A DNA stretch of 51,083 nt from Thermoplasmatales archaeon SW_10_69_26 (GCA_003009755.1 PXUB01000046.1:1-51083), one strand, 5' to 3'. Counted from the stretch's first letter, positions 1-51,083 are shown. The notes: generated from the letters alone by a model not told the origin. Program-made: numbers and translations.

Positions 1-335
1 ACCAGCTCGACCGTCCGGTCACAGACGACAAGGGTCCTTTTCGCCCTCTGCACCCCGATGCTACTCCCGTCAGATCCCGTGACCTGACGGGACCCCTGAG
101 TCTCCGAGACTGAGTTCCAGTATCTGTAGGTCGGGCGTTGGCAGTTTTCATCTCGCGCCAGTTCGACCAGAGCGAGAAGGCAGCCTCTATTGAGAGCCAA
201 CGGTCAGCACCCAGCATTGAGTAATGGTCCTCGAGTGGGGCTGGCGGCCCGCCGGCAGGCTCCAGTCAGAACGCCTCGCCGGTCATCGTCTCGAGTATAC
301 CCCAGGCTGCCCCCCCCAACCAACACATTGACCCC

Positions 336-366
336 AGTCTATATGTGTGTATAGACTCTCGTCTAT
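336..366. promoter_or_regulatory. Overlapping inverted repeats, probable ArsR operator/promoter
   Basis: AGTCTATA-tgtgtg-TATAGACT (336-357) and ATAGAC-tctc-GTCTAT (351-366), AT-rich, immediately before the ArsR ATG at 372. Confidence 0.6.
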
Positions 367-371
367 GCGAG

Positions 372-740
372 ATGGTTCCCGCCGACGACATCGAGACCCG
401 CCTCGAACGGCTCTCGAACGAGACCGACACGTGTTCGCTCGCCGAGTTCCAGGACAAGGCCGAGGACCTCCGCTCGGACCCCGGCTTCGAGCGGGCTGTC
501 CTCCAGGCGGGCGCCCTCGCCAACGAGAAACGCCTGATCACGCTGGCTCTACTGGCGGAACGCGACAGCCTGTGCGCCTGCGAGATCCAGGCCGCACTGG
601 ACTGCACGAACCCCACGGTCAGCCACCACATGGACTGCCTGCTCACGGCCGACCTCGTCACGAGCGAGAAGCGCGGCAAGTGGAAGCACTACGAACTCAC
701 CGACGACGGCCGCCGGCTGGTGGCCGAGGTGCTGCCCTGA
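372..740 (+). CDS. arsR: ArsR/SmtB family metalloregulatory repressor
   Basis: ALANEKRLITL...LCACEIQAALDCTNPTVSHHM...KRGKWKHYEL winged HTH with CxC metal box; ATG 372 preferred because 345 lies inside the operator. Confidence 0.9.
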   Translation: MVPADDIETRLERLSNETDTCSLAEFQDKAEDLRSDPGFERAVLQAGALANEKRLITLALLAERDSLCACEIQAALDCTNPTVSHHMDCLLTADLVTSEKRGKWKHYELTDDGRRLVAEVLP

Positions 741-742
741 CG

Positions 743-1651
743 ATGCTCGGTGTCGAGCTCAGCCGGGAAGCGCTCGCGTTCCTCGGCTTCCTCACGGTCG
801 AGTTGACGGCCATCTACCTAGCAGTCGTGTTCCTGGTGGAGATCGTCCAGTCCCGCCTCGGAGACGACCGGATGCGCGATCTGATGGGCGGAGACATGGG
901 CCCGTCCCGGTTCCTCGTCGCCGCCGGGCTGGGAGCCTTGACGCCGTTCTGCTCCTGCTCGACGGTCCCCGTCGTCGCGGGCATGAACCGGGCGGGCGTG
1001 GCCTGGCCGGTGCTCAGCTCGTTCCTGATCATCTCGCCGCTCGTGAACCCGGCGCTGTTCGCCCTCATGTGGGGCCTGGTCAGCGTCGAGTACGCCCTCC
1101 TCTACGTCGGCGCCTCCCTGCTGGTCGCGGTCGCCGTGGGGATCGTCATCCACAACGCCGGATGGGGACAGGAGGCCACCTCGACCGAGACCGAGCCTTG
1201 CTGCGACAGCGGCGAGACCAGCCAGCGCCAACAGGACGGCTGGGCGCTCCGCGAGGCGTGGGCCGAAGCCTGGTCCTCGACGGTGCACATGGTCCCGATC
1301 TTCGTGGCCGCCGGCCTGATCGGCACGGCGCTGAAGTTCTGGATCGGGACCGGATGGATCGAATCCATCCTGGCCAGCACCGGCTGGTGGGGCGTCCCCG
1401 TCGCCGCCGTCGTCGGCCTGCCCGTCTACGCGTCGACCGCGGTCCTGCTCCCGCTGGGCGCCCTGTTGCTCCAGCAGGGCGCCGGGCTCGGCATCGTGAC
1501 GGCGTTCCTGATGGGTGCGACCGGGTTCAGCATCCCCGAGGGGATGATGCTCCAGGAGATCATCGGCGGTCGCCGGTTGGCCGTGATCGCGGGCGCGTTC
1601 ACCGTGGCCGTCGTGGGCGCCGGCTACGGGTTCCAGCTGCTGGGGGTGTAG
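743..1651 (+). CDS. DUF318/ArsP-type permease
   Basis: LTPFCSCSTVP, FLIISPLVNP, GLPVYAS and GFSIPE motifs; multiple TM helices; directly after arsR. Confidence 0.85.
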   Translation: MLGVELSREALAFLGFLTVELTAIYLAVVFLVEIVQSRLGDDRMRDLMGGDMGPSRFLVAAGLGALTPFCSCSTVPVVAGMNRAGVAWPVLSSFLIISPLVNPALFALMWGLVSVEYALLYVGASLLVAVAVGIVIHNAGWGQEATSTETEPCCDSGETSQRQQDGWALREAWAEAWSSTVHMVPIFVAAGLIGTALKFWIGTGWIESILASTGWWGVPVAAVVGLPVYASTAVLLPLGALLLQQGAGLGIVTAFLMGATGFSIPEGMMLQEIIGGRRLAVIAGAFTVAVVGAGYGFQLLGV

Positions 1652-1656
1652 CAAGG

Positions 1657-2115
1657 ATGAGCTTAGCGATCGAGCCCGCCCGCGACGAGCTGGCCCTCGT
1701 CCGTCGGTTGTTGGCGGCCAACGGCCTCCCCCACGCGGACGTCCACGACAAGCCACAGGCCTTCCACCTCATCCATCGGGCGGACGAACTCGTCGGAGCC
1801 GCAGGCCTCGAGATCCACGACCCGCATGCCCTCTTACGGTCGCTCGTCTTCCGCCCCCGCCACCGCGGTCACGGGCACGGGACCGAGATCTGCCGGCGGC
1901 TGGAACGGCGGGCCCAGACCCAGGACGTTCAGACGATGTACCTGTTGACGACGACCGCGGCCGGCTTCTTCCGCCAGCGGGGCTACGAGGTGATCAAGCG
2001 GACCGCGGCGCCGGCTGCGATCCAGCGGACGAGCGAGTTCTCCAAGCTTTGCCCGGCCTCCGCCACCTGCATGGCCAAGCCCCTGGACAGCTCCTCGACC
2101 AATAGGGGTCGGTGA
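1657..2115 (+). CDS. arsN2: Arsenic-resistance GNAT N-acetyltransferase (ArsN2-like)
   Basis: GLP.AD, GLE...ALLRSL, RGHGHG, YLLTTTAAGFF, SEFSKLCPASATCM signature; in ars operon. Confidence 0.85.
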   Translation: MSLAIEPARDELALVRRLLAANGLPHADVHDKPQAFHLIHRADELVGAAGLEIHDPHALLRSLVFRPRHRGHGHGTEICRRLERRAQTQDVQTMYLLTTTAAGFFRQRGYEVIKRTAAPAAIQRTSEFSKLCPASATCMAKPLDSSSTNRGR

Positions 2116-2119
2116 GCGG

Positions 2120-2704
2120 TCACCGCCGGCGACGGCAGAGGAGGCCGGTGGCTCCGAGAGCCGCCAGCGCGATCCACGGCCCGGACGGGATCCGGTCCTC
2201 GCCGGGGTCGCCGATCGTCTGGTTCTCGGCCTTCTGGACGGAATCGCCAGGGTACACGTTGCGGCTGAGGTGCATGCCTTGCTGCTCGTGGTCGCCGACG
2301 TCGCAGAACAGGTGCAGCGTATCGGTGCCACGGGGGACCGCGACCGTCTGCTCGACCGACTCGCCGGGCTCGATCGGGCCCAGTTCGACGAACGCCGCTT
2401 CGGTAGGGGTACCGTTCCCGGGGTCGGCCTCGGCCCCGGGCGCGATGACCAGCCGGTGCGAGCTGGTGCCGTTGTTCGTGAACGTGAGCGCCAGCTCGTC
2501 GTCGTCCTCGATGAGGCCGGTGGCGTCACCGCCGATCGCGAAACACGGGGCGGTCTCCTGCACGCAAGAGGACGCCTCGTCGTGCGCGGTGACGGGCATG
2601 CCGTGGACGTCCCGGTCGGCCACAGCGGAGCCGGCGAAAGCCACCGAGGCGACCAACGCCACAACCACGGCCGCGAGGACGATCCGGACCGAGGTCGCTC
2701 GCAT
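2120..2704 (-). CDS. Secreted cupredoxin (type-1 blue copper) protein with C-terminal anchor
   Basis: Signal peptide; FTNNGTSSH and FCDVGDHEQQGM (H...C-x4-H-x4-M ligands); C-terminus IPSGPWIALAALGATGLLCRRRR. Confidence 0.75.
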   Translation of the reverse strand: MRATSVRIVLAAVVVALVASVAFAGSAVADRDVHGMPVTAHDEASSCVQETAPCFAIGGDATGLIEDDDELALTFTNNGTSSHRLVIAPGAEADPGNGTPTEAAFVELGPIEPGESVEQTVAVPRGTDTLHLFCDVGDHEQQGMHLSRNVYPGDSVQKAENQTIGDPGEDRIPSGPWIALAALGATGLLCRRRR

Positions 2705-2732
2705 CTCGACCCCGCCAGGGAACCGGAGGCTT

Positions 2733-3350
2733 TCAACGTTCATGGTTGAGGGCCTCCCCGGACCGGCGGGGAGGGACGAGCAAGCTGGTGGCGCCGGCGG
2801 CCACGAACCCCTTGGCGAGGTCGACGGGCACGAACTGGACCACGCCCTGGGCCAGCGCCGGACCCCACCCCATGCCGGTGACGGTGACAAGGCCAACCCA
2901 ACCGAGCGCGTAGACCGCAAGCAGCCCGACGAGACCGGACGCCGTGCGCGCCAGGAAGGCGGCGGACTCGCCCCTCGACCAGCGCCACAACAGGCCCGAG
3001 AGCAGACGGGCACGCTCGACACGAGCACGGTCCGGCCATGGCCCTCGGTCGCCGATAGCCCGGAGACGCCAAGCAGACCCAGGCCGAGCCCGAAGAGGGT
3101 GACGTAGCCGGCGAGGGCGGGCACGCCCGGCGAGCCACCGTGTCCTGGCTGGCTTTGTCGAGGGAGCGCCGGAATCGGTCGCCGGTGGCGCCGGCGGCCA
3201 GCGGCATCGCGAAGAGGGAGCCGGCGGTCGCTGCGAGGAAGACCTCGGCTCCGCTGCCCTCGTCGCCGAAGACCGGCAGCCCGAACGCTCCCAACAGGAG
3301 GTAGACGTCCATCGACGCGTACCCCTTCCAGACGCCGAGCACGAGACCGG
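2733..3350 (-). pseudogene. bioY: Fragmented biotin transporter BioY
   Basis: AGLVLG...YLLLGAFGLPVF...TAGSLFAMPLAA in one frame and VYALGWVGL...ALAQGVVQFVPVDLAK in another; N-terminus missing. Confidence 0.7.
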
Positions 3351-3386
3351 CGCGAGAGCGTAAGCAAAACACGTCCGGCAGTCTAG
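3344..3386. repeat. Dispersed CTAG-bounded repeat, copy 1 (right arm only)
   Basis: AGACCGGCGCGAGAGCGTAAGCAAAACACGTCCGGC matches 18602-18637 at 32/36 and ends in CTAG. Confidence 0.7.
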
Positions 3387-3715
3387 GGGTCGGGGAAGTC
3401 GGTGTCCGGTTGGCCGATCTTGCCTTCCCGGATCTGGTCGAAGAAGTTCTCGACGACGTGACGCCCGTCCTCGCCGAACCCGTGGAAGATGTTCTGCAGG
3501 AAGCTGAGGGTGTTGCCGGCTTCGTCGGTGAGCTCCAGGCGGGACTCCTCGAAGTCGCAGTTGACGATCCGGACCCCGGGGGAGCCGTCGTAGACGAGCC
3601 GGCAGCTCTCGAACCGGCAGTTCCGGAACTCGTCGTCGCCGAGCTCGATCCGTTCCTGGGTGAAGACCTCTCCCTCGTGGCGCATCAGGGGGTCAGCCGG
3701 GAAGGGGCTCATCAC
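3383..3715 (-). CDS. Hypothetical protein with pentapeptide-like beta repeats
   Basis: Coding-like codon usage; FRNCRFESCRLVYDG...NCDF...AGNTLSFL pattern; start may be ATG 3685. Confidence 0.65.
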   Translation of the reverse strand: MMSPFPADPLMRHEGEVFTQERIELGDDEFRNCRFESCRLVYDGSPGVRIVNCDFEESRLELTDEAGNTLSFLQNIFHGFGEDGRHVVENFFDQIREGKIGQPDTDFPDP

Positions 3716-3842
3716 CGTTCGCCCCCAAGACAGGGCTCGCGGCGCGGGGAGATGGGTGGGAGGGGAACCAGGGCAAGCGGTTTATGACCCGAGGTCGGGA
3801 GCCACGGGGGACGCCGAGGGCCGCCGCTCTTGGAGGACCCAC

Positions 3843-4241
3843 ATGGGACGCAACATGCTCGTCGCCGACGACTCCCCGGCCATCCGGGCAGTGATCACGG
3901 ATGCCCTGCAGGAGTCGGGGATCCGCGAAGAGGACATCGCCACCGCCGAGAACGGGGAGCAGGCGGTCGAGAAGTACCAGGAGGTCGATCCCGAGATCAT
4001 CTTCATGGACCTCAACATGCCGCGGAAGAACGGCTGCGAGGCGGCCGAGGAGATCTTGACCCAGAACCCTCGCGCGCACGTGGTCGCCGTCACCGGGTTG
4101 CGCGAGGACAAGGAGATCGTCGAGGAGATCCGCTCGGTCGGGGCCTTCGACATCCTGCAGAAACCGCTGAGGTTCCAGGACATCAAGGACGTGCTCAACC
4201 GGGTCCGGGAGGAGCGCCGTGGTGCCGACCGGATCCCCTAG
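3843..4241 (+). CDS. Stand-alone response regulator receiver (CheY-like)
   Basis: LVADDS, IFMDLNMPRKNG, VAVTG, LQKP; TTTATG box at ~3781. Confidence 0.9.
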   Translation: MGRNMLVADDSPAIRAVITDALQESGIREEDIATAENGEQAVEKYQEVDPEIIFMDLNMPRKNGCEAAEEILTQNPRAHVVAVTGLREDKEIVEEIRSVGAFDILQKPLRFQDIKDVLNRVREERRGADRIP

Positions 4242-4657
4242 CGCGGCCGGCCCTGGGATCGATATCGGTCACGTGCTCGTGGTCGACGACTCGCCCGCGA
4301 TCCGTCGGACCGTCGAGGACGCGTTGGCGAACCTCGGTGTGCCCGACGAGCGGATGACCGTGCTCGAGTCCGGTGACGACGCCTTGGCGACGTTCACGCC
4401 GTCGTCACCGGATCTGGTGCTTTTGGGTCCCTCGATGCCGAGCCTGGACCCCTACGACGACCCGGGCGATGCTGTTAGAGGAACCGGACACGACGATCGT
4501 CCCGCTCACGGAGAAGACCAAGGACCACCCCCGCATCGGTGAGCTGGCGTCCTTCGGGGTGTACGACGTTCTCCGCAAACCGGTGCGGGTCAGCGATCTG
4601 GAATCGCTGATGCGCTCGATCGAGGAGGAGAACGCCGGTGCCGGCCGGATCTCTTGA
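4219..4657 (+). pseudogene. Second receiver-domain gene, frameshifted
   Basis: VLVVDDSPAIR...PDLVLLG in one frame, continuing as ...FGVYDVLRKPVR...GAGRIS in another; shift near 4455-4465. Confidence 0.75.
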
Positions 4658-5332
4658 CTAGTTCTTGCGCTCTTGGACGCCGTCGTCGGTGCCGACCAGG
4701 CAGCGCTCGGCGACATCGAGGAACAGGCCGTGCTCGAGCACGCCCACGGTGCGGTCCAAGCGGTGAGCCAGCGCCTGGGGGTCCTCGATCGGGCCGGTGG
4801 CGAGGTCGAGGATGACGTTGCCGTTGTCGGTGCGGAACGGGTCCCCGTCGTCGGTGCGCAGCTCGGGGTCGAGGTCCACCAGTTCCTCGCGCACGAGCGG
4901 GAGCGCGTACTCGACGACCTCGATGGGGAGATCGAAGCCCTCGCCGAGCGTGTCGGCCGCCTTGGAGGCGTCGACGATCGCGACGAAGCGGTCGCTGGCC
5001 GTGGCGACCACCTTCTCGCGGAACAGGGCGCCGCCGCCACCTTTGATGAGGTCGAGGTCGGGGGCGACCTCGTCGGCGCCGTCGATCGTGAGCGCCAGTC
5101 GAGGTTCCTCGTCGAGGGTCGTCGTCGGGATGCCCAGCTCCTCGCAGCGGCGCTGGGTGTCGTGGCTGGTCGGGACCCCGCGCACGGAGAGGGTCTCCTC
5201 TTCGATGCGGTCGGCGAGCGCGACGAGGAAGGCGGCCACCGTCGAGCCCGATCCCAGTCCCAGCAGCTGTCCGTCGTCGACGAGCTCCGCGGCGCGGCGT
5301 CCGACCTTGCGTTTGGCCTCGGCTTGGTCCAC
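4658..5332 (-). CDS. rpiA: Ribose-5-phosphate isomerase A
   Basis: GLGSGST, TIDGADEV, IKGGGGALFREKVVA, TDNGN, GVLEHGLF. Confidence 0.97.
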   Translation of the reverse strand: MDQAEAKRKVGRRAAELVDDGQLLGLGSGSTVAAFLVALADRIEEETLSVRGVPTSHDTQRRCEELGIPTTTLDEEPRLALTIDGADEVAPDLDLIKGGGGALFREKVVATASDRFVAIVDASKAADTLGEGFDLPIEVVEYALPLVREELVDLDPELRTDDGDPFRTDNGNVILDLATGPIEDPQALAHRLDRTVGVLEHGLFLDVAERCLVGTDDGVQERKN

Positions 5333-5403
5333 GGTTCCACCGGCGATGCGCAGTCACCGAAGCCCTATAATACCCCCCTCTGCTTGCTCGGCGAGACCCG
5401 AGG

Positions 5404-6036
5404 ATGTTGCGCGAGTGCCCGGAGCACGGCGACTATCGGGGCGGTGAATGCCCCGATTGCGGGGCCGAGGGTGACTACCTGATGAACGACGAGGAGCTGA
5501 ACCACCTCGGTCGCATCATGGCCGGGATCTTGCGGCACTTCCCGGACCGGTTCGGGCTCGAGATGGACGAGACGGGCTGGATCGATCTCGAGGAGATGGT
5601 CGAGGCGATCCAACGCAAGCGCGATCGGTTCCACTGGCTGTCGCCTCGCCACGTGAACGCCGTCGTCCAGACGGATCCGAAGGGTCGCTACGAGCTTGAG
5701 GACGACCGGATCCGGGCGACGTACGCGCACTCGCTGGACCTAGCATGGGACTTCCCCACCGAGGGGATCCCTGAGACGCTGTACTACCCCGTCTCCGAGG
5801 AGGAGCTGGATCTCGTGCTCGACCGCGGGTTGCAGCCCCGCGACCGCTCGCTCGTGCACCTGTCCGAGACCTACGAGTCGGCGGTCTCGGCGGGCCTGCG
5901 CCGCGTGGAGAACCCGATCATCCTGGAGGTCGCCGCCCAGAAGGCCAACGAGGACGGGAACACGGTCTGGAACGCCGCCAAGACCGTGTACACGACCGAG
6001 GAGGTCCCGCCGGAGTACATCTCCCGCAGCCAGTGA
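5404..6036 (+). CDS. kptA: RNA 2'-phosphotransferase (KptA/Tpt1)
   Basis: N-terminal C-x2-H...C-x2-C zinc knuckle, LRHFP, KGRYE, IRATYAHS, VHLS. Confidence 0.92.
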   Translation: MLRECPEHGDYRGGECPDCGAEGDYLMNDEELNHLGRIMAGILRHFPDRFGLEMDETGWIDLEEMVEAIQRKRDRFHWLSPRHVNAVVQTDPKGRYELEDDRIRATYAHSLDLAWDFPTEGIPETLYYPVSEEELDLVLDRGLQPRDRSLVHLSETYESAVSAGLRRVENPIILEVAAQKANEDGNTVWNAAKTVYTTEEVPPEYISRSQ

Positions 6037-6096
6037 CCTCGTCCGGGTGGCAACCTTCTTCAGGGGGGACCCGTTAGCCGGCCCCGCTCACATCGT

Positions 6097-6170
6097 GCCG
6101 GGGTGGCTCAGTCTGGCAGAGCGCCGGACTCATAATCCGTAGGTCTCGGGTTCGAATCCCGATCCCGGCA
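6097..6170 (+). tRNA. tRNA-Met (CAT), elongator type
   Basis: GCCGGGG/TCCCGGC acceptor, CTCATAA anticodon loop, GGTTCGAATCC T-arm, no intron. Confidence 0.93.
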
Positions 6171-6316
6171 TCGATCGCACCCGAGGGTGAGGGATGAGAA
6201 CCTCCGGGTTCGTCTCAAGAGACGGCAACGATCACGCTGTCTCTTGAGACGCCACGGGCCGAGCACCGCGAGGCCCGTCCGCGAATCCCGATCCCGGCAT
6301 AGACCGCACCCAAGGG
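6171..6316 (+). repeat. tRNA-linked repeat ending in a duplicate of the tRNA-Met 3' end
   Basis: 6153-6187 repeated at 6282-6316 (32/35); three internal hairpins. Confidence 0.8.
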
Positions 6317-6530
6317 CTGGTGGATCGAGCACGGCCTTCGGCCCAACACGTCCCGAGGCCGCAGCCTCAGCGCCGCTGGTTTCGTCTGCTGGTGGACCTT
6401 CACGCAGGACGATCGTGGCCTGACCCGTGTCGGCGCGGGCGCGTCGACGCAAGCTGGCACCCCTCCCTCCAGCCCCTGACCCTCGTCCCATCTGCGAGTA
6501 GGTACCCACCAGCTTTTATGCAGGGTTGCT

Positions 6531-7148
6531 ATGGCGTCGGTGATGGCCCCTGACGGGCTCAAGATCGTCGGTCCCGCGGACCTGCCGACGCCGATCGGCC
6601 GCTTCGACGTGTACGCGTTCGAGCATCCGGACCTCGAGGGCAAGCACGCCCTGCTGGTCAAGGGCGACGTCGACGTCGGCGGGGACGAGGGCGTCCTGTG
6701 CCGCGTGCACAGCGCCTGCCTCACGGGCGAAACGTTCCACTCCGCACGGTGCGATTGCGGCGCGCAGTTCGACGAGGCGCTCGAGCGCATCGACGAGGCG
6801 GGCTGCGGCGTGCTCGTGTACCTTAACCAGAAGGGCCGCGGCATCGGGCTCGTCAACAAGATCCGCGCGTACAAGCTGCAGGACGAGGGCCACGACACGG
6901 TCGACGCCAACCAAGAGCTGGGCTTCCCCGCGGATGCGCGAGGCTACGAGCCGGCCGCCGACGTGCTCGCCGAGATCGGTGTCGAGCGGGTCCGCTTGAT
7001 GACGAACAACCCCGACAAGGTTCAGGCCCTCCAGGAAGCCGGCGTGCGCGTGGAGGAGCGCGTGCACCTGCACGTGGAAGCCGGCGAACGGGGTCAAGAC
7101 TACCTCGCGACGAAGCGCGACCGGATGGGCCACCTGTTGCCGCGCTGA
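6531..7148 (+). CDS. ribA: GTP cyclohydrolase II
   Basis: RVHSACLTGETFHSARCDCGAQ, GRGIGLVNKIRAYKLQD, LMTNNPDK, YLATKRDRMGH; start may be 6543. Confidence 0.95.
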   Translation: MASVMAPDGLKIVGPADLPTPIGRFDVYAFEHPDLEGKHALLVKGDVDVGGDEGVLCRVHSACLTGETFHSARCDCGAQFDEALERIDEAGCGVLVYLNQKGRGIGLVNKIRAYKLQDEGHDTVDANQELGFPADARGYEPAADVLAEIGVERVRLMTNNPDKVQALQEAGVRVEERVHLHVEAGERGQDYLATKRDRMGHLLPR

Positions 7149-7220
7149 GGCGCGGCTGGTGGTCGGCTCGGAGAAGGTTTTTGCGCGCGGGCATGGTTGC
7201 AGCGCCGGCCGGTGGCTTCG

Positions 7221-8516
7221 ATGGCTGACCCCGAACAGCACGCGGACTTCGTGTACGACCAGATCGAGCAGCACCACGACCTCTTCGGCACGGGCCTGCC
7301 GATGATCGCGAGCGAGAACTGCATCTCGCCCACCGCGCGACGGCTGCTGGCCAGCGACTTCCACGACCGCTACGCCGAGGGGCGGCCCGGCAAGCGCTAC
7401 TACCAGGGCCTCGAGCACGTCGACGAGGTCGAACGCCGCTGCGAGCAGCTCGCCGGCGAGCTGTTCGATGCCGCCTACACCGATACGCGGCCCACCGCGG
7501 GCACGACCGCGAACATGGCCGTGTTCTTCGCCCGCACCGAGCCCGGCGACACCGTGCTCACGCTCGACACCGACGACGGAGCCCACATCAGCCACGCGCC
7601 GATCGGTGCGGCCGGGCTGCGGGGTCTGAACGTCGAGAAGCTGCCCGCCGACCCCGACCGGTTGACCGTCGACGCCGACCGCGCCGCCGAGCAGATCCGC
7701 GAGGTCGAGCCCGACGTCGTCCTGCTGGGGCAAAGCCTGTTCCTGTTCCCGGCACCGGTCGAGCAGCTGGCGGGCCCGGCCGCCGAGGTCGGTGCCGACC
7801 TCGTCTACGACGGCGCCCACGTGCTGGGCTTGATCGGCGGCGGCCAGTTCCAGGATCCGCTGCGGGAGGGGGCCGACGTCGTGACCGCCAGCACGCACAA
7901 GACCCTGCCGGGTCCCCAGGGCGGCATCGTGCTCTCGGACAAGGACCCCGAGGAGGCGGAGTCGTTCACCGACGGCCTCGACAAGGGCGTGTTCCCCGGC
8001 ACCGTCTCCAACCACCACTTGCACCACATGGCAGCCAAGACCGTTGCCTTCGCCGAGCACCTTGCCTTCGGCGAGGACTACGCGGAGGCGATCGTCGAGT
8101 CCAGCCAGGCGCTGGCGGGAGCCCTGGCCGAGCGCGGCCTGACCGTCCTCTGCGAGGAGCACGGCTACACGGAGAGCCACCAGGTGGCCGTCGACGTCGG
8201 CGACCACGGCGGCGGGAAACAGCTCGCCCAGCGCCTCGAGGAGGCCGGCATCATCTGCAACATGAACATGATCCCCGGCGACGAGAACCCGCTCGATCCC
8301 TCAGGCCTGCGGCTGGGAACCCAGGAGCTGGTCCGCACCGGCATGGGACCCGACGAGATGGATCAGGTCGCCGAGTTCTACGCCCGTGTCATCCTGAAGG
8401 ACGAGACCCCGGACAGCGTGGCCGAGGACGTGGCCGCGTTCGCCGACCGGTTCGACGAGGTGCACTACTGCTTCGACCCTGGGCAGGAGGCTTACCGGTT
8501 CTGGGAGCTGTCTTGA
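7221..8516 (+). CDS. glyA: Serine hydroxymethyltransferase
   Basis: IASEN, YAEGRPGKRYYQG, YDGAHVLGLI, STHKTLPGPQGG (PLP lysine), SGLRLGT. Confidence 0.97.
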   Translation: MADPEQHADFVYDQIEQHHDLFGTGLPMIASENCISPTARRLLASDFHDRYAEGRPGKRYYQGLEHVDEVERRCEQLAGELFDAAYTDTRPTAGTTANMAVFFARTEPGDTVLTLDTDDGAHISHAPIGAAGLRGLNVEKLPADPDRLTVDADRAAEQIREVEPDVVLLGQSLFLFPAPVEQLAGPAAEVGADLVYDGAHVLGLIGGGQFQDPLREGADVVTASTHKTLPGPQGGIVLSDKDPEEAESFTDGLDKGVFPGTVSNHHLHHMAAKTVAFAEHLAFGEDYAEAIVESSQALAGALAERGLTVLCEEHGYTESHQVAVDVGDHGGGKQLAQRLEEAGIICNMNMIPGDENPLDPSGLRLGTQELVRTGMGPDEMDQVAEFYARVILKDETPDSVAEDVAAFADRFDEVHYCFDPGQEAYRFWELS

Positions 8517-8530
8517 CCCTCGATCGACGC

Positions 8531-8545
8531 CGAAAACTTTTATAC
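8531..8545 (+). promoter_or_regulatory. Archaeal BRE-TATA promoter
   Basis: CGAAAACTTTTATAC upstream of the 8624 ORF. Confidence 0.7.
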
Positions 8546-8623
8546 GGGCTAGCCCTACCCTGGGGTGCGCCCTCACCGGTGGCTTTCACCGGTCTTCGGG
8601 ACGATCGCTGAGAGGTTCGTCGG

Positions 8624-9508
8624 ATGACAGAAGCTGCGACCGAAGAAACCTTGGAGGAGTTCATCGAGAAAAAAGAACGGCTCAACGAGCGTGCCAACGA
8701 GCACCGGAGCCAACGAGATGAACTCAACCAGAAGACGAAAGAATGGGCTCAGCGCCGAGACGAGCTCAACTCGAAGGTGCGCAGCCTCGTCGACAAGGCG
8801 AACGCGCACCGCTCGAAGCGCGACGAGCTCAACGAGAAGGTGCAGGAAGCCAAAGAGGTCCGTGACGAGTACAACGAGAAGGCGGCCGAGGCCCGCGAAG
8901 AGTTCGAGGCCGCCCGAGAGCAGCAGAAGTCCGACGACGGACCCTCCATCGACCAGCTGAAGTCCAAGCTCCGCAAGCTCGAGGAGCGCCACATGACCGA
9001 GGCGCTGTCCCCCGACAAGGAGCGCGACCTCATCGACGAGATGAAGGACCTCCAGACGAAGATCGACCAGAAGGAGGAGAAGCTCGAGAAGGACGAGGGC
9101 GCCAAGGACGCCTTCCGCGAGTACAAGGAGATCAAGGAGAAGGCCGAGGAGGCCCACGACCGGGTCACCGAGCTCGCCGAGCAGGCCCAGGAGGAGCACG
9201 ACCAGATGGTCTCCCTCTTCGAGGAGGCCGACGAGGTCCGCAAGAAGGCCGACGACGCGCAGGACAAGTTCGTCGAATCCAAGGAGAAAGCGGATCGGGT
9301 CCACCAAGAGTACATCGAGATGGTAAACCAGATCCGCGACTACGAGAAGGTCATCGTCAGCCTGAAGAAGCGCGAGCGCGAGGCCAAGAAGGAGGTCTCC
9401 GAGCAGGAGGCCAAGGAGGCCGCCAGCGAGATCTACGAGCGCTTCAAACGCGGCGAGAAGCTCTCCACCGACGACCTGATGGCGCTACAGAAAGCCGGGT
9501 TCCTCTAA
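8624..9508 (+). CDS. Conserved archaeal coiled-coil protein (COG1340-like)
   Basis: Repeated RDELN heptads; C-terminal FKRGEKLSTDDLMALQK. Confidence 0.85.
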   Translation: MTEAATEETLEEFIEKKERLNERANEHRSQRDELNQKTKEWAQRRDELNSKVRSLVDKANAHRSKRDELNEKVQEAKEVRDEYNEKAAEAREEFEAAREQQKSDDGPSIDQLKSKLRKLEERHMTEALSPDKERDLIDEMKDLQTKIDQKEEKLEKDEGAKDAFREYKEIKEKAEEAHDRVTELAEQAQEEHDQMVSLFEEADEVRKKADDAQDKFVESKEKADRVHQEYIEMVNQIRDYEKVIVSLKKREREAKKEVSEQEAKEAASEIYERFKRGEKLSTDDLMALQKAGFL

Positions 9509-9701
9509 GCGCGAGCCGCCATCGTTCGTCGACCCCGATCCCGTGACGATGCGTTCCGCATCGGCATCACGGGCGGTGACGCCTGCTTCGACGTCCGCGT
9601 CAATCTCACTACCGACCGAACGACCACCAACCGCCTGGGCCGGCGGATCCACGTTCCCGGTATCGTCGGGTTTTTGATGGACCTAGCTCACGACGGGGTA
9701 G

Positions 9702-9995
9702 ATGGACCTGGACTTCCACCCGGGCCTTCCCTTGGAGGTACGGGTCGACCTCGTCGAGGATGGCCGGGGCGCCGGGGTCCCGCTGTGGCAGCTCGAGCTC
9801 CTCGGCCAAGACGAGGGGATCGCCGAGGACTTCCTCGATGCATGCCGGGACGACCGGGCGAGGTCGTTTCTGGCGGACGTCGAGTGGGACGTGCTCGAGG
9901 CCCGCTACCAGGATCGCCAGCGCCGGGAGGAGGGGCCCTTCTGGCGACGGCCGAACATGACGCCCTCCTTCCCCGAGCTGCTGCCGCACACCTGA
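9702..9995 (+). CDS. Hypothetical protein
   Basis: 97 aa acidic ORF with GC3-rich codons; no recognised motif. Confidence 0.5.
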   Translation: MDLDFHPGLPLEVRVDLVEDGRGAGVPLWQLELLGQDEGIAEDFLDACRDDRARSFLADVEWDVLEARYQDRQRREEGPFWRRPNMTPSFPELLPHT

Positions 9996-10408
9996 TCGCA
10001 GCCTCACCGTCGAGACCGCGGACCCGGTGTTATGGTCGTTCGTTGTCGTTAGAAGGTGGTGAGCATGTCCGCCTGCGCAAGCCCTATGTAGCCAGGCCGA
10101 GTGAGGAAGTTACCAGGCGACCGACACCCTCGACGGTGTCAACGCGCGGTCGCCGACTCCTGGGGAGGAGTGTGTCAGCGCGTGAACTACGGTCAAGAAT
10201 GGTTCGACATCGGAACCAGCATCTCTGTGGCCGAGGTCCTCTCTACGAGGGGATTCGAGGTCAAAGCCGACACGGATCCGATCTCGCGCAAGCGGTCGTT
10301 CTACGCCCGCGTCTCGCGATGACGGGACCACCGTTCGGCAACACGGGATCCTGGATACGTCGTCCCGACGCACGTTAAGGGGGATGGGACGGCGACGACG
10401 TCACCAAG

Positions 10409-10448
10409 CCCCCCGGGTTCGCCGGGGGGTCCTTCTCTCATCTTCTCG
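10409..10448 (+). terminator. GC hairpin plus pyrimidine tract
   Basis: CCCCCCGG-gttcg-CCGGGGGG followed by TCCTTCTCTCATCTTCTC. Confidence 0.45.
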
Positions 10449-10651
10449 TCGACCGACAGCGGACGGTCTGGCCAAGCTGTCGATGGGATCCACGCGGGTC
10501 CCAGAGAGACGGACAAGGCAAGCCAGGGACGGGTCGGAGAGACAGGTTGCTCGGCGCCGGCGTCCTGCCGGAGCGGTCGCTGGCACGGACGTGGAAGCAG
10601 AGATCCCCTGCTGCGCCGCGATGGGAGACCCTGAGAGCTGGCCCCAAGGAG

Positions 10652-10785
10652 TAGCCCGGCCAGGATTGCGCACGTCCTCCCTGCGGTCGGACGTGCTCGT
10701 CCGAGACGCGCACGGTTCCCCCGCGCCCCGGACTCGAACTGAAGTTCGAATCCTGGCCCTCGCTGCTTGGGTGTTGTTGGGTCTA
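10652..10785 (-). repeat. tRNA-linked repeat downstream of tRNA-Gln
   Basis: 16-nt direct copy of tRNA 3' end (10652-10667 = 10786-10801) and 15-nt inverted T-arm copy (10744-10758). Confidence 0.8.
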
Positions 10786-10858
10786 TAGCCCGGCCAGGAT
10801 TCGAACCTGGGTAACGAGGACCAGAACCTCGTATGATTGGCCTCTACACCACCGGGCT
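10786..10858 (-). tRNA. tRNA-Gln (CTG)
   Basis: Reverse strand AGCCCGG...CGAGG-TTCTGGT-CCTCG...GGTTCGAATCCTGGCCGGGCTA. Confidence 0.95.
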
Positions 10859-11151
10859 AGGACGACACCGGGGCCAACCCCGGACCCCTATTTTAGCTTC
10901 ACGGCTCCCGCCGACCCCAGCAGGAAAGCATGCCACACCTTGACGGTATTCTTCGGGCGAATCGCGGCGCAACCTCCTCGCTTCGTTCCCCCTCCTCTTT
11001 TGTAGTGCCAGCCGACCGCTGGCATCCTCGTTCAAGTGCATTCCGGACGCTGCGTCCAGAACCCTCTTGCGCTCAGGGAGGGATGGCCGCGTGGCTCGAG
11101 GACATGGGAGGCGAGACCCGGTCTCACCTTTCGAGCCAGGAGCGGCAGACG

Positions 11152-13695
11152 ATGGAATCGCGACTCGCTACCGTCATCGGAGCACTGTTGTTGATCGGGG
11201 GATCGTTCGTCACCCTGGCTGGGGCCCAGATCCCGGACCCGCCCGAGGACCCACCCTCCTCGGTCGGCGTTTCGCTGGGCGACGCCTACTACGAGGACTT
11301 CCAGGATGACGACGGCGGATGGGATACCTATGCCCCACCGGCTCCGGCGATCTCCTCCTGGGAGCACGGGGAGCCCACATCCGGACCCGGCCAGGCCAGC
11401 CTCGGCGAGAACGTGTGGGCCACGAACCTCGATGGTGACTACCTCGGGAACGAGTGCAGCGCGCTCGTCTCGAGCCCGATCGACCTCTCCGACGCGTCGA
11501 GCGCCGAGGTCAGCTACGACCAGTGGCTGGACACCTTCGAGCCCTCCTACGGCACCGCCGAAGGAGGCGCCCTGTTCGTGTCCACCGACGGCGGCGAAAC
11601 GTTCGACCACGTCACCCCCGAGGGCGGGTACGACGCCGAGTTGTCGTACTCCGTCCGCGACTGCCTGGATCTCTCCTATGGCTCGGAGGGGTTCGTCGGT
11701 CCGGACACCCCTTCGGATTACGAGTCCGTGACCCTCGACCTCGACGACTACGTCGGCGAAGAGGACGTGCGCGTCGCGATCGGCATGGGGACCGCCTACT
11801 CCTCGACGGAGGCCGGCTGGTACGTGGACGCGTTCACTGTCACCGAGGACGGGTCGAGCACCGTCGAGGACTTCAGCACCGACGCCGGCTTCGAGACCCA
11901 GGAGTGGACCGAGGCCGAGGAACCGAAGGGCTGGGAGTGGGGCGAACCGACGACCGGGCCCTCGCTCGACGACGATGACCGCAAGATGTGGGCCACGAAC
12001 CTCGGCGGGGACTACGGCCCCAACGAGTGCAGCTGGATCGAGTCGCCCACGATCGATCTGACACCGACGGGCAACGAAATGGCCGCCCTGGCCAACCAGG
12101 CCACGCTGTCCTGGGAGCAGTGGTTCCAGTCCTCGTCGCTCTCCGCCGGCGGCGTGGTGCAGATCGGTGTGGACGGCGACTACACCACGATCGCCCCCGA
12201 GGACGGGTACCCCGACGACGCCGACGACGACCTCGTCGATTGCCTGGACAACGACGGCATCGGGCAATACGACGGCAACGAGGACAGCAGCTTCCAGGGA
12301 CCCAGCTCCCACCAGGCGGACATCACCGGCTTCCTGGGCGAGGAGATCACGATCCGCTACCTCCTCGGGTCCGAGGACTCCACGTACACGGGCCCCGGCT
12401 GGTACCTCGACAACGTCGCCGTCGAGCTCGGCGTGAGCGCCGACCTCCCCGGTGAGCAGACGGCCACCCTCGACCACCCCGGATGGAGCTCCGACGACGG
12501 CGACTGGGACTGGGGACCGGTCGCCAACGAGGGCCCGATCGGCGAGCTCGCCTACGGCACGAACACGCAGGGCGAGTACGCGCCCGGCCCCTCGTGCTCC
12601 GTCGTGGAGACGACGATCGACGTCCCCGTCGGCACCGAGGGCGACCTGACGTGGGATCAGTGGCTGCGCTCCTCGAGCTTCTCGGCCGGCGGCGTGATCC
12701 AGGTCGCCGACGACGAGGGCGTCCACAACATCGTGCCCGAGGGCGGGTACGCCAACGACCCCTACAGCTTGGAGACCGACGACTGCACGCAGCACGAGAC
12801 GCAGGACACCGGCGTCATGAACGGGTTCGAGCAGTCCACCGGCGACCCGATGGAGACCTGGTCGGCCGACCTCTCCGACTGGGCCGGCGAGCAGATCACG
12901 CTGCGCTTCGTGTGGGCTGTCGAGGACACCTCGTTCACGTACGACGGCTGGTACGTGAACAACGTCACGCTCGACGGCACGCCGCTGGTCGCCCCGAGCC
13001 CGGTGGACCTGAGCTTTCTCGCCGATACGAACCCCGAGGACGTCGTCGCGGACGTGCAGGCGAGCCTCGAGGAGAACCTCACGGCGGCTCAGAGCTTCAC
13101 CGACAGCCAGCCGGACCAGTACACCGGCTGGACGGTCGGCGGCCAGCACATCTCCTGGGCCTACGACGAGGCGACGACCGGGCCCGAGGGCGAGAACGTG
13201 ACCGCCACGAACCCCCACGGCGTCCACAGCGAAGAGGAGTACGAGTGCAGCTACGTGCAGTCGCCCACGGTCCCGACCGCGATGATCGGCGAGGATCTCC
13301 AGCTCAGGCTCGACCACTACCGGGACATGTCGTACTCCGATGGCTGGTACTCCAGCGGGGCCCGCACGGCGGGCTCGATCCTCGTCTCCACCGACGGAGG
13401 CGCCAGCTGGGACCTGTTGAACACGGACGCCAACGACATGGACGTCCAGTACACGCGGATCTACGACTGCTTCGCCCAGCTCGGCGTCGACGGCGGCGAG
13501 GACGAGATCGAGGACACCGGCGTCATCAGCGGTGAGTCCAACGCGATGGAGACCCTCACCGTCGATCTGAGCGAGTACGAGGACGCCTCCTCGATCACGG
13601 TCCGCATGATCTTCGGCACCGGAACGACCGTCTACGCCCAGGGCGGCTGGTCCTTCAACAACGTCAGCCTGGGCGACGTCGAGCTGATGGAGTAG
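11152..13695 (+). CDS. Secreted acidic protein with four beta-sandwich modules (immune-inhibitor-A C-terminal/MAM-like)
   Basis: Signal peptide MESRLATVIGALLL; four repeats of W.WG.P..GP...WATN..G.Y...EC...SP.IDL...GG...GWY.D.V; no catalytic motif seen. Confidence 0.75.
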   Translation: MESRLATVIGALLLIGGSFVTLAGAQIPDPPEDPPSSVGVSLGDAYYEDFQDDDGGWDTYAPPAPAISSWEHGEPTSGPGQASLGENVWATNLDGDYLGNECSALVSSPIDLSDASSAEVSYDQWLDTFEPSYGTAEGGALFVSTDGGETFDHVTPEGGYDAELSYSVRDCLDLSYGSEGFVGPDTPSDYESVTLDLDDYVGEEDVRVAIGMGTAYSSTEAGWYVDAFTVTEDGSSTVEDFSTDAGFETQEWTEAEEPKGWEWGEPTTGPSLDDDDRKMWATNLGGDYGPNECSWIESPTIDLTPTGNEMAALANQATLSWEQWFQSSSLSAGGVVQIGVDGDYTTIAPEDGYPDDADDDLVDCLDNDGIGQYDGNEDSSFQGPSSHQADITGFLGEEITIRYLLGSEDSTYTGPGWYLDNVAVELGVSADLPGEQTATLDHPGWSSDDGDWDWGPVANEGPIGELAYGTNTQGEYAPGPSCSVVETTIDVPVGTEGDLTWDQWLRSSSFSAGGVIQVADDEGVHNIVPEGGYANDPYSLETDDCTQHETQDTGVMNGFEQSTGDPMETWSADLSDWAGEQITLRFVWAVEDTSFTYDGWYVNNVTLDGTPLVAPSPVDLSFLADTNPEDVVADVQASLEENLTAAQSFTDSQPDQYTGWTVGGQHISWAYDEATTGPEGENVTATNPHGVHSEEEYECSYVQSPTVPTAMIGEDLQLRLDHYRDMSYSDGWYSSGARTAGSILVSTDGGASWDLLNTDANDMDVQYTRIYDCFAQLGVDGGEDEIEDTGVISGESNAMETLTVDLSEYEDASSITVRMIFGTGTTVYAQGGWSFNNVSLGDVELME

Positions 13696-13732
13696 CTCCC
13701 GAGACCACGCACCCGTACGCAGGAGCCCCACC

Positions 13733-16700
13733 ATGCCCCAACGCCCACGCTCCCCACCGACCCACCGAGCCCTGTCGCTCGTCAGCGCGCTGCTCATGCT
13801 GACGATGGGCCTCGCCCAGGCCCCAGGCCTCGCTCAACCGGCCCCGCCGGACGAGGTGACCGTCGAACCGCCCTTCCTCGGAGCACCCGCCTACGAGGAG
13901 GACTTCCAGGAGGACCGCGGGGGCTGGGAGGCGGACACGCCGCCAGCCCCGGCGATGACGTGGGAGCACGGCGACCCCTCGTCCGGGCCGGGCGAGGCCA
14001 GCCTCGGCGGGAACGTGTGGGCGACGAACCTGGACGGCGACCACCGCCCGTACGAGTGCGGGGTGCTCGTCTCCGGTCCGATCGACCTCACCGACACCTC
14101 GTCGGCCGAGATCGCGATCGAGCACGCCTACGAGCTCTACCAGAGCTCGTGGGAGGGCGACGGCGCCGTGCTGTTCGTCACCACCGACGACGGCGACAGC
14201 TTCGAGCAGGCGTCCCCGGTCGAAGGCTACGACGCCCAGCTGTCCTACAGCGTGCGCGACTGCCTCGACCTCGAGGACCACGCCGCCGGGTTCACCGGCG
14301 AGCAGCTCGACAGGCAGACCTCGACGGTGGACCTCGACCCCTACACGGGCCAACAGATCCGCATCGCGTTCGGGTTCGCCTCGGGCGAGAGCTCCGAGGT
14401 CCGCGAAGGCTGGTACATCGACGGGTACCACCTGACCACCGACGGGCAGACCCGGACCGAGGACCTCGCCACGGACGCGGGGTTCACGGTCGAAGCGTTC
14501 ACGCAGCCCGAGCAACCGCTCGGTTGGGCGTGGGGCAACCCCTCCTCCTCGGAGGGTCCCTCCTTCCAGGAGGCCACACGCCTGTGGGGGACCAACCTCG
14601 ACGGCGACCACGGCAAGAACGAGTGCAGCACGATCGAGTCCCCTCCGATCGACCTCAGCGACGTCACGGCCGAGGCCGCCCCCCAAGCGAGCCTCAGCTG
14701 GGACCAGTGGTTCCGCAGCTCCAGCGCGTCCGGCGGAGGCGTCGTCCAGATCGGCGTCGACGGCGAGTACCACAACGTCGAACCCACGCAGGGCTACCCG
14801 GCCCACCCCGACCAGGCCCTCGACGAATGCCTCGACCACCGCACGCAGGCGACCGGCGCCTTCGCAGGCAGCCTGCAGTACCGCGGCGACGACATGGTCG
14901 AGAGGCGCGCCGACGTCACCGAGTTCCTCGGCGAGGAGATCACGGTCCGCTTCGTGTTCGCCACGACCGACAGCAAGTACCTCGTCGACGGCTGGTACGT
15001 GAACGACGTCGCCATCGAGCTCGGCGCCGGCGCCGACCCCGTCACCGTGGACGTCCCCGAACCCGAGGACGTCCCCGACCAGCAGGCCTTCGAGCCCGTG
15101 GACACCGTCTACCAAGAGGACTTCGAGGGCGACGACGGCAACTGGACCGACGTCGGCGTCGCCACGTGGGAGCACGGCACCCCCGTCAACCCGCCCGAGG
15201 TCCCTGTCGGCAGCCTCGAGATGTGGGGCACCAACCTCCTCGGCGACACGCGCGAGCGCGCCTGCAGCTACGTCGACAGTCCCACGATCTCGCTCCCCGG
15301 CGTGAACACGTACGGGACCGCCGAGACGATCCAGCTCACGCTGGAGACGTTCCGCGACCTGGCCGAACACGTCGATGGAGCCGTCGTCTGGGTGAACGGC
15401 GAGGACGACAACTGGTACCGCATCGAGCCGCGCGAGGGCTACGACGGCCGGCTGGGTGGCTTCGCCGAGATCGTCTGCCTGGGCGGCCCCAAGGTGTCCT
15501 CCACGTACTGGACCGGGGCGGCCGAGAGCGGCGACGACTGGCACATGGACACGTTCGACCTGTCGGCGTTCGCCGGCGAGGACGTCGAGATCCGGCTCGC
15601 CTACACCAGCGGGCTCGACGAGGACCACCGTGGCATCTACCTCGACGAGGCCCGCATCGACGTCGGCGTCGGCGCCAGCGCCTCGCCGGCCGAGCTCACG
15701 CAGCCCCAAGCCGTCGCCGACGAGCTGTGCCAGGAGGACACGCCCGCCTGGAACGTGCAGCGCAACTCCGCCACCTGGTGCCGGGGCGTGCCCACGACCG
15801 GGCCCTCCACGGTGCAGACCGTTTGGGCCACCGACCCGCACGGCGGCCACGAGATCGGCGAGTGCAGCTACCTGACGTCCGAGCCGATCGACGCCAGCAA
15901 CGTGCCCGGCCTGGGCTCGCTGACGCTCAGCTTCGAGCACTTCCTCGACACGCGCCGCAACACCGGCGCGATCGTGGAGATCTCCGACGATGGCGGGCAG
16001 ACGTGGGGCAAGATCTCCCCCGTCGGCGGCTACGACAGCACGTCCTGGGATGACCTGGTCAACGGCTGCCTTGACGGCCCCGACACGATGACGGTCTTCC
16101 AGGACACCGACGACACCTACGAGCCCGTCGAGTTCGACTTGCGCGGCTCCGAGGACAGCACGTTCCAGCTCCGCTTCGCGTTCGCCGGCATGGACCTCCC
16201 CGACCCGGGCTGGTACCTGCGCGACATCCAGCTCGACCGGGGCCTCGGCAGCGTGCCCGTCAGCGGCCTCGCCGCCGCCTCGCAGGCCGCGCCCGCGGCG
16301 CCCGCCGACCGCGGCGCGTCCAGCGTCGATGCGCTGCGCGAGATCGCCGGCCCGAGCCTGACCGAGACCCTCGACGAGGGCCCAAGCGGCCCCGTGGAGG
16401 CGATCGTGACCGGGCCCGCGCACGACACCGACCAGCGCTTCGCGGACCGGCAGACGGCGATGGCCCACTTCGACGAGGCCGCCCAGCCGTTCTTCGACCG
16501 GCTCGAACGCACGGTCGACGCGGTCGGCGGCGAGATCACGGACACCTGGTCCCCCGCGCCGGCCGTCGAGGTCCGCGCGCCGGTGAGCACGCTGGCCGCG
16601 CTCGCCGAGCTCGACGCGACCCGCCACGTCGCTCGGGACCACCCCGGCTCCGTCGAGCTCGTGGAACCGCTGCCGCCCGAGGACGAGGGCGTGTCGCTGA

Positions 16701-18460
16701 TGAACACCGAGGGCCGTCAGATGCTGCAGGCCGAGCAGGCCTGGGCCGAGGGCTTCCGCGGCGAGGACACGACGATCAGCGTGATCGACACCGGCATCGA
16801 CGACCGGCACGAGGCGTTCCGCAACGCCGACGGATCCTCGCGCGTCGTCGGATGGCTGGATCTGTACAACGGCGAGCCCGAGCCCTACGACGACCACGGC
16901 CACGGCACGCATGTCGCCGCCAGCGCCGCCGGCTCGTCCGCGTGGGAGCACCCGCACTACGGCGCGTTCGAGGAGACCGGCGTCGCGCCCGAGGCCGACC
17001 TGCTCGGCGTCAAGTTCCTCTCCAGCGGCGGCGGGGGCACGTTGTCCGACGCGCTGGACGCCCTCGAGTGGTCCTTCGAGCAGGGCGCCAACGTGACATC
17101 GAACTCCTGGGGAGCCTCTTGCGAGGCGACAACCTCCATCGTGGCGCTCGTCGACCAGCTCACCGACCAAGGCATGCGGAGCGTATTCGCCGCCGGCAAC
17201 AGCGGACCGGCCGCCGGCTCGATCGGTGGCCCCGGATGCGGCGAGGAGAGCCTCACCGTCGGCGCCACCGACGACGAGCGCGAGGTCGCCAGCTTCTCCA
17301 GCCGCGGCCCGTGCACCGACCCCGCCAGGGAGGACGCCGAGCCGCGCACGTGCCCGGACGTCGTCGCCAAGGGCGAGGCCGTGCGGAGCGCGGTGCCACG
17401 CGAGGGAGCCGCCGGCGGGGCGCCCGAGGGCTACCGCACCTGGAGCGGTACCAGCATGGCCACGCCCCAGGTCGCCGGCGCCGTCGCCCTCATGGAGCAG
17501 ATGAAGATCGCGGAGACCGGCACCGGCTGGGACACCGCCAGCGGCGCCGACGTCACCACGATCAAGGACACCGCCCACCGGCTGCCCAGCTTCGACGCGG
17601 AGCCCAACGACGACTACGGCTGGGGTCTGCCCCAGCTCATGGGCGTGCACACGGTGCTGACGACCGGCGAGGAGGCCGAGATCCGCGAGAGGTTCTCGAT
17701 CGCGGACGACGAGCTGCGGATCGGCGACCGGACCGAGTACCGGTTCACCGTCCGCAACTACGGGGCGATCACCGCCTCGGGCCCGCTGGAGGCCACGCTG
17801 ACGCACCCGGACGGGACGACGCAGACGCTCGTGGACGAGCCCACCGACCTCGGCTACCTCGACGTCGCCGGCGTCGCCGACGGGTTCCCCGTGCAAGGCC
17901 GCACGCTGCCCGGCACCTACACGTTCGCCGGCAGCTACGATTACGCCTGGGAGGACCCGGACACGGGGGACACGATCGAGGGGCAGATCGCCCACGAGGA
18001 CACGTTCACCGTGGTCCGGCCCTACCTCGAGCTGGCGATGCACGGCCTCGAGGGCACCGCAGCCCCCGGCGTGCCGCAGTCGCTCACGTTCGCGGCGACG
18101 AACGTCGGGAACGAAGCAGCCAGCGACGTCGAGCTGCGCCTCACCGTGCCCGACGCGTACGCCTTCCTCCCGCCCGGGGACGTCGATCCGACGGACCCGG
18201 ATAGCCGCTACTCGTCGCCGCCGCCGGACGAGACCGTCGACCACGAGGACGGCGTGACGCTCGTGTACGACGCCGACGAGCTCGGGATCGACGACGAGCA
18301 CGAGATCGATCTAACGCTGGCGGCGACCGAGCCCGGCGACCACCAGCTGTTGACGGTGGCCACGTTCACGGACGCCGCGGACCGCGGCTTCGCGCAAGGC
18401 GCCGCGCACGACCAGAGCGTGGAGACGCCCCTCGCCACGCTCCTCGACCCGGTCCGCTGA
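13733..18460 (+). CDS. Multidomain S8 subtilisin-like serine protease
   Basis: VIDTGID, HGHGTHVA, AAGNSG, SGTSMATPQVAG; four N-terminal modules as in the upstream gene; C-terminal Ig/CARDB-like domains. Confidence 0.92.
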   Translation: MPQRPRSPPTHRALSLVSALLMLTMGLAQAPGLAQPAPPDEVTVEPPFLGAPAYEEDFQEDRGGWEADTPPAPAMTWEHGDPSSGPGEASLGGNVWATNLDGDHRPYECGVLVSGPIDLTDTSSAEIAIEHAYELYQSSWEGDGAVLFVTTDDGDSFEQASPVEGYDAQLSYSVRDCLDLEDHAAGFTGEQLDRQTSTVDLDPYTGQQIRIAFGFASGESSEVREGWYIDGYHLTTDGQTRTEDLATDAGFTVEAFTQPEQPLGWAWGNPSSSEGPSFQEATRLWGTNLDGDHGKNECSTIESPPIDLSDVTAEAAPQASLSWDQWFRSSSASGGGVVQIGVDGEYHNVEPTQGYPAHPDQALDECLDHRTQATGAFAGSLQYRGDDMVERRADVTEFLGEEITVRFVFATTDSKYLVDGWYVNDVAIELGAGADPVTVDVPEPEDVPDQQAFEPVDTVYQEDFEGDDGNWTDVGVATWEHGTPVNPPEVPVGSLEMWGTNLLGDTRERACSYVDSPTISLPGVNTYGTAETIQLTLETFRDLAEHVDGAVVWVNGEDDNWYRIEPREGYDGRLGGFAEIVCLGGPKVSSTYWTGAAESGDDWHMDTFDLSAFAGEDVEIRLAYTSGLDEDHRGIYLDEARIDVGVGASASPAELTQPQAVADELCQEDTPAWNVQRNSATWCRGVPTTGPSTVQTVWATDPHGGHEIGECSYLTSEPIDASNVPGLGSLTLSFEHFLDTRRNTGAIVEISDDGGQTWGKISPVGGYDSTSWDDLVNGCLDGPDTMTVFQDTDDTYEPVEFDLRGSEDSTFQLRFAFAGMDLPDPGWYLRDIQLDRGLGSVPVSGLAAASQAAPAAPADRGASSVDALREIAGPSLTETLDEGPSGPVEAIVTGPAHDTDQRFADRQTAMAHFDEAAQPFFDRLERTVDAVGGEITDTWSPAPAVEVRAPVSTLAALAELDATRHVARDHPGSVELVEPLPPEDEGVSLMNTEGRQMLQAEQAWAEGFRGEDTTISVIDTGIDDRHEAFRNADGSSRVVGWLDLYNGEPEPYDDHGHGTHVAASAAGSSAWEHPHYGAFEETGVAPEADLLGVKFLSSGGGGTLSDALDALEWSFEQGANVTSNSWGASCEATTSIVALVDQLTDQGMRSVFAAGNSGPAAGSIGGPGCGEESLTVGATDDEREVASFSSRGPCTDPAREDAEPRTCPDVVAKGEAVRSAVPREGAAGGAPEGYRTWSGTSMATPQVAGAVALMEQMKIAETGTGWDTASGADVTTIKDTAHRLPSFDAEPNDDYGWGLPQLMGVHTVLTTGEEAEIRERFSIADDELRIGDRTEYRFTVRNYGAITASGPLEATLTHPDGTTQTLVDEPTDLGYLDVAGVADGFPVQGRTLPGTYTFAGSYDYAWEDPDTGDTIEGQIAHEDTFTVVRPYLELAMHGLEGTAAPGVPQSLTFAATNVGNEAASDVELRLTVPDAYAFLPPGDVDPTDPDSRYSSPPPDETVDHEDGVTLVYDADELGIDDEHEIDLTLAATEPGDHQLLTVATFTDAADRGFAQGAAHDQSVETPLATLLDPVR

Positions 18461-18546
18461 CCGGGCCCGATCCGGGCCTGATCCGGGCCGGCCGCTCGCC
18501 GGCGGCCGGTCCCCGGATCATCCGCGAACCCCCCAGCCGCAGCGAG

Positions 18547-18642
18547 GCTGCCGGCTGTGCTTGGGTTCAGCTCTCGCCGCCCTCAGGCGGTGAAAACGCT
18601 CAGACCGGCGCGAGAGCGCAAGCAAACCAAGACCGGCGCTAG
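18547..18642. repeat. Dispersed CTAG-bounded hairpin repeat, copy 2
   Basis: GCTCTCGC (18570-18577) pairs with GCGAGAGC (18610-18617); TGCTTG/CAAGCA and GCCGG/CCGGC outer stems; ends in CTAG. Confidence 0.65.
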
Positions 18643-18684
18643 GCCAGGGTGACGCGCGAGCGCAGGCCGGACCGGCTGGCGTCC

Positions 18685-18978
18685 TCAGGCCAGCCCGTAC
18701 CGGGCGAGCTTGTTCGCGACGTCGTCCACGTCGTCGATGAACCGCCGACCGTGGGGCGTCAGCTCGAGTTCGTCACCGTCGTCGAGCAACCCCAGCTCGG
18801 CCATCTGTTCGACGTGATCCCAGAAGCGGTCGTGCGGTAGGTTGGCCTGCGATCTGACCCGGCTCGTCCGCAACGGCCCGGGTTGCGAGCGCTGCTCGCA
18901 GATGCCCTCGAGGACGTCGGCCCAGATCTCGAACCGATAGCGCTGTCGCTTGGCGCCTGGGATGGCGACCCTCCCCAT
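18685..18978 (-). CDS. Small archaeal winged-helix transcription regulator
   Basis: RYRFEIWADVLE...ANLPHDRF...MAELGLL...LTPHGRRF. Confidence 0.8.
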   Translation of the reverse strand: MGRVAIPGAKRQRYRFEIWADVLEGICEQRSQPGPLRTSRVRSQANLPHDRFWDHVEQMAELGLLDDGDELELTPHGRRFIDDVDDVANKLARYGLA

Positions 18979-19227
18979 ACTATGTACGAATCTGAACATA
19001 TACGAATGTTACGTAGGGCCATCGTCACCCGGCCGCCCTGACGGCAGATGGATTGTCGCCGCCTCGAACGGCCCCGCCGAGGCTCGCCGACCGGCGCTCG
19101 TTTCCCGCTCTCCCCGGAGAGCTCCGGGTCCCCGAACCCACCCGCTGGGCTGCGAAGATGTTCGTGCGCACGTCCAAGCCCTACTCCGCGGATGGCAGGG
19201 GTGCGAGCGGGAAGGAGTTGACCCACG

Positions 19228-19977
19228 ATGCCTACGAGATCGAGTTCTGCGGAAACCAGCGAGGAGACGGACGGTGAGGACGGCGTGGGCCGGATCCCCA
19301 GCGAGCCCGTCGTCGAGAAACGGGTCGATCTCCCCTGCCGTGCGGCCGGGTTCACGACACCGCCCTGCAAGGTCCAGCTGAAGTTCCTCCAGGAGGACGA
19401 GGGCTGGACGCTCGTGGCCACGACGCCGCCCGCCAAACCGCCGAAGGTGGCCCAGTGGCTCGAGGACCGCGACCCCGTGTCGATCCACATCGCGCCGGGC
19501 CTGTCGCCGAAGGTGCTGCGGGCCAACTTCGACGAGCTGCCGACGGACTGGGAGGCGCTGCTGACGATGGCCGACATCCGGTTCATCGAGGTCAACCCTG
19601 GCGGAGCGGCGTCGATCTTCGTGGAGGACACCTCCGCTCGCATCGAGGAGCTCGTCTCCTCGCTCGAGGAGGAGACCGCGGACGTGCGTGTCCGCGAGAT
19701 GCAGTCCGGTCCGCGCGAGGCCGGCGTCACCGCGCGCCAGCAGGAGATCCTCTCGCTGGCCGTGGCCCACGGCTACTACGAGATCCCGCACAACCTGACG
19801 CTGCGCGACCTCGCCGAGAAGCTCGACCTCAGCGTCGGCACCGTCTCCCAATTGCTGCGACGCGCCGAGGCGCGCATCATCACCAGCTACGTGGACGCCG
19901 TCTCGGAGTCGCGCTGGGAACGCGAGTCGATCCGCGAGTCGATCGAGACCCTCGACCTGGCGCCCTCCGACGTCTGA
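19228..19977 (+). CDS. HTH_10 (bacterio-opsin activator-type) regulator
   Basis: TARQQEILSLAVAHGYYEIPHNLTLRDLAEKLDLSVGTVSQLLRRAEARII; start uncertain. Confidence 0.85.
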   Translation: MPTRSSSAETSEETDGEDGVGRIPSEPVVEKRVDLPCRAAGFTTPPCKVQLKFLQEDEGWTLVATTPPAKPPKVAQWLEDRDPVSIHIAPGLSPKVLRANFDELPTDWEALLTMADIRFIEVNPGGAASIFVEDTSARIEELVSSLEEETADVRVREMQSGPREAGVTARQQEILSLAVAHGYYEIPHNLTLRDLAEKLDLSVGTVSQLLRRAEARIITSYVDAVSESRWERESIRESIETLDLAPSDV

Positions 19978-20238
19978 TCGTCGCGCTCGGCCTCGAGCCG
20001 ATCGAGGCCGGGCTCTCCTCCGCCGGCCGCTTGCTTCTCCCCCAGCCGAGACCTTCGCCGGATCGGTCTCGGCCCTCGAGGTTCGCACCTCAGCAGGGCC
20101 GATGCTCACCGACTCACGAGGCGCCCTGGGACCGGGCATCACGGGTGGAGATCGACGCCGGCGGAGCCCCGACATGTGGCCGTCAGCGAGGGTCCATGTG
20201 TTGGCCCCGACGCAAGGAGGGAACGCGGGTGACGCGCA

Positions 20239-21018
20239 GTGGTATGCAACGAACGCGAGAAGGCTGAGACGGCGGGCGGTGCGGACGGTCGATCACGGTC
20301 CCGGTTCCCGGGCTTCTCCTTCCTCTGGGTCGTGGCCGTCGTCAGCCTGCTCGGGCTCGCCGCGCCCGCCCTCGCGCAAAGTCAAAGCGGCGGCGGAAGC
20401 AGCGAGGACTGCACCGGCGGCGGCGTCAACGGCGAGTGCAACGCGTTCGGCAGGATCGCCATGCAGAACCGCGAGGAGGTCCGCGGCGAGCCGGTCGACG
20501 TGAACACGACCGTGACGCTGAACACCTCCTACGAGGACCGGGGCGCCCGCTGGGTGATGTTCTCGGTCCGCAACGTCACCGCCGACGGCGACAGCCCCGT
20601 CTCGATCCGGCTGAACTCGTTCGCCACGGACGAGGGCGAGGTCGTCACGACGCGCGTCGTGCACGAGGAGCCCAACGAGCTCAACCTGTGGGTGGACGTG
20701 CTCGATCTCCCCGTCCACAAGGAGATCGAGATCGACGTCACCGTCGGCGTGACCGACGAGGGCGCCTACGCGTTCGAGACGCTCGTGCTGGCCTTCGACC
20801 GCGGCTACGACCCCGTGCAGATGGCGAACGGTGACAAGGCCAGCCTGTTCTCGTACACGCTGCTCGGTGTCAACGAAGCCACCGACCCGATCGGCAGCTC
20901 TACCTCCTCGGACGGCGCCTTGGGCGTGCTGAGCGAGATCCCCGCTCCTTCGGCGCTGGCCACACTGGGCACGATCACCCTAGCCGCCGCAGCCTGCCTC
21001 GGGAGGGAGCCGCGATGA
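20239..21018 (+). CDS. Secreted protein with C-terminal sorting signal
   Basis: Signal peptide ending APALAQ; beta-rich core; SEIPAPSALATLGTITLAAAACLGREPR tail. Confidence 0.7.
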   Translation: MVCNEREKAETAGGADGRSRSRFPGFSFLWVVAVVSLLGLAAPALAQSQSGGGSSEDCTGGGVNGECNAFGRIAMQNREEVRGEPVDVNTTVTLNTSYEDRGARWVMFSVRNVTADGDSPVSIRLNSFATDEGEVVTTRVVHEEPNELNLWVDVLDLPVHKEIEIDVTVGVTDEGAYAFETLVLAFDRGYDPVQMANGDKASLFSYTLLGVNEATDPIGSSTSSDGALGVLSEIPAPSALATLGTITLAAAACLGREPR

Positions 21019-21740
21019 TCCGCGGCCCCGATCCCGAGATGGGGAAGGTTCCCCGCCAGCTGACCGAGATCGTCGGGGACCGCCCCGGGATCCACTTCCG
21101 GGAGCTCAAACGGGCCGCGGATCTGTCCTCGAACGGGCAGCTTCGCCACCATCTGGACCGGCTGAAGCGCGAAGGCGTGCTCGTCGAGATCAAGGACGGC
21201 GGCTTCAAGCGATTCTTCATCGCCGGCGAGCACGACCCCGAGCTCCGGCGAGGCCTGGCCCGGTTCGCGCGCCGCGTCCCGCGGTTGATCGCCAAGCTGC
21301 TGCTCCGGCAACCGTTGAACCGGACCGAGCTCCGCCAGCGGTTGGACTGCGCCGATTCGACGCTGGGCTACCACCTCAACCGCATGATCGAGCTCGGCGA
21401 TCTCGAGCGCAACCGCCAGGGCAACATGTGCCTGTACTCGCTGACGGACCCACCCTTCGTGCGGCACGTGCTGCACGATCTCGGCGAGACGTTCCCGGGG
21501 GAGGCGCCCAAGACGGACGGCGAGGTGCCCGCCGCCCAGATCGCGCGCCGTCACTACGAGAACCTGGGCCCCGGCTGGTCCCTGCACCGGGACCACCCGC
21601 CGCAGCGATCGCCCGACGGCGAGCCCGAGGCCAAGGCGATGGGGGCTGCCCGTCGACGGGATGGCAAGGCCGAGTCCTCCCTGGACGCCGGCACCGTCGG
21701 CGAGGACCTGGAGGTCGTCGAGTGGCCCCGTCCTGGGTAG
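21015..21740 (+). CDS. Double winged-HTH transcription regulator
   Basis: PGIHFRELKR...GQLRHHLDRL and TELRQRLDCADSTLGYHLNRM; ATGA overlap with upstream gene. Confidence 0.82.
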   Translation: MIRGPDPEMGKVPRQLTEIVGDRPGIHFRELKRAADLSSNGQLRHHLDRLKREGVLVEIKDGGFKRFFIAGEHDPELRRGLARFARRVPRLIAKLLLRQPLNRTELRQRLDCADSTLGYHLNRMIELGDLERNRQGNMCLYSLTDPPFVRHVLHDLGETFPGEAPKTDGEVPAAQIARRHYENLGPGWSLHRDHPPQRSPDGEPEAKAMGAARRRDGKAESSLDAGTVGEDLEVVEWPRPG

Positions 21741-23050
21741 CATGGATCCGCCGATGGAGCCCACGGCTCGCCGACATCCTGGAGAAAGCCCAGCACCGCA
21801 ACGCCTACTACCTGATGGCCAGCCAGGCGGCCGCGGCCGCTGCCGGCCTGCTGTTCTGGTGGCTTCTGACGGCGGTGGGCCAGGTACCCGCCGACCAGGT
21901 CGGTGTCGGGTACGCGATCGTGTCGATGGGCGCCACCGTGGGCGTCATCGCCAAGGGCGGCTTCGACGCCGCGCTCGTGCGCACCGTGCCCGAAGCCAGC
22001 GCCGACCACGGCCGTCGGTTGCTGTGGCTGGCCGTCGGCCTGGCGTCCGCCATCGCCATCGGGCTCGCGCTCGCGCTCGGCCTGGCCGCCACGGTCACCT
22101 CGGCGCTGCCCGACTTCACCGCGCTCGGCTGGACGCTCGTCGCCGCGATCGGCGCGCTCATGGTGACGACCTGGCTGCAGGACGCCTACTTCATGGGCGA
22201 GGGCGACGCCAAGCACACCTTCCACCGCAACGCGGTCCTCTCGGGCGCCCGCATGCTGCTCCCGCTGCCGGTGGTCGCGCTCGCCTTGCCCCAACCGGTC
22301 GCGACGAGCTGGGGCTTGGCTCTGGGTGTCTCGGCCGCGACCGCGGCCATCGCCACCTACCGGCTCCCTTCGCGGCAGGGCGAGATCGTCCCGGAGGGCA
22401 CGTTCCTGCGGCGCGCGGTCCGCAACATCACCGGCGGCGCCGCCCAGTTCCTGCCCGGCCTGTTGCTCGTCCCGATGATCTTGGTCATCAACGGGCCCGA
22501 CGCGGCCGGGTACTTCGGGATCGCCTGGACGGCGGCGAACCTGCTGTTCCTCGTGTCCTCGGCGATCGCGCGCAGCGCCCTGGCCGAGATGGCCGGCGAT
22601 CGTCCCGAGCGCGAAGAGGCCGAGGCGATCCGCAAGGGCACCCTGCAGCACCTGTGGATCGTCGCCCCAGCCGCGATCGTCGGCATCCTGTCGGCCCCGT
22701 ACCTGTTGGCGATCTTCGGGCCGGCCTACGCCGACCGCGCCGCGACCACGTTCCGCATCCTGTGCGCCAGCAGCGCGTTCGTCTCGCCCTTCTACCTGTA
22801 CTTGGCCGTGCTCCGTGCCCGCGACGACCCCGGTCCGTTGATCGTGTTCCCGGCGGCGATGATCGCCGTCCTGTTCGTGATCGCGCCGCCCTTCAACGCC
22901 CGGTTCGGGTTCTCCGGCGTGGCCGTGGCCTGGTTCCTGGCCAACGTGCCCTTCGGGCTCTACGCCGCCCTCAAGCTCAAGCAGCACGCCAGGGAGGTGA
23001 TCCAGCCTGCCGGACCCGCGCCTGTCCGTGCTGATTCTCACCTGGAATGA
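21722..23050 (+). CDS. Wzx/MOP-family oligosaccharide flippase
   Basis: About 12 TM helices; NAYYLM...GLLFW...VGVGYAIVS...GGFDAALVR and AAGYFGIAW patterns; start uncertain. Confidence 0.82.
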   Translation: MAPSWVAWIRRWSPRLADILEKAQHRNAYYLMASQAAAAAAGLLFWWLLTAVGQVPADQVGVGYAIVSMGATVGVIAKGGFDAALVRTVPEASADHGRRLLWLAVGLASAIAIGLALALGLAATVTSALPDFTALGWTLVAAIGALMVTTWLQDAYFMGEGDAKHTFHRNAVLSGARMLLPLPVVALALPQPVATSWGLALGVSAATAAIATYRLPSRQGEIVPEGTFLRRAVRNITGGAAQFLPGLLLVPMILVINGPDAAGYFGIAWTAANLLFLVSSAIARSALAEMAGDRPEREEAEAIRKGTLQHLWIVAPAAIVGILSAPYLLAIFGPAYADRAATTFRILCASSAFVSPFYLYLAVLRARDDPGPLIVFPAAMIAVLFVIAPPFNARFGFSGVAVAWFLANVPFGLYAALKLKQHAREVIQPAGPAPVRADSHLE

Positions 23051-23987
23051 GGTCGAGGACATCACCGACTGCCTGCACGCGATCGAGGACCAGACCGAGC
23101 GCCGGATCGAGGCCGTCGTGGTCGACGCCGACAGCGACGACGGCACGATCGAGGCGATCGAGGCCGCCCGGGACCGGATGGAGGTGCCGGTGCGGCTGGA
23201 CGTGGCCGACGAGCGGTTGCCGATCGGGGAGGCCCGCAACCGGGCCGTGGGCTTGGCTGGCGCCCCGAACGTGGCCTTCGTCAGCGCCGACGTCGAGCTG
23301 CACGAGGACTGGGCCCGCCAGGCGCTGGCCTCGCTCGAGGACGCCGACATGGTTTTCTCCCGCCAGGTGCACGCCCCCCGATCCTGGTCCGTGGGCGCGG
23401 CCGCCCGCGGCCTGCGCTACCACTTCCCCGACGAGCCGACCGACGACCCGCTGCGGTATGCCTCCAACGCGGCCGCCGCCTACCGACGCGAGGTCCTCGA
23501 GACGTTCCCCGTCGACCCCGCCGTCGTCGCCGTCGACGACCTGTTGCTCGCCGCCCGCGCCGCCCGCGCCGGCCACGAGGCCACCTACAACCCGGCGATG
23601 GTCGCCTACCACCACGACGTCGCCGACCTCGCGGGCGAAACGAGTAAGTGCGTGCGCGAGGCGCGGGGATGGGGCCTCAACGTGCACGAGCTGGGCCCCA
23701 TGACCCCCGTCCTCGCTTGGGGCTTGGCTCTGCTCGCGGTCTTGGCCGTCCTCGCCGGCGGCCTGCTCGGGCTCGGGCTGGCGACCGTGCTCGCCGTGGT
23801 CGTCCTGTGGGCGCCGGTCGTGCGGCGGGTGCCGCGGGCCCTCGGCCAGATGCCGCCGACGGCGCTGGCCGGTGGGGTCCTGGTGGGCCCGTTCCTGGAT
23901 CTCGTGTTCCTGTTCAACTACGCGCGGGGGCTTTGGGAGGCCCTGGTCTCGCGACCGAGCGCCGACCCCGAGGGGATGCAACGATGA
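23007..23987 (+). CDS. GT2 glycosyltransferase with C-terminal TM helices
   Basis: LSVLILTWNE, VVDADSDDGT, ARNRAV; GGAGGTGA SD points to CTG 23007 (alternative GTG 23028). Confidence 0.85.
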   Translation: MPDPRLSVLILTWNEVEDITDCLHAIEDQTERRIEAVVVDADSDDGTIEAIEAARDRMEVPVRLDVADERLPIGEARNRAVGLAGAPNVAFVSADVELHEDWARQALASLEDADMVFSRQVHAPRSWSVGAAARGLRYHFPDEPTDDPLRYASNAAAAYRREVLETFPVDPAVVAVDDLLLAARAARAGHEATYNPAMVAYHHDVADLAGETSKCVREARGWGLNVHELGPMTPVLAWGLALLAVLAVLAGGLLGLGLATVLAVVVLWAPVVRRVPRALGQMPPTALAGGVLVGPFLDLVFLFNYARGLWEALVSRPSADPEGMQR

Positions 23988-25312
23988 CCACGATCGAGAA
24001 CGCCAACCCGAGCGCCGACCACGCGACCGTGTTCGTGATCCTGGACGCAGGCCGGTCCGACTACGTCCGCGAAGACGCGATGCCGTTCCTGCACGGGCTC
24101 AGCCGGACCGGCTACCGGGGCTCGTTCGAGAGCCCGCCCGGCTTCGCCCAGCGCACGACGATGTTCAGCGGGCGCTACCCGGACACCTCCGGCAACTTCA
24201 GCCAGTTCGTGTTCGCCCCCGAGCGCTCGCCCTTCGACTGGGTCGAGTCGCTGGGCCCGTTAGGCAAGCTCGTCCGTCCGCGCAAGGTGCTGGCCCCCAC
24301 GCGCTGGGCGATCGACTGGATCACCGCGAAGAAGACCGGCCACTTCCAGACCGATCCCGCCTGGATCCCGCCCGAGTTCATGCCCTACTTCGCGATGTGC
24401 GAGGACACCCAGCCCGTGTTCGAGGACGGGGCGCTGGGCGCGCCCAGCATCTTCGACCTGTGCCGCGAGCACGGGTTGGCCTTCCGCTACCTGGCGCACC
24501 CGGTCAGCGGCGACGACGAGGAGGTGTTCGACACGCTCGTCCGCGAGCTCCGCCAGCATGCCCCCTACGATCTCTACCTGGCGCAGTTCAGCATCACCGA
24601 CGAGGGCGGCCACGAGCACGGCCCGTTCAGCGACGCGATGCAGCAGCGGTTCCTGCGCGACGTCGACGCCAAGCTGGCCACGATCCACGCGCTGTTGTCC
24701 ACCCGCTACGACTCCTGGGACCTGTTCGTCGTCGGCGACCACGGCATGGCGCCGGTCGAGCAGCGCGTCGACGTGCTCTCGGCGTTGGCGGAGACCGAGG
24801 CCGAGCCAGCCGAGGATTACGTCGTCTTCGTCAACAGCACGCTCGCGGTCCTGTGGTACCTGACCCCGAAGGGACGGAAGGCGATCCGGGCCAAGCTGCC
24901 CGAGATCGAGGGCGCCCGCGTGCTCGACGAGGACGAGCGCCGCGACCGTCGCATCCCGACCGAGGAGCGCTGGGGTCAGGACATGCTCGCCGCCGAGTCG
25001 GGCGTGCTGTTCTGGCCGGACTACTTCCACGTGAGGGACTCCACCGTGCGCGGCATGCACGGCTACCTCGACAAGTCCGACGAGGGGCTGGGCATGGCCG
25101 TGCTGGCCTCCAGCGACCCCGTCGTGGAACCCCGGGAGGCCGACCCGCGCTCGCTGGTGGACGTGTTCGCCACGCTTTGCGGGCTGCTGGGCCTGCCCGT
25201 TCCGGACACCCAGGAGGGCACCAGCCTGCTGGATCGGGCCCGCAGGGAACCGCCGGTGGCCGAACCCGAGCAAGAGCCCCCCGAACCCGAGCAGGTCGTC
25301 TCCGATGGCTGA
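23984..25312 (+). CDS. Alkaline phosphatase superfamily (nucleotide pyrophosphatase/phosphodiesterase-like) protein
   Basis: VILDA, DEGGHEHG, GDHGM, GMHGY metal-ligand motifs. Confidence 0.82.
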   Translation: MTTIENANPSADHATVFVILDAGRSDYVREDAMPFLHGLSRTGYRGSFESPPGFAQRTTMFSGRYPDTSGNFSQFVFAPERSPFDWVESLGPLGKLVRPRKVLAPTRWAIDWITAKKTGHFQTDPAWIPPEFMPYFAMCEDTQPVFEDGALGAPSIFDLCREHGLAFRYLAHPVSGDDEEVFDTLVRELRQHAPYDLYLAQFSITDEGGHEHGPFSDAMQQRFLRDVDAKLATIHALLSTRYDSWDLFVVGDHGMAPVEQRVDVLSALAETEAEPAEDYVVFVNSTLAVLWYLTPKGRKAIRAKLPEIEGARVLDEDERRDRRIPTEERWGQDMLAAESGVLFWPDYFHVRDSTVRGMHGYLDKSDEGLGMAVLASSDPVVEPREADPRSLVDVFATLCGLLGLPVPDTQEGTSLLDRARREPPVAEPEQEPPEPEQVVSDG

Positions 25313-26348
25313 GCCCACGTACACGATCCACGACTCCCCCGAGGTCGTCGAGCGGATCGAGACCGATCTGGCCACGATCGTCGATCGCGTTCGCGAGGCC
25401 GACCCGCACCTGCGCTCGTTGATCTTGACCGGCGGGTTCGCCCGCGGCGAAGGAACGGTCGTCGACGGGGCCCCGCAAAACGACTACGACCTCGTGGGCA
25501 TCCGGGGCCTCGGCAGCCCGCAGCGACCCTACGAGGACGTGCGCCGCGAGCTGGAGGACGAGATCGGGCTCCACATCGATCTGGCCCGCGTCCCCTCCTG
25601 GCGGCTGCGCTGGGTTCCGGCCTCGATCTTCTGGTACGAGACCCGCCACCGGGGCCGATGCCTGTGGGGGGAGGACCTGCTGGGCCGCATCCCGATCGAG
25701 GACCGCGAGGACCTGGCCCCCAGCGAGGGTTTGCGCTTGCTCGTCAACCGGGCGGCCGGCCTGTTGCTGGTGACCCGGGCCAACGACGATCACGCCCACC
25801 GCATCCAGGCGGCCAAGGGCTTGCTCGCCGCGCTGGACGCCCACCTGTTCGCGCTGGGCGCCTTCCCCCCCAGCCAGACCGAACGCTGGGACCGGTTCCG
25901 CTCGCTGCGAGCCGACGACGCGGTGCCGGCGGTGCTGGACCGCCACACCGACTGGCTGCGCTGGGCGTTGGGGTTCAAGGTCGACCCCGAGGGGGTCGAC
26001 GCCCGGGACGGGCTCGAGGCCTGGCGGGCGGCGGCGCGAGCGATCCTGGACGCGGTCCCCGTCTCCCTGGACCACGCGGGGTACGACTCGTTGGAGGACT
26101 ACGAGACCAGCGACGGCCTGATCGACCACCTGCACTTCTTCCGTCACGCCGGCGCGATCCCGCAGGCGCCGCGCCTTATGCGCCATCCGACCGGCCGGGT
26201 GCGGACGGCGACGCTGCGGTTGCTGGAGGCCTCCCAGGACGGGCTCGTCCGGCACGAGGACGCCCGCGAGTGCCTGGGCTCGATCGCCGAGGTCGACGGG
26301 CAACCCCTCAAGCTGTTGGACGACCTGCGCGACGCCACGCTGCAGTGA
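25305..26348 (+). CDS. Pol-beta-like nucleotidyltransferase domain protein
   Basis: SLILTGGFARGEG...NDYDL, third Asp in HIDL, helical C-terminal domain. Confidence 0.7.
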   Translation: MAEPTYTIHDSPEVVERIETDLATIVDRVREADPHLRSLILTGGFARGEGTVVDGAPQNDYDLVGIRGLGSPQRPYEDVRRELEDEIGLHIDLARVPSWRLRWVPASIFWYETRHRGRCLWGEDLLGRIPIEDREDLAPSEGLRLLVNRAAGLLLVTRANDDHAHRIQAAKGLLAALDAHLFALGAFPPSQTERWDRFRSLRADDAVPAVLDRHTDWLRWALGFKVDPEGVDARDGLEAWRAAARAILDAVPVSLDHAGYDSLEDYETSDGLIDHLHFFRHAGAIPQAPRLMRHPTGRVRTATLRLLEASQDGLVRHEDARECLGSIAEVDGQPLKLLDDLRDATLQ

Positions 26349-26351
26349 GGC

Positions 26352-27482
26352 TCAGGGTGGGCCGGCGCGGAGGGCCTCGGCCAGCACGCTCTCGGTGCGG
26401 GACGCCAGGCGGCCCCAATCGTGGTCGGCCAGGACGCGTTGGCGGCCCCGACGACCCAGCCGGGCGGCCAGCTCGTCGTCGTCGAGCACCTCGATCAGCC
26501 GATCGGCCAGGTGCTCGGGGTCGCCCGGGCGGGCCAGCAGCCCGTTGTCGCGGTGGTCGACGAAGTCGGGGATGCCGCCGATCTTGGACCCGACGACCGG
26601 GCGCCCGCAGGCGTTGGCCTCGGCGAGGACCATGCCGAAGGACTCGGCCTCGCTCGTGCTCGGCAACACGACCACGCGCGAGCGCTGGTAGGCGTCGACG
26701 AGGGCTCGATCGGAGACCCGGCCCAGGACCTCCAAGGCGCCGTCGACACGGGAGCTGCGGGCCTGGAACTCGGCCACGCGGTCGCCCTCGCCCACGATCG
26801 TCAACCGAGCCTCGGGCCGTCGTTTGCGCACCCGTTGGAAGGCCTCCCACAAGGTGTCCAGGCCCTTCCACTCGTACGTGGAGGACAGCGGGCCCACGAA
26901 CAGGATCCGGCCGCCCTCGGGCCCGCCGTCGGGGGCGAAGCGCTCGGCGTCGACCCCCGGCGGGACGACGGTGACGCGGTCGCGGTGGTCGGCCAGCGCC
27001 TGCTCGCGCACGAACGGGCTCGCCGCGATCAGGCGGGCGCTTTTCTCCAGCACCAGGGCCTCGACGGTGCGCCGGTGGAGGCCGGCGAGGACGTCCAGGA
27101 GACGTGAGCTGCCGTGCAACCGACCGGCGTGGTAGGTGACGACGAAGGGGACACGGGCCCGCCAGGCGGCCAAACACGCCGACTCGGCGGGGAACGGGAC
27201 GGGGGTGTGGGCGACGACGACGTCGGGGTCGCGCCGCTGGACGGTCGCGTGCAGCTCTCGTGGGAAGCTCGGGGACACGGGCGCGTTCCCGATGCGGACC
27301 GCCGGCTGCCGCCGGTCGACCGTGACCCCATCTCGCTTGCCCTCGCCGGGATCCTCGCGGGTGAACGTCGCCACGTGCACGTCGTGGCCGCGGCCGGCCA
27401 ACCGGTGGTTGATCTCGTGGGCGTAGCGCTCGAGCCCGCCCCCCTCCGGCGGGTAGTAGGGGGTCACCGTCAGGACGTCCAC
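26352..27482 (-). CDS. GT4 glycosyltransferase
   Basis: PYYPPEGGGLE, FVGPL...KG, ESFGMVLAEANACGRPVV. Confidence 0.92.
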   Translation of the reverse strand: MDVLTVTPYYPPEGGGLERYAHEINHRLAGRGHDVHVATFTREDPGEGKRDGVTVDRRQPAVRIGNAPVSPSFPRELHATVQRRDPDVVVAHTPVPFPAESACLAAWRARVPFVVTYHAGRLHGSSRLLDVLAGLHRRTVEALVLEKSARLIAASPFVREQALADHRDRVTVVPPGVDAERFAPDGGPEGGRILFVGPLSSTYEWKGLDTLWEAFQRVRKRRPEARLTIVGEGDRVAEFQARSSRVDGALEVLGRVSDRALVDAYQRSRVVVLPSTSEAESFGMVLAEANACGRPVVGSKIGGIPDFVDHRDNGLLARPGDPEHLADRLIEVLDDDELAARLGRRGRQRVLADHDWGRLASRTESVLAEALRAGPP

Positions 27483-28636
27483 GGGGGCTCCTCCTCTTCG
27501 CTGGGGGGGGCCTCCAGCGGCGACGGGCCAGCGACCTCGAGCACCTCCTCGTAGACCGAGAGCACGCGCTCGGTGACCGCGTCCCAGGCGTACCGGTCGT
27601 GGATGCGCTCGGCCAGCGCGGGCCCGCGGGGCACGTCCTCGTAGGCCAAAGCTTCGCGCAACCGGTTGCGCAGGTCCGGCACGTCGCCGGGCTCGACGAC
27701 GTAGCCCCCCTCGCGGGCGACCTGGCGGACGCCGGGCAACCCGGAGGCGACGACCGGCGTGCCACAAGCCATGCTCTCCAGCAGGCAGATCCCGAAGGCC
27801 TCCTGTTGGTTCACGCTGGGCAGCACCGTCCAGCGAGCCCCGCGGTAGAGGGCCCCCAGCCGGTCGCCGTCGACGTAGCCGAGGAACTCGGCGTCAACGT
27901 CGAGGTCGCGAGCCCGGGCTTCGAGCGCCTCGCGGCGCGGGCCAGCACCGGCGACGCGCAGCGGTGGCACGTCCTCGAGACCGGCCAACGCCTCCAGCAA
28001 CACGCCCAGGCCTTTGTAGGGGACCAGGCGGCCGACGAACAGCAGGTAGTCCCCCGCTTCGGCGGGGCCCTCGGCGTGGAAACGGTCGGGATCGATCCCG
28101 TTGGGGACCTCGCGCAGGAGCTCGGTCGCCACGTGGTCGAGGCTCGGGATCGATCGGGCGTACTCGCGCGAGTTGACGAGCACGCGGTCGGCGCGACGGT
28201 AGGTGCGCGTGGCCAACCGGCGGTAGAGGCCGGCGGCCGCTTGCCCGAGCAAGGAGCCCAGCTCCGGTTCGAAGTGGAAGTCGAGGATGGTCGGCAGACC
28301 CAACCGGTCGGCCGCGCGGAGCACGGAGGGGGTCGTGAAGGGGTAGGTGGCAGGCACGTGGACCAGGTCGGTCTCGGGGTCCAGGTGGCTGGCCAGGCGG
28401 ACCAGGGGGGCGCGGAACAGGGTGCCGGCGCGCGGGACGCGCACGGTCTCGACGCCGCCCTCACGGGTGTTGCGACCGGGACCGTCGGTCGAGCAAAGCA
28501 GCCGCACGTCGTGACCGTGGAGCGCCAGGTTCAGCGACAGCTGCGAGAACACGCGCTCGACCCCGCCGACGTGAGCCTCGCCCGTGTGCGAGCGTTCGGG
28601 ATCGGGATCGAAGGGCGAGACGAGCGTGACGTGCAT
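27470..28636 (-). CDS. GT4 glycosyltransferase
   Basis: GGVERV, PNGID, FVGRLVPYKG, EAFGICLLESMACGTPVV. Confidence 0.92.
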   Translation of the reverse strand: MHVTLVSPFDPDPERSHTGEAHVGGVERVFSQLSLNLALHGHDVRLLCSTDGPGRNTREGGVETVRVPRAGTLFRAPLVRLASHLDPETDLVHVPATYPFTTPSVLRAADRLGLPTILDFHFEPELGSLLGQAAAGLYRRLATRTYRRADRVLVNSREYARSIPSLDHVATELLREVPNGIDPDRFHAEGPAEAGDYLLFVGRLVPYKGLGVLLEALAGLEDVPPLRVAGAGPRREALEARARDLDVDAEFLGYVDGDRLGALYRGARWTVLPSVNQQEAFGICLLESMACGTPVVASGLPGVRQVAREGGYVVEPGDVPDLRNRLREALAYEDVPRGPALAERIHDRYAWDAVTERVLSVYEEVLEVAGPSPLEAPPSEEEEPPWTS

Positions 28637-29082
28637 CGCGGTCAGGTGGGCGGGCGAGCGGGTCGTTCACGCGCGGTCCCCGGTCTCCGTTCGTGCGGAC
28701 GCCGGGTCCTCGTGGTGGACCTCGCCGGGGTCCGGGTCGGACCCGCGGCGGTGGGCCCCGCCGCCCGGCTGGTCCGGCATGTCCGAGCGGTCGCCTTCCT
28801 CTCCGGCTTCCTGGCTCTCGTCGCGCCGGCCGGGGTGCTTGGATCCGGGCATCGGGACCACGTCGCTTTTGTGCCGGCCTCGACGGGTAAGGTTTCACGG
28901 ACAGAACCGAGAGGTCACCGACGGCGAGCTCCACGGCCGGACGTGATGGGGGACCCTCTCGTTGCCCTCGGGAGGGGCAAGCGCGCAGGCAAGAGGAGGG
29001 CCCATCTTGCTGTACGGATCGACGATACGCAGCCGAGACCGGTGTGCCTTGCCGACCGGTGCTCGGCCGTTGTCGCCCCCTG

Positions 29083-29292
29083 AGATCTCGCCCGTCCGGG
29101 CGATCGCAGGCACGCCCGAATCTCTGATCCGGGCAGTATCCGTCGACAACCCACAGGGGGTTTCCTTCCTCGGCCTCCGCGAGCCTGACACGCTCCCTCG
29201 CACGAGCCCTCCGGGCTCGCAGGCTCGGGAGGCCGTCCCCGGTCTCCCGAAACCGGCGCGAGATCTTGCGCACATCGAGTCCGGCAGGCTAG
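29083..29292. repeat. Dispersed CTAG-bounded hairpin repeat, copy 3 (long internal region)
   Basis: 29252-29292 matches 3346-3386 at 32/41; AGATCTCGC (29083-29091) pairs with GCGAGATCT (29258-29266). Confidence 0.6.
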
Positions 29293-29963
29293 GAGCCGGC
29301 GAACGCGCCGGGATCCTCGGAGGGCTCGGAGCCGTGGGCCTGGGAGCCCTCGGCGGCGAGCACGGCATCGAGGTAGGCGTTGAGCCGCTCGGTGCGGGCC
29401 TCGAGCTGGAGCACCGTCTCCTCGAGCCCGTCGACCGATTGCTGGAGGTCGGGCCCCAGCTCGTCGGCGTCCTGCAGGACGCCGAGGTAGTTGCCGATCG
29501 CGGCGAGGAGGTTCCACTGTTCGTGGAAGAGCCGGCGGACCTCGCGCCGGGGGTCGGCCTCGCGGTGGGGACGATCGGCGTGGCCGTGGATCGCCTCCTC
29601 GAGGACCTGGGCCAGCTGTTCCTTGCTGAAGGGCTTGGAAAGGTACCCCCAAGCATCGTGGCGAGCGGCGGTATCCTCGACGTCCTCGACGGCGGAGGCG
29701 AACACGATCGGCATGTCGTCGGTGGTGGGGCTCAAGCGGAGCACGGCGACGAGCCCGGAGAGGTTGAGGTCCGGCATCTTGAGGTCCTGCAGCAGGACGG
29801 CGGGCTGCTCGCGCTCGGCCGTCTCGAGCACCTGGGCGGGATCCGAGAGCGTGATCGGCTCGTAGCCCAGGGATTCGACGAGCAAGGCGGTGGACTCGAG
29901 CACGTCCGGGTCGTCGTCCACGATGAGGACCTTGCGCTCGTCCGGGTCGGCCTCCCCGTCCAT
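29289..29963 (-). CDS. Response regulator with C-terminal HisKA-like helices
   Basis: VLIVDDD, LLQDLKMPD, IVFASA, LSKPF; then LFHEQWNLLAAIGNY. Confidence 0.85.
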   Translation of the reverse strand: MDGEADPDERKVLIVDDDPDVLESTALLVESLGYEPITLSDPAQVLETAEREQPAVLLQDLKMPDLNLSGLVAVLRLSPTTDDMPIVFASAVEDVEDTAARHDAWGYLSKPFSKEQLAQVLEEAIHGHADRPHREADPRREVRRLFHEQWNLLAAIGNYLGVLQDADELGPDLQQSVDGLEETVLQLEARTERLNAYLDAVLAAEGSQAHGSEPSEDPGAFAGS

Positions 29964-30200
29964 CCCCCCAGCCTCTGCCCGGCCTCCCATAAACGCCCTC
30001 GGAGGTCCGTGCATGTCGAATCCGTGCCAACATATGTCACGACTTGGGCGGGAAAAATTGAAATATCCCCTTTCGTCGGCAGATTCTATCATAAAAGGTG
30101 TTGGACATCCGTTATCTGGGGGATGTGACGAAGGAGGGGTTGCGGGTCACCCAGGACCGCCCGGTCCTGGAGGCAAGGCACCGCAGAAGTGAGCTCCTCT

Positions 30201-32927
30201 ATGAGAAACGGTATACTGACTGGCCTCCTGGCCATCGGACTCTTGACAGGGAACCTGGCGCTCGTTGCCGGCTCCGCGTCGGCATCGAGCACGGACGAAG
30301 CCGTCGAGTTCGGGATGGGGCCCGGCTCGATCGAACCCCAACAGAACCACGGGGTTGCGCCTGACTACCAGACCATCTGGATCGGTCCATGGACCCTGGA
30401 ATCCGGTTGGGCAGGCGTGAACGACCAACTCGAGTACATGCAGTCCCAAGGTGTCACTCCCGTCATCCAGTTCTACTACTGGGGCGACGACATCTCCCCG
30501 AGCTGCTTCGAGAACGGCTGCTGGTCGGACCTCCACGACACGCACAAGTACAAGGAGGAGTGGCAGCAGCTCGCCAGGGAGCTCGTCGACAACCTCCACA
30601 AGACGATGGACGGCGACCGGGTCGTCATCCTGCTGGAGACCGAGTTCAACAAGAACGGGATGGAGGACTACGAGCCCTTCGACGAGGCGCTGGAATCGAA
30701 GGCCCACTACTTCCACGACGAGTACCCGGCCTCCGAGGTCGTGCTCTCGTTCGGGAACTGGAAGAGCTGGGCGTGGGACACCTACGACCGGTCCGCGGCG
30801 GCCTCCGACTACATCGGGATCCAGGGCCTGCGCGGATCGACCCAGGACTCGTGGGACTCCTACCACAGCCTGTACGAGGACACCCTCCACGGTGTCGAGA
30901 AGATGCAGGACATCTTCGGGCAGCCGATCTTCATCACCGACATCGGGCTCTCGAGCTACCCCGAGCCCGACTACCTCGATCCGCAGGCCAACGAGCTGCA
31001 GGACTTCTTCGACGGCATGAGCGAGCTCAAGGCCGCCGGCGTCGAGGCGATGGTGTACCGCGGCTGGCACGACAACCCGGACATGGACACGAACAACTAC
31101 TACGGCGAGGCCGAACGCCACTGGGGCATGGCCCACTCCGACGGCTGGGAGAAGCCGGCCGCCGACGTCTGGATCAACGGGGTCCAGGCCGAGCGCGACG
31201 GCTCGCCGGTCGGCAGCTTCGACGCGAGCGCCGAGGGTCGCACGGTCACCTTCGACGCCTCCGCCTCGAGCGACCCCGACGGCGACGACCTCACGTACAC
31301 CTGGGACTTCGGTGACGGCAACCGAGGCGACGGCGAGGTCGTCGAGCACACCTTCGACGAGGCCGGCACCTACGACGTTCACATGAGCGTCTCCGACGGG
31401 GACACCAAGGACACCGTGTACAAGTCCCTCTCCGTCGAGAACGCCGCCCCGTCGGCCACGTTCGAGGTGACCAGCAACGGGACCGAGGCCTACTTCGATG
31501 CCGACGAGTCCACCGACCCCGACGACAGCAACCTGACGTACACGTGGGACTTCGGCGACGGGGCCCGTGCCACCGGCATGCACGCCGAGCACGCGTTCAC
31601 CGAGGACGGAACCTACGACGTCCACATGAGCGTCTCCGACGGCAAGACCAAGGACGTCACCCACCAGCGCGTGTCCGTCGAGAACGGCGCGCCGACCGCG
31701 AAGCTCGAGCTCTCGACCGACGGTCGCGAGCTCACGGCCGACGCCTCCGGCTCGGCCGACCCCGAGGGTGAGGACCTCGAGTACCGGTGGGATCTCGGCG
31801 ACGGGACCCGAGCGACCGGTGCTCAGGTCGACCACACGTACGAGCGCGAGGGGACCTACACGCTCTACATGAGCGCCTACGATGACGACGACCGCGACAC
31901 GGTGAAGCGCGTCGTCGAGATCGACGACCCCAACAACACCGCGCCCGAGGCCACCTACGACGTGACGAAGGGCGGGCTCGATGTCTCCCTGGACGCCTCC
32001 GCGTCCTCGGACCCGGACGGGGACGACCTGACGTACACGTGGGACTTCGGCGACGGCGCCCGCGCGACGGGCCAGACCGTCGACCACACGTACGCCGAGC
32101 CCGGGACCTACAAGGTCCACATGAGCGTCGACGACGGACTGACGAAGACGACGACCAAGCAGACGATCACCGTCGGCGAGGCCAACGACGCGCCCGACGC
32201 CGCGTACAACGTGAACAAGAACGGCCTCAAGGTCCACGTCACCGGCTGGCCCTCCGAGGACCCCGACGGGGACGGGTTGAACCACGTCTGGGACTTCGGC
32301 GACGGCAACCGGGCCAGCGGGCAAAGCCTCGTCCACTACTTCGACGAGCCCGGGACCTACAAGGTCCACATGAGCGCGAGCGACGGCGAGTACAAGGACA
32401 CAACGAAGCAGACGATCACCGTCGGCGACGCGAACGAGGCCCCGACGGCGTCGTACGAGTACAACAAGGACGCGCTCGACGTCAGCTTCGACGCGACCGC
32501 CTCCGAGGACCCGAACGGCGACGGGCTGACGTACGTCTGGGACTTCGGCGACGGGACCCGCGCTCGCGGGGAAACCCCCGACCACACGTTCGACGAGCCC
32601 GGGACCTACAAGGTCCACATGAGCGTGAGCGACGGCGAGTACAAGGACACCACCATGCACGAGATCACGGTCGGTGAACCGTACTCGGCCGAGTTCGACC
32701 CCAAAAGCCAGGACAACGAGTGGTGGGTCGAGGTCGGCGTGAACGCGGACCCGAACCCGGCCAAGGTCGAGTTCCGAGCCGACGGCGGGGACTGGGTCAA
32801 GCTCGACAAGACCGACTGGGGCACCTGGGCCAAGAGCGTCCACGTCGAGCCCGGCAGCGAGGTCGAGTTCCGTGCGACCTCGACGGCTGGCGAGACCGAC
32901 ACCAGCCGCAGCTACACGTGGGGCTAG
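30201..32927 (+). CDS. Secreted GH-A-clan (GH17/GH26-like) hydrolase with six PKD domains and an expansin/CBM63-like C-terminal domain
   Basis: Signal peptide; VILLETEFN, PIFITDIGLSS, EAERHWGM...KPA; six S.DP.G..L...WD[FL]GDG repeats; NEWWVEV...KVEF...W..LDKTDWG.W tail. Confidence 0.72.
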   Translation: MRNGILTGLLAIGLLTGNLALVAGSASASSTDEAVEFGMGPGSIEPQQNHGVAPDYQTIWIGPWTLESGWAGVNDQLEYMQSQGVTPVIQFYYWGDDISPSCFENGCWSDLHDTHKYKEEWQQLARELVDNLHKTMDGDRVVILLETEFNKNGMEDYEPFDEALESKAHYFHDEYPASEVVLSFGNWKSWAWDTYDRSAAASDYIGIQGLRGSTQDSWDSYHSLYEDTLHGVEKMQDIFGQPIFITDIGLSSYPEPDYLDPQANELQDFFDGMSELKAAGVEAMVYRGWHDNPDMDTNNYYGEAERHWGMAHSDGWEKPAADVWINGVQAERDGSPVGSFDASAEGRTVTFDASASSDPDGDDLTYTWDFGDGNRGDGEVVEHTFDEAGTYDVHMSVSDGDTKDTVYKSLSVENAAPSATFEVTSNGTEAYFDADESTDPDDSNLTYTWDFGDGARATGMHAEHAFTEDGTYDVHMSVSDGKTKDVTHQRVSVENGAPTAKLELSTDGRELTADASGSADPEGEDLEYRWDLGDGTRATGAQVDHTYEREGTYTLYMSAYDDDDRDTVKRVVEIDDPNNTAPEATYDVTKGGLDVSLDASASSDPDGDDLTYTWDFGDGARATGQTVDHTYAEPGTYKVHMSVDDGLTKTTTKQTITVGEANDAPDAAYNVNKNGLKVHVTGWPSEDPDGDGLNHVWDFGDGNRASGQSLVHYFDEPGTYKVHMSASDGEYKDTTKQTITVGDANEAPTASYEYNKDALDVSFDATASEDPNGDGLTYVWDFGDGTRARGETPDHTFDEPGTYKVHMSVSDGEYKDTTMHEITVGEPYSAEFDPKSQDNEWWVEVGVNADPNPAKVEFRADGGDWVKLDKTDWGTWAKSVHVEPGSEVEFRATSTAGETDTSRSYTWG

Positions 32928-32949
32928 CCGAGCTCGCCGCTCCGGTCAC

Positions 32950-34164
32950 CTAGGCCGGGCCCTTCGGGCCCGGTCCTCCCTTCTTCTGTTGTCTCCATCG
33001 ACGTCCAGCGGACCGCTTGGCGGTGGTTAGGCCAAGCGCGCTGAGGGTGAACGCGAGCGCGGCCAACGCGCCGGGCGTGGGTACCTCGGAGACGAGGCCG
33101 CCGGGGCTGGCGGGATCCGGCGGGTCCAGGCGCCCGATGGCGCCGCGCTCGGCGTAGTAGATCGAGCCCCCGTGAGCTTCGACGTCGAAGACGGAGGCCT
33201 CGCCGTCGTAGACGACGTTGTCGTTCCAGTCCCCGGTCTCGGGGTCCTGGGTCAACCGGTGGATCGTTCCCTCGTTGAACGAGCCCCAGTAGAGGTCGCC
33301 CTCGAGGACGGCGGCACCGGTCGGGGCGCTGGTGTCGTTGTCGTAGAAGACCCCGATCGGGTCGGTGTAGCTGGGGTCGGTGCAGGAGGCCTCGAGCGCG
33401 GTGTAGTTGGCCGCGTCGTAGCGGTGGTGGCCTTGGCACTCGGGCCAGCCGTAGTTGTGGCCGGCCTCGATCAGGTTCACCTCGTCGCGCTCCTCGTTGC
33501 TGTTCTCGGTCGCGAACAACCGATCGTTGGCCTCGTCGTAGGCGAGCCCGAACACGTTGCGGTGACCGACCGAGTACGAGTAGTTGGCGATCGTCTCGTC
33601 CGTCGGGGTCCCATTCGGGTGCATGTGGAGGATCGAGCCCAGCGGGTCCTCGGGTCGCTGGGCGCGCACGGGGTCCTGGTTGTCGCCGGTGGAGACGAAC
33701 AACCGACCCTCGTCGTCGAACACGATCCGGCCGCCGTTGTGGTTGACGTGGGCGGGCAGCGTCAACAGGCGCGTCCGCTCGCCGTCCTCGACGCGTTCGA
33801 GCACGTTCGTGCCGCCTTCGGGATCGTTCGGATCCTCGAGCGTGTAGAAGACGTAGAACATGCCGTTGTCGGCGACGTCGGGATCGAGCGCGAGACCGAC
33901 GAGGCCGCGCTCGGCGTGGGTGTGGATCGCCTCGGTCTCGAGCACGATCTCCTGTTCGCCGGTGTCGGGATCGTGGCGGACGACGTGGGATTCGCCGATC
34001 GCGTTCCACCACAGGTCACCCGCGGGAGCGATTGCGAGGTCGACGGGGGCGCCGAGGTCGTCCACGACCGTCTCGGCTTCGAAGCCCTCGTCGCTGGGCT
34101 GGGCGAGGCCGGCGGCGGCCAGGGCGAGCACGGCCAGGCCAGCGGGGAGGAGCAGGCGCCTCAT
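32950..34164 (-). CDS. PQQ-dependent glucose/sorbosone dehydrogenase, paralog 1
   Basis: ERGLVGLALDP, HNGGRI, VSTGD, GHRN.FGLA, NYGWP; signal peptide and SEVP-TM tail. Confidence 0.88.
   Translation of the reverse strand: MRRLLLPAGLAVLALAAAGLAQPSDEGFEAETVVDDLGAPVDLAIAPAGDLWWNAIGESHVVRHDPDTGEQEIVLETEAIHTHAERGLVGLALDPDVADNGMFYVFYTLEDPNDPEGGTNVLERVEDGERTRLLTLPAHVNHNGGRIVFDDEGRLFVSTGDNQDPVRAQRPEDPLGSILHMHPNGTPTDETIANYSYSVGHRNVFGLAYDEANDRLFATENSNEERDEVNLIEAGHNYGWPECQGHHRYDAANYTALEASCTDPSYTDPIGVFYDNDTSAPTGAAVLEGDLYWGSFNEGTIHRLTQDPETGDWNDNVVYDGEASVFDVEAHGGSIYYAERGAIGRLDPPDPASPGGLVSEVPTPGALAALAFTLSALGLTTAKRSAGRRWRQQKKGGPGPKGPA
32955..32990 (+). terminator. Hairpin terminator between convergent genes
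   Basis: CCGGGCCC-ttc-GGGCCCGG followed by TCCTCCCTTCTTCTGTT. Confidence 0.55.
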
Positions 34165-35423
34165 CGTCGAGCCTCGGGGCGTGTGGCGAGCGCGAGGGCT
34201 GCGAGAACGGGCACGAGCCCGCTCGCGGCGGGGATCTCGGAGACGGCTCCCGAGCCGGTCGGATCGGTCGCCTTCGCGCTGTCGTGGACGGGCACGTGCT
34301 CGCCGTCGGTCCGGCCGAGATCGAGGCGGACGACTTGGGTCCAGTTCGTGTAGTAGAGGGCGCCCTCGTGGGCTTCGACGTCGTGGATGCGGTCGTCGGT
34401 CTCGTGCACGACGCGGTCCCGCCATTCGCCGCTGTCGGCCCTGGTCATGCGGTGGATCTCGCCTTGGTTCCAGGCCGCCCAGTACAGGTCGCCGTCGAAC
34501 ATCGTGGCCCCGGTGGGGGCGGCGGTGTAGTTGGCGTAGAACTCGCCGATCGGGTCGGTGTAGTCGGGATCCTCGCAGGGCTCGTCGGTGGGTTCGCCGC
34601 GCTGGACGTCGTAGGCCTTGGTGCCCTGGCAGTCGGGCCAGCCGTAGTTGTGGCCGGCCTCGATCAGGTTCACCTCGTCGCGTTCGAGGTCGTTGTTCTC
34701 AGTGGCGAACAAGCGGTCGGTCTCCGCGTCGTAGGCGAGCCCGTACACGTTGCGGTGCCCGATCGAGTACACCGGGCCCTCGATCGTGTCGTTGGCGGGG
34801 GTGCCGTCGGGGTCGAGGTGGAGGATCTTGCCGAGCAGGGAGCCGGTGTCCTGGGCGGGGTGGCGCTCGGTGTTGTCGCCGGTGGAGACGAACAACCGAC
34901 CCTCGTCGTCGACCGTGATGCGGCCGCCGTTGTGCCGCTGGTGGGCGGGGATCTCGAGCAAGCGGGTCTGTTGACCGTCCTCGACGCGAGCCAGGTGATT
35001 GGTGCCGCCGGCGGGGTCCTCGGGATCCTCGACGGTGTAGTAAACGTAGAAGACGCCGTTGTCGGTCACCTCGGGGTCGAGCGCGAGGCCGACGAGGCCG
35101 CGCTCGACGGGGTCCTCGATCGGGTCGGTGTGGAAGGTGGTCTCGATCGTCTCGCCGTCGTAGCGGCGGACGTCGCCGCTGTAGAACTCGTTCCACCACA
35201 ACGCTCCGTCGGGCGCGATCGCCAGGTCGACGGGGCCCTCGAGGTCGTCGAGGACGACGGTCTCCTCGGCGGTCCGCCAGCCGGTTGGGCTCTCGGCGTG
35301 GAGGGCGGGGGCCGCGAGCACGACCAGACCAAGGCCGAGCAGAGCGGCCAGCAGGCGTCGCGAGGGGAGGGGCAGACAGGCGGGCACGGGCGACACCCCG
35401 CCACGACGGCGGGCCTGCCACAT
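34161..35423 (-). CDS. PQQ-dependent glucose/sorbosone dehydrogenase, paralog 2
   Basis: Same motifs (HNGGRI, GKIL, GHRNVYGLA, NYGWP); SEIP-TM-RR tail; start uncertain. Confidence 0.88.
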   Translation of the reverse strand: MWQARRRGGVSPVPACLPLPSRRLLAALLGLGLVVLAAPALHAESPTGWRTAEETVVLDDLEGPVDLAIAPDGALWWNEFYSGDVRRYDGETIETTFHTDPIEDPVERGLVGLALDPEVTDNGVFYVYYTVEDPEDPAGGTNHLARVEDGQQTRLLEIPAHQRHNGGRITVDDEGRLFVSTGDNTERHPAQDTGSLLGKILHLDPDGTPANDTIEGPVYSIGHRNVYGLAYDAETDRLFATENNDLERDEVNLIEAGHNYGWPDCQGTKAYDVQRGEPTDEPCEDPDYTDPIGEFYANYTAAPTGATMFDGDLYWAAWNQGEIHRMTRADSGEWRDRVVHETDDRIHDVEAHEGALYYTNWTQVVRLDLGRTDGEHVPVHDSAKATDPTGSGAVSEIPAASGLVPVLAALALATRPEARR

Positions 35424-35451
35424 CAGTCCGCGGCCGGACATCTTGGCGGGG

Positions 35452-36969
35452 CTAGTCTTCGATCGGTTGCACCTGCCGGGGCGCCGGCAACGTCGCGTTC
35501 AACGGGACGGCGAGATCGTGGACGAGCAGGGCTCCGCGTTCCAGGCTCTCGTCGGCCGGTCGCACCGGTGTGATCAGCTCCACCGTGTCGTCGCCGTCGA
35601 CGTCGACGGGGTGGGGAGCGCGCAGCATCTTCCAGGGATGCAGGGAGAGGAACCCCTCGGCGCGGCCGTCCTCGGTGGACAGGCGCCAGACGCCGTCGTT
35701 GCCGTCGACGGGCGCGTTGAGCAAAAGCTCCTGGTCGGGGTCCGGGTCGAAGTCGCCGAGCACGATGTTCTGGTTGGACCACCAGGTGTCGATCTCGCGC
35801 ATCCAGACGTCGTCGCCGGTTGCGTCCAGGCGGAAGACGTGGGCGGGACCCAGGCGTTCCCAGTTGCCGGGGCGGTGCCCGATCGTGTTCCAGTCCATGC
35901 CGAAGATGTCGGGGGAGCCGTCGTCGTCGACGTCGTCGACGACGAGGCGCGTGTAGCTCATCGGGTTCGCCCACGCCGGTTCGCGCAGCCACACGAGCTC
36001 GGAGGAGCCGTTGGTACGGTCGCCGTGGATCGCGAAGATGCCCATGCGGTTGCGGTCGTACTGGCCTTCGACGTCGTGGGTTGCGTTCCGGGCGGTGAAC
36101 AGGATCTCCTTGGGCTCCTCGCCGTCGAGGTCGGCCACGGTGGGGGCCACCGTGACCGAGGCCGGGTCCATGTGCTCGGCCGCATCGAAGGTCCAAAGCG
36201 GGTTCCCGCTGGCGGCGTCGAACACGGTGATGAGGCCGGCGTCGGAGGCGAAGACCGCCTCCACGGAGCCCTCCCCGGCGAGGTCGGTGGCCACGGGTTC
36301 GGCGTTGCCGGCGCCCCAGCAGTGGTTCCACATCGTCGAGCCGTCGGTGTCGAGCCCGTAGATGCCCTGCTCTTCGGTCTGGACGAGGATCTCGAGCGTG
36401 TCGTCGCCGTCGAGGTCAGCCAACACGGGGCCCGCGTCCATGCTCGGGCTGTCGTTGCAGTTGGTCAGGCGGTTCTCCCACCGCTTGTCGAAGGCGATCT
36501 CGTCCTCGCCGCCGGCGTCGGGGTTGACCTGCCAGGCGGAGACGTAGCCGGCGTGGTTGGTGACGACGACGGTCGGCGGCTGACCGGGCTCCATCACCGC
36601 GGCCGCGGGAGAGTTGAGGATGCGTTGGATGTGCCAGGCCGGCGGGTAGTGGGGCGACAGCGTGGCCAGCTCCGTGCCGGACTGGGGATCGTAGATGTGG
36701 ACGTCGGCGTCGTTGCTGTGCGCGATGACCTCCTGGATCCCGTCGTCGTCGAGGTCGTAGGTCTCCGGGTCGTTGTCGAACGGGCCCGGCCAGTCGTCGG
36801 CCCCGGACGTGTCGGGATCGCCCAACGTCGCGGTGAGGCCGGGACCGCTGTCGCCGTCCTCGGTCCAGTTGGAGGCCTGGTCGCTGGCGGTGTCCGAGGA
36901 CAGAAGGCACCCGCCCATCGGGGCCGACAACATCACCACGCCGATGAGGAGGGCGCGAGCGCGGGTCAC
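35452..36969 (-). CDS. FG-GAP/VCBS-repeat beta-propeller lipoprotein
   Basis: Lipobox-like MGGC; repeated D[LV]D.DG..E[IV] calcium loops (DLDDDGIQEV, DLDGDDTLEI, DVDDDGSPDI, DVDGDDTVEL). Confidence 0.8.
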   Translation of the reverse strand: MTRARALLIGVVMLSAPMGGCLLSSDTASDQASNWTEDGDSGPGLTATLGDPDTSGADDWPGPFDNDPETYDLDDDGIQEVIAHSNDADVHIYDPQSGTELATLSPHYPPAWHIQRILNSPAAAVMEPGQPPTVVVTNHAGYVSAWQVNPDAGGEDEIAFDKRWENRLTNCNDSPSMDAGPVLADLDGDDTLEILVQTEEQGIYGLDTDGSTMWNHCWGAGNAEPVATDLAGEGSVEAVFASDAGLITVFDAASGNPLWTFDAAEHMDPASVTVAPTVADLDGEEPKEILFTARNATHDVEGQYDRNRMGIFAIHGDRTNGSSELVWLREPAWANPMSYTRLVVDDVDDDGSPDIFGMDWNTIGHRPGNWERLGPAHVFRLDATGDDVWMREIDTWWSNQNIVLGDFDPDPDQELLLNAPVDGNDGVWRLSTEDGRAEGFLSLHPWKMLRAPHPVDVDGDDTVELITPVRPADESLERGALLVHDLAVPLNATLPAPRQVQPIED

Positions 36970-37742
36970 TCGCCCATCTCCGGGGCCGAGGGGTAGCTGT
37001 TGGGCGTGGGCCGTTCGACCGGTTGCTCGCGGTCGAGGGGCACGAACCGGGATCGCACCAGCCACCAGACGATGCGGACCGCGTCGAAGAGGCTGAGCTT
37101 CGAGGAGCCGCGGCGCGGCAGGTAGTCGATCGGCACGTGTTCGATGTCGAGGCCGAAGCGGCTGGCGAGGGCGAACATCTCGGCCTCGAGCTCGAACCGG
37201 TAGCTTTGCAGCGGCAGCGCGTGCAGCGCCTCGCTGCGGAAGCTCCACATGCCCGTGCACAGGTCCGGGCACCGTTGCTGGTAGAGGCCACTGGCGAGCA
37301 TCGACAGGGTGGCGTTGCCGAAGCGATGGAGGCTGGACATGGCGCCTTCCTGCGGGTGGCGGCTGCCCATGACGACGTCGGCCTCCCCCCAGGCCAGGGG
37401 GGCCAGGATGCGGGGGATCGCCTCGGGCGGGTAGGTGCCGTCGGCGTCCAGCATGACGACGTAGTCGCCGTCGAAGAGGTGGCGGGCGTTGATCAGCGCC
37501 TGCGCCTTGCCGGGGTGGCGGTCGAAGACGACGGTGGCGCCGCCGTGCTTGTACACGATGTCGCGGGTCTGGTCCTCGCTGTGCCCGTCGAGCACCATCG
37601 TCTCGACGTCGAAGCCGAGCGTCTCCAGCGTCTCGTAGGGGATCGAGCGAAGCGTGGGCCCGATGGCCTTCTCCTCGTTGCGGGCGGGCAGCACGATCGT
37701 GACGAGCCCTGTCTCGGGCTTGGTCCCGCGGTGGGCGCTCAT
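36966..37742 (-). CDS. GT2, dolichol-phosphate glycosyltransferase-like
   Basis: VLPARNEE, DGHSEDQT, GKAQA, MLDADGTYP, VMGSR, DLCTG, RRGSSKL. Confidence 0.9.
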   Translation of the reverse strand: MSAHRGTKPETGLVTIVLPARNEEKAIGPTLRSIPYETLETLGFDVETMVLDGHSEDQTRDIVYKHGGATVVFDRHPGKAQALINARHLFDGDYVVMLDADGTYPPEAIPRILAPLAWGEADVVMGSRHPQEGAMSSLHRFGNATLSMLASGLYQQRCPDLCTGMWSFRSEALHALPLQSYRFELEAEMFALASRFGLDIEHVPIDYLPRRGSSKLSLFDAVRIVWWLVRSRFVPLDREQPVERPTPNSYPSAPEMGE

Positions 37743-39490
37743 CCCTGCACCCCCGTGAGCTCGTGAAGCACGACGCGGTGGCGGGGGCTGATCTCCTCCG
37801 AGCACCAGCTGTCGACGACGCGCCAGTCCTCGCTCTCGAGGAACGAGGCGTCGGCGTCGGGGTGCTCGTTGCGCAGATGGCGGTCCTCGACGACGTACAG
37901 GGGCTGGCCCTCCTCGCGGGCCAACGTCATCGCATCCTTGCGTTCGCGCTCGTCGACCCAGAACGTTTCCTTGTACCACACGCGGTCGGGGTTCTCGGTG
38001 ACGGCGGAGAGCACGATCGCGGGCCGCCAGTCGCCGCCGACGACGACGGCGTCGGGATCCTGCTCGGCGACCTCGGAGACGTCGTGCATGGCCTCCATCT
38101 CGCAGGGCTCGTACAGGCGGTACCAGCCGTCGGCGTAGTGGCTGGGCGTGCCGGCGAAGACGGCCCCGCCGAGGCTGCCGGCGACGAGCAGGACGGGCGC
38201 CATCGCGACGACGGGGCGCTCGAGCGCGCCTTGCACCGGCGAGGGCTTGGCAACGTGGTCCTCCCAGGCGACGCGGGCCCATCGGGCGAAGTGGCCGCCG
38301 GCGACGCCGACGAGCAGGACCAAGCCCATGCCGAGGTAGACGACGGTGCGGTGGGGCCAGTAGGGGCTGCCCAGCGGGTTGTACATCACCAGCGGGTAGG
38401 TGGCGGTCGCGATCGCGCCGGCCAGGTAGGCCAACCGGCCAGCCATGAACGGCAACAGGACGAAGGCGAGCGCGGCCAGGCCCAGCAGCGGCCAGCCGAG
38501 CATGCGCGGGGGATCGACCAGCAGCGGGAGGCCGCCGGCGAGGGCGGGCCAGGTGACGCCGACGAGGGCGAGCGCGAGCACGAGGCTGACGCCCGCGCGC
38601 AGCCACACCGGTCGCGGCCCGGCGTCGCGTTCGGGCAGCCAGCGCTCGAGGTTGTCGGACTGCACGACGAGGAACACCGCCGGCAGGAAGCTGAGCACGA
38701 GGACGAGCGGGGCGATCATCGTGAACAGGTTCCCGTAGGGCAGGATGCCGCCGAACCCGGGGCCACAGAAGCCGGCGCAGGTGGACAACACCAAGCCCAA
38801 GCTGCCGCCGACGACGGCGAGCGCGGCCGCGAACCCTGGGGAGGATAGCCGCGGCGAGCGCGTGGTCGGCCAGGGGAGCACCAGGGCGAACACCGCGAAC
38901 ACGACGCCGGTCAGCGCCAGCAGGCCGTACAGCCACGGGTGGGCGAACACGAGGAACACGGCCAACGGGGCCGCGATGCCGACCCAGGCCAGCTTGCCCT
39001 CCAACACCTCCAGCAAGGCGAAGAACAGGAACGGGAGCAGCGCCAGGTCGACGGCCGTGGGGGCCATCATCGTGGTGCGGTGGATCAGCTCGGGCGCCAG
39101 CGCCATCGCGAGCGTGCCGACGAACGCTGCCACGCGGCCGGCGTGCTTCCACAAGAGGACCGCCGTGCCGATCATAGCCAGGGCACCGAGCAGGACCGGC
39201 GAGAACCGGACGAGCTGGTACAGGTCGACCCCGGTGAAGGTCCACAACGCGGCCACGAGGGCGTGCATGCCCGGTGGGTAGAGGCCGCCGGGTGGGTTCA
39301 GCGGGTCCAGGGTCCCGGTGAGCAGGTGCTCCTTGACGAGCACCATATGGGTGAAGGGATCCTCGGCGGGCAACACGGGGGTGGACAGCGGGTCGCTGAG
39401 GCGGAGCAAGGCTCCCAGGGCGATCGCGAGGGCCACCGGGACGGCGCCGATGAGGTGGGCTGGGTCAAGGTTACGAAGCGCCCCTTTCAT
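37739..39490 (-). CDS. Polytopic GT-C-fold membrane glycosyltransferase candidate
   Basis: N-terminal TM then AEDPFTH and YPPGMHAL loop motifs, about 13 TM helices, external C-terminal domain; coupled to the Dol-P GT2. Confidence 0.65.
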   Translation of the reverse strand: MKGALRNLDPAHLIGAVPVALAIALGALLRLSDPLSTPVLPAEDPFTHMVLVKEHLLTGTLDPLNPPGGLYPPGMHALVAALWTFTGVDLYQLVRFSPVLLGALAMIGTAVLLWKHAGRVAAFVGTLAMALAPELIHRTTMMAPTAVDLALLPFLFFALLEVLEGKLAWVGIAAPLAVFLVFAHPWLYGLLALTGVVFAVFALVLPWPTTRSPRLSSPGFAAALAVVGGSLGLVLSTCAGFCGPGFGGILPYGNLFTMIAPLVLVLSFLPAVFLVVQSDNLERWLPERDAGPRPVWLRAGVSLVLALALVGVTWPALAGGLPLLVDPPRMLGWPLLGLAALAFVLLPFMAGRLAYLAGAIATATYPLVMYNPLGSPYWPHRTVVYLGMGLVLLVGVAGGHFARWARVAWEDHVAKPSPVQGALERPVVAMAPVLLVAGSLGGAVFAGTPSHYADGWYRLYEPCEMEAMHDVSEVAEQDPDAVVVGGDWRPAIVLSAVTENPDRVWYKETFWVDERERKDAMTLAREEGQPLYVVEDRHLRNEHPDADASFLESEDWRVVDSWCSEEISPRHRVVLHELTGVQG

Positions 39491-39634
39491 GGCCGTGGTT
39501 CTATCGCGGACGGCTAAAGGGGGTGTTGGGACGACCATCGGTAGAGCCTTGCTACGTGGTGGGGATGGCGGTTCGAGCGCTCGCGCGCTGGGACGATCGT
39601 GGTGGAACCCTGATGGGGCGAGGGCCGGCTGGTC

Positions 39635-40111
39635 GTGGACGTGAGCCCTCGAGACCGCCTCGACCGTGGGGACGACGTTGCCGGAAGCGACGACGGTGGG
39701 CTCGCCCGCCTCAAGCGTTCGGCCGACATCCTCGTCGTCGTGGGCTTGGCGCTGGCGTCGGCGGCCGCCGCGGCCGTGTTGCCGGCCGGCAGCACGGCCC
39801 GGATCGTGTTGGCGGTGCCGATCGTGTTGCTGGCACCCGGGTACCTGCTTTTGCAGGCCCTGCTCGTGCCGACCCGGTCGCGGCGCGAGCGCGGCCGCCA
39901 CCTGCTGTTCAGTCTGGGCCTGAGCCCGGCGCTCGTCGGCCTGCTGGCCCTGTCGACCGCGATCGTCCCCGGCGGGTTCAAGCGTGCCGTCATCGCGGCC
40001 GTCGTCACGGTCGGCTGCGTGGCCTTCGCCGGCGTGGGCCTCTGGCGCCGGTGGTCGACCGAGCGCGTGCTCGCCGGCGAGGACGAGGACGACGTGACGC
40101 ACACGGCGTGA
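39635..40111 (+). CDS. DUF1616-like membrane protein
   Basis: RIVLAVPIVLLAPGYLLLQAL...FSLGLS motif. Confidence 0.7.
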   Translation: MDVSPRDRLDRGDDVAGSDDGGLARLKRSADILVVVGLALASAAAAAVLPAGSTARIVLAVPIVLLAPGYLLLQALLVPTRSRRERGRHLLFSLGLSPALVGLLALSTAIVPGGFKRAVIAAVVTVGCVAFAGVGLWRRWSTERVLAGEDEDDVTHTA

Positions 40112-40330
40112 GGTATCGCCGGGGGCCAACCGTCCGCCCAGCAGCCTCGACGGTGGTCAGGGGTGGTTGCCCGCGGTCCTCCCCAGAGGGGTCGTCTCGT
40201 TCCTCGGCCGAGGGCGACCACGGGCGCTACACCCCACACTGAAACGTGGACGGACGGACATCTCTCTGGCGGGAAGATATCAACGTCCCGCTGCCTATAA
40301 CGACGGTGACCGAGCACGCTAGCGGTGCCG

Positions 40331-41155
40331 ATGGACCGAACCGGTCGAAGCCGCGGAAGCCGAGCCAGCACCGTGACCGTGCTCCTGATCGCCGCCACCC
40401 TCGCGCTGTGGGGGGCCGCCCCCGCGATCGCCTCCGCGGGGGTGGACTCGCCCGAGGCCTCACAGGTCGACGACGGAGGCGAGCCCTCCTGTGAGGACGA
40501 CGGGCTCGAGCTCTTCAACGACAACAATCAGTCCCAGCCGGAGATCAACGTGACCTGGGACGACGACGCCAAGGGGTTCTGCGTGGAGTCCTCGAAGGAG
40601 ATCTCCAACGTCTGGGTCGAGTTCTGCAGCGGGACCAAGCACAAGCACGACAACCTCGACGGCAAGGTGTACGACCACCGGGAGGACGAGGAGATCACCC
40701 GCATCTGGGTGAAAAGCGGCAACAACGGTCAGGAGGACAACCAGCCGCCCGGCGCCGGCGAGGAGTTCACCAACCCCCACGTCGAATGCGAACCCGGCGA
40801 CGAGTGCAGCGGGCCCGAGGACCTCGAAGGTGAGGCTCTCGAGACCGAGGCCAATCGCCTCAACTGGTCCTCTGTCGAGGACGCCCACGCGTACCACGTC
40901 TACCGGGCTGTCGAGAACGGGTCCTTCCAACGCATCGCGACGCTGAACGCGACCCAGTACGTGGACGCCAACGTGACGGTGGACATCACGTACCACTACT
41001 TCGTCACGGCCTCGATCGGCCAGACGGAGACGGAGGGGTGCGTGAAGATCGAGGTCATCGCGATCCCGACCTTCCCGTCGGTGTTCACGGCAGCTGCCGC
41101 CTCGCTGGGCGGGCTGGCGTTGTACGGGACCTACCGCTACCGGAGCGACGACTGA
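40331..41155 (+). CDS. Secreted Cys-containing protein with FN3-like domain and IPTF-TM anchor
   Basis: Signal peptide; LNWSSV...YHVYRA...YVDANV...YHYFVTA; AIPTFPSV-TM-RYR tail. Confidence 0.72.
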   Translation: MDRTGRSRGSRASTVTVLLIAATLALWGAAPAIASAGVDSPEASQVDDGGEPSCEDDGLELFNDNNQSQPEINVTWDDDAKGFCVESSKEISNVWVEFCSGTKHKHDNLDGKVYDHREDEEITRIWVKSGNNGQEDNQPPGAGEEFTNPHVECEPGDECSGPEDLEGEALETEANRLNWSSVEDAHAYHVYRAVENGSFQRIATLNATQYVDANVTVDITYHYFVTASIGQTETEGCVKIEVIAIPTFPSVFTAAAASLGGLALYGTYRYRSDD

Positions 41156-41169
41156 GGGCCACCTCCGTG

Positions 41170-41203
41170 CCCGGCGGCGCTGCCGCCGGGTTCTCTTCTT
41201 GTC
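41170..41203 (+). terminator. Hairpin terminator between convergent genes
   Basis: CCCGGCGGC-gct-GCCGCCGGG followed by TTCTCTTCTTGT. Confidence 0.55.
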
Positions 41204-41223
41204 TGTTCGTCGACCTGGGCCGC

Positions 41224-43185
41224 CTAGGACGGTTCGCCGGGTTCCTGGGTCGACTCCATGCCGACGGTCTCGGGCGGCGGCGCCACCTCGAACTCGACCC
41301 AGTCCTCGGGCTCGGCGTCCTGCAGGGGGATGCCGTCGAACTCGGCCGGCTCCAGCGTCCGGTAGGAGAGGTAGGCGTACGTCGGAGCCGAGAGGAAGAA
41401 CAGACCGTACAGCGTCAGCCATCCCGCCAGGAACGCGGTCCCGATCGCCTCGGGATCGGGGCGGACGAGCGTGGCGTTGACGGCGGCGACGGCGACGAGC
41501 ACGATCCCCATGACGGTCTCGAACGTCGTCAACCGGATCGAACGCAGCAGCGCTCCCGAGCGGGACAGATCCTGGCCCAGGCCCTTGGGGGTGCGCACGA
41601 ACGGCGTGCTGAAGCCGAGCATGTACTTCAGCGTCGCCGCGACGTTCGTGATCTTGATCGAGAACCACATCCCCTGCACGAGCAACGAGTCCCACACGCG
41701 CACGTCGTCGGCTTGGCGCAACACCAGGTGCAACCGGACGATGCTGTCGACGAACAGGGCGATCGGGACCAACGTCAACAGCAACAGCTCGCGCTGGTGG
41801 TGGGTGACGGCGTCGTAGCCGATGACGGGTCCCAAGCCCATGTACAGCAAGGCGAGGGCGATCGCGGTGACGAACAGGCCGTCGAACCAGTGGAGGTTCG
41901 AGACCATGAAGTCGACCTTCTGGCGGCGGCTCATGTCCGAGCGGAGGATCGCCTTGGCCCGCGAGAACAGGATCTTGACGTTGCCGAACGCCCACCGATG
42001 GAACTGGCTTTTGTAGGCCTCGAACACGGCCGGCATCAAGCCCTCGCCGAAGGACTCGTCCACGTACAACGAATCCCAGCCGGCCGCGGCCAGGCGGACG
42101 CTGATCTCGGCGTCCTCGCAGATCTGATCCTCGGCGAACCCGCCCACGTCCTCGAGCGCGCTGCGGCGCATCATGCCCATCGTGCCGCAGAAGATGATCG
42201 CGTTCTGCTCGTTGCGCGAGGGCATGATGGCGTGGTAGAAGTACGCCTCTGCGCGCTTGTACTGGCGCGTGAGGAACGACTCGTCCTCGTTGCGGTAGTC
42301 CTGGGGCGTCTGGACGAAGCTGATGTTCGGGTCGGCGAAGTACCCGACGATCGACTTCGCGTAGTCGGGTTCCACCCAGTAGTCGGCATCGATGACCGAC
42401 ACCAGCTCGTAGGTGGGCGGCAGGCGCGCGATCGCGTGGTTCAACGCGCCGGCCTTGAAGCCCTCGCGCTCCTCGCGGGTGACGTGTTGGGCGCCGGCGC
42501 GCTCGCAGAAGGCCTTCAGCTCCCGGCGAGCCTCGGGATCGTCGCTGTCGTCGATGACGACGACGGTGAACCGGTCGCTGGGGTAGTCCTGGCGGACGAG
42601 GTGGGCGACGGTCTGCTGCACGAGCTCCACCGGCTCGTTGTAGACCGGCACCAGGAACGCGAGCTTGGGTTGCAGCATCGGATCCCACTCGCGGACCTCC
42701 GCCAGGCGGGTCCAGCGCCGCCGCGTGGCAGCGTCGAGGCTGTAGAAGCTGAAGATCACGATGAGGGGGAGGCCGCCGGTCTCGGCGGCGAGCAACAGGT
42801 AGCTGAGCCAGCGTTCGCCGGGCGGGACCTGCGGGATCGAGACGGTGACCGAGTAGACCAGGAACCCGACGATCAACGAGACGAGCCCGAAGTAGCTAAG
42901 CAGGCCGGCCCCCCGCCAGCGGTAGCGGGCCACAGCGACCCCCATCGCGGCGCCGGCCCCGACGAGCACGACCAGCCAGGGCGTCAGCTCTTGGAAGGGA
43001 TGCAACAGCTCGTAGGGCAGCTGGCTGAAGGAGGCCTCCGCGATGACCGGAGCTGCCATCAGCAACGCACCCAGACCGTAGGTCAGCAACCCGAAGATGC
43101 CGCCGGTCACTGCCCCGAGGAGCCACCGCCAGGCCCGCAACCAGAGAGGGTCGAGGGACGAAGCGGGGTCCGGGCTCGGGGTCAC
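41224..43185 (-). CDS. Processive GT2 glucan synthase (NdvB/BcsA-like)
   Basis: PVYNE, IDDSD, GFKAGALN, IDADY, VQTPQDY, IIFCGT, ICED, QFHRW (QxxRW), FVRTPK; N- and C-terminal TM bundles; no PilZ or fused GH seen. Confidence 0.9.
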   Translation of the reverse strand: MTPSPDPASSLDPLWLRAWRWLLGAVTGGIFGLLTYGLGALLMAAPVIAEASFSQLPYELLHPFQELTPWLVVLVGAGAAMGVAVARYRWRGAGLLSYFGLVSLIVGFLVYSVTVSIPQVPPGERWLSYLLLAAETGGLPLIVIFSFYSLDAATRRRWTRLAEVREWDPMLQPKLAFLVPVYNEPVELVQQTVAHLVRQDYPSDRFTVVVIDDSDDPEARRELKAFCERAGAQHVTREEREGFKAGALNHAIARLPPTYELVSVIDADYWVEPDYAKSIVGYFADPNISFVQTPQDYRNEDESFLTRQYKRAEAYFYHAIMPSRNEQNAIIFCGTMGMMRRSALEDVGGFAEDQICEDAEISVRLAAAGWDSLYVDESFGEGLMPAVFEAYKSQFHRWAFGNVKILFSRAKAILRSDMSRRQKVDFMVSNLHWFDGLFVTAIALALLYMGLGPVIGYDAVTHHQRELLLLTLVPIALFVDSIVRLHLVLRQADDVRVWDSLLVQGMWFSIKITNVAATLKYMLGFSTPFVRTPKGLGQDLSRSGALLRSIRLTTFETVMGIVLVAVAAVNATLVRPDPEAIGTAFLAGWLTLYGLFFLSAPTYAYLSYRTLEPAEFDGIPLQDAEPEDWVEFEVAPPPETVGMESTQEPGEPS

Positions 43186-43706
43186 GGTGCCACATCACCC
43201 GTCCGGACCTCGAAGATGCACGCCCTCGTCTCTTCGGGGTGGCACGAGACCTGCACCACCTCGGTGCCCGGTAGGAACTCACCCAGCGACCGTTCGAGCG
43301 TGTCCTGCTTCCAATCGCATCCGCCGCGAGACCCGCCCGGTCGGCAGGCCAGCCCGTCGACGAGCACCAGCGCGTGCGGGCCGGGCATGCCGGTCACGAT
43401 CTGGGGGGTGCCGACGCCGGCGCGCGCCGCGGCCATCAACAACAGCTCCTGCACCGCCAGCCGGGACTCGGGCGCGGGGCCGACGTCGGCGGACTCGAGG
43501 CCGCCCGTCGTCCGCTTGCGGCGGGGGCCGACGCTGGGCGTGGGTGAGCCGCGGCGAAGCGGCGTCCGCCTGGCGGCGAGGGCGAACGTGAGCGACAGCA
43601 CGAGGACGGCCGTCCCACCGAGGACGAGGATCAATGACCCTTCCTCCGGTGGCAGCAACCGCCGGGGATCGGTGACGTCGACGAGGGCGATGGCGGCAGG
43701 AGTCAT
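43182..43706 (-). CDS. Single-TM protein with V4R-like Cys domain
   Basis: C...GGCDW...L...L...EVVQVSC...RACIFEV; stop overlaps the synthase start. Confidence 0.55.
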   Translation of the reverse strand: MTPAAIALVDVTDPRRLLPPEEGSLILVLGGTAVLVLSLTFALAARRTPLRRGSPTPSVGPRRKRTTGGLESADVGPAPESRLAVQELLLMAAARAGVGTPQIVTGMPGPHALVLVDGLACRPGGSRGGCDWKQDTLERSLGEFLPGTEVVQVSCHPEETRACIFEVRTGDVAP

Positions 43707-43939
43707 CGAGATCGCTCCTGGCAGGAACGCCGGCGAGCGGGCCGAGGGCAACTCCTCGGTGTTCGGGTAAGGGCTTGGAGGGACAGACGTCGGGCCGACC
43801 CGACCGCGCTGAGATGTTCGTCGCCGGCAAATGGCATGCGGGCTGCAGGGGATGGCACGGGCGCTGTCCCTGGACTCGCGCCCGGCCTCCCTCGTGGGAC
43901 GGCTGGATCCGGGTCCGGTGGACGGCGGAGGGTCGTCCC

Positions 43940-44239
43940 ATGACCGAGCAACGATGCGTCGTCTGCGAACGTGTTGGCCCCGACCGGCAACGGATCGAGA
44001 ACGAGGACACCGGCGAACAGGTGAGCATCTGCTGGGAGTGCCTGCGCTCCCGCATGCGCGCCCGAGCCGACGCCTCCGACGAACGCGCCCGCCGCCTGCT
44101 CTCCCGCGACGCCGAGCGCTTCGGTTGGCACCTGTGGCGGACGGCGACCGTGGTCTACCTGTTGCCGCCGATCGAGGACGCCAGCGTCGAGGACGCCGAG
44201 GGCGACCCCGAGCCCGTGGTCGATGTCACCCATGGGTGA
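43940..44239 (+). CDS. Small CxxC-x17-CxxC zinc-finger protein
   Basis: CVVC...CWEC; GGAGG SD before ATG. Confidence 0.55.
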   Translation: MTEQRCVVCERVGPDRQRIENEDTGEQVSICWECLRSRMRARADASDERARRLLSRDAERFGWHLWRTATVVYLLPPIEDASVEDAEGDPEPVVDVTHG

Positions 44240-44444
44240 ACACCGGCCGACCGGGTCGACATGTTCGGAGCTGGGAAGGAACATCCCCGCTGCGGCGTTG
44301 TGGGGACGTGATGCAGCGATCTTGCAGCCCGCGGTCTCGGTCGAGCCCCGCCCACGGGGACGAGGACGGCTCGCGAGGGCCGCCCGACGCCTCGCTATCG
44401 GCCCGGCCTCGAGGGCCTGGTTCCGCCGGGAGGCCTGATCGCGG

Positions 44445-46355
44445 ATGATGGCCCTGCTGTCCGGCAACTCGCGGCTGCTGTTGACGATCGACGAGCGCGG
44501 TGGCTGGGAGCAGCTGTACTACCCGCACCCGGGCCTGCAACGCCAGCTCCACAGCGCCCGGCTGGGCCTGTACGACACCGACACCGAGGAGATCGCCTGG
44601 GTCGACCGCGAGGGCGCCCCGCCCGCCGAGATGGGTTACATCGAGGATTCGAACGCCGCCCGCGTCGTCACCGAACGCCAGGGCCTCGAGGTCACCGTCG
44701 ACAGCATGGTGCACCCCGAGCTGGACCTGGTGATCCGACGCATCGAGCTCGACAACCCCGGCCGGGCGCCGCGAGAGATGCGGGTGTTCCACTACCAGAC
44801 CTTCGACATGGCCCAGCGCCTGTACCAGGACACCGCGTACTGGGACGACGAGCGCGGTGTCATCACCCACTACAACCGAGGGTCTTTCTTCCAGCTCGTC
44901 GGCCAGCCCGGCTTCGACGGGTTCACATGCGGCGAGCACACCCTGCGCGGGCTCGAGGGCAGCTACGTCGACGCCGAGGACGGCGAGCTCGAGGCCAACC
45001 CGATCACGCACGGCGCCGCCGACAGCATCGTGCAGTGGAACCTCGAGGTCCCCCCGGGCGAGGCACGCGACGTCCACCTGCTCGGGCTGGCCGGCCGCTC
45101 GCGCGAGGACGTCCACGAGCTGTACGACCGGGTGACCGGCCGCCCCGCCGAGCTGTTCACGCGGGAGACCGTCGGCTACTGGAACCACTGGGTCGAGAAC
45201 CGGCGCGTGGAGCCGACGAGCAAGCTGTCGACGGACGCCCGCGAGGTCTACCGGCGCAGCCTGTACGTCCTGAACGACTGCCAAAGCGAGGACGGCGCGA
45301 TCATCGCCTCCCCGGACTCGCGCACGCTGAAGTGGGGCGGCGACACGTACTGCTACTGCTGGTGGCGCGATGGCGCCTTGATCTCGCGCGCTCTGGGCGA
45401 GGTCGGCCTCCATCGCGACGCGATCGCCTTCCTGCGGTTCGCCGCCAAGTGCCAGGAGCCGGAGGGCTACTTCCAGCACCGCCACTACCCCGACGGCTCC
45501 GTGGGCTCCACCTGGCACCCGCCGCCGTTCCTGCAGATCGACCAGACAGCGAGCGTGATCAACGCTGTGCGGCACTACTACCGGTGCTCGGGCGTGTTGG
45601 ACGAGCTGCCACCCTGCTGGGAGCTGGTGCGCCGCGCCGCCGACTTCCTGATGGCGTTCGTCGACGAGGACGGGCTGCCCGAACCCAGTTGGGACCTGTG
45701 GGAGGAACGCGAAAGCGTCAACACGTACAGCGTGGCGACCGCGATCCAGGGGCTGCGCAGCGCGGCCGAGATCGGGCAGGCGCTGGCCAAGCGCACCGAG
45801 TACTGGGAGACCGCGGCCGACCGCATGGAGGAGATCGCGCTCGACGAGCTGTGGAACCCCGACCGCGGCACCTTCTACAAGAGCGTCCGCCCCGAGGACG
45901 AGACCGTCGACGCCTCCTCGCTGCTGGCGCTGCTCACCGGGCTGGTGAACCCCGAGGACCGCCGCTTCGAGACGGTGGTCGACACGGTCGAGGACGTGCT
46001 CTGGGTCGAACCGACCGGCGGCATCGCGCGCTACGAGGGCGACGATTACTACGGCCACGAGAACGCCTGGATCATCTGCACGCTGTGGCTGGCGCGCTGC
46101 CACCTCCAGCTGGGCAACGACGACCGCTGCCGCGAGCTGATCGAGTGGGTGACCTCGCAGGCGAGCCCGACGGGCCTGTTGCCCGAGCAGGTCGACCGCC
46201 GCACCGGCCAGCACACGAGCGTGACCCCGCTGGTGTGGAGCCACTCGACGTTCCTGGAGACCGTGAACGCGTACACCTGGCACCGTGAGGATCCCCAGAT
46301 GCTCGCCCAGCCGGCCGCATCGGAACCGCTCGCGGGGGAGACGCAGGTACGATGA
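44445..46355 (+). CDS. GH15 glucoamylase-like hydrolase
   Basis: GAIIASP, YCWWRDG, QIDQT, WDLWEE, LPEQVD, PLVWSH. Confidence 0.92.
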   Translation: MMALLSGNSRLLLTIDERGGWEQLYYPHPGLQRQLHSARLGLYDTDTEEIAWVDREGAPPAEMGYIEDSNAARVVTERQGLEVTVDSMVHPELDLVIRRIELDNPGRAPREMRVFHYQTFDMAQRLYQDTAYWDDERGVITHYNRGSFFQLVGQPGFDGFTCGEHTLRGLEGSYVDAEDGELEANPITHGAADSIVQWNLEVPPGEARDVHLLGLAGRSREDVHELYDRVTGRPAELFTRETVGYWNHWVENRRVEPTSKLSTDAREVYRRSLYVLNDCQSEDGAIIASPDSRTLKWGGDTYCYCWWRDGALISRALGEVGLHRDAIAFLRFAAKCQEPEGYFQHRHYPDGSVGSTWHPPPFLQIDQTASVINAVRHYYRCSGVLDELPPCWELVRRAADFLMAFVDEDGLPEPSWDLWEERESVNTYSVATAIQGLRSAAEIGQALAKRTEYWETAADRMEEIALDELWNPDRGTFYKSVRPEDETVDASSLLALLTGLVNPEDRRFETVVDTVEDVLWVEPTGGIARYEGDDYYGHENAWIICTLWLARCHLQLGNDDRCRELIEWVTSQASPTGLLPEQVDRRTGQHTSVTPLVWSHSTFLETVNAYTWHREDPQMLAQPAASEPLAGETQVR

Positions 46356-47560
46356 AGGTCGCGATGATCGGCTGGGAGTTCCCTCCGTTCATCGCGGGCG
46401 GGTTGGGCGTGCACAGCCTCGAGCTCACGGCCGGGCTGGCCCGCTCGGGGGTGGACATCGACTTCTACATGCCCCGGATGGAGACCGGCGAGGACCAGCC
46501 CCAGCCGGGCAGCCACCACGACCACGTGGAGATCAACGAGGTCGCCGCCGCGCCCGCCGAGAGCCCCTACGCCGGGACCGGCGGCTCGCAGACGAGCGAG
46601 GGCGCCGGCTACGGCGACGACTTCAACCAGGCCGTCGACCGGTACAACGACCGCGTCGTCGACGCCTTCGACGCCCACGACGCCGACCTGTTGCACTGCC
46701 ACGACTGGATCACGGTGCCCGGCGCGCTCGAGATCCGACGGCGCACCGGGCTCCCGCTCGTCTTCACCGTCCACAGCACCGAGTACGACCGCAGCGCCGG
46801 CCTGGACCCCCAGCACTGGATCGAGACCATCGAGCGCCGCGGCGTGCACGAGGCCGAGCGCGTGATCGCCGTCAGCGAGTACACGAAACAGCTCGTCGAG
46901 GATCGCTACGACGCCGACCCCGACACCGTGGTCGCGATCCACAACGGCGTCGACCTCGCTCGGTGGGACCAACCGCCCGAGCCCCGCACCGAGCAGACGG
47001 CCGGCACGGTGCTGTTCCTCTCGCGGCTCGTCCGTCAAAAGGGCCCGCTGTTCTTCCTCGAGGCCGCCGAGCGCGTGCTCGAACAGGCCCCCCAGGCCCG
47101 GTTCGTCGTGACCGGCAAGGGCTCGATGCTGCGCGAGTGCCTCGAGCACACGATCGATCGCGGCATCGCCGACCGCGTGCACTTCACCGGGTTCGTCCCC
47201 GAGGAGGAGCTGGCCGAGGTCTACCAGGCCAGCGACGTGTACGTGCTGCCCAGCGTCAGCGAACCGTTCGGGATCACCGTCCTGGAAGCGATGGCCTCCG
47301 GCGTGCCGACGATCGTCTCGAAGACCAGCGGCGTCGGCGAAGCGCTGGACCACGTGCTCACGGTCGACTTCTGGGACACCGACGAGCTGGCCGACCTCAT
47401 CCTGGGCGTGCTCGACCACGAGCCGCTGCGCTCCGAGATGCGCACCCGGGGCGGCGAGGAGGTCCGCCAGTTCTCCTGGGACGACACCTGCCGCGAAACG
47501 CTGTCCGTCTACGAGGATCTGCTTCAAGAGACACCGACCGTCGAGGTGACCGCGAGATGA
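46352..47560 (+). CDS. GT4 glycogen-synthase-like glycosyltransferase
   Basis: GWEFPP...GGLG, HCHDW, VHSTEYDRS, PSVSEPFGITVLEA. Confidence 0.9.
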   Translation: MKVAMIGWEFPPFIAGGLGVHSLELTAGLARSGVDIDFYMPRMETGEDQPQPGSHHDHVEINEVAAAPAESPYAGTGGSQTSEGAGYGDDFNQAVDRYNDRVVDAFDAHDADLLHCHDWITVPGALEIRRRTGLPLVFTVHSTEYDRSAGLDPQHWIETIERRGVHEAERVIAVSEYTKQLVEDRYDADPDTVVAIHNGVDLARWDQPPEPRTEQTAGTVLFLSRLVRQKGPLFFLEAAERVLEQAPQARFVVTGKGSMLRECLEHTIDRGIADRVHFTGFVPEEELAEVYQASDVYVLPSVSEPFGITVLEAMASGVPTIVSKTSGVGEALDHVLTVDFWDTDELADLILGVLDHEPLRSEMRTRGGEEVRQFSWDDTCRETLSVYEDLLQETPTVEVTAR

Positions 47561-48804
47561 CGTCGATCTGCCTGTACTTCCAAGTCCACCAACCCCGCCG
47601 CCTGCGCCGCATCCAGTCCTTCAAACCCCCCACCGAGCCCGACTACTGGGACGCCGAGGAGAACGAGCGCATCCTCGACCGGGCGGCCGAGAAGTGCTAT
47701 CTGCCCGCCAACGAGACGATCCGCGATCTGATCCACGAGACCGACGGCCGGTTCAAGGTCGCCTTCTCGCTCAGCGGCGTCTTCCTCGACCAGGCCCGTC
47801 GCCACCGGCCCGACGTGCTCGCGTCCTTCCGGGAGCTGGCGCGCACCGGCAACGTCGAGTTCCTCGCCGAGACCTACTACCACTCGCTGGCCGGTCTCTG
47901 GGACGAGGGCACCGAGTTCGAGGCCCAGGTTCGCCGGCACGGGGAGGCGATCGAGCGAGAGTTCGGCCACGAACCGACGGTGTTCCGCAACACCGAGCTC
48001 ATCTACGACGACCGGATCGCCGACCAGGTGGACGGGCTCGGGTACGAGGCGATCTTGACCGAGGGCAGCGATCGGCTGTTGGGCTGGCGTTCGCCCAACC
48101 ACCTCTACGAGCCCCAGAGCGAGGGCAACGATCTGTCCGTCCTGTTGAAGAACTACCAGCTCAGCGACGACGTCGCCTTCCGCTTCTCGACACCCGGCTG
48201 GAGCGAGCAACCGCTCACGGCCGACAAGTTCACCGCGTGGCTGGACGAGACGCCCGGCGAGACGATCAACCTGTTCATGGACTACGAGACGTTCGGCGAA
48301 CACCAGTGGCCCCAAACGGGCATCTTCGATTTCCTCGAAGCCCTCCCGCGCCACGTCGACGAACGCTCGGGCCTGTCCTTCGCGTCGCCGAGCGAGCTCG
48401 TGGACGAGCTGGACCCGGTCGGCACGATCGAGGCGCCCCAGGCCGTGTCCTGGGCCGACCAGGAGCGCGACGTCTCCGCCTGGCTGCACAACAAGATGCA
48501 GCAGGAGTGCTTCGCCGAGCTGCAACGGCTGGAGCCGCTGGTCCACGCGGTCGGCGACCGGGACCTGATGCAGGCCTGGCGGTTGTTGCAGACGAGCGAC
48601 CACCTGTACTACTGCTCGACGAAGGGCTACGGGGACCAGGAGATCCACGAGTACTTCTCGCCCTACGATTCGCCCTACGTGGCCTACATCAACTTCATGA
48701 ACGCGTTGGGCGACCTGAAGGAGAAGGCCCGTCGCCGCCTCCGCGAGCAGGGGGAGACCGAGATCGAAGCCACCGCTCCCGCCCAAGCCCCCCTCCCGGG
48801 CTGA
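47557..48804 (+). CDS. GH57 alpha-amylase family protein
   Basis: FQVHQP, ETYYHSL, FRNTELIY, FMDYETFGEHQW, LQTSDHLYY. Confidence 0.93.
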   Translation: MTSICLYFQVHQPRRLRRIQSFKPPTEPDYWDAEENERILDRAAEKCYLPANETIRDLIHETDGRFKVAFSLSGVFLDQARRHRPDVLASFRELARTGNVEFLAETYYHSLAGLWDEGTEFEAQVRRHGEAIEREFGHEPTVFRNTELIYDDRIADQVDGLGYEAILTEGSDRLLGWRSPNHLYEPQSEGNDLSVLLKNYQLSDDVAFRFSTPGWSEQPLTADKFTAWLDETPGETINLFMDYETFGEHQWPQTGIFDFLEALPRHVDERSGLSFASPSELVDELDPVGTIEAPQAVSWADQERDVSAWLHNKMQQECFAELQRLEPLVHAVGDRDLMQAWRLLQTSDHLYYCSTKGYGDQEIHEYFSPYDSPYVAYINFMNALGDLKEKARRRLREQGETEIEATAPAQAPLPG

Positions 48805-48955
48805 GGCGGGACCCGGAGACGTCCGGATGAAGACCCATCCCGGGCGATCTCGCTATCCCGACGCTCGCCGGACGGCGAGCCTCGGCGGGTGGGACCACCG
48901 TCTCCACGGCCCTTGCACCCACCCGCCCTCACCCCTTCCTCGCGCAGGGTGGAGG

Positions 48956-49447
48956 CTAGCCGTCGTTGGCGAGCGTGACGCCTTGCTGGTCCTGGTAGTT
49001 GCCCGATCGCTCCTCGTACAACGCCTCGGCATCCCCGGTCAGGGCTTCGAAGGCGATCTGGCAGAACCGCTCGCCGATCGGGATCTCCACGGCCTCCCGA
49101 GCCGCGTTGAAGCAGCTGATCGTCAACGTGCCCGAGAAGCCGGCCTCCACCTTGCCGAAGGCGGCCATGACGCCTCGACGGGCGAACGTCGTCCGCAGCC
49201 ACAGCTGGGCGCACAGGCTCGAGCCGAGGGTGACCGTCTCGGCGGTGGAGACGACGAACCGCTCGCGGGGCGGGATGCGGGCCAGGCCCTCCTCGCGCAA
49301 GGTATCCGGTTCCCGGTCGGGCAACAGGACCTCGGCGACGGAGAGGTCGTAGCCGTTCGGGGTGAGGTTCTCGGGGTCGAAGGGGTCGATCCCGAGCATC
49401 TCATCCTCCACGAGTGCCTGGATCGTGCTGTCGGCGAGGACGGGCAT
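48956..49447 (-). CDS. dcd: dCTP deaminase
   Basis: PNGYDL, RTTFARRG, VEAGFSGTLTI, RFCQIAF, YQDQQGV. Confidence 0.85.
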   Translation of the reverse strand: MPVLADSTIQALVEDEMLGIDPFDPENLTPNGYDLSVAEVLLPDREPDTLREEGLARIPPRERFVVSTAETVTLGSSLCAQLWLRTTFARRGVMAAFGKVEAGFSGTLTISCFNAAREAVEIPIGERFCQIAFEALTGDAEALYEERSGNYQDQQGVTLANDG

Positions 49448-49513
49448 CCTGGAACGTGAGGCAGGCCTCGGCCTTGACGCCCCAGGGGGAGGCTTCGTCT
49501 GCGACGGGTGCAG

Positions 49514-49931
49514 CTACTCCAGGCGGACGACCTGCACCGGGCAGGGGGCCTGGCGGACGAGCTCGGCGGCCACCGACCCCACGTGGTAGTCGCCGCCGTT
49601 GACGTTCGCCATCCGTCGGGTACCGATGACGACGAGGTCACGGGGCGCCAGCTCGTCGAGGATCTCCTGGGTCACGTCGTCGCGACCGGCGGTGCGCTTC
49701 GTGAGCTCGACGTTCCACTTCTCGCACAGCTTCTCGATGAACGAGAAGTGGTCCTCGTGCAGCTCCTCCTCGCGCCCGCTGGTGACGTGCAGGGCGTGGA
49801 CGCGGATGTCGAGCGAGGCGGCCAACTCGGTCGCCCACTGCTGGGCCTCGAACTCCCGATCGGAACCCTCGACCGGGACGACGATCCTGTCCATCGGCTG
49901 GAACGAATCCGGAGCCTCGCGAGGGGGCATG
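49514..49931 (-). CDS. Universal stress protein
   Basis: RIVVPVEGS, DLVVIG, VGSVAAELVRQAPCPVQVVR; start uncertain. Confidence 0.88.
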
Positions 49932-50064
49932 GTACTATCATGCATGGCGGCGACCATGATGTTTTGGGGTGGGACCCCAGCCCGGGATTGATGTGCGATG
50001 AGGCGCGAGGACGGCCGCGTCCCTCGGCCCAGACCCTGAAAAGGGCGGGCAGCGTTCGGTCGGC

Positions 50065-50889
50065 GTGTCCTCGCTGGCGCTGCCGTTGGCGGTGCTCGCC
50101 GAGCTGGCCGAGCCCCGGTCGACGATCGCGCTCGCCGAGACGTTGGACCGGGACCAAGTCGACGTCGAGCAGGCCGTCGCCCGCCTCGAGGAGGCCGGGC
50201 TCGTCGAACGCGAGGGCTTCGGCGCCAAGACCCAACTGGTGCCGGTGGGCCCGGATCTGCCGCGGTTGGCCGGCCAGGCGCGCTCGGCGACGAGCGGCGA
50301 AGCCTGGCAAGCGCTGTTCGGGGAACAGCGGGCCCAGCTGGCCTACGTTCTCGATGCCGTGCCTCGCCTCGAGCTGGCCGCTTGCGTGCTCGACGAGCCT
50401 GTGGAAGCCATCCGCGGGGACGCGTTCGACCTCGTCGAGGTCGGCGTCCTGGCGACCGAGCCCTTCCAGCTGGACCCCGCGATCGCCGGCTTGGGCGATC
50501 TGTTGGCCGCGATCGACGCCTTGCGGGCCCGCAAGTGGGTGCAGGCGCGGACCCTGGAGGGCGAGGTCGTCTGGCACCTGGGCCCCGAGATCGTCTTCCG
50601 CGCCGATCCGCCGGTCAACGATCCCGAGGTGGCCTACGGTGGACCCTCGGCGTTCGACGACCACGGCCTCGCCTGGGACGGACCCGAAGATGTGTACGTG
50701 CGAACGCGGCGGACCCTCGACGCAAGCGACGCCATCCTGCATTCGCTTCTCGTCTACCCGCACGACGAGGACGTGCGCGAGGCTTGCCGGCAGCTTTTCG
50801 CCAGCGAGCCGACGCCGACCTTCGACGAGAAAGCCGAGATCTACGGGCTCGGGGACGACGCTCGGGACCTCGACGAGGCAGCCGTGTGA
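50065..50889 (+). CDS. Winged-HTH protein with uncharacterised C-terminal domain
   Basis: TIALAETLDRD...VARLEEAGLV N-terminal wHTH; acidic coding-like sequence. Confidence 0.6.
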   Translation: MSSLALPLAVLAELAEPRSTIALAETLDRDQVDVEQAVARLEEAGLVEREGFGAKTQLVPVGPDLPRLAGQARSATSGEAWQALFGEQRAQLAYVLDAVPRLELAACVLDEPVEAIRGDAFDLVEVGVLATEPFQLDPAIAGLGDLLAAIDALRARKWVQARTLEGEVVWHLGPEIVFRADPPVNDPEVAYGGPSAFDDHGLAWDGPEDVYVRTRRTLDASDAILHSLLVYPHDEDVREACRQLFASEPTPTFDEKAEIYGLGDDARDLDEAAV

Positions 50890-50956
50890 TGACCTTCCCC
50901 GCCAACTACAAATAGGGCGTCCTGGTTCCAAGCCGCGCTTGGGTTCAACTCCTAAC

Positions 50957-51041
<85 letters not shown>

Positions 51042-51083
51042 CTTCTCAACAGTCCCCCACCGGGTCACAGCTAGTCGTGCGGA

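Follow-up and report, generated by a model that had tools for sequence, protein, structure and literature searches.

A BcsA-like synthase-partner pair and an eight-gene glycosylation cassette within one 25-kb region of a Thermoplasmatales genome

Does a 25-kb archaeal region rich in genes for glycan synthesis form a single system built around a processive polysaccharide synthase, as originally predicted, or is it made up of separable parts? The region lies at positions 18685 to 43706 of a 51,083-nucleotide contig (PXUB01000046.1; here, the window) from Thermoplasmatales archaeon SW_10_69_26. The host genome is a 95%-complete MAG, and the genomes compared with it are all fragmented MAGs. Genes in the window, which is 70% GC, were called by third-position GC, and each was then tested singly. 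Nearly all calls of the original prediction were upheld by Pfam, NCBIfam, predicted folds and overlapping start and stop codons, the latter (ATGA, GTGA or longer) being present at eight gene junctions, in keeping with translationally coupled operons. The adjoining alpha-glucan operon (GH15, GT4/GT5 and GH57) is present, and the archaeal context also stands, relatives of the lineage bearing Thermoplasmatota labels. An ORF at 28461 to 29273 (minus strand) is probably spurious and was left outside the finding, leaving approximately 650 nt without a credible ORF.

Gene content, gene order and the loci of relatives show two units in the region, a synthase-partner pair and an eight-gene glycosylation cassette. 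The genes are co-conserved in the genomes of relatives, a point that a neighborhood check had been proposed to test. The claim that the locus is built around the synthase did not survive, as the most conserved unit is the cassette rather than the synthase. In all six relatives of family f2 for which both loci were fetched, cassette and synthase are on different contigs; therefore, physical linkage is not required.

The synthase and its membrane-tethered partner

Gene g21 (41224 to 43185, minus strand) encodes a BcsA-like processive GT2 synthase with eight predicted membrane helices, a QxxRW motif and no PilZ domain. Its assignment as a QxxRW synthase was borne out by Pfam matches to GT2 and Cellulose_synt, by a top NCBIfam match to CelA (198 bits, far under the equivalog cutoff of 699 bits; PgaC scored 84 and NodC 49) and by a top PDB match to BcsA (E 6e-41) spanning the GT domain and interface helices. 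Further matches were to Pfam Glyco_transf_21 (E 2e-13) and, weakly, to NCBIfam MdoH, the CelA and BcsA matches being much stronger than the latter. Across 13 homologues, the motifs for catalysis and acceptor binding do not vary (DDS 212 to 214, DAD 266 to 268, FCGT 332 to 335, ED 357 and 358, Q394 with RW 397 and 398, and F529 with RTPK 531 to 534). Compared with BcsA-BcsB (PDB 4hg6, 4p00 and 5ej1), g21 is alike in the D,D,D and QxxRW motifs, the FCG[ST]-type motif and the eight membrane helices, and by analogy would export its own product. Our best guess is that this product would be a beta-glucan formed from UDP-glucose. The locus differs from BcsA-BcsB in that no PilZ, GGDEF or BcsB was identified across the 95%-complete genome and the conserved partner is a one-helix, V4R-like protein; the g21 score also falls far under the CelA equivalog cutoff.

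This partner, g22 (43182 to 43706, minus strand), lies upstream of g21 and is translationally coupled to it through a GTGA overlap. It has one membrane helix and a Cys-rich, V4R-like C-terminal domain, which the positive-inside rule would place in the cytoplasm. Seventeen homologues were identified. The V4R label of the original prediction held in part: the coupled partner is real, but the likeness to V4R is at low scores, with weak Pfam matches in 8 of 19 family members (best E 0.0018) and no Pfam match, V4R included, for the protein of the window itself. Homology of g22 to the ORFs upstream of the synthase in f2 was detected by hhalign (95.7%), and with a homologous ORF in this position in f1, f2, f4 and f6 loci the pair is kept across four families. 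Prediction of a g21-g22 complex gave a score of 0.73 (runs of 0.73, 0.77 and 0.68), a mark that 58 of 80 solved complexes attained, as did 2 of 110 mismatched pairs; the best control scored 0.00. Predicted contacts agreed by at least 68%, and g22 had a pLDDT of 59 to 64. Its membrane helix is the sole part of the partner placed with confidence.

Methanobacteriaceae carry fusions of a REC domain to a BcsA-like glycosyltransferase, of the MTH_548 type (PMC5847659). These fusions and the g21-g22 pair share an archaeal BcsA-like GT2 with a non-PilZ signaling module, the sensor being a fused receiver domain in the MTH_548 type and a separate, membrane-tethered V4R-like protein here, where the fusion partner of some synthase paralogues is a GT-C.

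A conserved lipid-linked cassette

The cassette comprises an AglJ-like Dol-P GT2, a novel GT-C, a Wzx flippase, a GT2, an AlkP/NPP enzyme, an ANT-like nucleotidyltransferase and two GT4s. All eight genes are contiguous at 7 of the 13 loci examined, five further loci have five to seven of them, and a paralogue locus (G000:C1) has one; cassette order is kept down to 30 to 50% protein identity. The pairing of a Dol-P GT2 with a GT-C was confirmed in g17 and g18, which share an ATGA overlap. The former (36966 to 37742, minus strand; Pfam GT2 E 6.7e-20) scored highest against AglJ and haloarchaeal Dol-P hexose transferase, with 142 bits against an NCBIfam AglJ cutoff of 325. The latter (37739 to 39538, minus strand) is a GT-C-fold membrane glycosyltransferase with approximately 13 hydrophobic segments, from a small unnamed family of 136 representative clusters among 1.84 billion; it resembles STT3 and PMT_2 clusters in the Atlas (TM 0.63 to 0.70), with no Pfam match, STT3 included, and no WWDYG-type motif seen by eye.

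The remaining six genes fall into two arms. On the plus strand are the Wzx/MOP-type flippase g05 (21722 to 23050), without a match in the Pfam scan and recognized by an Atlas structure search (TM 0.85 against Polysacc_synt_3 clusters); the GT2 g06 (23028 to 23987; Glycos_transf_2 E 5.5e-16), with two C-terminal membrane helices by hydropathy; g07 (23984 to 25312), an AlkP-superfamily enzyme of the Phosphodiest/NPP type (PF01663 E 2.7e-20) that begins with an ATGA overlap and in which no signal peptide was seen; and g08 (25305 to 26348). The last is in no Pfam family, and its call as a nucleotidyltransferase was substantiated by an invariant motif (GGF[AS]RGEG..NDYD) and by an AF2 model (pLDDT 92.7) with a helical C-terminal domain, whose top folds were AadA/ANT(3'')(9) adenylyltransferases (TMt 0.55 to 0.60). 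The two GT4 genes are on the minus strand, g10 (27470 to 28636; Pfam E 2e-29) leading g09 (26352 to 27482; E 4e-37).

The cassette looks agl-like. N-glycosylation in Haloferax volcanii employs the Dol-P GT2s AglJ and AglD, the flippase AglR, the Dol-P-mannose transferase AglS, and AglB. Like that pathway, the cassette has an AglJ-like Dol-P GT2, soluble GTs, a Wzx-type flippase and a multispan, outside-acting transferase. It differs in its additional ANT-like and NPP-type enzymes, in a GT-C that lacks an STT3 match or visible WWDYG-type motif, and in scores all under the equivalog cutoffs, the models tested being those of AglJ and AglG only. Had the glycosyltransferases mapped to standard N-glycosylation, the original prediction would have been undermined in part. 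The agl-like character and best match to AglJ lean that way, but the cassette is not evidently that pathway because the genome has, elsewhere, a pair of canonical STT3/AglB genes and a further two Wzx genes.

Exported proteins and regulators

Exported gene product g13 (30189 to 32927, plus strand) has a clan GH-A-like barrel (residues ~31 to 345), six PKD domains and a C-terminal Sde0182_C-type domain, so that the predicted combination of a synthase with an exported glycanase-like GH-A/PKD protein is present. Its AF2 model has a pLDDT of 95.5. The barrel itself belongs to no Pfam family and is of the (beta/alpha)8 type, like those of the clan. Foldseek and VIA comparisons gave a tie at Z ~22 among GH26, GH1, GH5, GH10 and GH53 (Z 20 to 22, with GH26 lichenase 2bv9 among them; rmsd ~3.1 to 3.5 Å, 254 to 285 residues aligned, 8 to 18% identity), and no family stands out. 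The protein has 252 homologues, and some relatives are fused to carbohydrate-binding modules; E120, E122, N124, D221 and E279 of the barrel are invariant. An invariant Asp ends strand 7, which we take to be the place of the clan GH-A nucleophile, a Glu in the clan.

Two GSDH-family beta-propellers, each bearing a signal peptide and anchored at its C terminus, are encoded on the minus strand by g14 (32950 to 34164; Pfam E 1.2e-42) and g15 (34161 to 35441; E 2.1e-49), joined by an ATGA overlap. They had been read as anchored PQQ sugar dehydrogenases; the propellers and anchors are as described, but the PQQ label is unsupported, as no PqqE scored above cutoff in the 95%-complete genome. The part played by these propellers is putative, and support was likewise wanting for the physiology put forward in the original prediction, a capsule or biofilm matrix protecting, for example, against salt or desiccation. 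A g15 homologue is present in G005:C28, as is a weak homologue of g20 (40325 to 41155, plus strand), an exported protein of no known family with a C-terminal anchor and a weak GH85_C match (E 0.004). The FG-GAP lipoprotein call is sustained for g16 (35452 to 36933, minus strand), a beta-propeller protein (FG-GAP_3 E 1.5e-8; PQQ_2 E 3.6e-7) with an N terminus that is lipobox-like by eye; it adjoins the cassette in G001, G005, G008, G009, G012 and G015. Divergent from g18 is g19 (39635 to 40111, plus strand), a DUF1616 membrane protein, N-terminal part only, as predicted (Pfam E 3.2e-13), and g19 adjoins the GT-C in G001, G004, G005, G009 and G012.

All four predicted regulators were recovered. 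HTH_10 regulator g02 (19228 to 19977, plus strand; Pfam E 4.6e-15) is conserved in G001:C34 and G004:C76, flanked there by the Dol-P GT2 and by g03. The latter, g03 (20239 to 21018, plus strand), is an exported protein with a signal-like N-terminal helix and a C-terminal anchor by hydropathy, without a match in Pfam or NCBIfam. By an ATGA overlap it joins g04 (21015 to 21740, plus strand), an HTH regulator (HVO_0163_N and HTH_20; E 4.8e-15) that heads the Wzx arm in the window, G001, G004 and G009, its best match in G009 adjoining the flippase. In three of three f2 genomes searched, the best match of g04 is the copy adjoining the synthase, and in locus L014 the g03-g04 pair is directly upstream of partner and synthase; one HTH regulator lineage thus adjoins either unit. 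The small winged-helix regulator g01 (18685 to 18999, minus strand; HTH_45 E 1.2e-5) was not found in relatives' loci, and its membership in the system is therefore doubtful; the response regulator g12 (REC with a helical tail; 29289 to 30092, minus strand; E 4.7e-18) was likewise not found in those loci.

One cooperating locus or two systems

In G003:C72, an ORF of 1,174 amino acids has a BcsA-like synthase fused with a complete GT-C, as does an ORF in G005:C2, and each of these fusion genes is immediately preceded by a V4R-type ORF. A collection of 5.8 billion proteins yielded six fusion proteins of this kind. G012:C134 has the order V4R, synthase, GT-C, and GT-C adjoins synthase in G000, G001, G004 and G009, an adjacency that spans three families. 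The fusions and the V4R, synthase, GT-C order connect the synthase with this GT-C family and revive an integrated reading for synthase, GT-C and Dol-P GT2. The GT-C of the fusions and g18 are distant paralogues (26 to 32% identity), and the coupling seen in the fusions may not extend to g18. One phyletic pattern is common to synthase, GT-C, GH-A domain and NT protein (f1, 5/5; f2, 8 to 9/9; f4, 3/3; f6, 1/1; none in the 22 other genomes searched), which common descent alone may explain. Between genera, gene order is reshuffled while proximity is retained.

We tentatively favor, at slightly less than an even chance, a composite envelope-polysaccharide locus whose two separable units most likely cooperate. 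The synthase g21 would polymerize a nucleotide-sugar and extrude the chain via its own eight-helix channel, the sugar and polymer being putative; g22 would bind it through its single membrane helix, as the predicted contact suggests, and the putatively cytoplasmic V4R-like domain could act as a regulatory ligand sensor replacing the bacterial PilZ/c-di-GMP. In the cassette, g17 would charge dolichyl phosphate with a hexose; g06, g09 and g10 would assemble a short lipid-linked glycan; g08 and g07 might add or process a phosphodiester-type substituent; and g05 would flip the product. At the outer face g18 would transfer sugar, the acceptor possibly being the nascent synthase chain, through decoration or anchoring. 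Trimming or remodeling of the polymer could fall to g13, and control of both units to g04. Counting against this reading are the separate contigs in f2, the distance of the fused GT-C from g18, the low CelA score of g21, the lack of a V4R match in g22 with confident placement of its membrane helix only, the Asp at the presumed nucleophile position of g13, and the Pfam scans of the window's genes, in which Wzy, chain-length regulator and initiating phosphoglycosyltransferase families all failed to appear. In GtrA/GtrB/GtrC and ArnC/ArnT, a polyprenyl-phosphate GT2 and a GT-C decorate a polymer at the outward face of the membrane; by analogy, we propose that g17 and g18 act in the same way on the synthase product. 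What differs here is the link between the GT-C and a processive synthase, the two forming a single polypeptide in some relatives; no description of this arrangement was found in the literature searched. A BcsA-like synthase with a sensor-like partner beside a conserved cassette points to an undescribed archaeal route for building a sugar coat, and in our judgment the region adds a variant, in archaea, to synthase-dependent polysaccharide systems.

It is quite possible that two independent systems instead share a glycan island, a lineage-specific agl-type cassette for protein or lipid glycosylation and a synthase-V4R pair that makes an unrelated homopolymer. A Dol-P-linked glycan would then be flipped by Wzx and transferred by the GT-C onto surface proteins or lipoglycan, with the neighboring anchored propellers among the candidate acceptors. 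The contiguous cassette apart from the synthase in f2, the top score of g17 against AglJ, the STT3- and PMT_2-like fold of the GT-C and the anchored exported g14 to g16 in the GT-C operon all fit this, as does the result that those Pfam scans recognized no Wzy-like or chain-length genes. Weighing against it are the fusions and the V4R, synthase, GT-C order, the g04 lineage common to both units, and the STT3 and Wzx genes elsewhere, which could already cover ordinary N-glycosylation.

Cooperation on an exported polymer also has to be set against an unlikely reading in which the product of g21 is an oligosaccharide, or a glucan that is short or lipid-bound, to be extended or transferred by the GT-C (for example an osmoregulated glucan, or the core of a glycolipid or lipoglycan), the region then serving an envelope lipoglycan and not an exopolysaccharide or capsule. 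Cultured wall-less Thermoplasmatota carry lipoglycans, and the labels of the relatives agree with this, as do the Glyco_transf_21 and MdoH matches of g21 and the GT-C fusion, which hints at two tightly coupled steps at the membrane. However, g21 has the full BcsA-type architecture (eight helices, FCGT, QxxRW and the conserved FxRTPK loop), its CelA and BcsA matches far outstrip MdoH, and a GH-A-like protein that is exported and has carbohydrate-binding modules is consistent with a polymeric substrate. That the clustering has no functional meaning, reflecting an assortment of envelope genes or MAG misassembly held by descent alone, is very improbable and already disfavored: the evidence does come wholly from related, fragmented MAGs, and g01, g12 and g20 are not conserved in relatives' loci, but proximity persists through rearrangement between genera, cassette order endures at low protein identity, start and stop codons overlap, and fusion proteins exist.

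Gene layout and a conserved eight-gene cassette

The source genome (G000) is a 2.8-Mb, 95%-complete MAG of 49 contigs, of which the window is contig C46. As spurious ORFs are plentiful at the GC content of the window (approximately 70%), reading frames were picked by third-position GC. The nearest named public contigs bearing the synthase are labeled uncultured Thermoplasmatales, Thermoplasmatota, or Halobacteriales archaeon, and the labels of the nearest records overall are mixed, being mainly Thermoplasmatota or Thermoplasmata with a few Halobacteriales. The window proteins are acidic, with HTH_10 and HVO_* domain names among their matches, which had pointed to a haloarchaeon; this was not retained as a firm assignment. 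All comparisons below were made among related, fragmented MAGs.

Nearly every gene named in the original prediction was found to be present. A plus-strand operon, with start and stop codons overlapping at every junction read, carries in order an exported, anchored protein without a family (g03), an HTH regulator (g04), a flippase (g05), a GT2 with two membrane helices (g06), an AlkP/Phosphodiest enzyme (g07), and a nucleotidyltransferase (NTase; g08). Two GT4 genes (g09 and g10) are convergent with this operon, and beyond them lie a response regulator gene (g12) and g13, encoding a 912-aa exported protein. The minus-strand operon comprises g18 (GT-C), g17 (Dol-P-type GT2), an FG-GAP-like lipoprotein gene (g16), and two GSDH propeller genes (g14 and g15); g19 (DUF1616) is divergent from g18. 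In the synthase operon, the partner gene g22 (43182-43706, minus strand) overlaps the synthase gene g21 (41224-43185, minus strand) by GTGA, and an alpha-glucan operon (GH15, GT4/5, and GH57) comes after it. Pfam searches at E values up to 5 gave no matches for g03, g05, g08, g18, or g22.

One ORF (28461-29273, minus strand) was ruled out as a gene, as it is Arg-rich, has a low third-position GC content, and has no family match. Approximately 650 nt separating the g10 start codon from the stop codon of the response regulator gene (28637-29288) hold no credible ORF in any frame, an unusually long gap for such a compact region; a search of the window against Rfam found nothing in this stretch. 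Rfam matches elsewhere in the window were confined to three tRNA genes, at 6097-6170(+), 10786-10858(-), and 50957-51041(+).

These genes had been predicted to form a single 25-kb exopolysaccharide locus built around the synthase. That arrangement was not borne out; instead, a conserved cassette of eight genes emerged as a unit of its own. The cassette was defined by tblastn of the window proteins against 13 loci around GT-C homologues, and its layout is g17 <- g18, then g05 -> g06 -> g07 -> g08, then g09 <- g10. Seven of the 13 loci (G019:C46, G008:C17, G018:C48, G014:C5, G006:C89, G005:C32, and G001:C34) hold the complete set of eight as a contiguous block, and five to seven of the genes were found in a further five loci, some of which are cut by contig ends (G011:C11, G012:C142, G015:C296, G009:C105, and G016:C11). 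The thirteenth locus is that of a second GT-C paralogue in the source genome (C1:20875-22623, L050), which is 49% identical to g18 and is the only cassette gene there. The window's own copy of the cassette is in separated arms, between which lie the response regulator gene, g13, the GSDH pair (g14 and g15), and g16. FG-GAP proteins, DUF1616 proteins, and small proteins resembling the end of g13 accompany the cassette in three families of relatives (f1, f4, and f6) and in G008.

The two best matches of g17 were AglJ (TIGR04182) and a haloarchaeal Dol-P hexose transferase (NF041391), both under the equivalog cut-offs (142 bits versus 325 and 85 versus 375, respectively). The g18 protein has a GT-C fold (Atlas model pTM 0.78), with a TM score of 0.63 to 0.70 to STT3 and PMT_2 clusters, and belongs to a small family of 136 representative clusters among 1.84 billion. 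As g17 best matches AglJ and a Dol-P hexose transferase and g18 has a GT-C fold, the cassette is agl-like in its logic. The likeness of g18 to AglB/STT3 is limited to the fold (TM 0.67 to 0.70), however; g18 has no match to the STT3 Pfam family at E values up to 5, no WWDYG-type motif was seen by eye, and a PDB sequence search gave nothing useful (E = 0.04). The cassette cannot plainly be equated with the standard N-glycosylation pathway, and two canonical STT3 genes are found on other contigs of the genome (C4 and C32).

The Atlas model of g05 superposes on Wzx/Polysacc_synt_3 flippases of the MOP superfamily (TM 0.85), with no Pfam match by sequence. Two other Wzx-type genes are present on further contigs of G000. 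Pfam scans of the genes in the window brought up no family of Wzy polymerases, chain-length regulators, or initiating phosphoglycosyltransferases. The g08 family has an invariant GGF[AS]RGEG..NDYD signature that fits the G[GS]-x-D-x-D signature of NTases. Its model (pLDDT 92.7) is closest in fold to the aminoglycoside adenylyltransferases AadA/ANT(3'')(9) (Foldseek E of 1.7e-4 to 5.4e-4), with modest TM scores of 0.43 to 0.47 on model length and 0.55 to 0.60 on the length of the shorter targets; a PDB sequence search with g08 returned a designed protein only.

The synthase and its one-helix partner

The top models for g21 were those of cellulose synthase, with CelA scoring 198 bits compared with 84 for PgaC and 49 for NodC, all under cut-off; the equivalog cut-offs are 699 bits for TIGR03030 (198 scored) and 992 for PRK11498 (132 scored). 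The best PDB match was BcsA of Rhodobacter sphaeroides (4hg6; E of 6e-41 to 7e-41), and eight membrane helices were predicted. Like BcsA-type cellulose synthases, g21 has a GT-A domain with D, DxD, ED (TED), and QxxRW motifs, and across 13 homologues DDS 212-214, DAD 266-268, ED 357-358, and Q394..R397-W398 were invariant. Likewise invariant in these homologues were FCGT and a downstream F..RTPK loop, which we take to be similar to the gating loop of BcsA/CesA. Unlike BcsA, g21 carries no C-terminal PilZ domain, and searches of the 95%-complete genome gave no match to PilZ, GGDEF, or BcsB (PF03170). The place of BcsB as partner is taken in this system by g22, a conserved V4R-like protein with one helix. 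S8 protease genes lie near a synthase homologue in G019, G014, and G018.

A word-index search identified only 17 homologues of g22. In this protein, a single hydrophobic helix is joined through a basic linker to a 75-residue domain in which three Cys residues are invariant and a C-terminal C-x-F-E motif is conserved. Its assignment to V4R proved looser than first claimed: weak matches were obtained for 8 of the 19 family members (best E = 0.0018) but not for g22 itself (E up to 5), and the family profile matched the V4R protein MJ1460 (2osd) weakly (E = 1.6). In the f2 family, the synthase gene is immediately preceded by ORFs homologous to g22 (hhalign probability 95.7%, E = 9e-9).

Prediction of the g21-g22 complex passed its controls, scoring 0.73 (runs of 0.73, 0.77, and 0.68) against 0.00 for the best control. 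Of 80 solved complexes, 58 reached this mark, as did 2 of 110 mismatched pairs; these counts are only a rough guide here because the prediction used custom alignments. Contacts agreed by at least 68% and the partner had a pLDDT of 59 to 64, with only its helix (residues 15 to 50) confidently placed; in the predicted complex this helix packs on g21 residues 31-43, 68-74, 93-115, and 469-491. The modeling supports binding of g22 to g21 rather than demonstrating it. A match between the helix region of g22 and BcsA residues 547-587 was dismissed as not significant (E = 0.35).

Relationship between the synthase and the cassette

Several lines of evidence count in favor of the synthase and the cassette forming one system. 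In G003 (C72) and G005 (C2), a 1174-aa ORF encodes a BcsA-like synthase in frame with a full GT-C, the synthase part being 44% identical to g21 and the GT-C part 26 to 32% identical to g18, and a V4R-type ORF is found immediately upstream of both of these fusion genes. Six such fusion proteins were found in total (1169 to 1240 aa), four of which have PMT_2 or STT3 Pfam matches (PF13231 or PF02516) alongside GT2 matches. The same parts occur as three separate genes in the order V4R -> synthase -> GT-C in G012 (C134), and the synthase adjoins the arm of GT-C and Dol-P GT2 in G000, G001, G004, and G009. Each genome has 15 to 25 matches to the HTH family of g04; in all three f2 genomes that were searched, the best match to g04 was the copy adjoining the synthase (E of 2e-26, 2e-25, and 4e-24, versus 6e-16, 2e-18, and 3e-17 for the next best). 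This regulator gene also stands at the head of the Wzx arm in G009 and in f1, and at one locus (L014) a g04-g03 pair abuts the partner and synthase genes. Among 40 relatives, strong matches were found to the synthase in 17, GT-C in 18, the GH-A-like domain of g13 in 18, and g08 in 17, with one common distribution (f1, f2, f4, and f6) and none in f3, in f5, or in 20 genomes from other families; as the genomes are kin, this is weak support for one system.

Counting against one system, none of the six f2 relatives for which both loci were fetched has the synthase on the same contig as the cassette. The main rival explanation, to which we give a real but clearly minority share of the probability, retains the same parts and has the cassette acting without the synthase to glycosylate proteins or lipids. 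The joint model favored here, which we consider to have slightly less than an even chance of being correct, would have the g22/g21 pair make and export a glucan-type chain, while the Dol-P/Wzx/GT-C cassette would provide a lipid-linked donor that the GT-C might add to the chain, or use to anchor it, on the outer face. In this joint model g13 would remodel the polymer, and g04 would coregulate the synthase unit and the cassette. Roles for g07, g08, the GSDH propellers, and g16 are presumptive, and the same holds for the sugar involved and for any contribution to biofilm formation or to salt or desiccation tolerance.

A more far-reaching proposal, that the locus represents a new class of archaeal synthase-dependent machine, we consider less likely than not. 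Here a membrane-tethered V4R small-molecule sensor would gate the BcsA-like synthase in place of PilZ and c-di-GMP, and a dedicated GT-C, physically coupled to the synthase and in some relatives part of one polypeptide with it, would use a dolichol-linked donor from the cassette to add branches, a cap, or an anchor to the nascent chain emerging from the channel. In bacteria, synthase-dependent and lipid-linked/Wzx routes are treated as alternatives; if the proposal were true, the two would merge into one assembly line. Should the routes really cooperate, the classification of polysaccharide pathways would change, and the envelope of a widespread uncultured lineage labeled Thermoplasmatota would be partly explained. 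The locus offers a compact two-protein synthase module with a putative regulator independent of c-di-GMP, naturally occurring synthase::GT-C fusions suited to cryo-EM and in vitro reconstitution, and three conserved unannotated families (the GT-C, the GH-A-like barrel, and the ANT-like NTase). The full-text literature searched, which largely excludes subscription journals, contained no characterized synthase-dependent system in archaea and no report of V4R-synthase or synthase-GT-C pairing. REC::BcsA-like fusions in Methanobacteriaceae are described in PMC5847659; passages of PMC13725321 contain nothing relevant on archaeal synthases.

Exported proteins and flanking genes

The exported protein g13 has six PKD stretches, a Sde0182_C-type end, and a (beta/alpha)8 barrel at residues 31-345 (pLDDT 95.5) that matches clan GH-A (Foldseek E of about 2e-10; VIA Z of about 20 to 22). 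Identity to clan members (GH26 lichenase, GH1, GH5, GH10, and GH53) is 8 to 18%, no family stands out, and a PDB sequence search with the domain gave nothing useful (best E = 0.07). None of the 252 homologues of the barrel has a Pfam family on it. Many of them bear PKD, PF16841 (presumably CBM60-like), or PF01357 (which we take to be the expansin C-terminal domain) modules, and one JGI name among them is "Ca-dependent carbohydrate-binding module"; most of those named are from Thermoplasmatota or Thermoplasmata MAGs. The catalytic residues of clan GH-A are a Glu after strand 4 and a Glu after strand 7. Five residues of the g13 barrel are invariant (E120, E122, N124, D221, and E279), and, as read from alignments and secondary structure, E120 and E122 follow strand 4, whereas the invariant strand-7 residue is D221 rather than Glu. 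Relatives have one to four matches to the barrel per genome (matches, not copy numbers), some adjoining the cassette and some adjoining the synthase. In relatives, including those of family f2, an exported lipoprotein (cluster c7) of approximately 500 aa with a C-terminal anchor is encoded just upstream of the V4R-synthase pair (L025, G011:C6; L028, G008:C102; L035, G018:C33; L054, G012:C134); profile comparison of this cluster with the GH-A-like family gave a probability of only 5.7%.

The propellers g14 and g15 had been labeled PQQ sugar dehydrogenases. Membership of the GSDH family holds, with clear Pfam matches (E of 1e-42 and 2e-49); the PQQ part of the label is weaker than claimed, as the 95%-complete genome yielded no PqqE above cut-off. 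Scores against NCBIfam TIGR03606 were 106 and 91 bits (cut-off of 434). Together with g03 (20239-21018), g14 (32950-34164) and g15 (34161-35441) share a C-terminal E-[IV]-P-x-x-x motif followed by a hydrophobic helix and a basic tail, which by eye resembles sorting signals of the PGF-CTERM type; g20 (40325-41155) has a similar C-terminal end. A gene of the exosortase/archaeosortase family is present at G000:C6:15022-15687.

Just upstream of the region are genes for two very large secreted proteins, one of 921 aa with MAM-like domains (10930-13695) and one of 1575 aa with an S8 subtilase and MAM-like domains (13733-18460). On the other side, the operon for GH15, a glycogen-synthase-like GT4/5, and GH57 (44445-48804) is also next to the synthase operon in three relatives (G001, G002, and G005), and G014, G006, and G019 have weaker GH15 and GT4 matches at approximately 15 kb from the synthase; this operon is possibly linked to glucose-donor supply. 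Between the synthase operon and the GH15 gene is a small ORF (43940-44239, plus strand) that is Cys-rich, zinc-ribbon-like, and of no family; its position is conserved in G001, G002, and G005.
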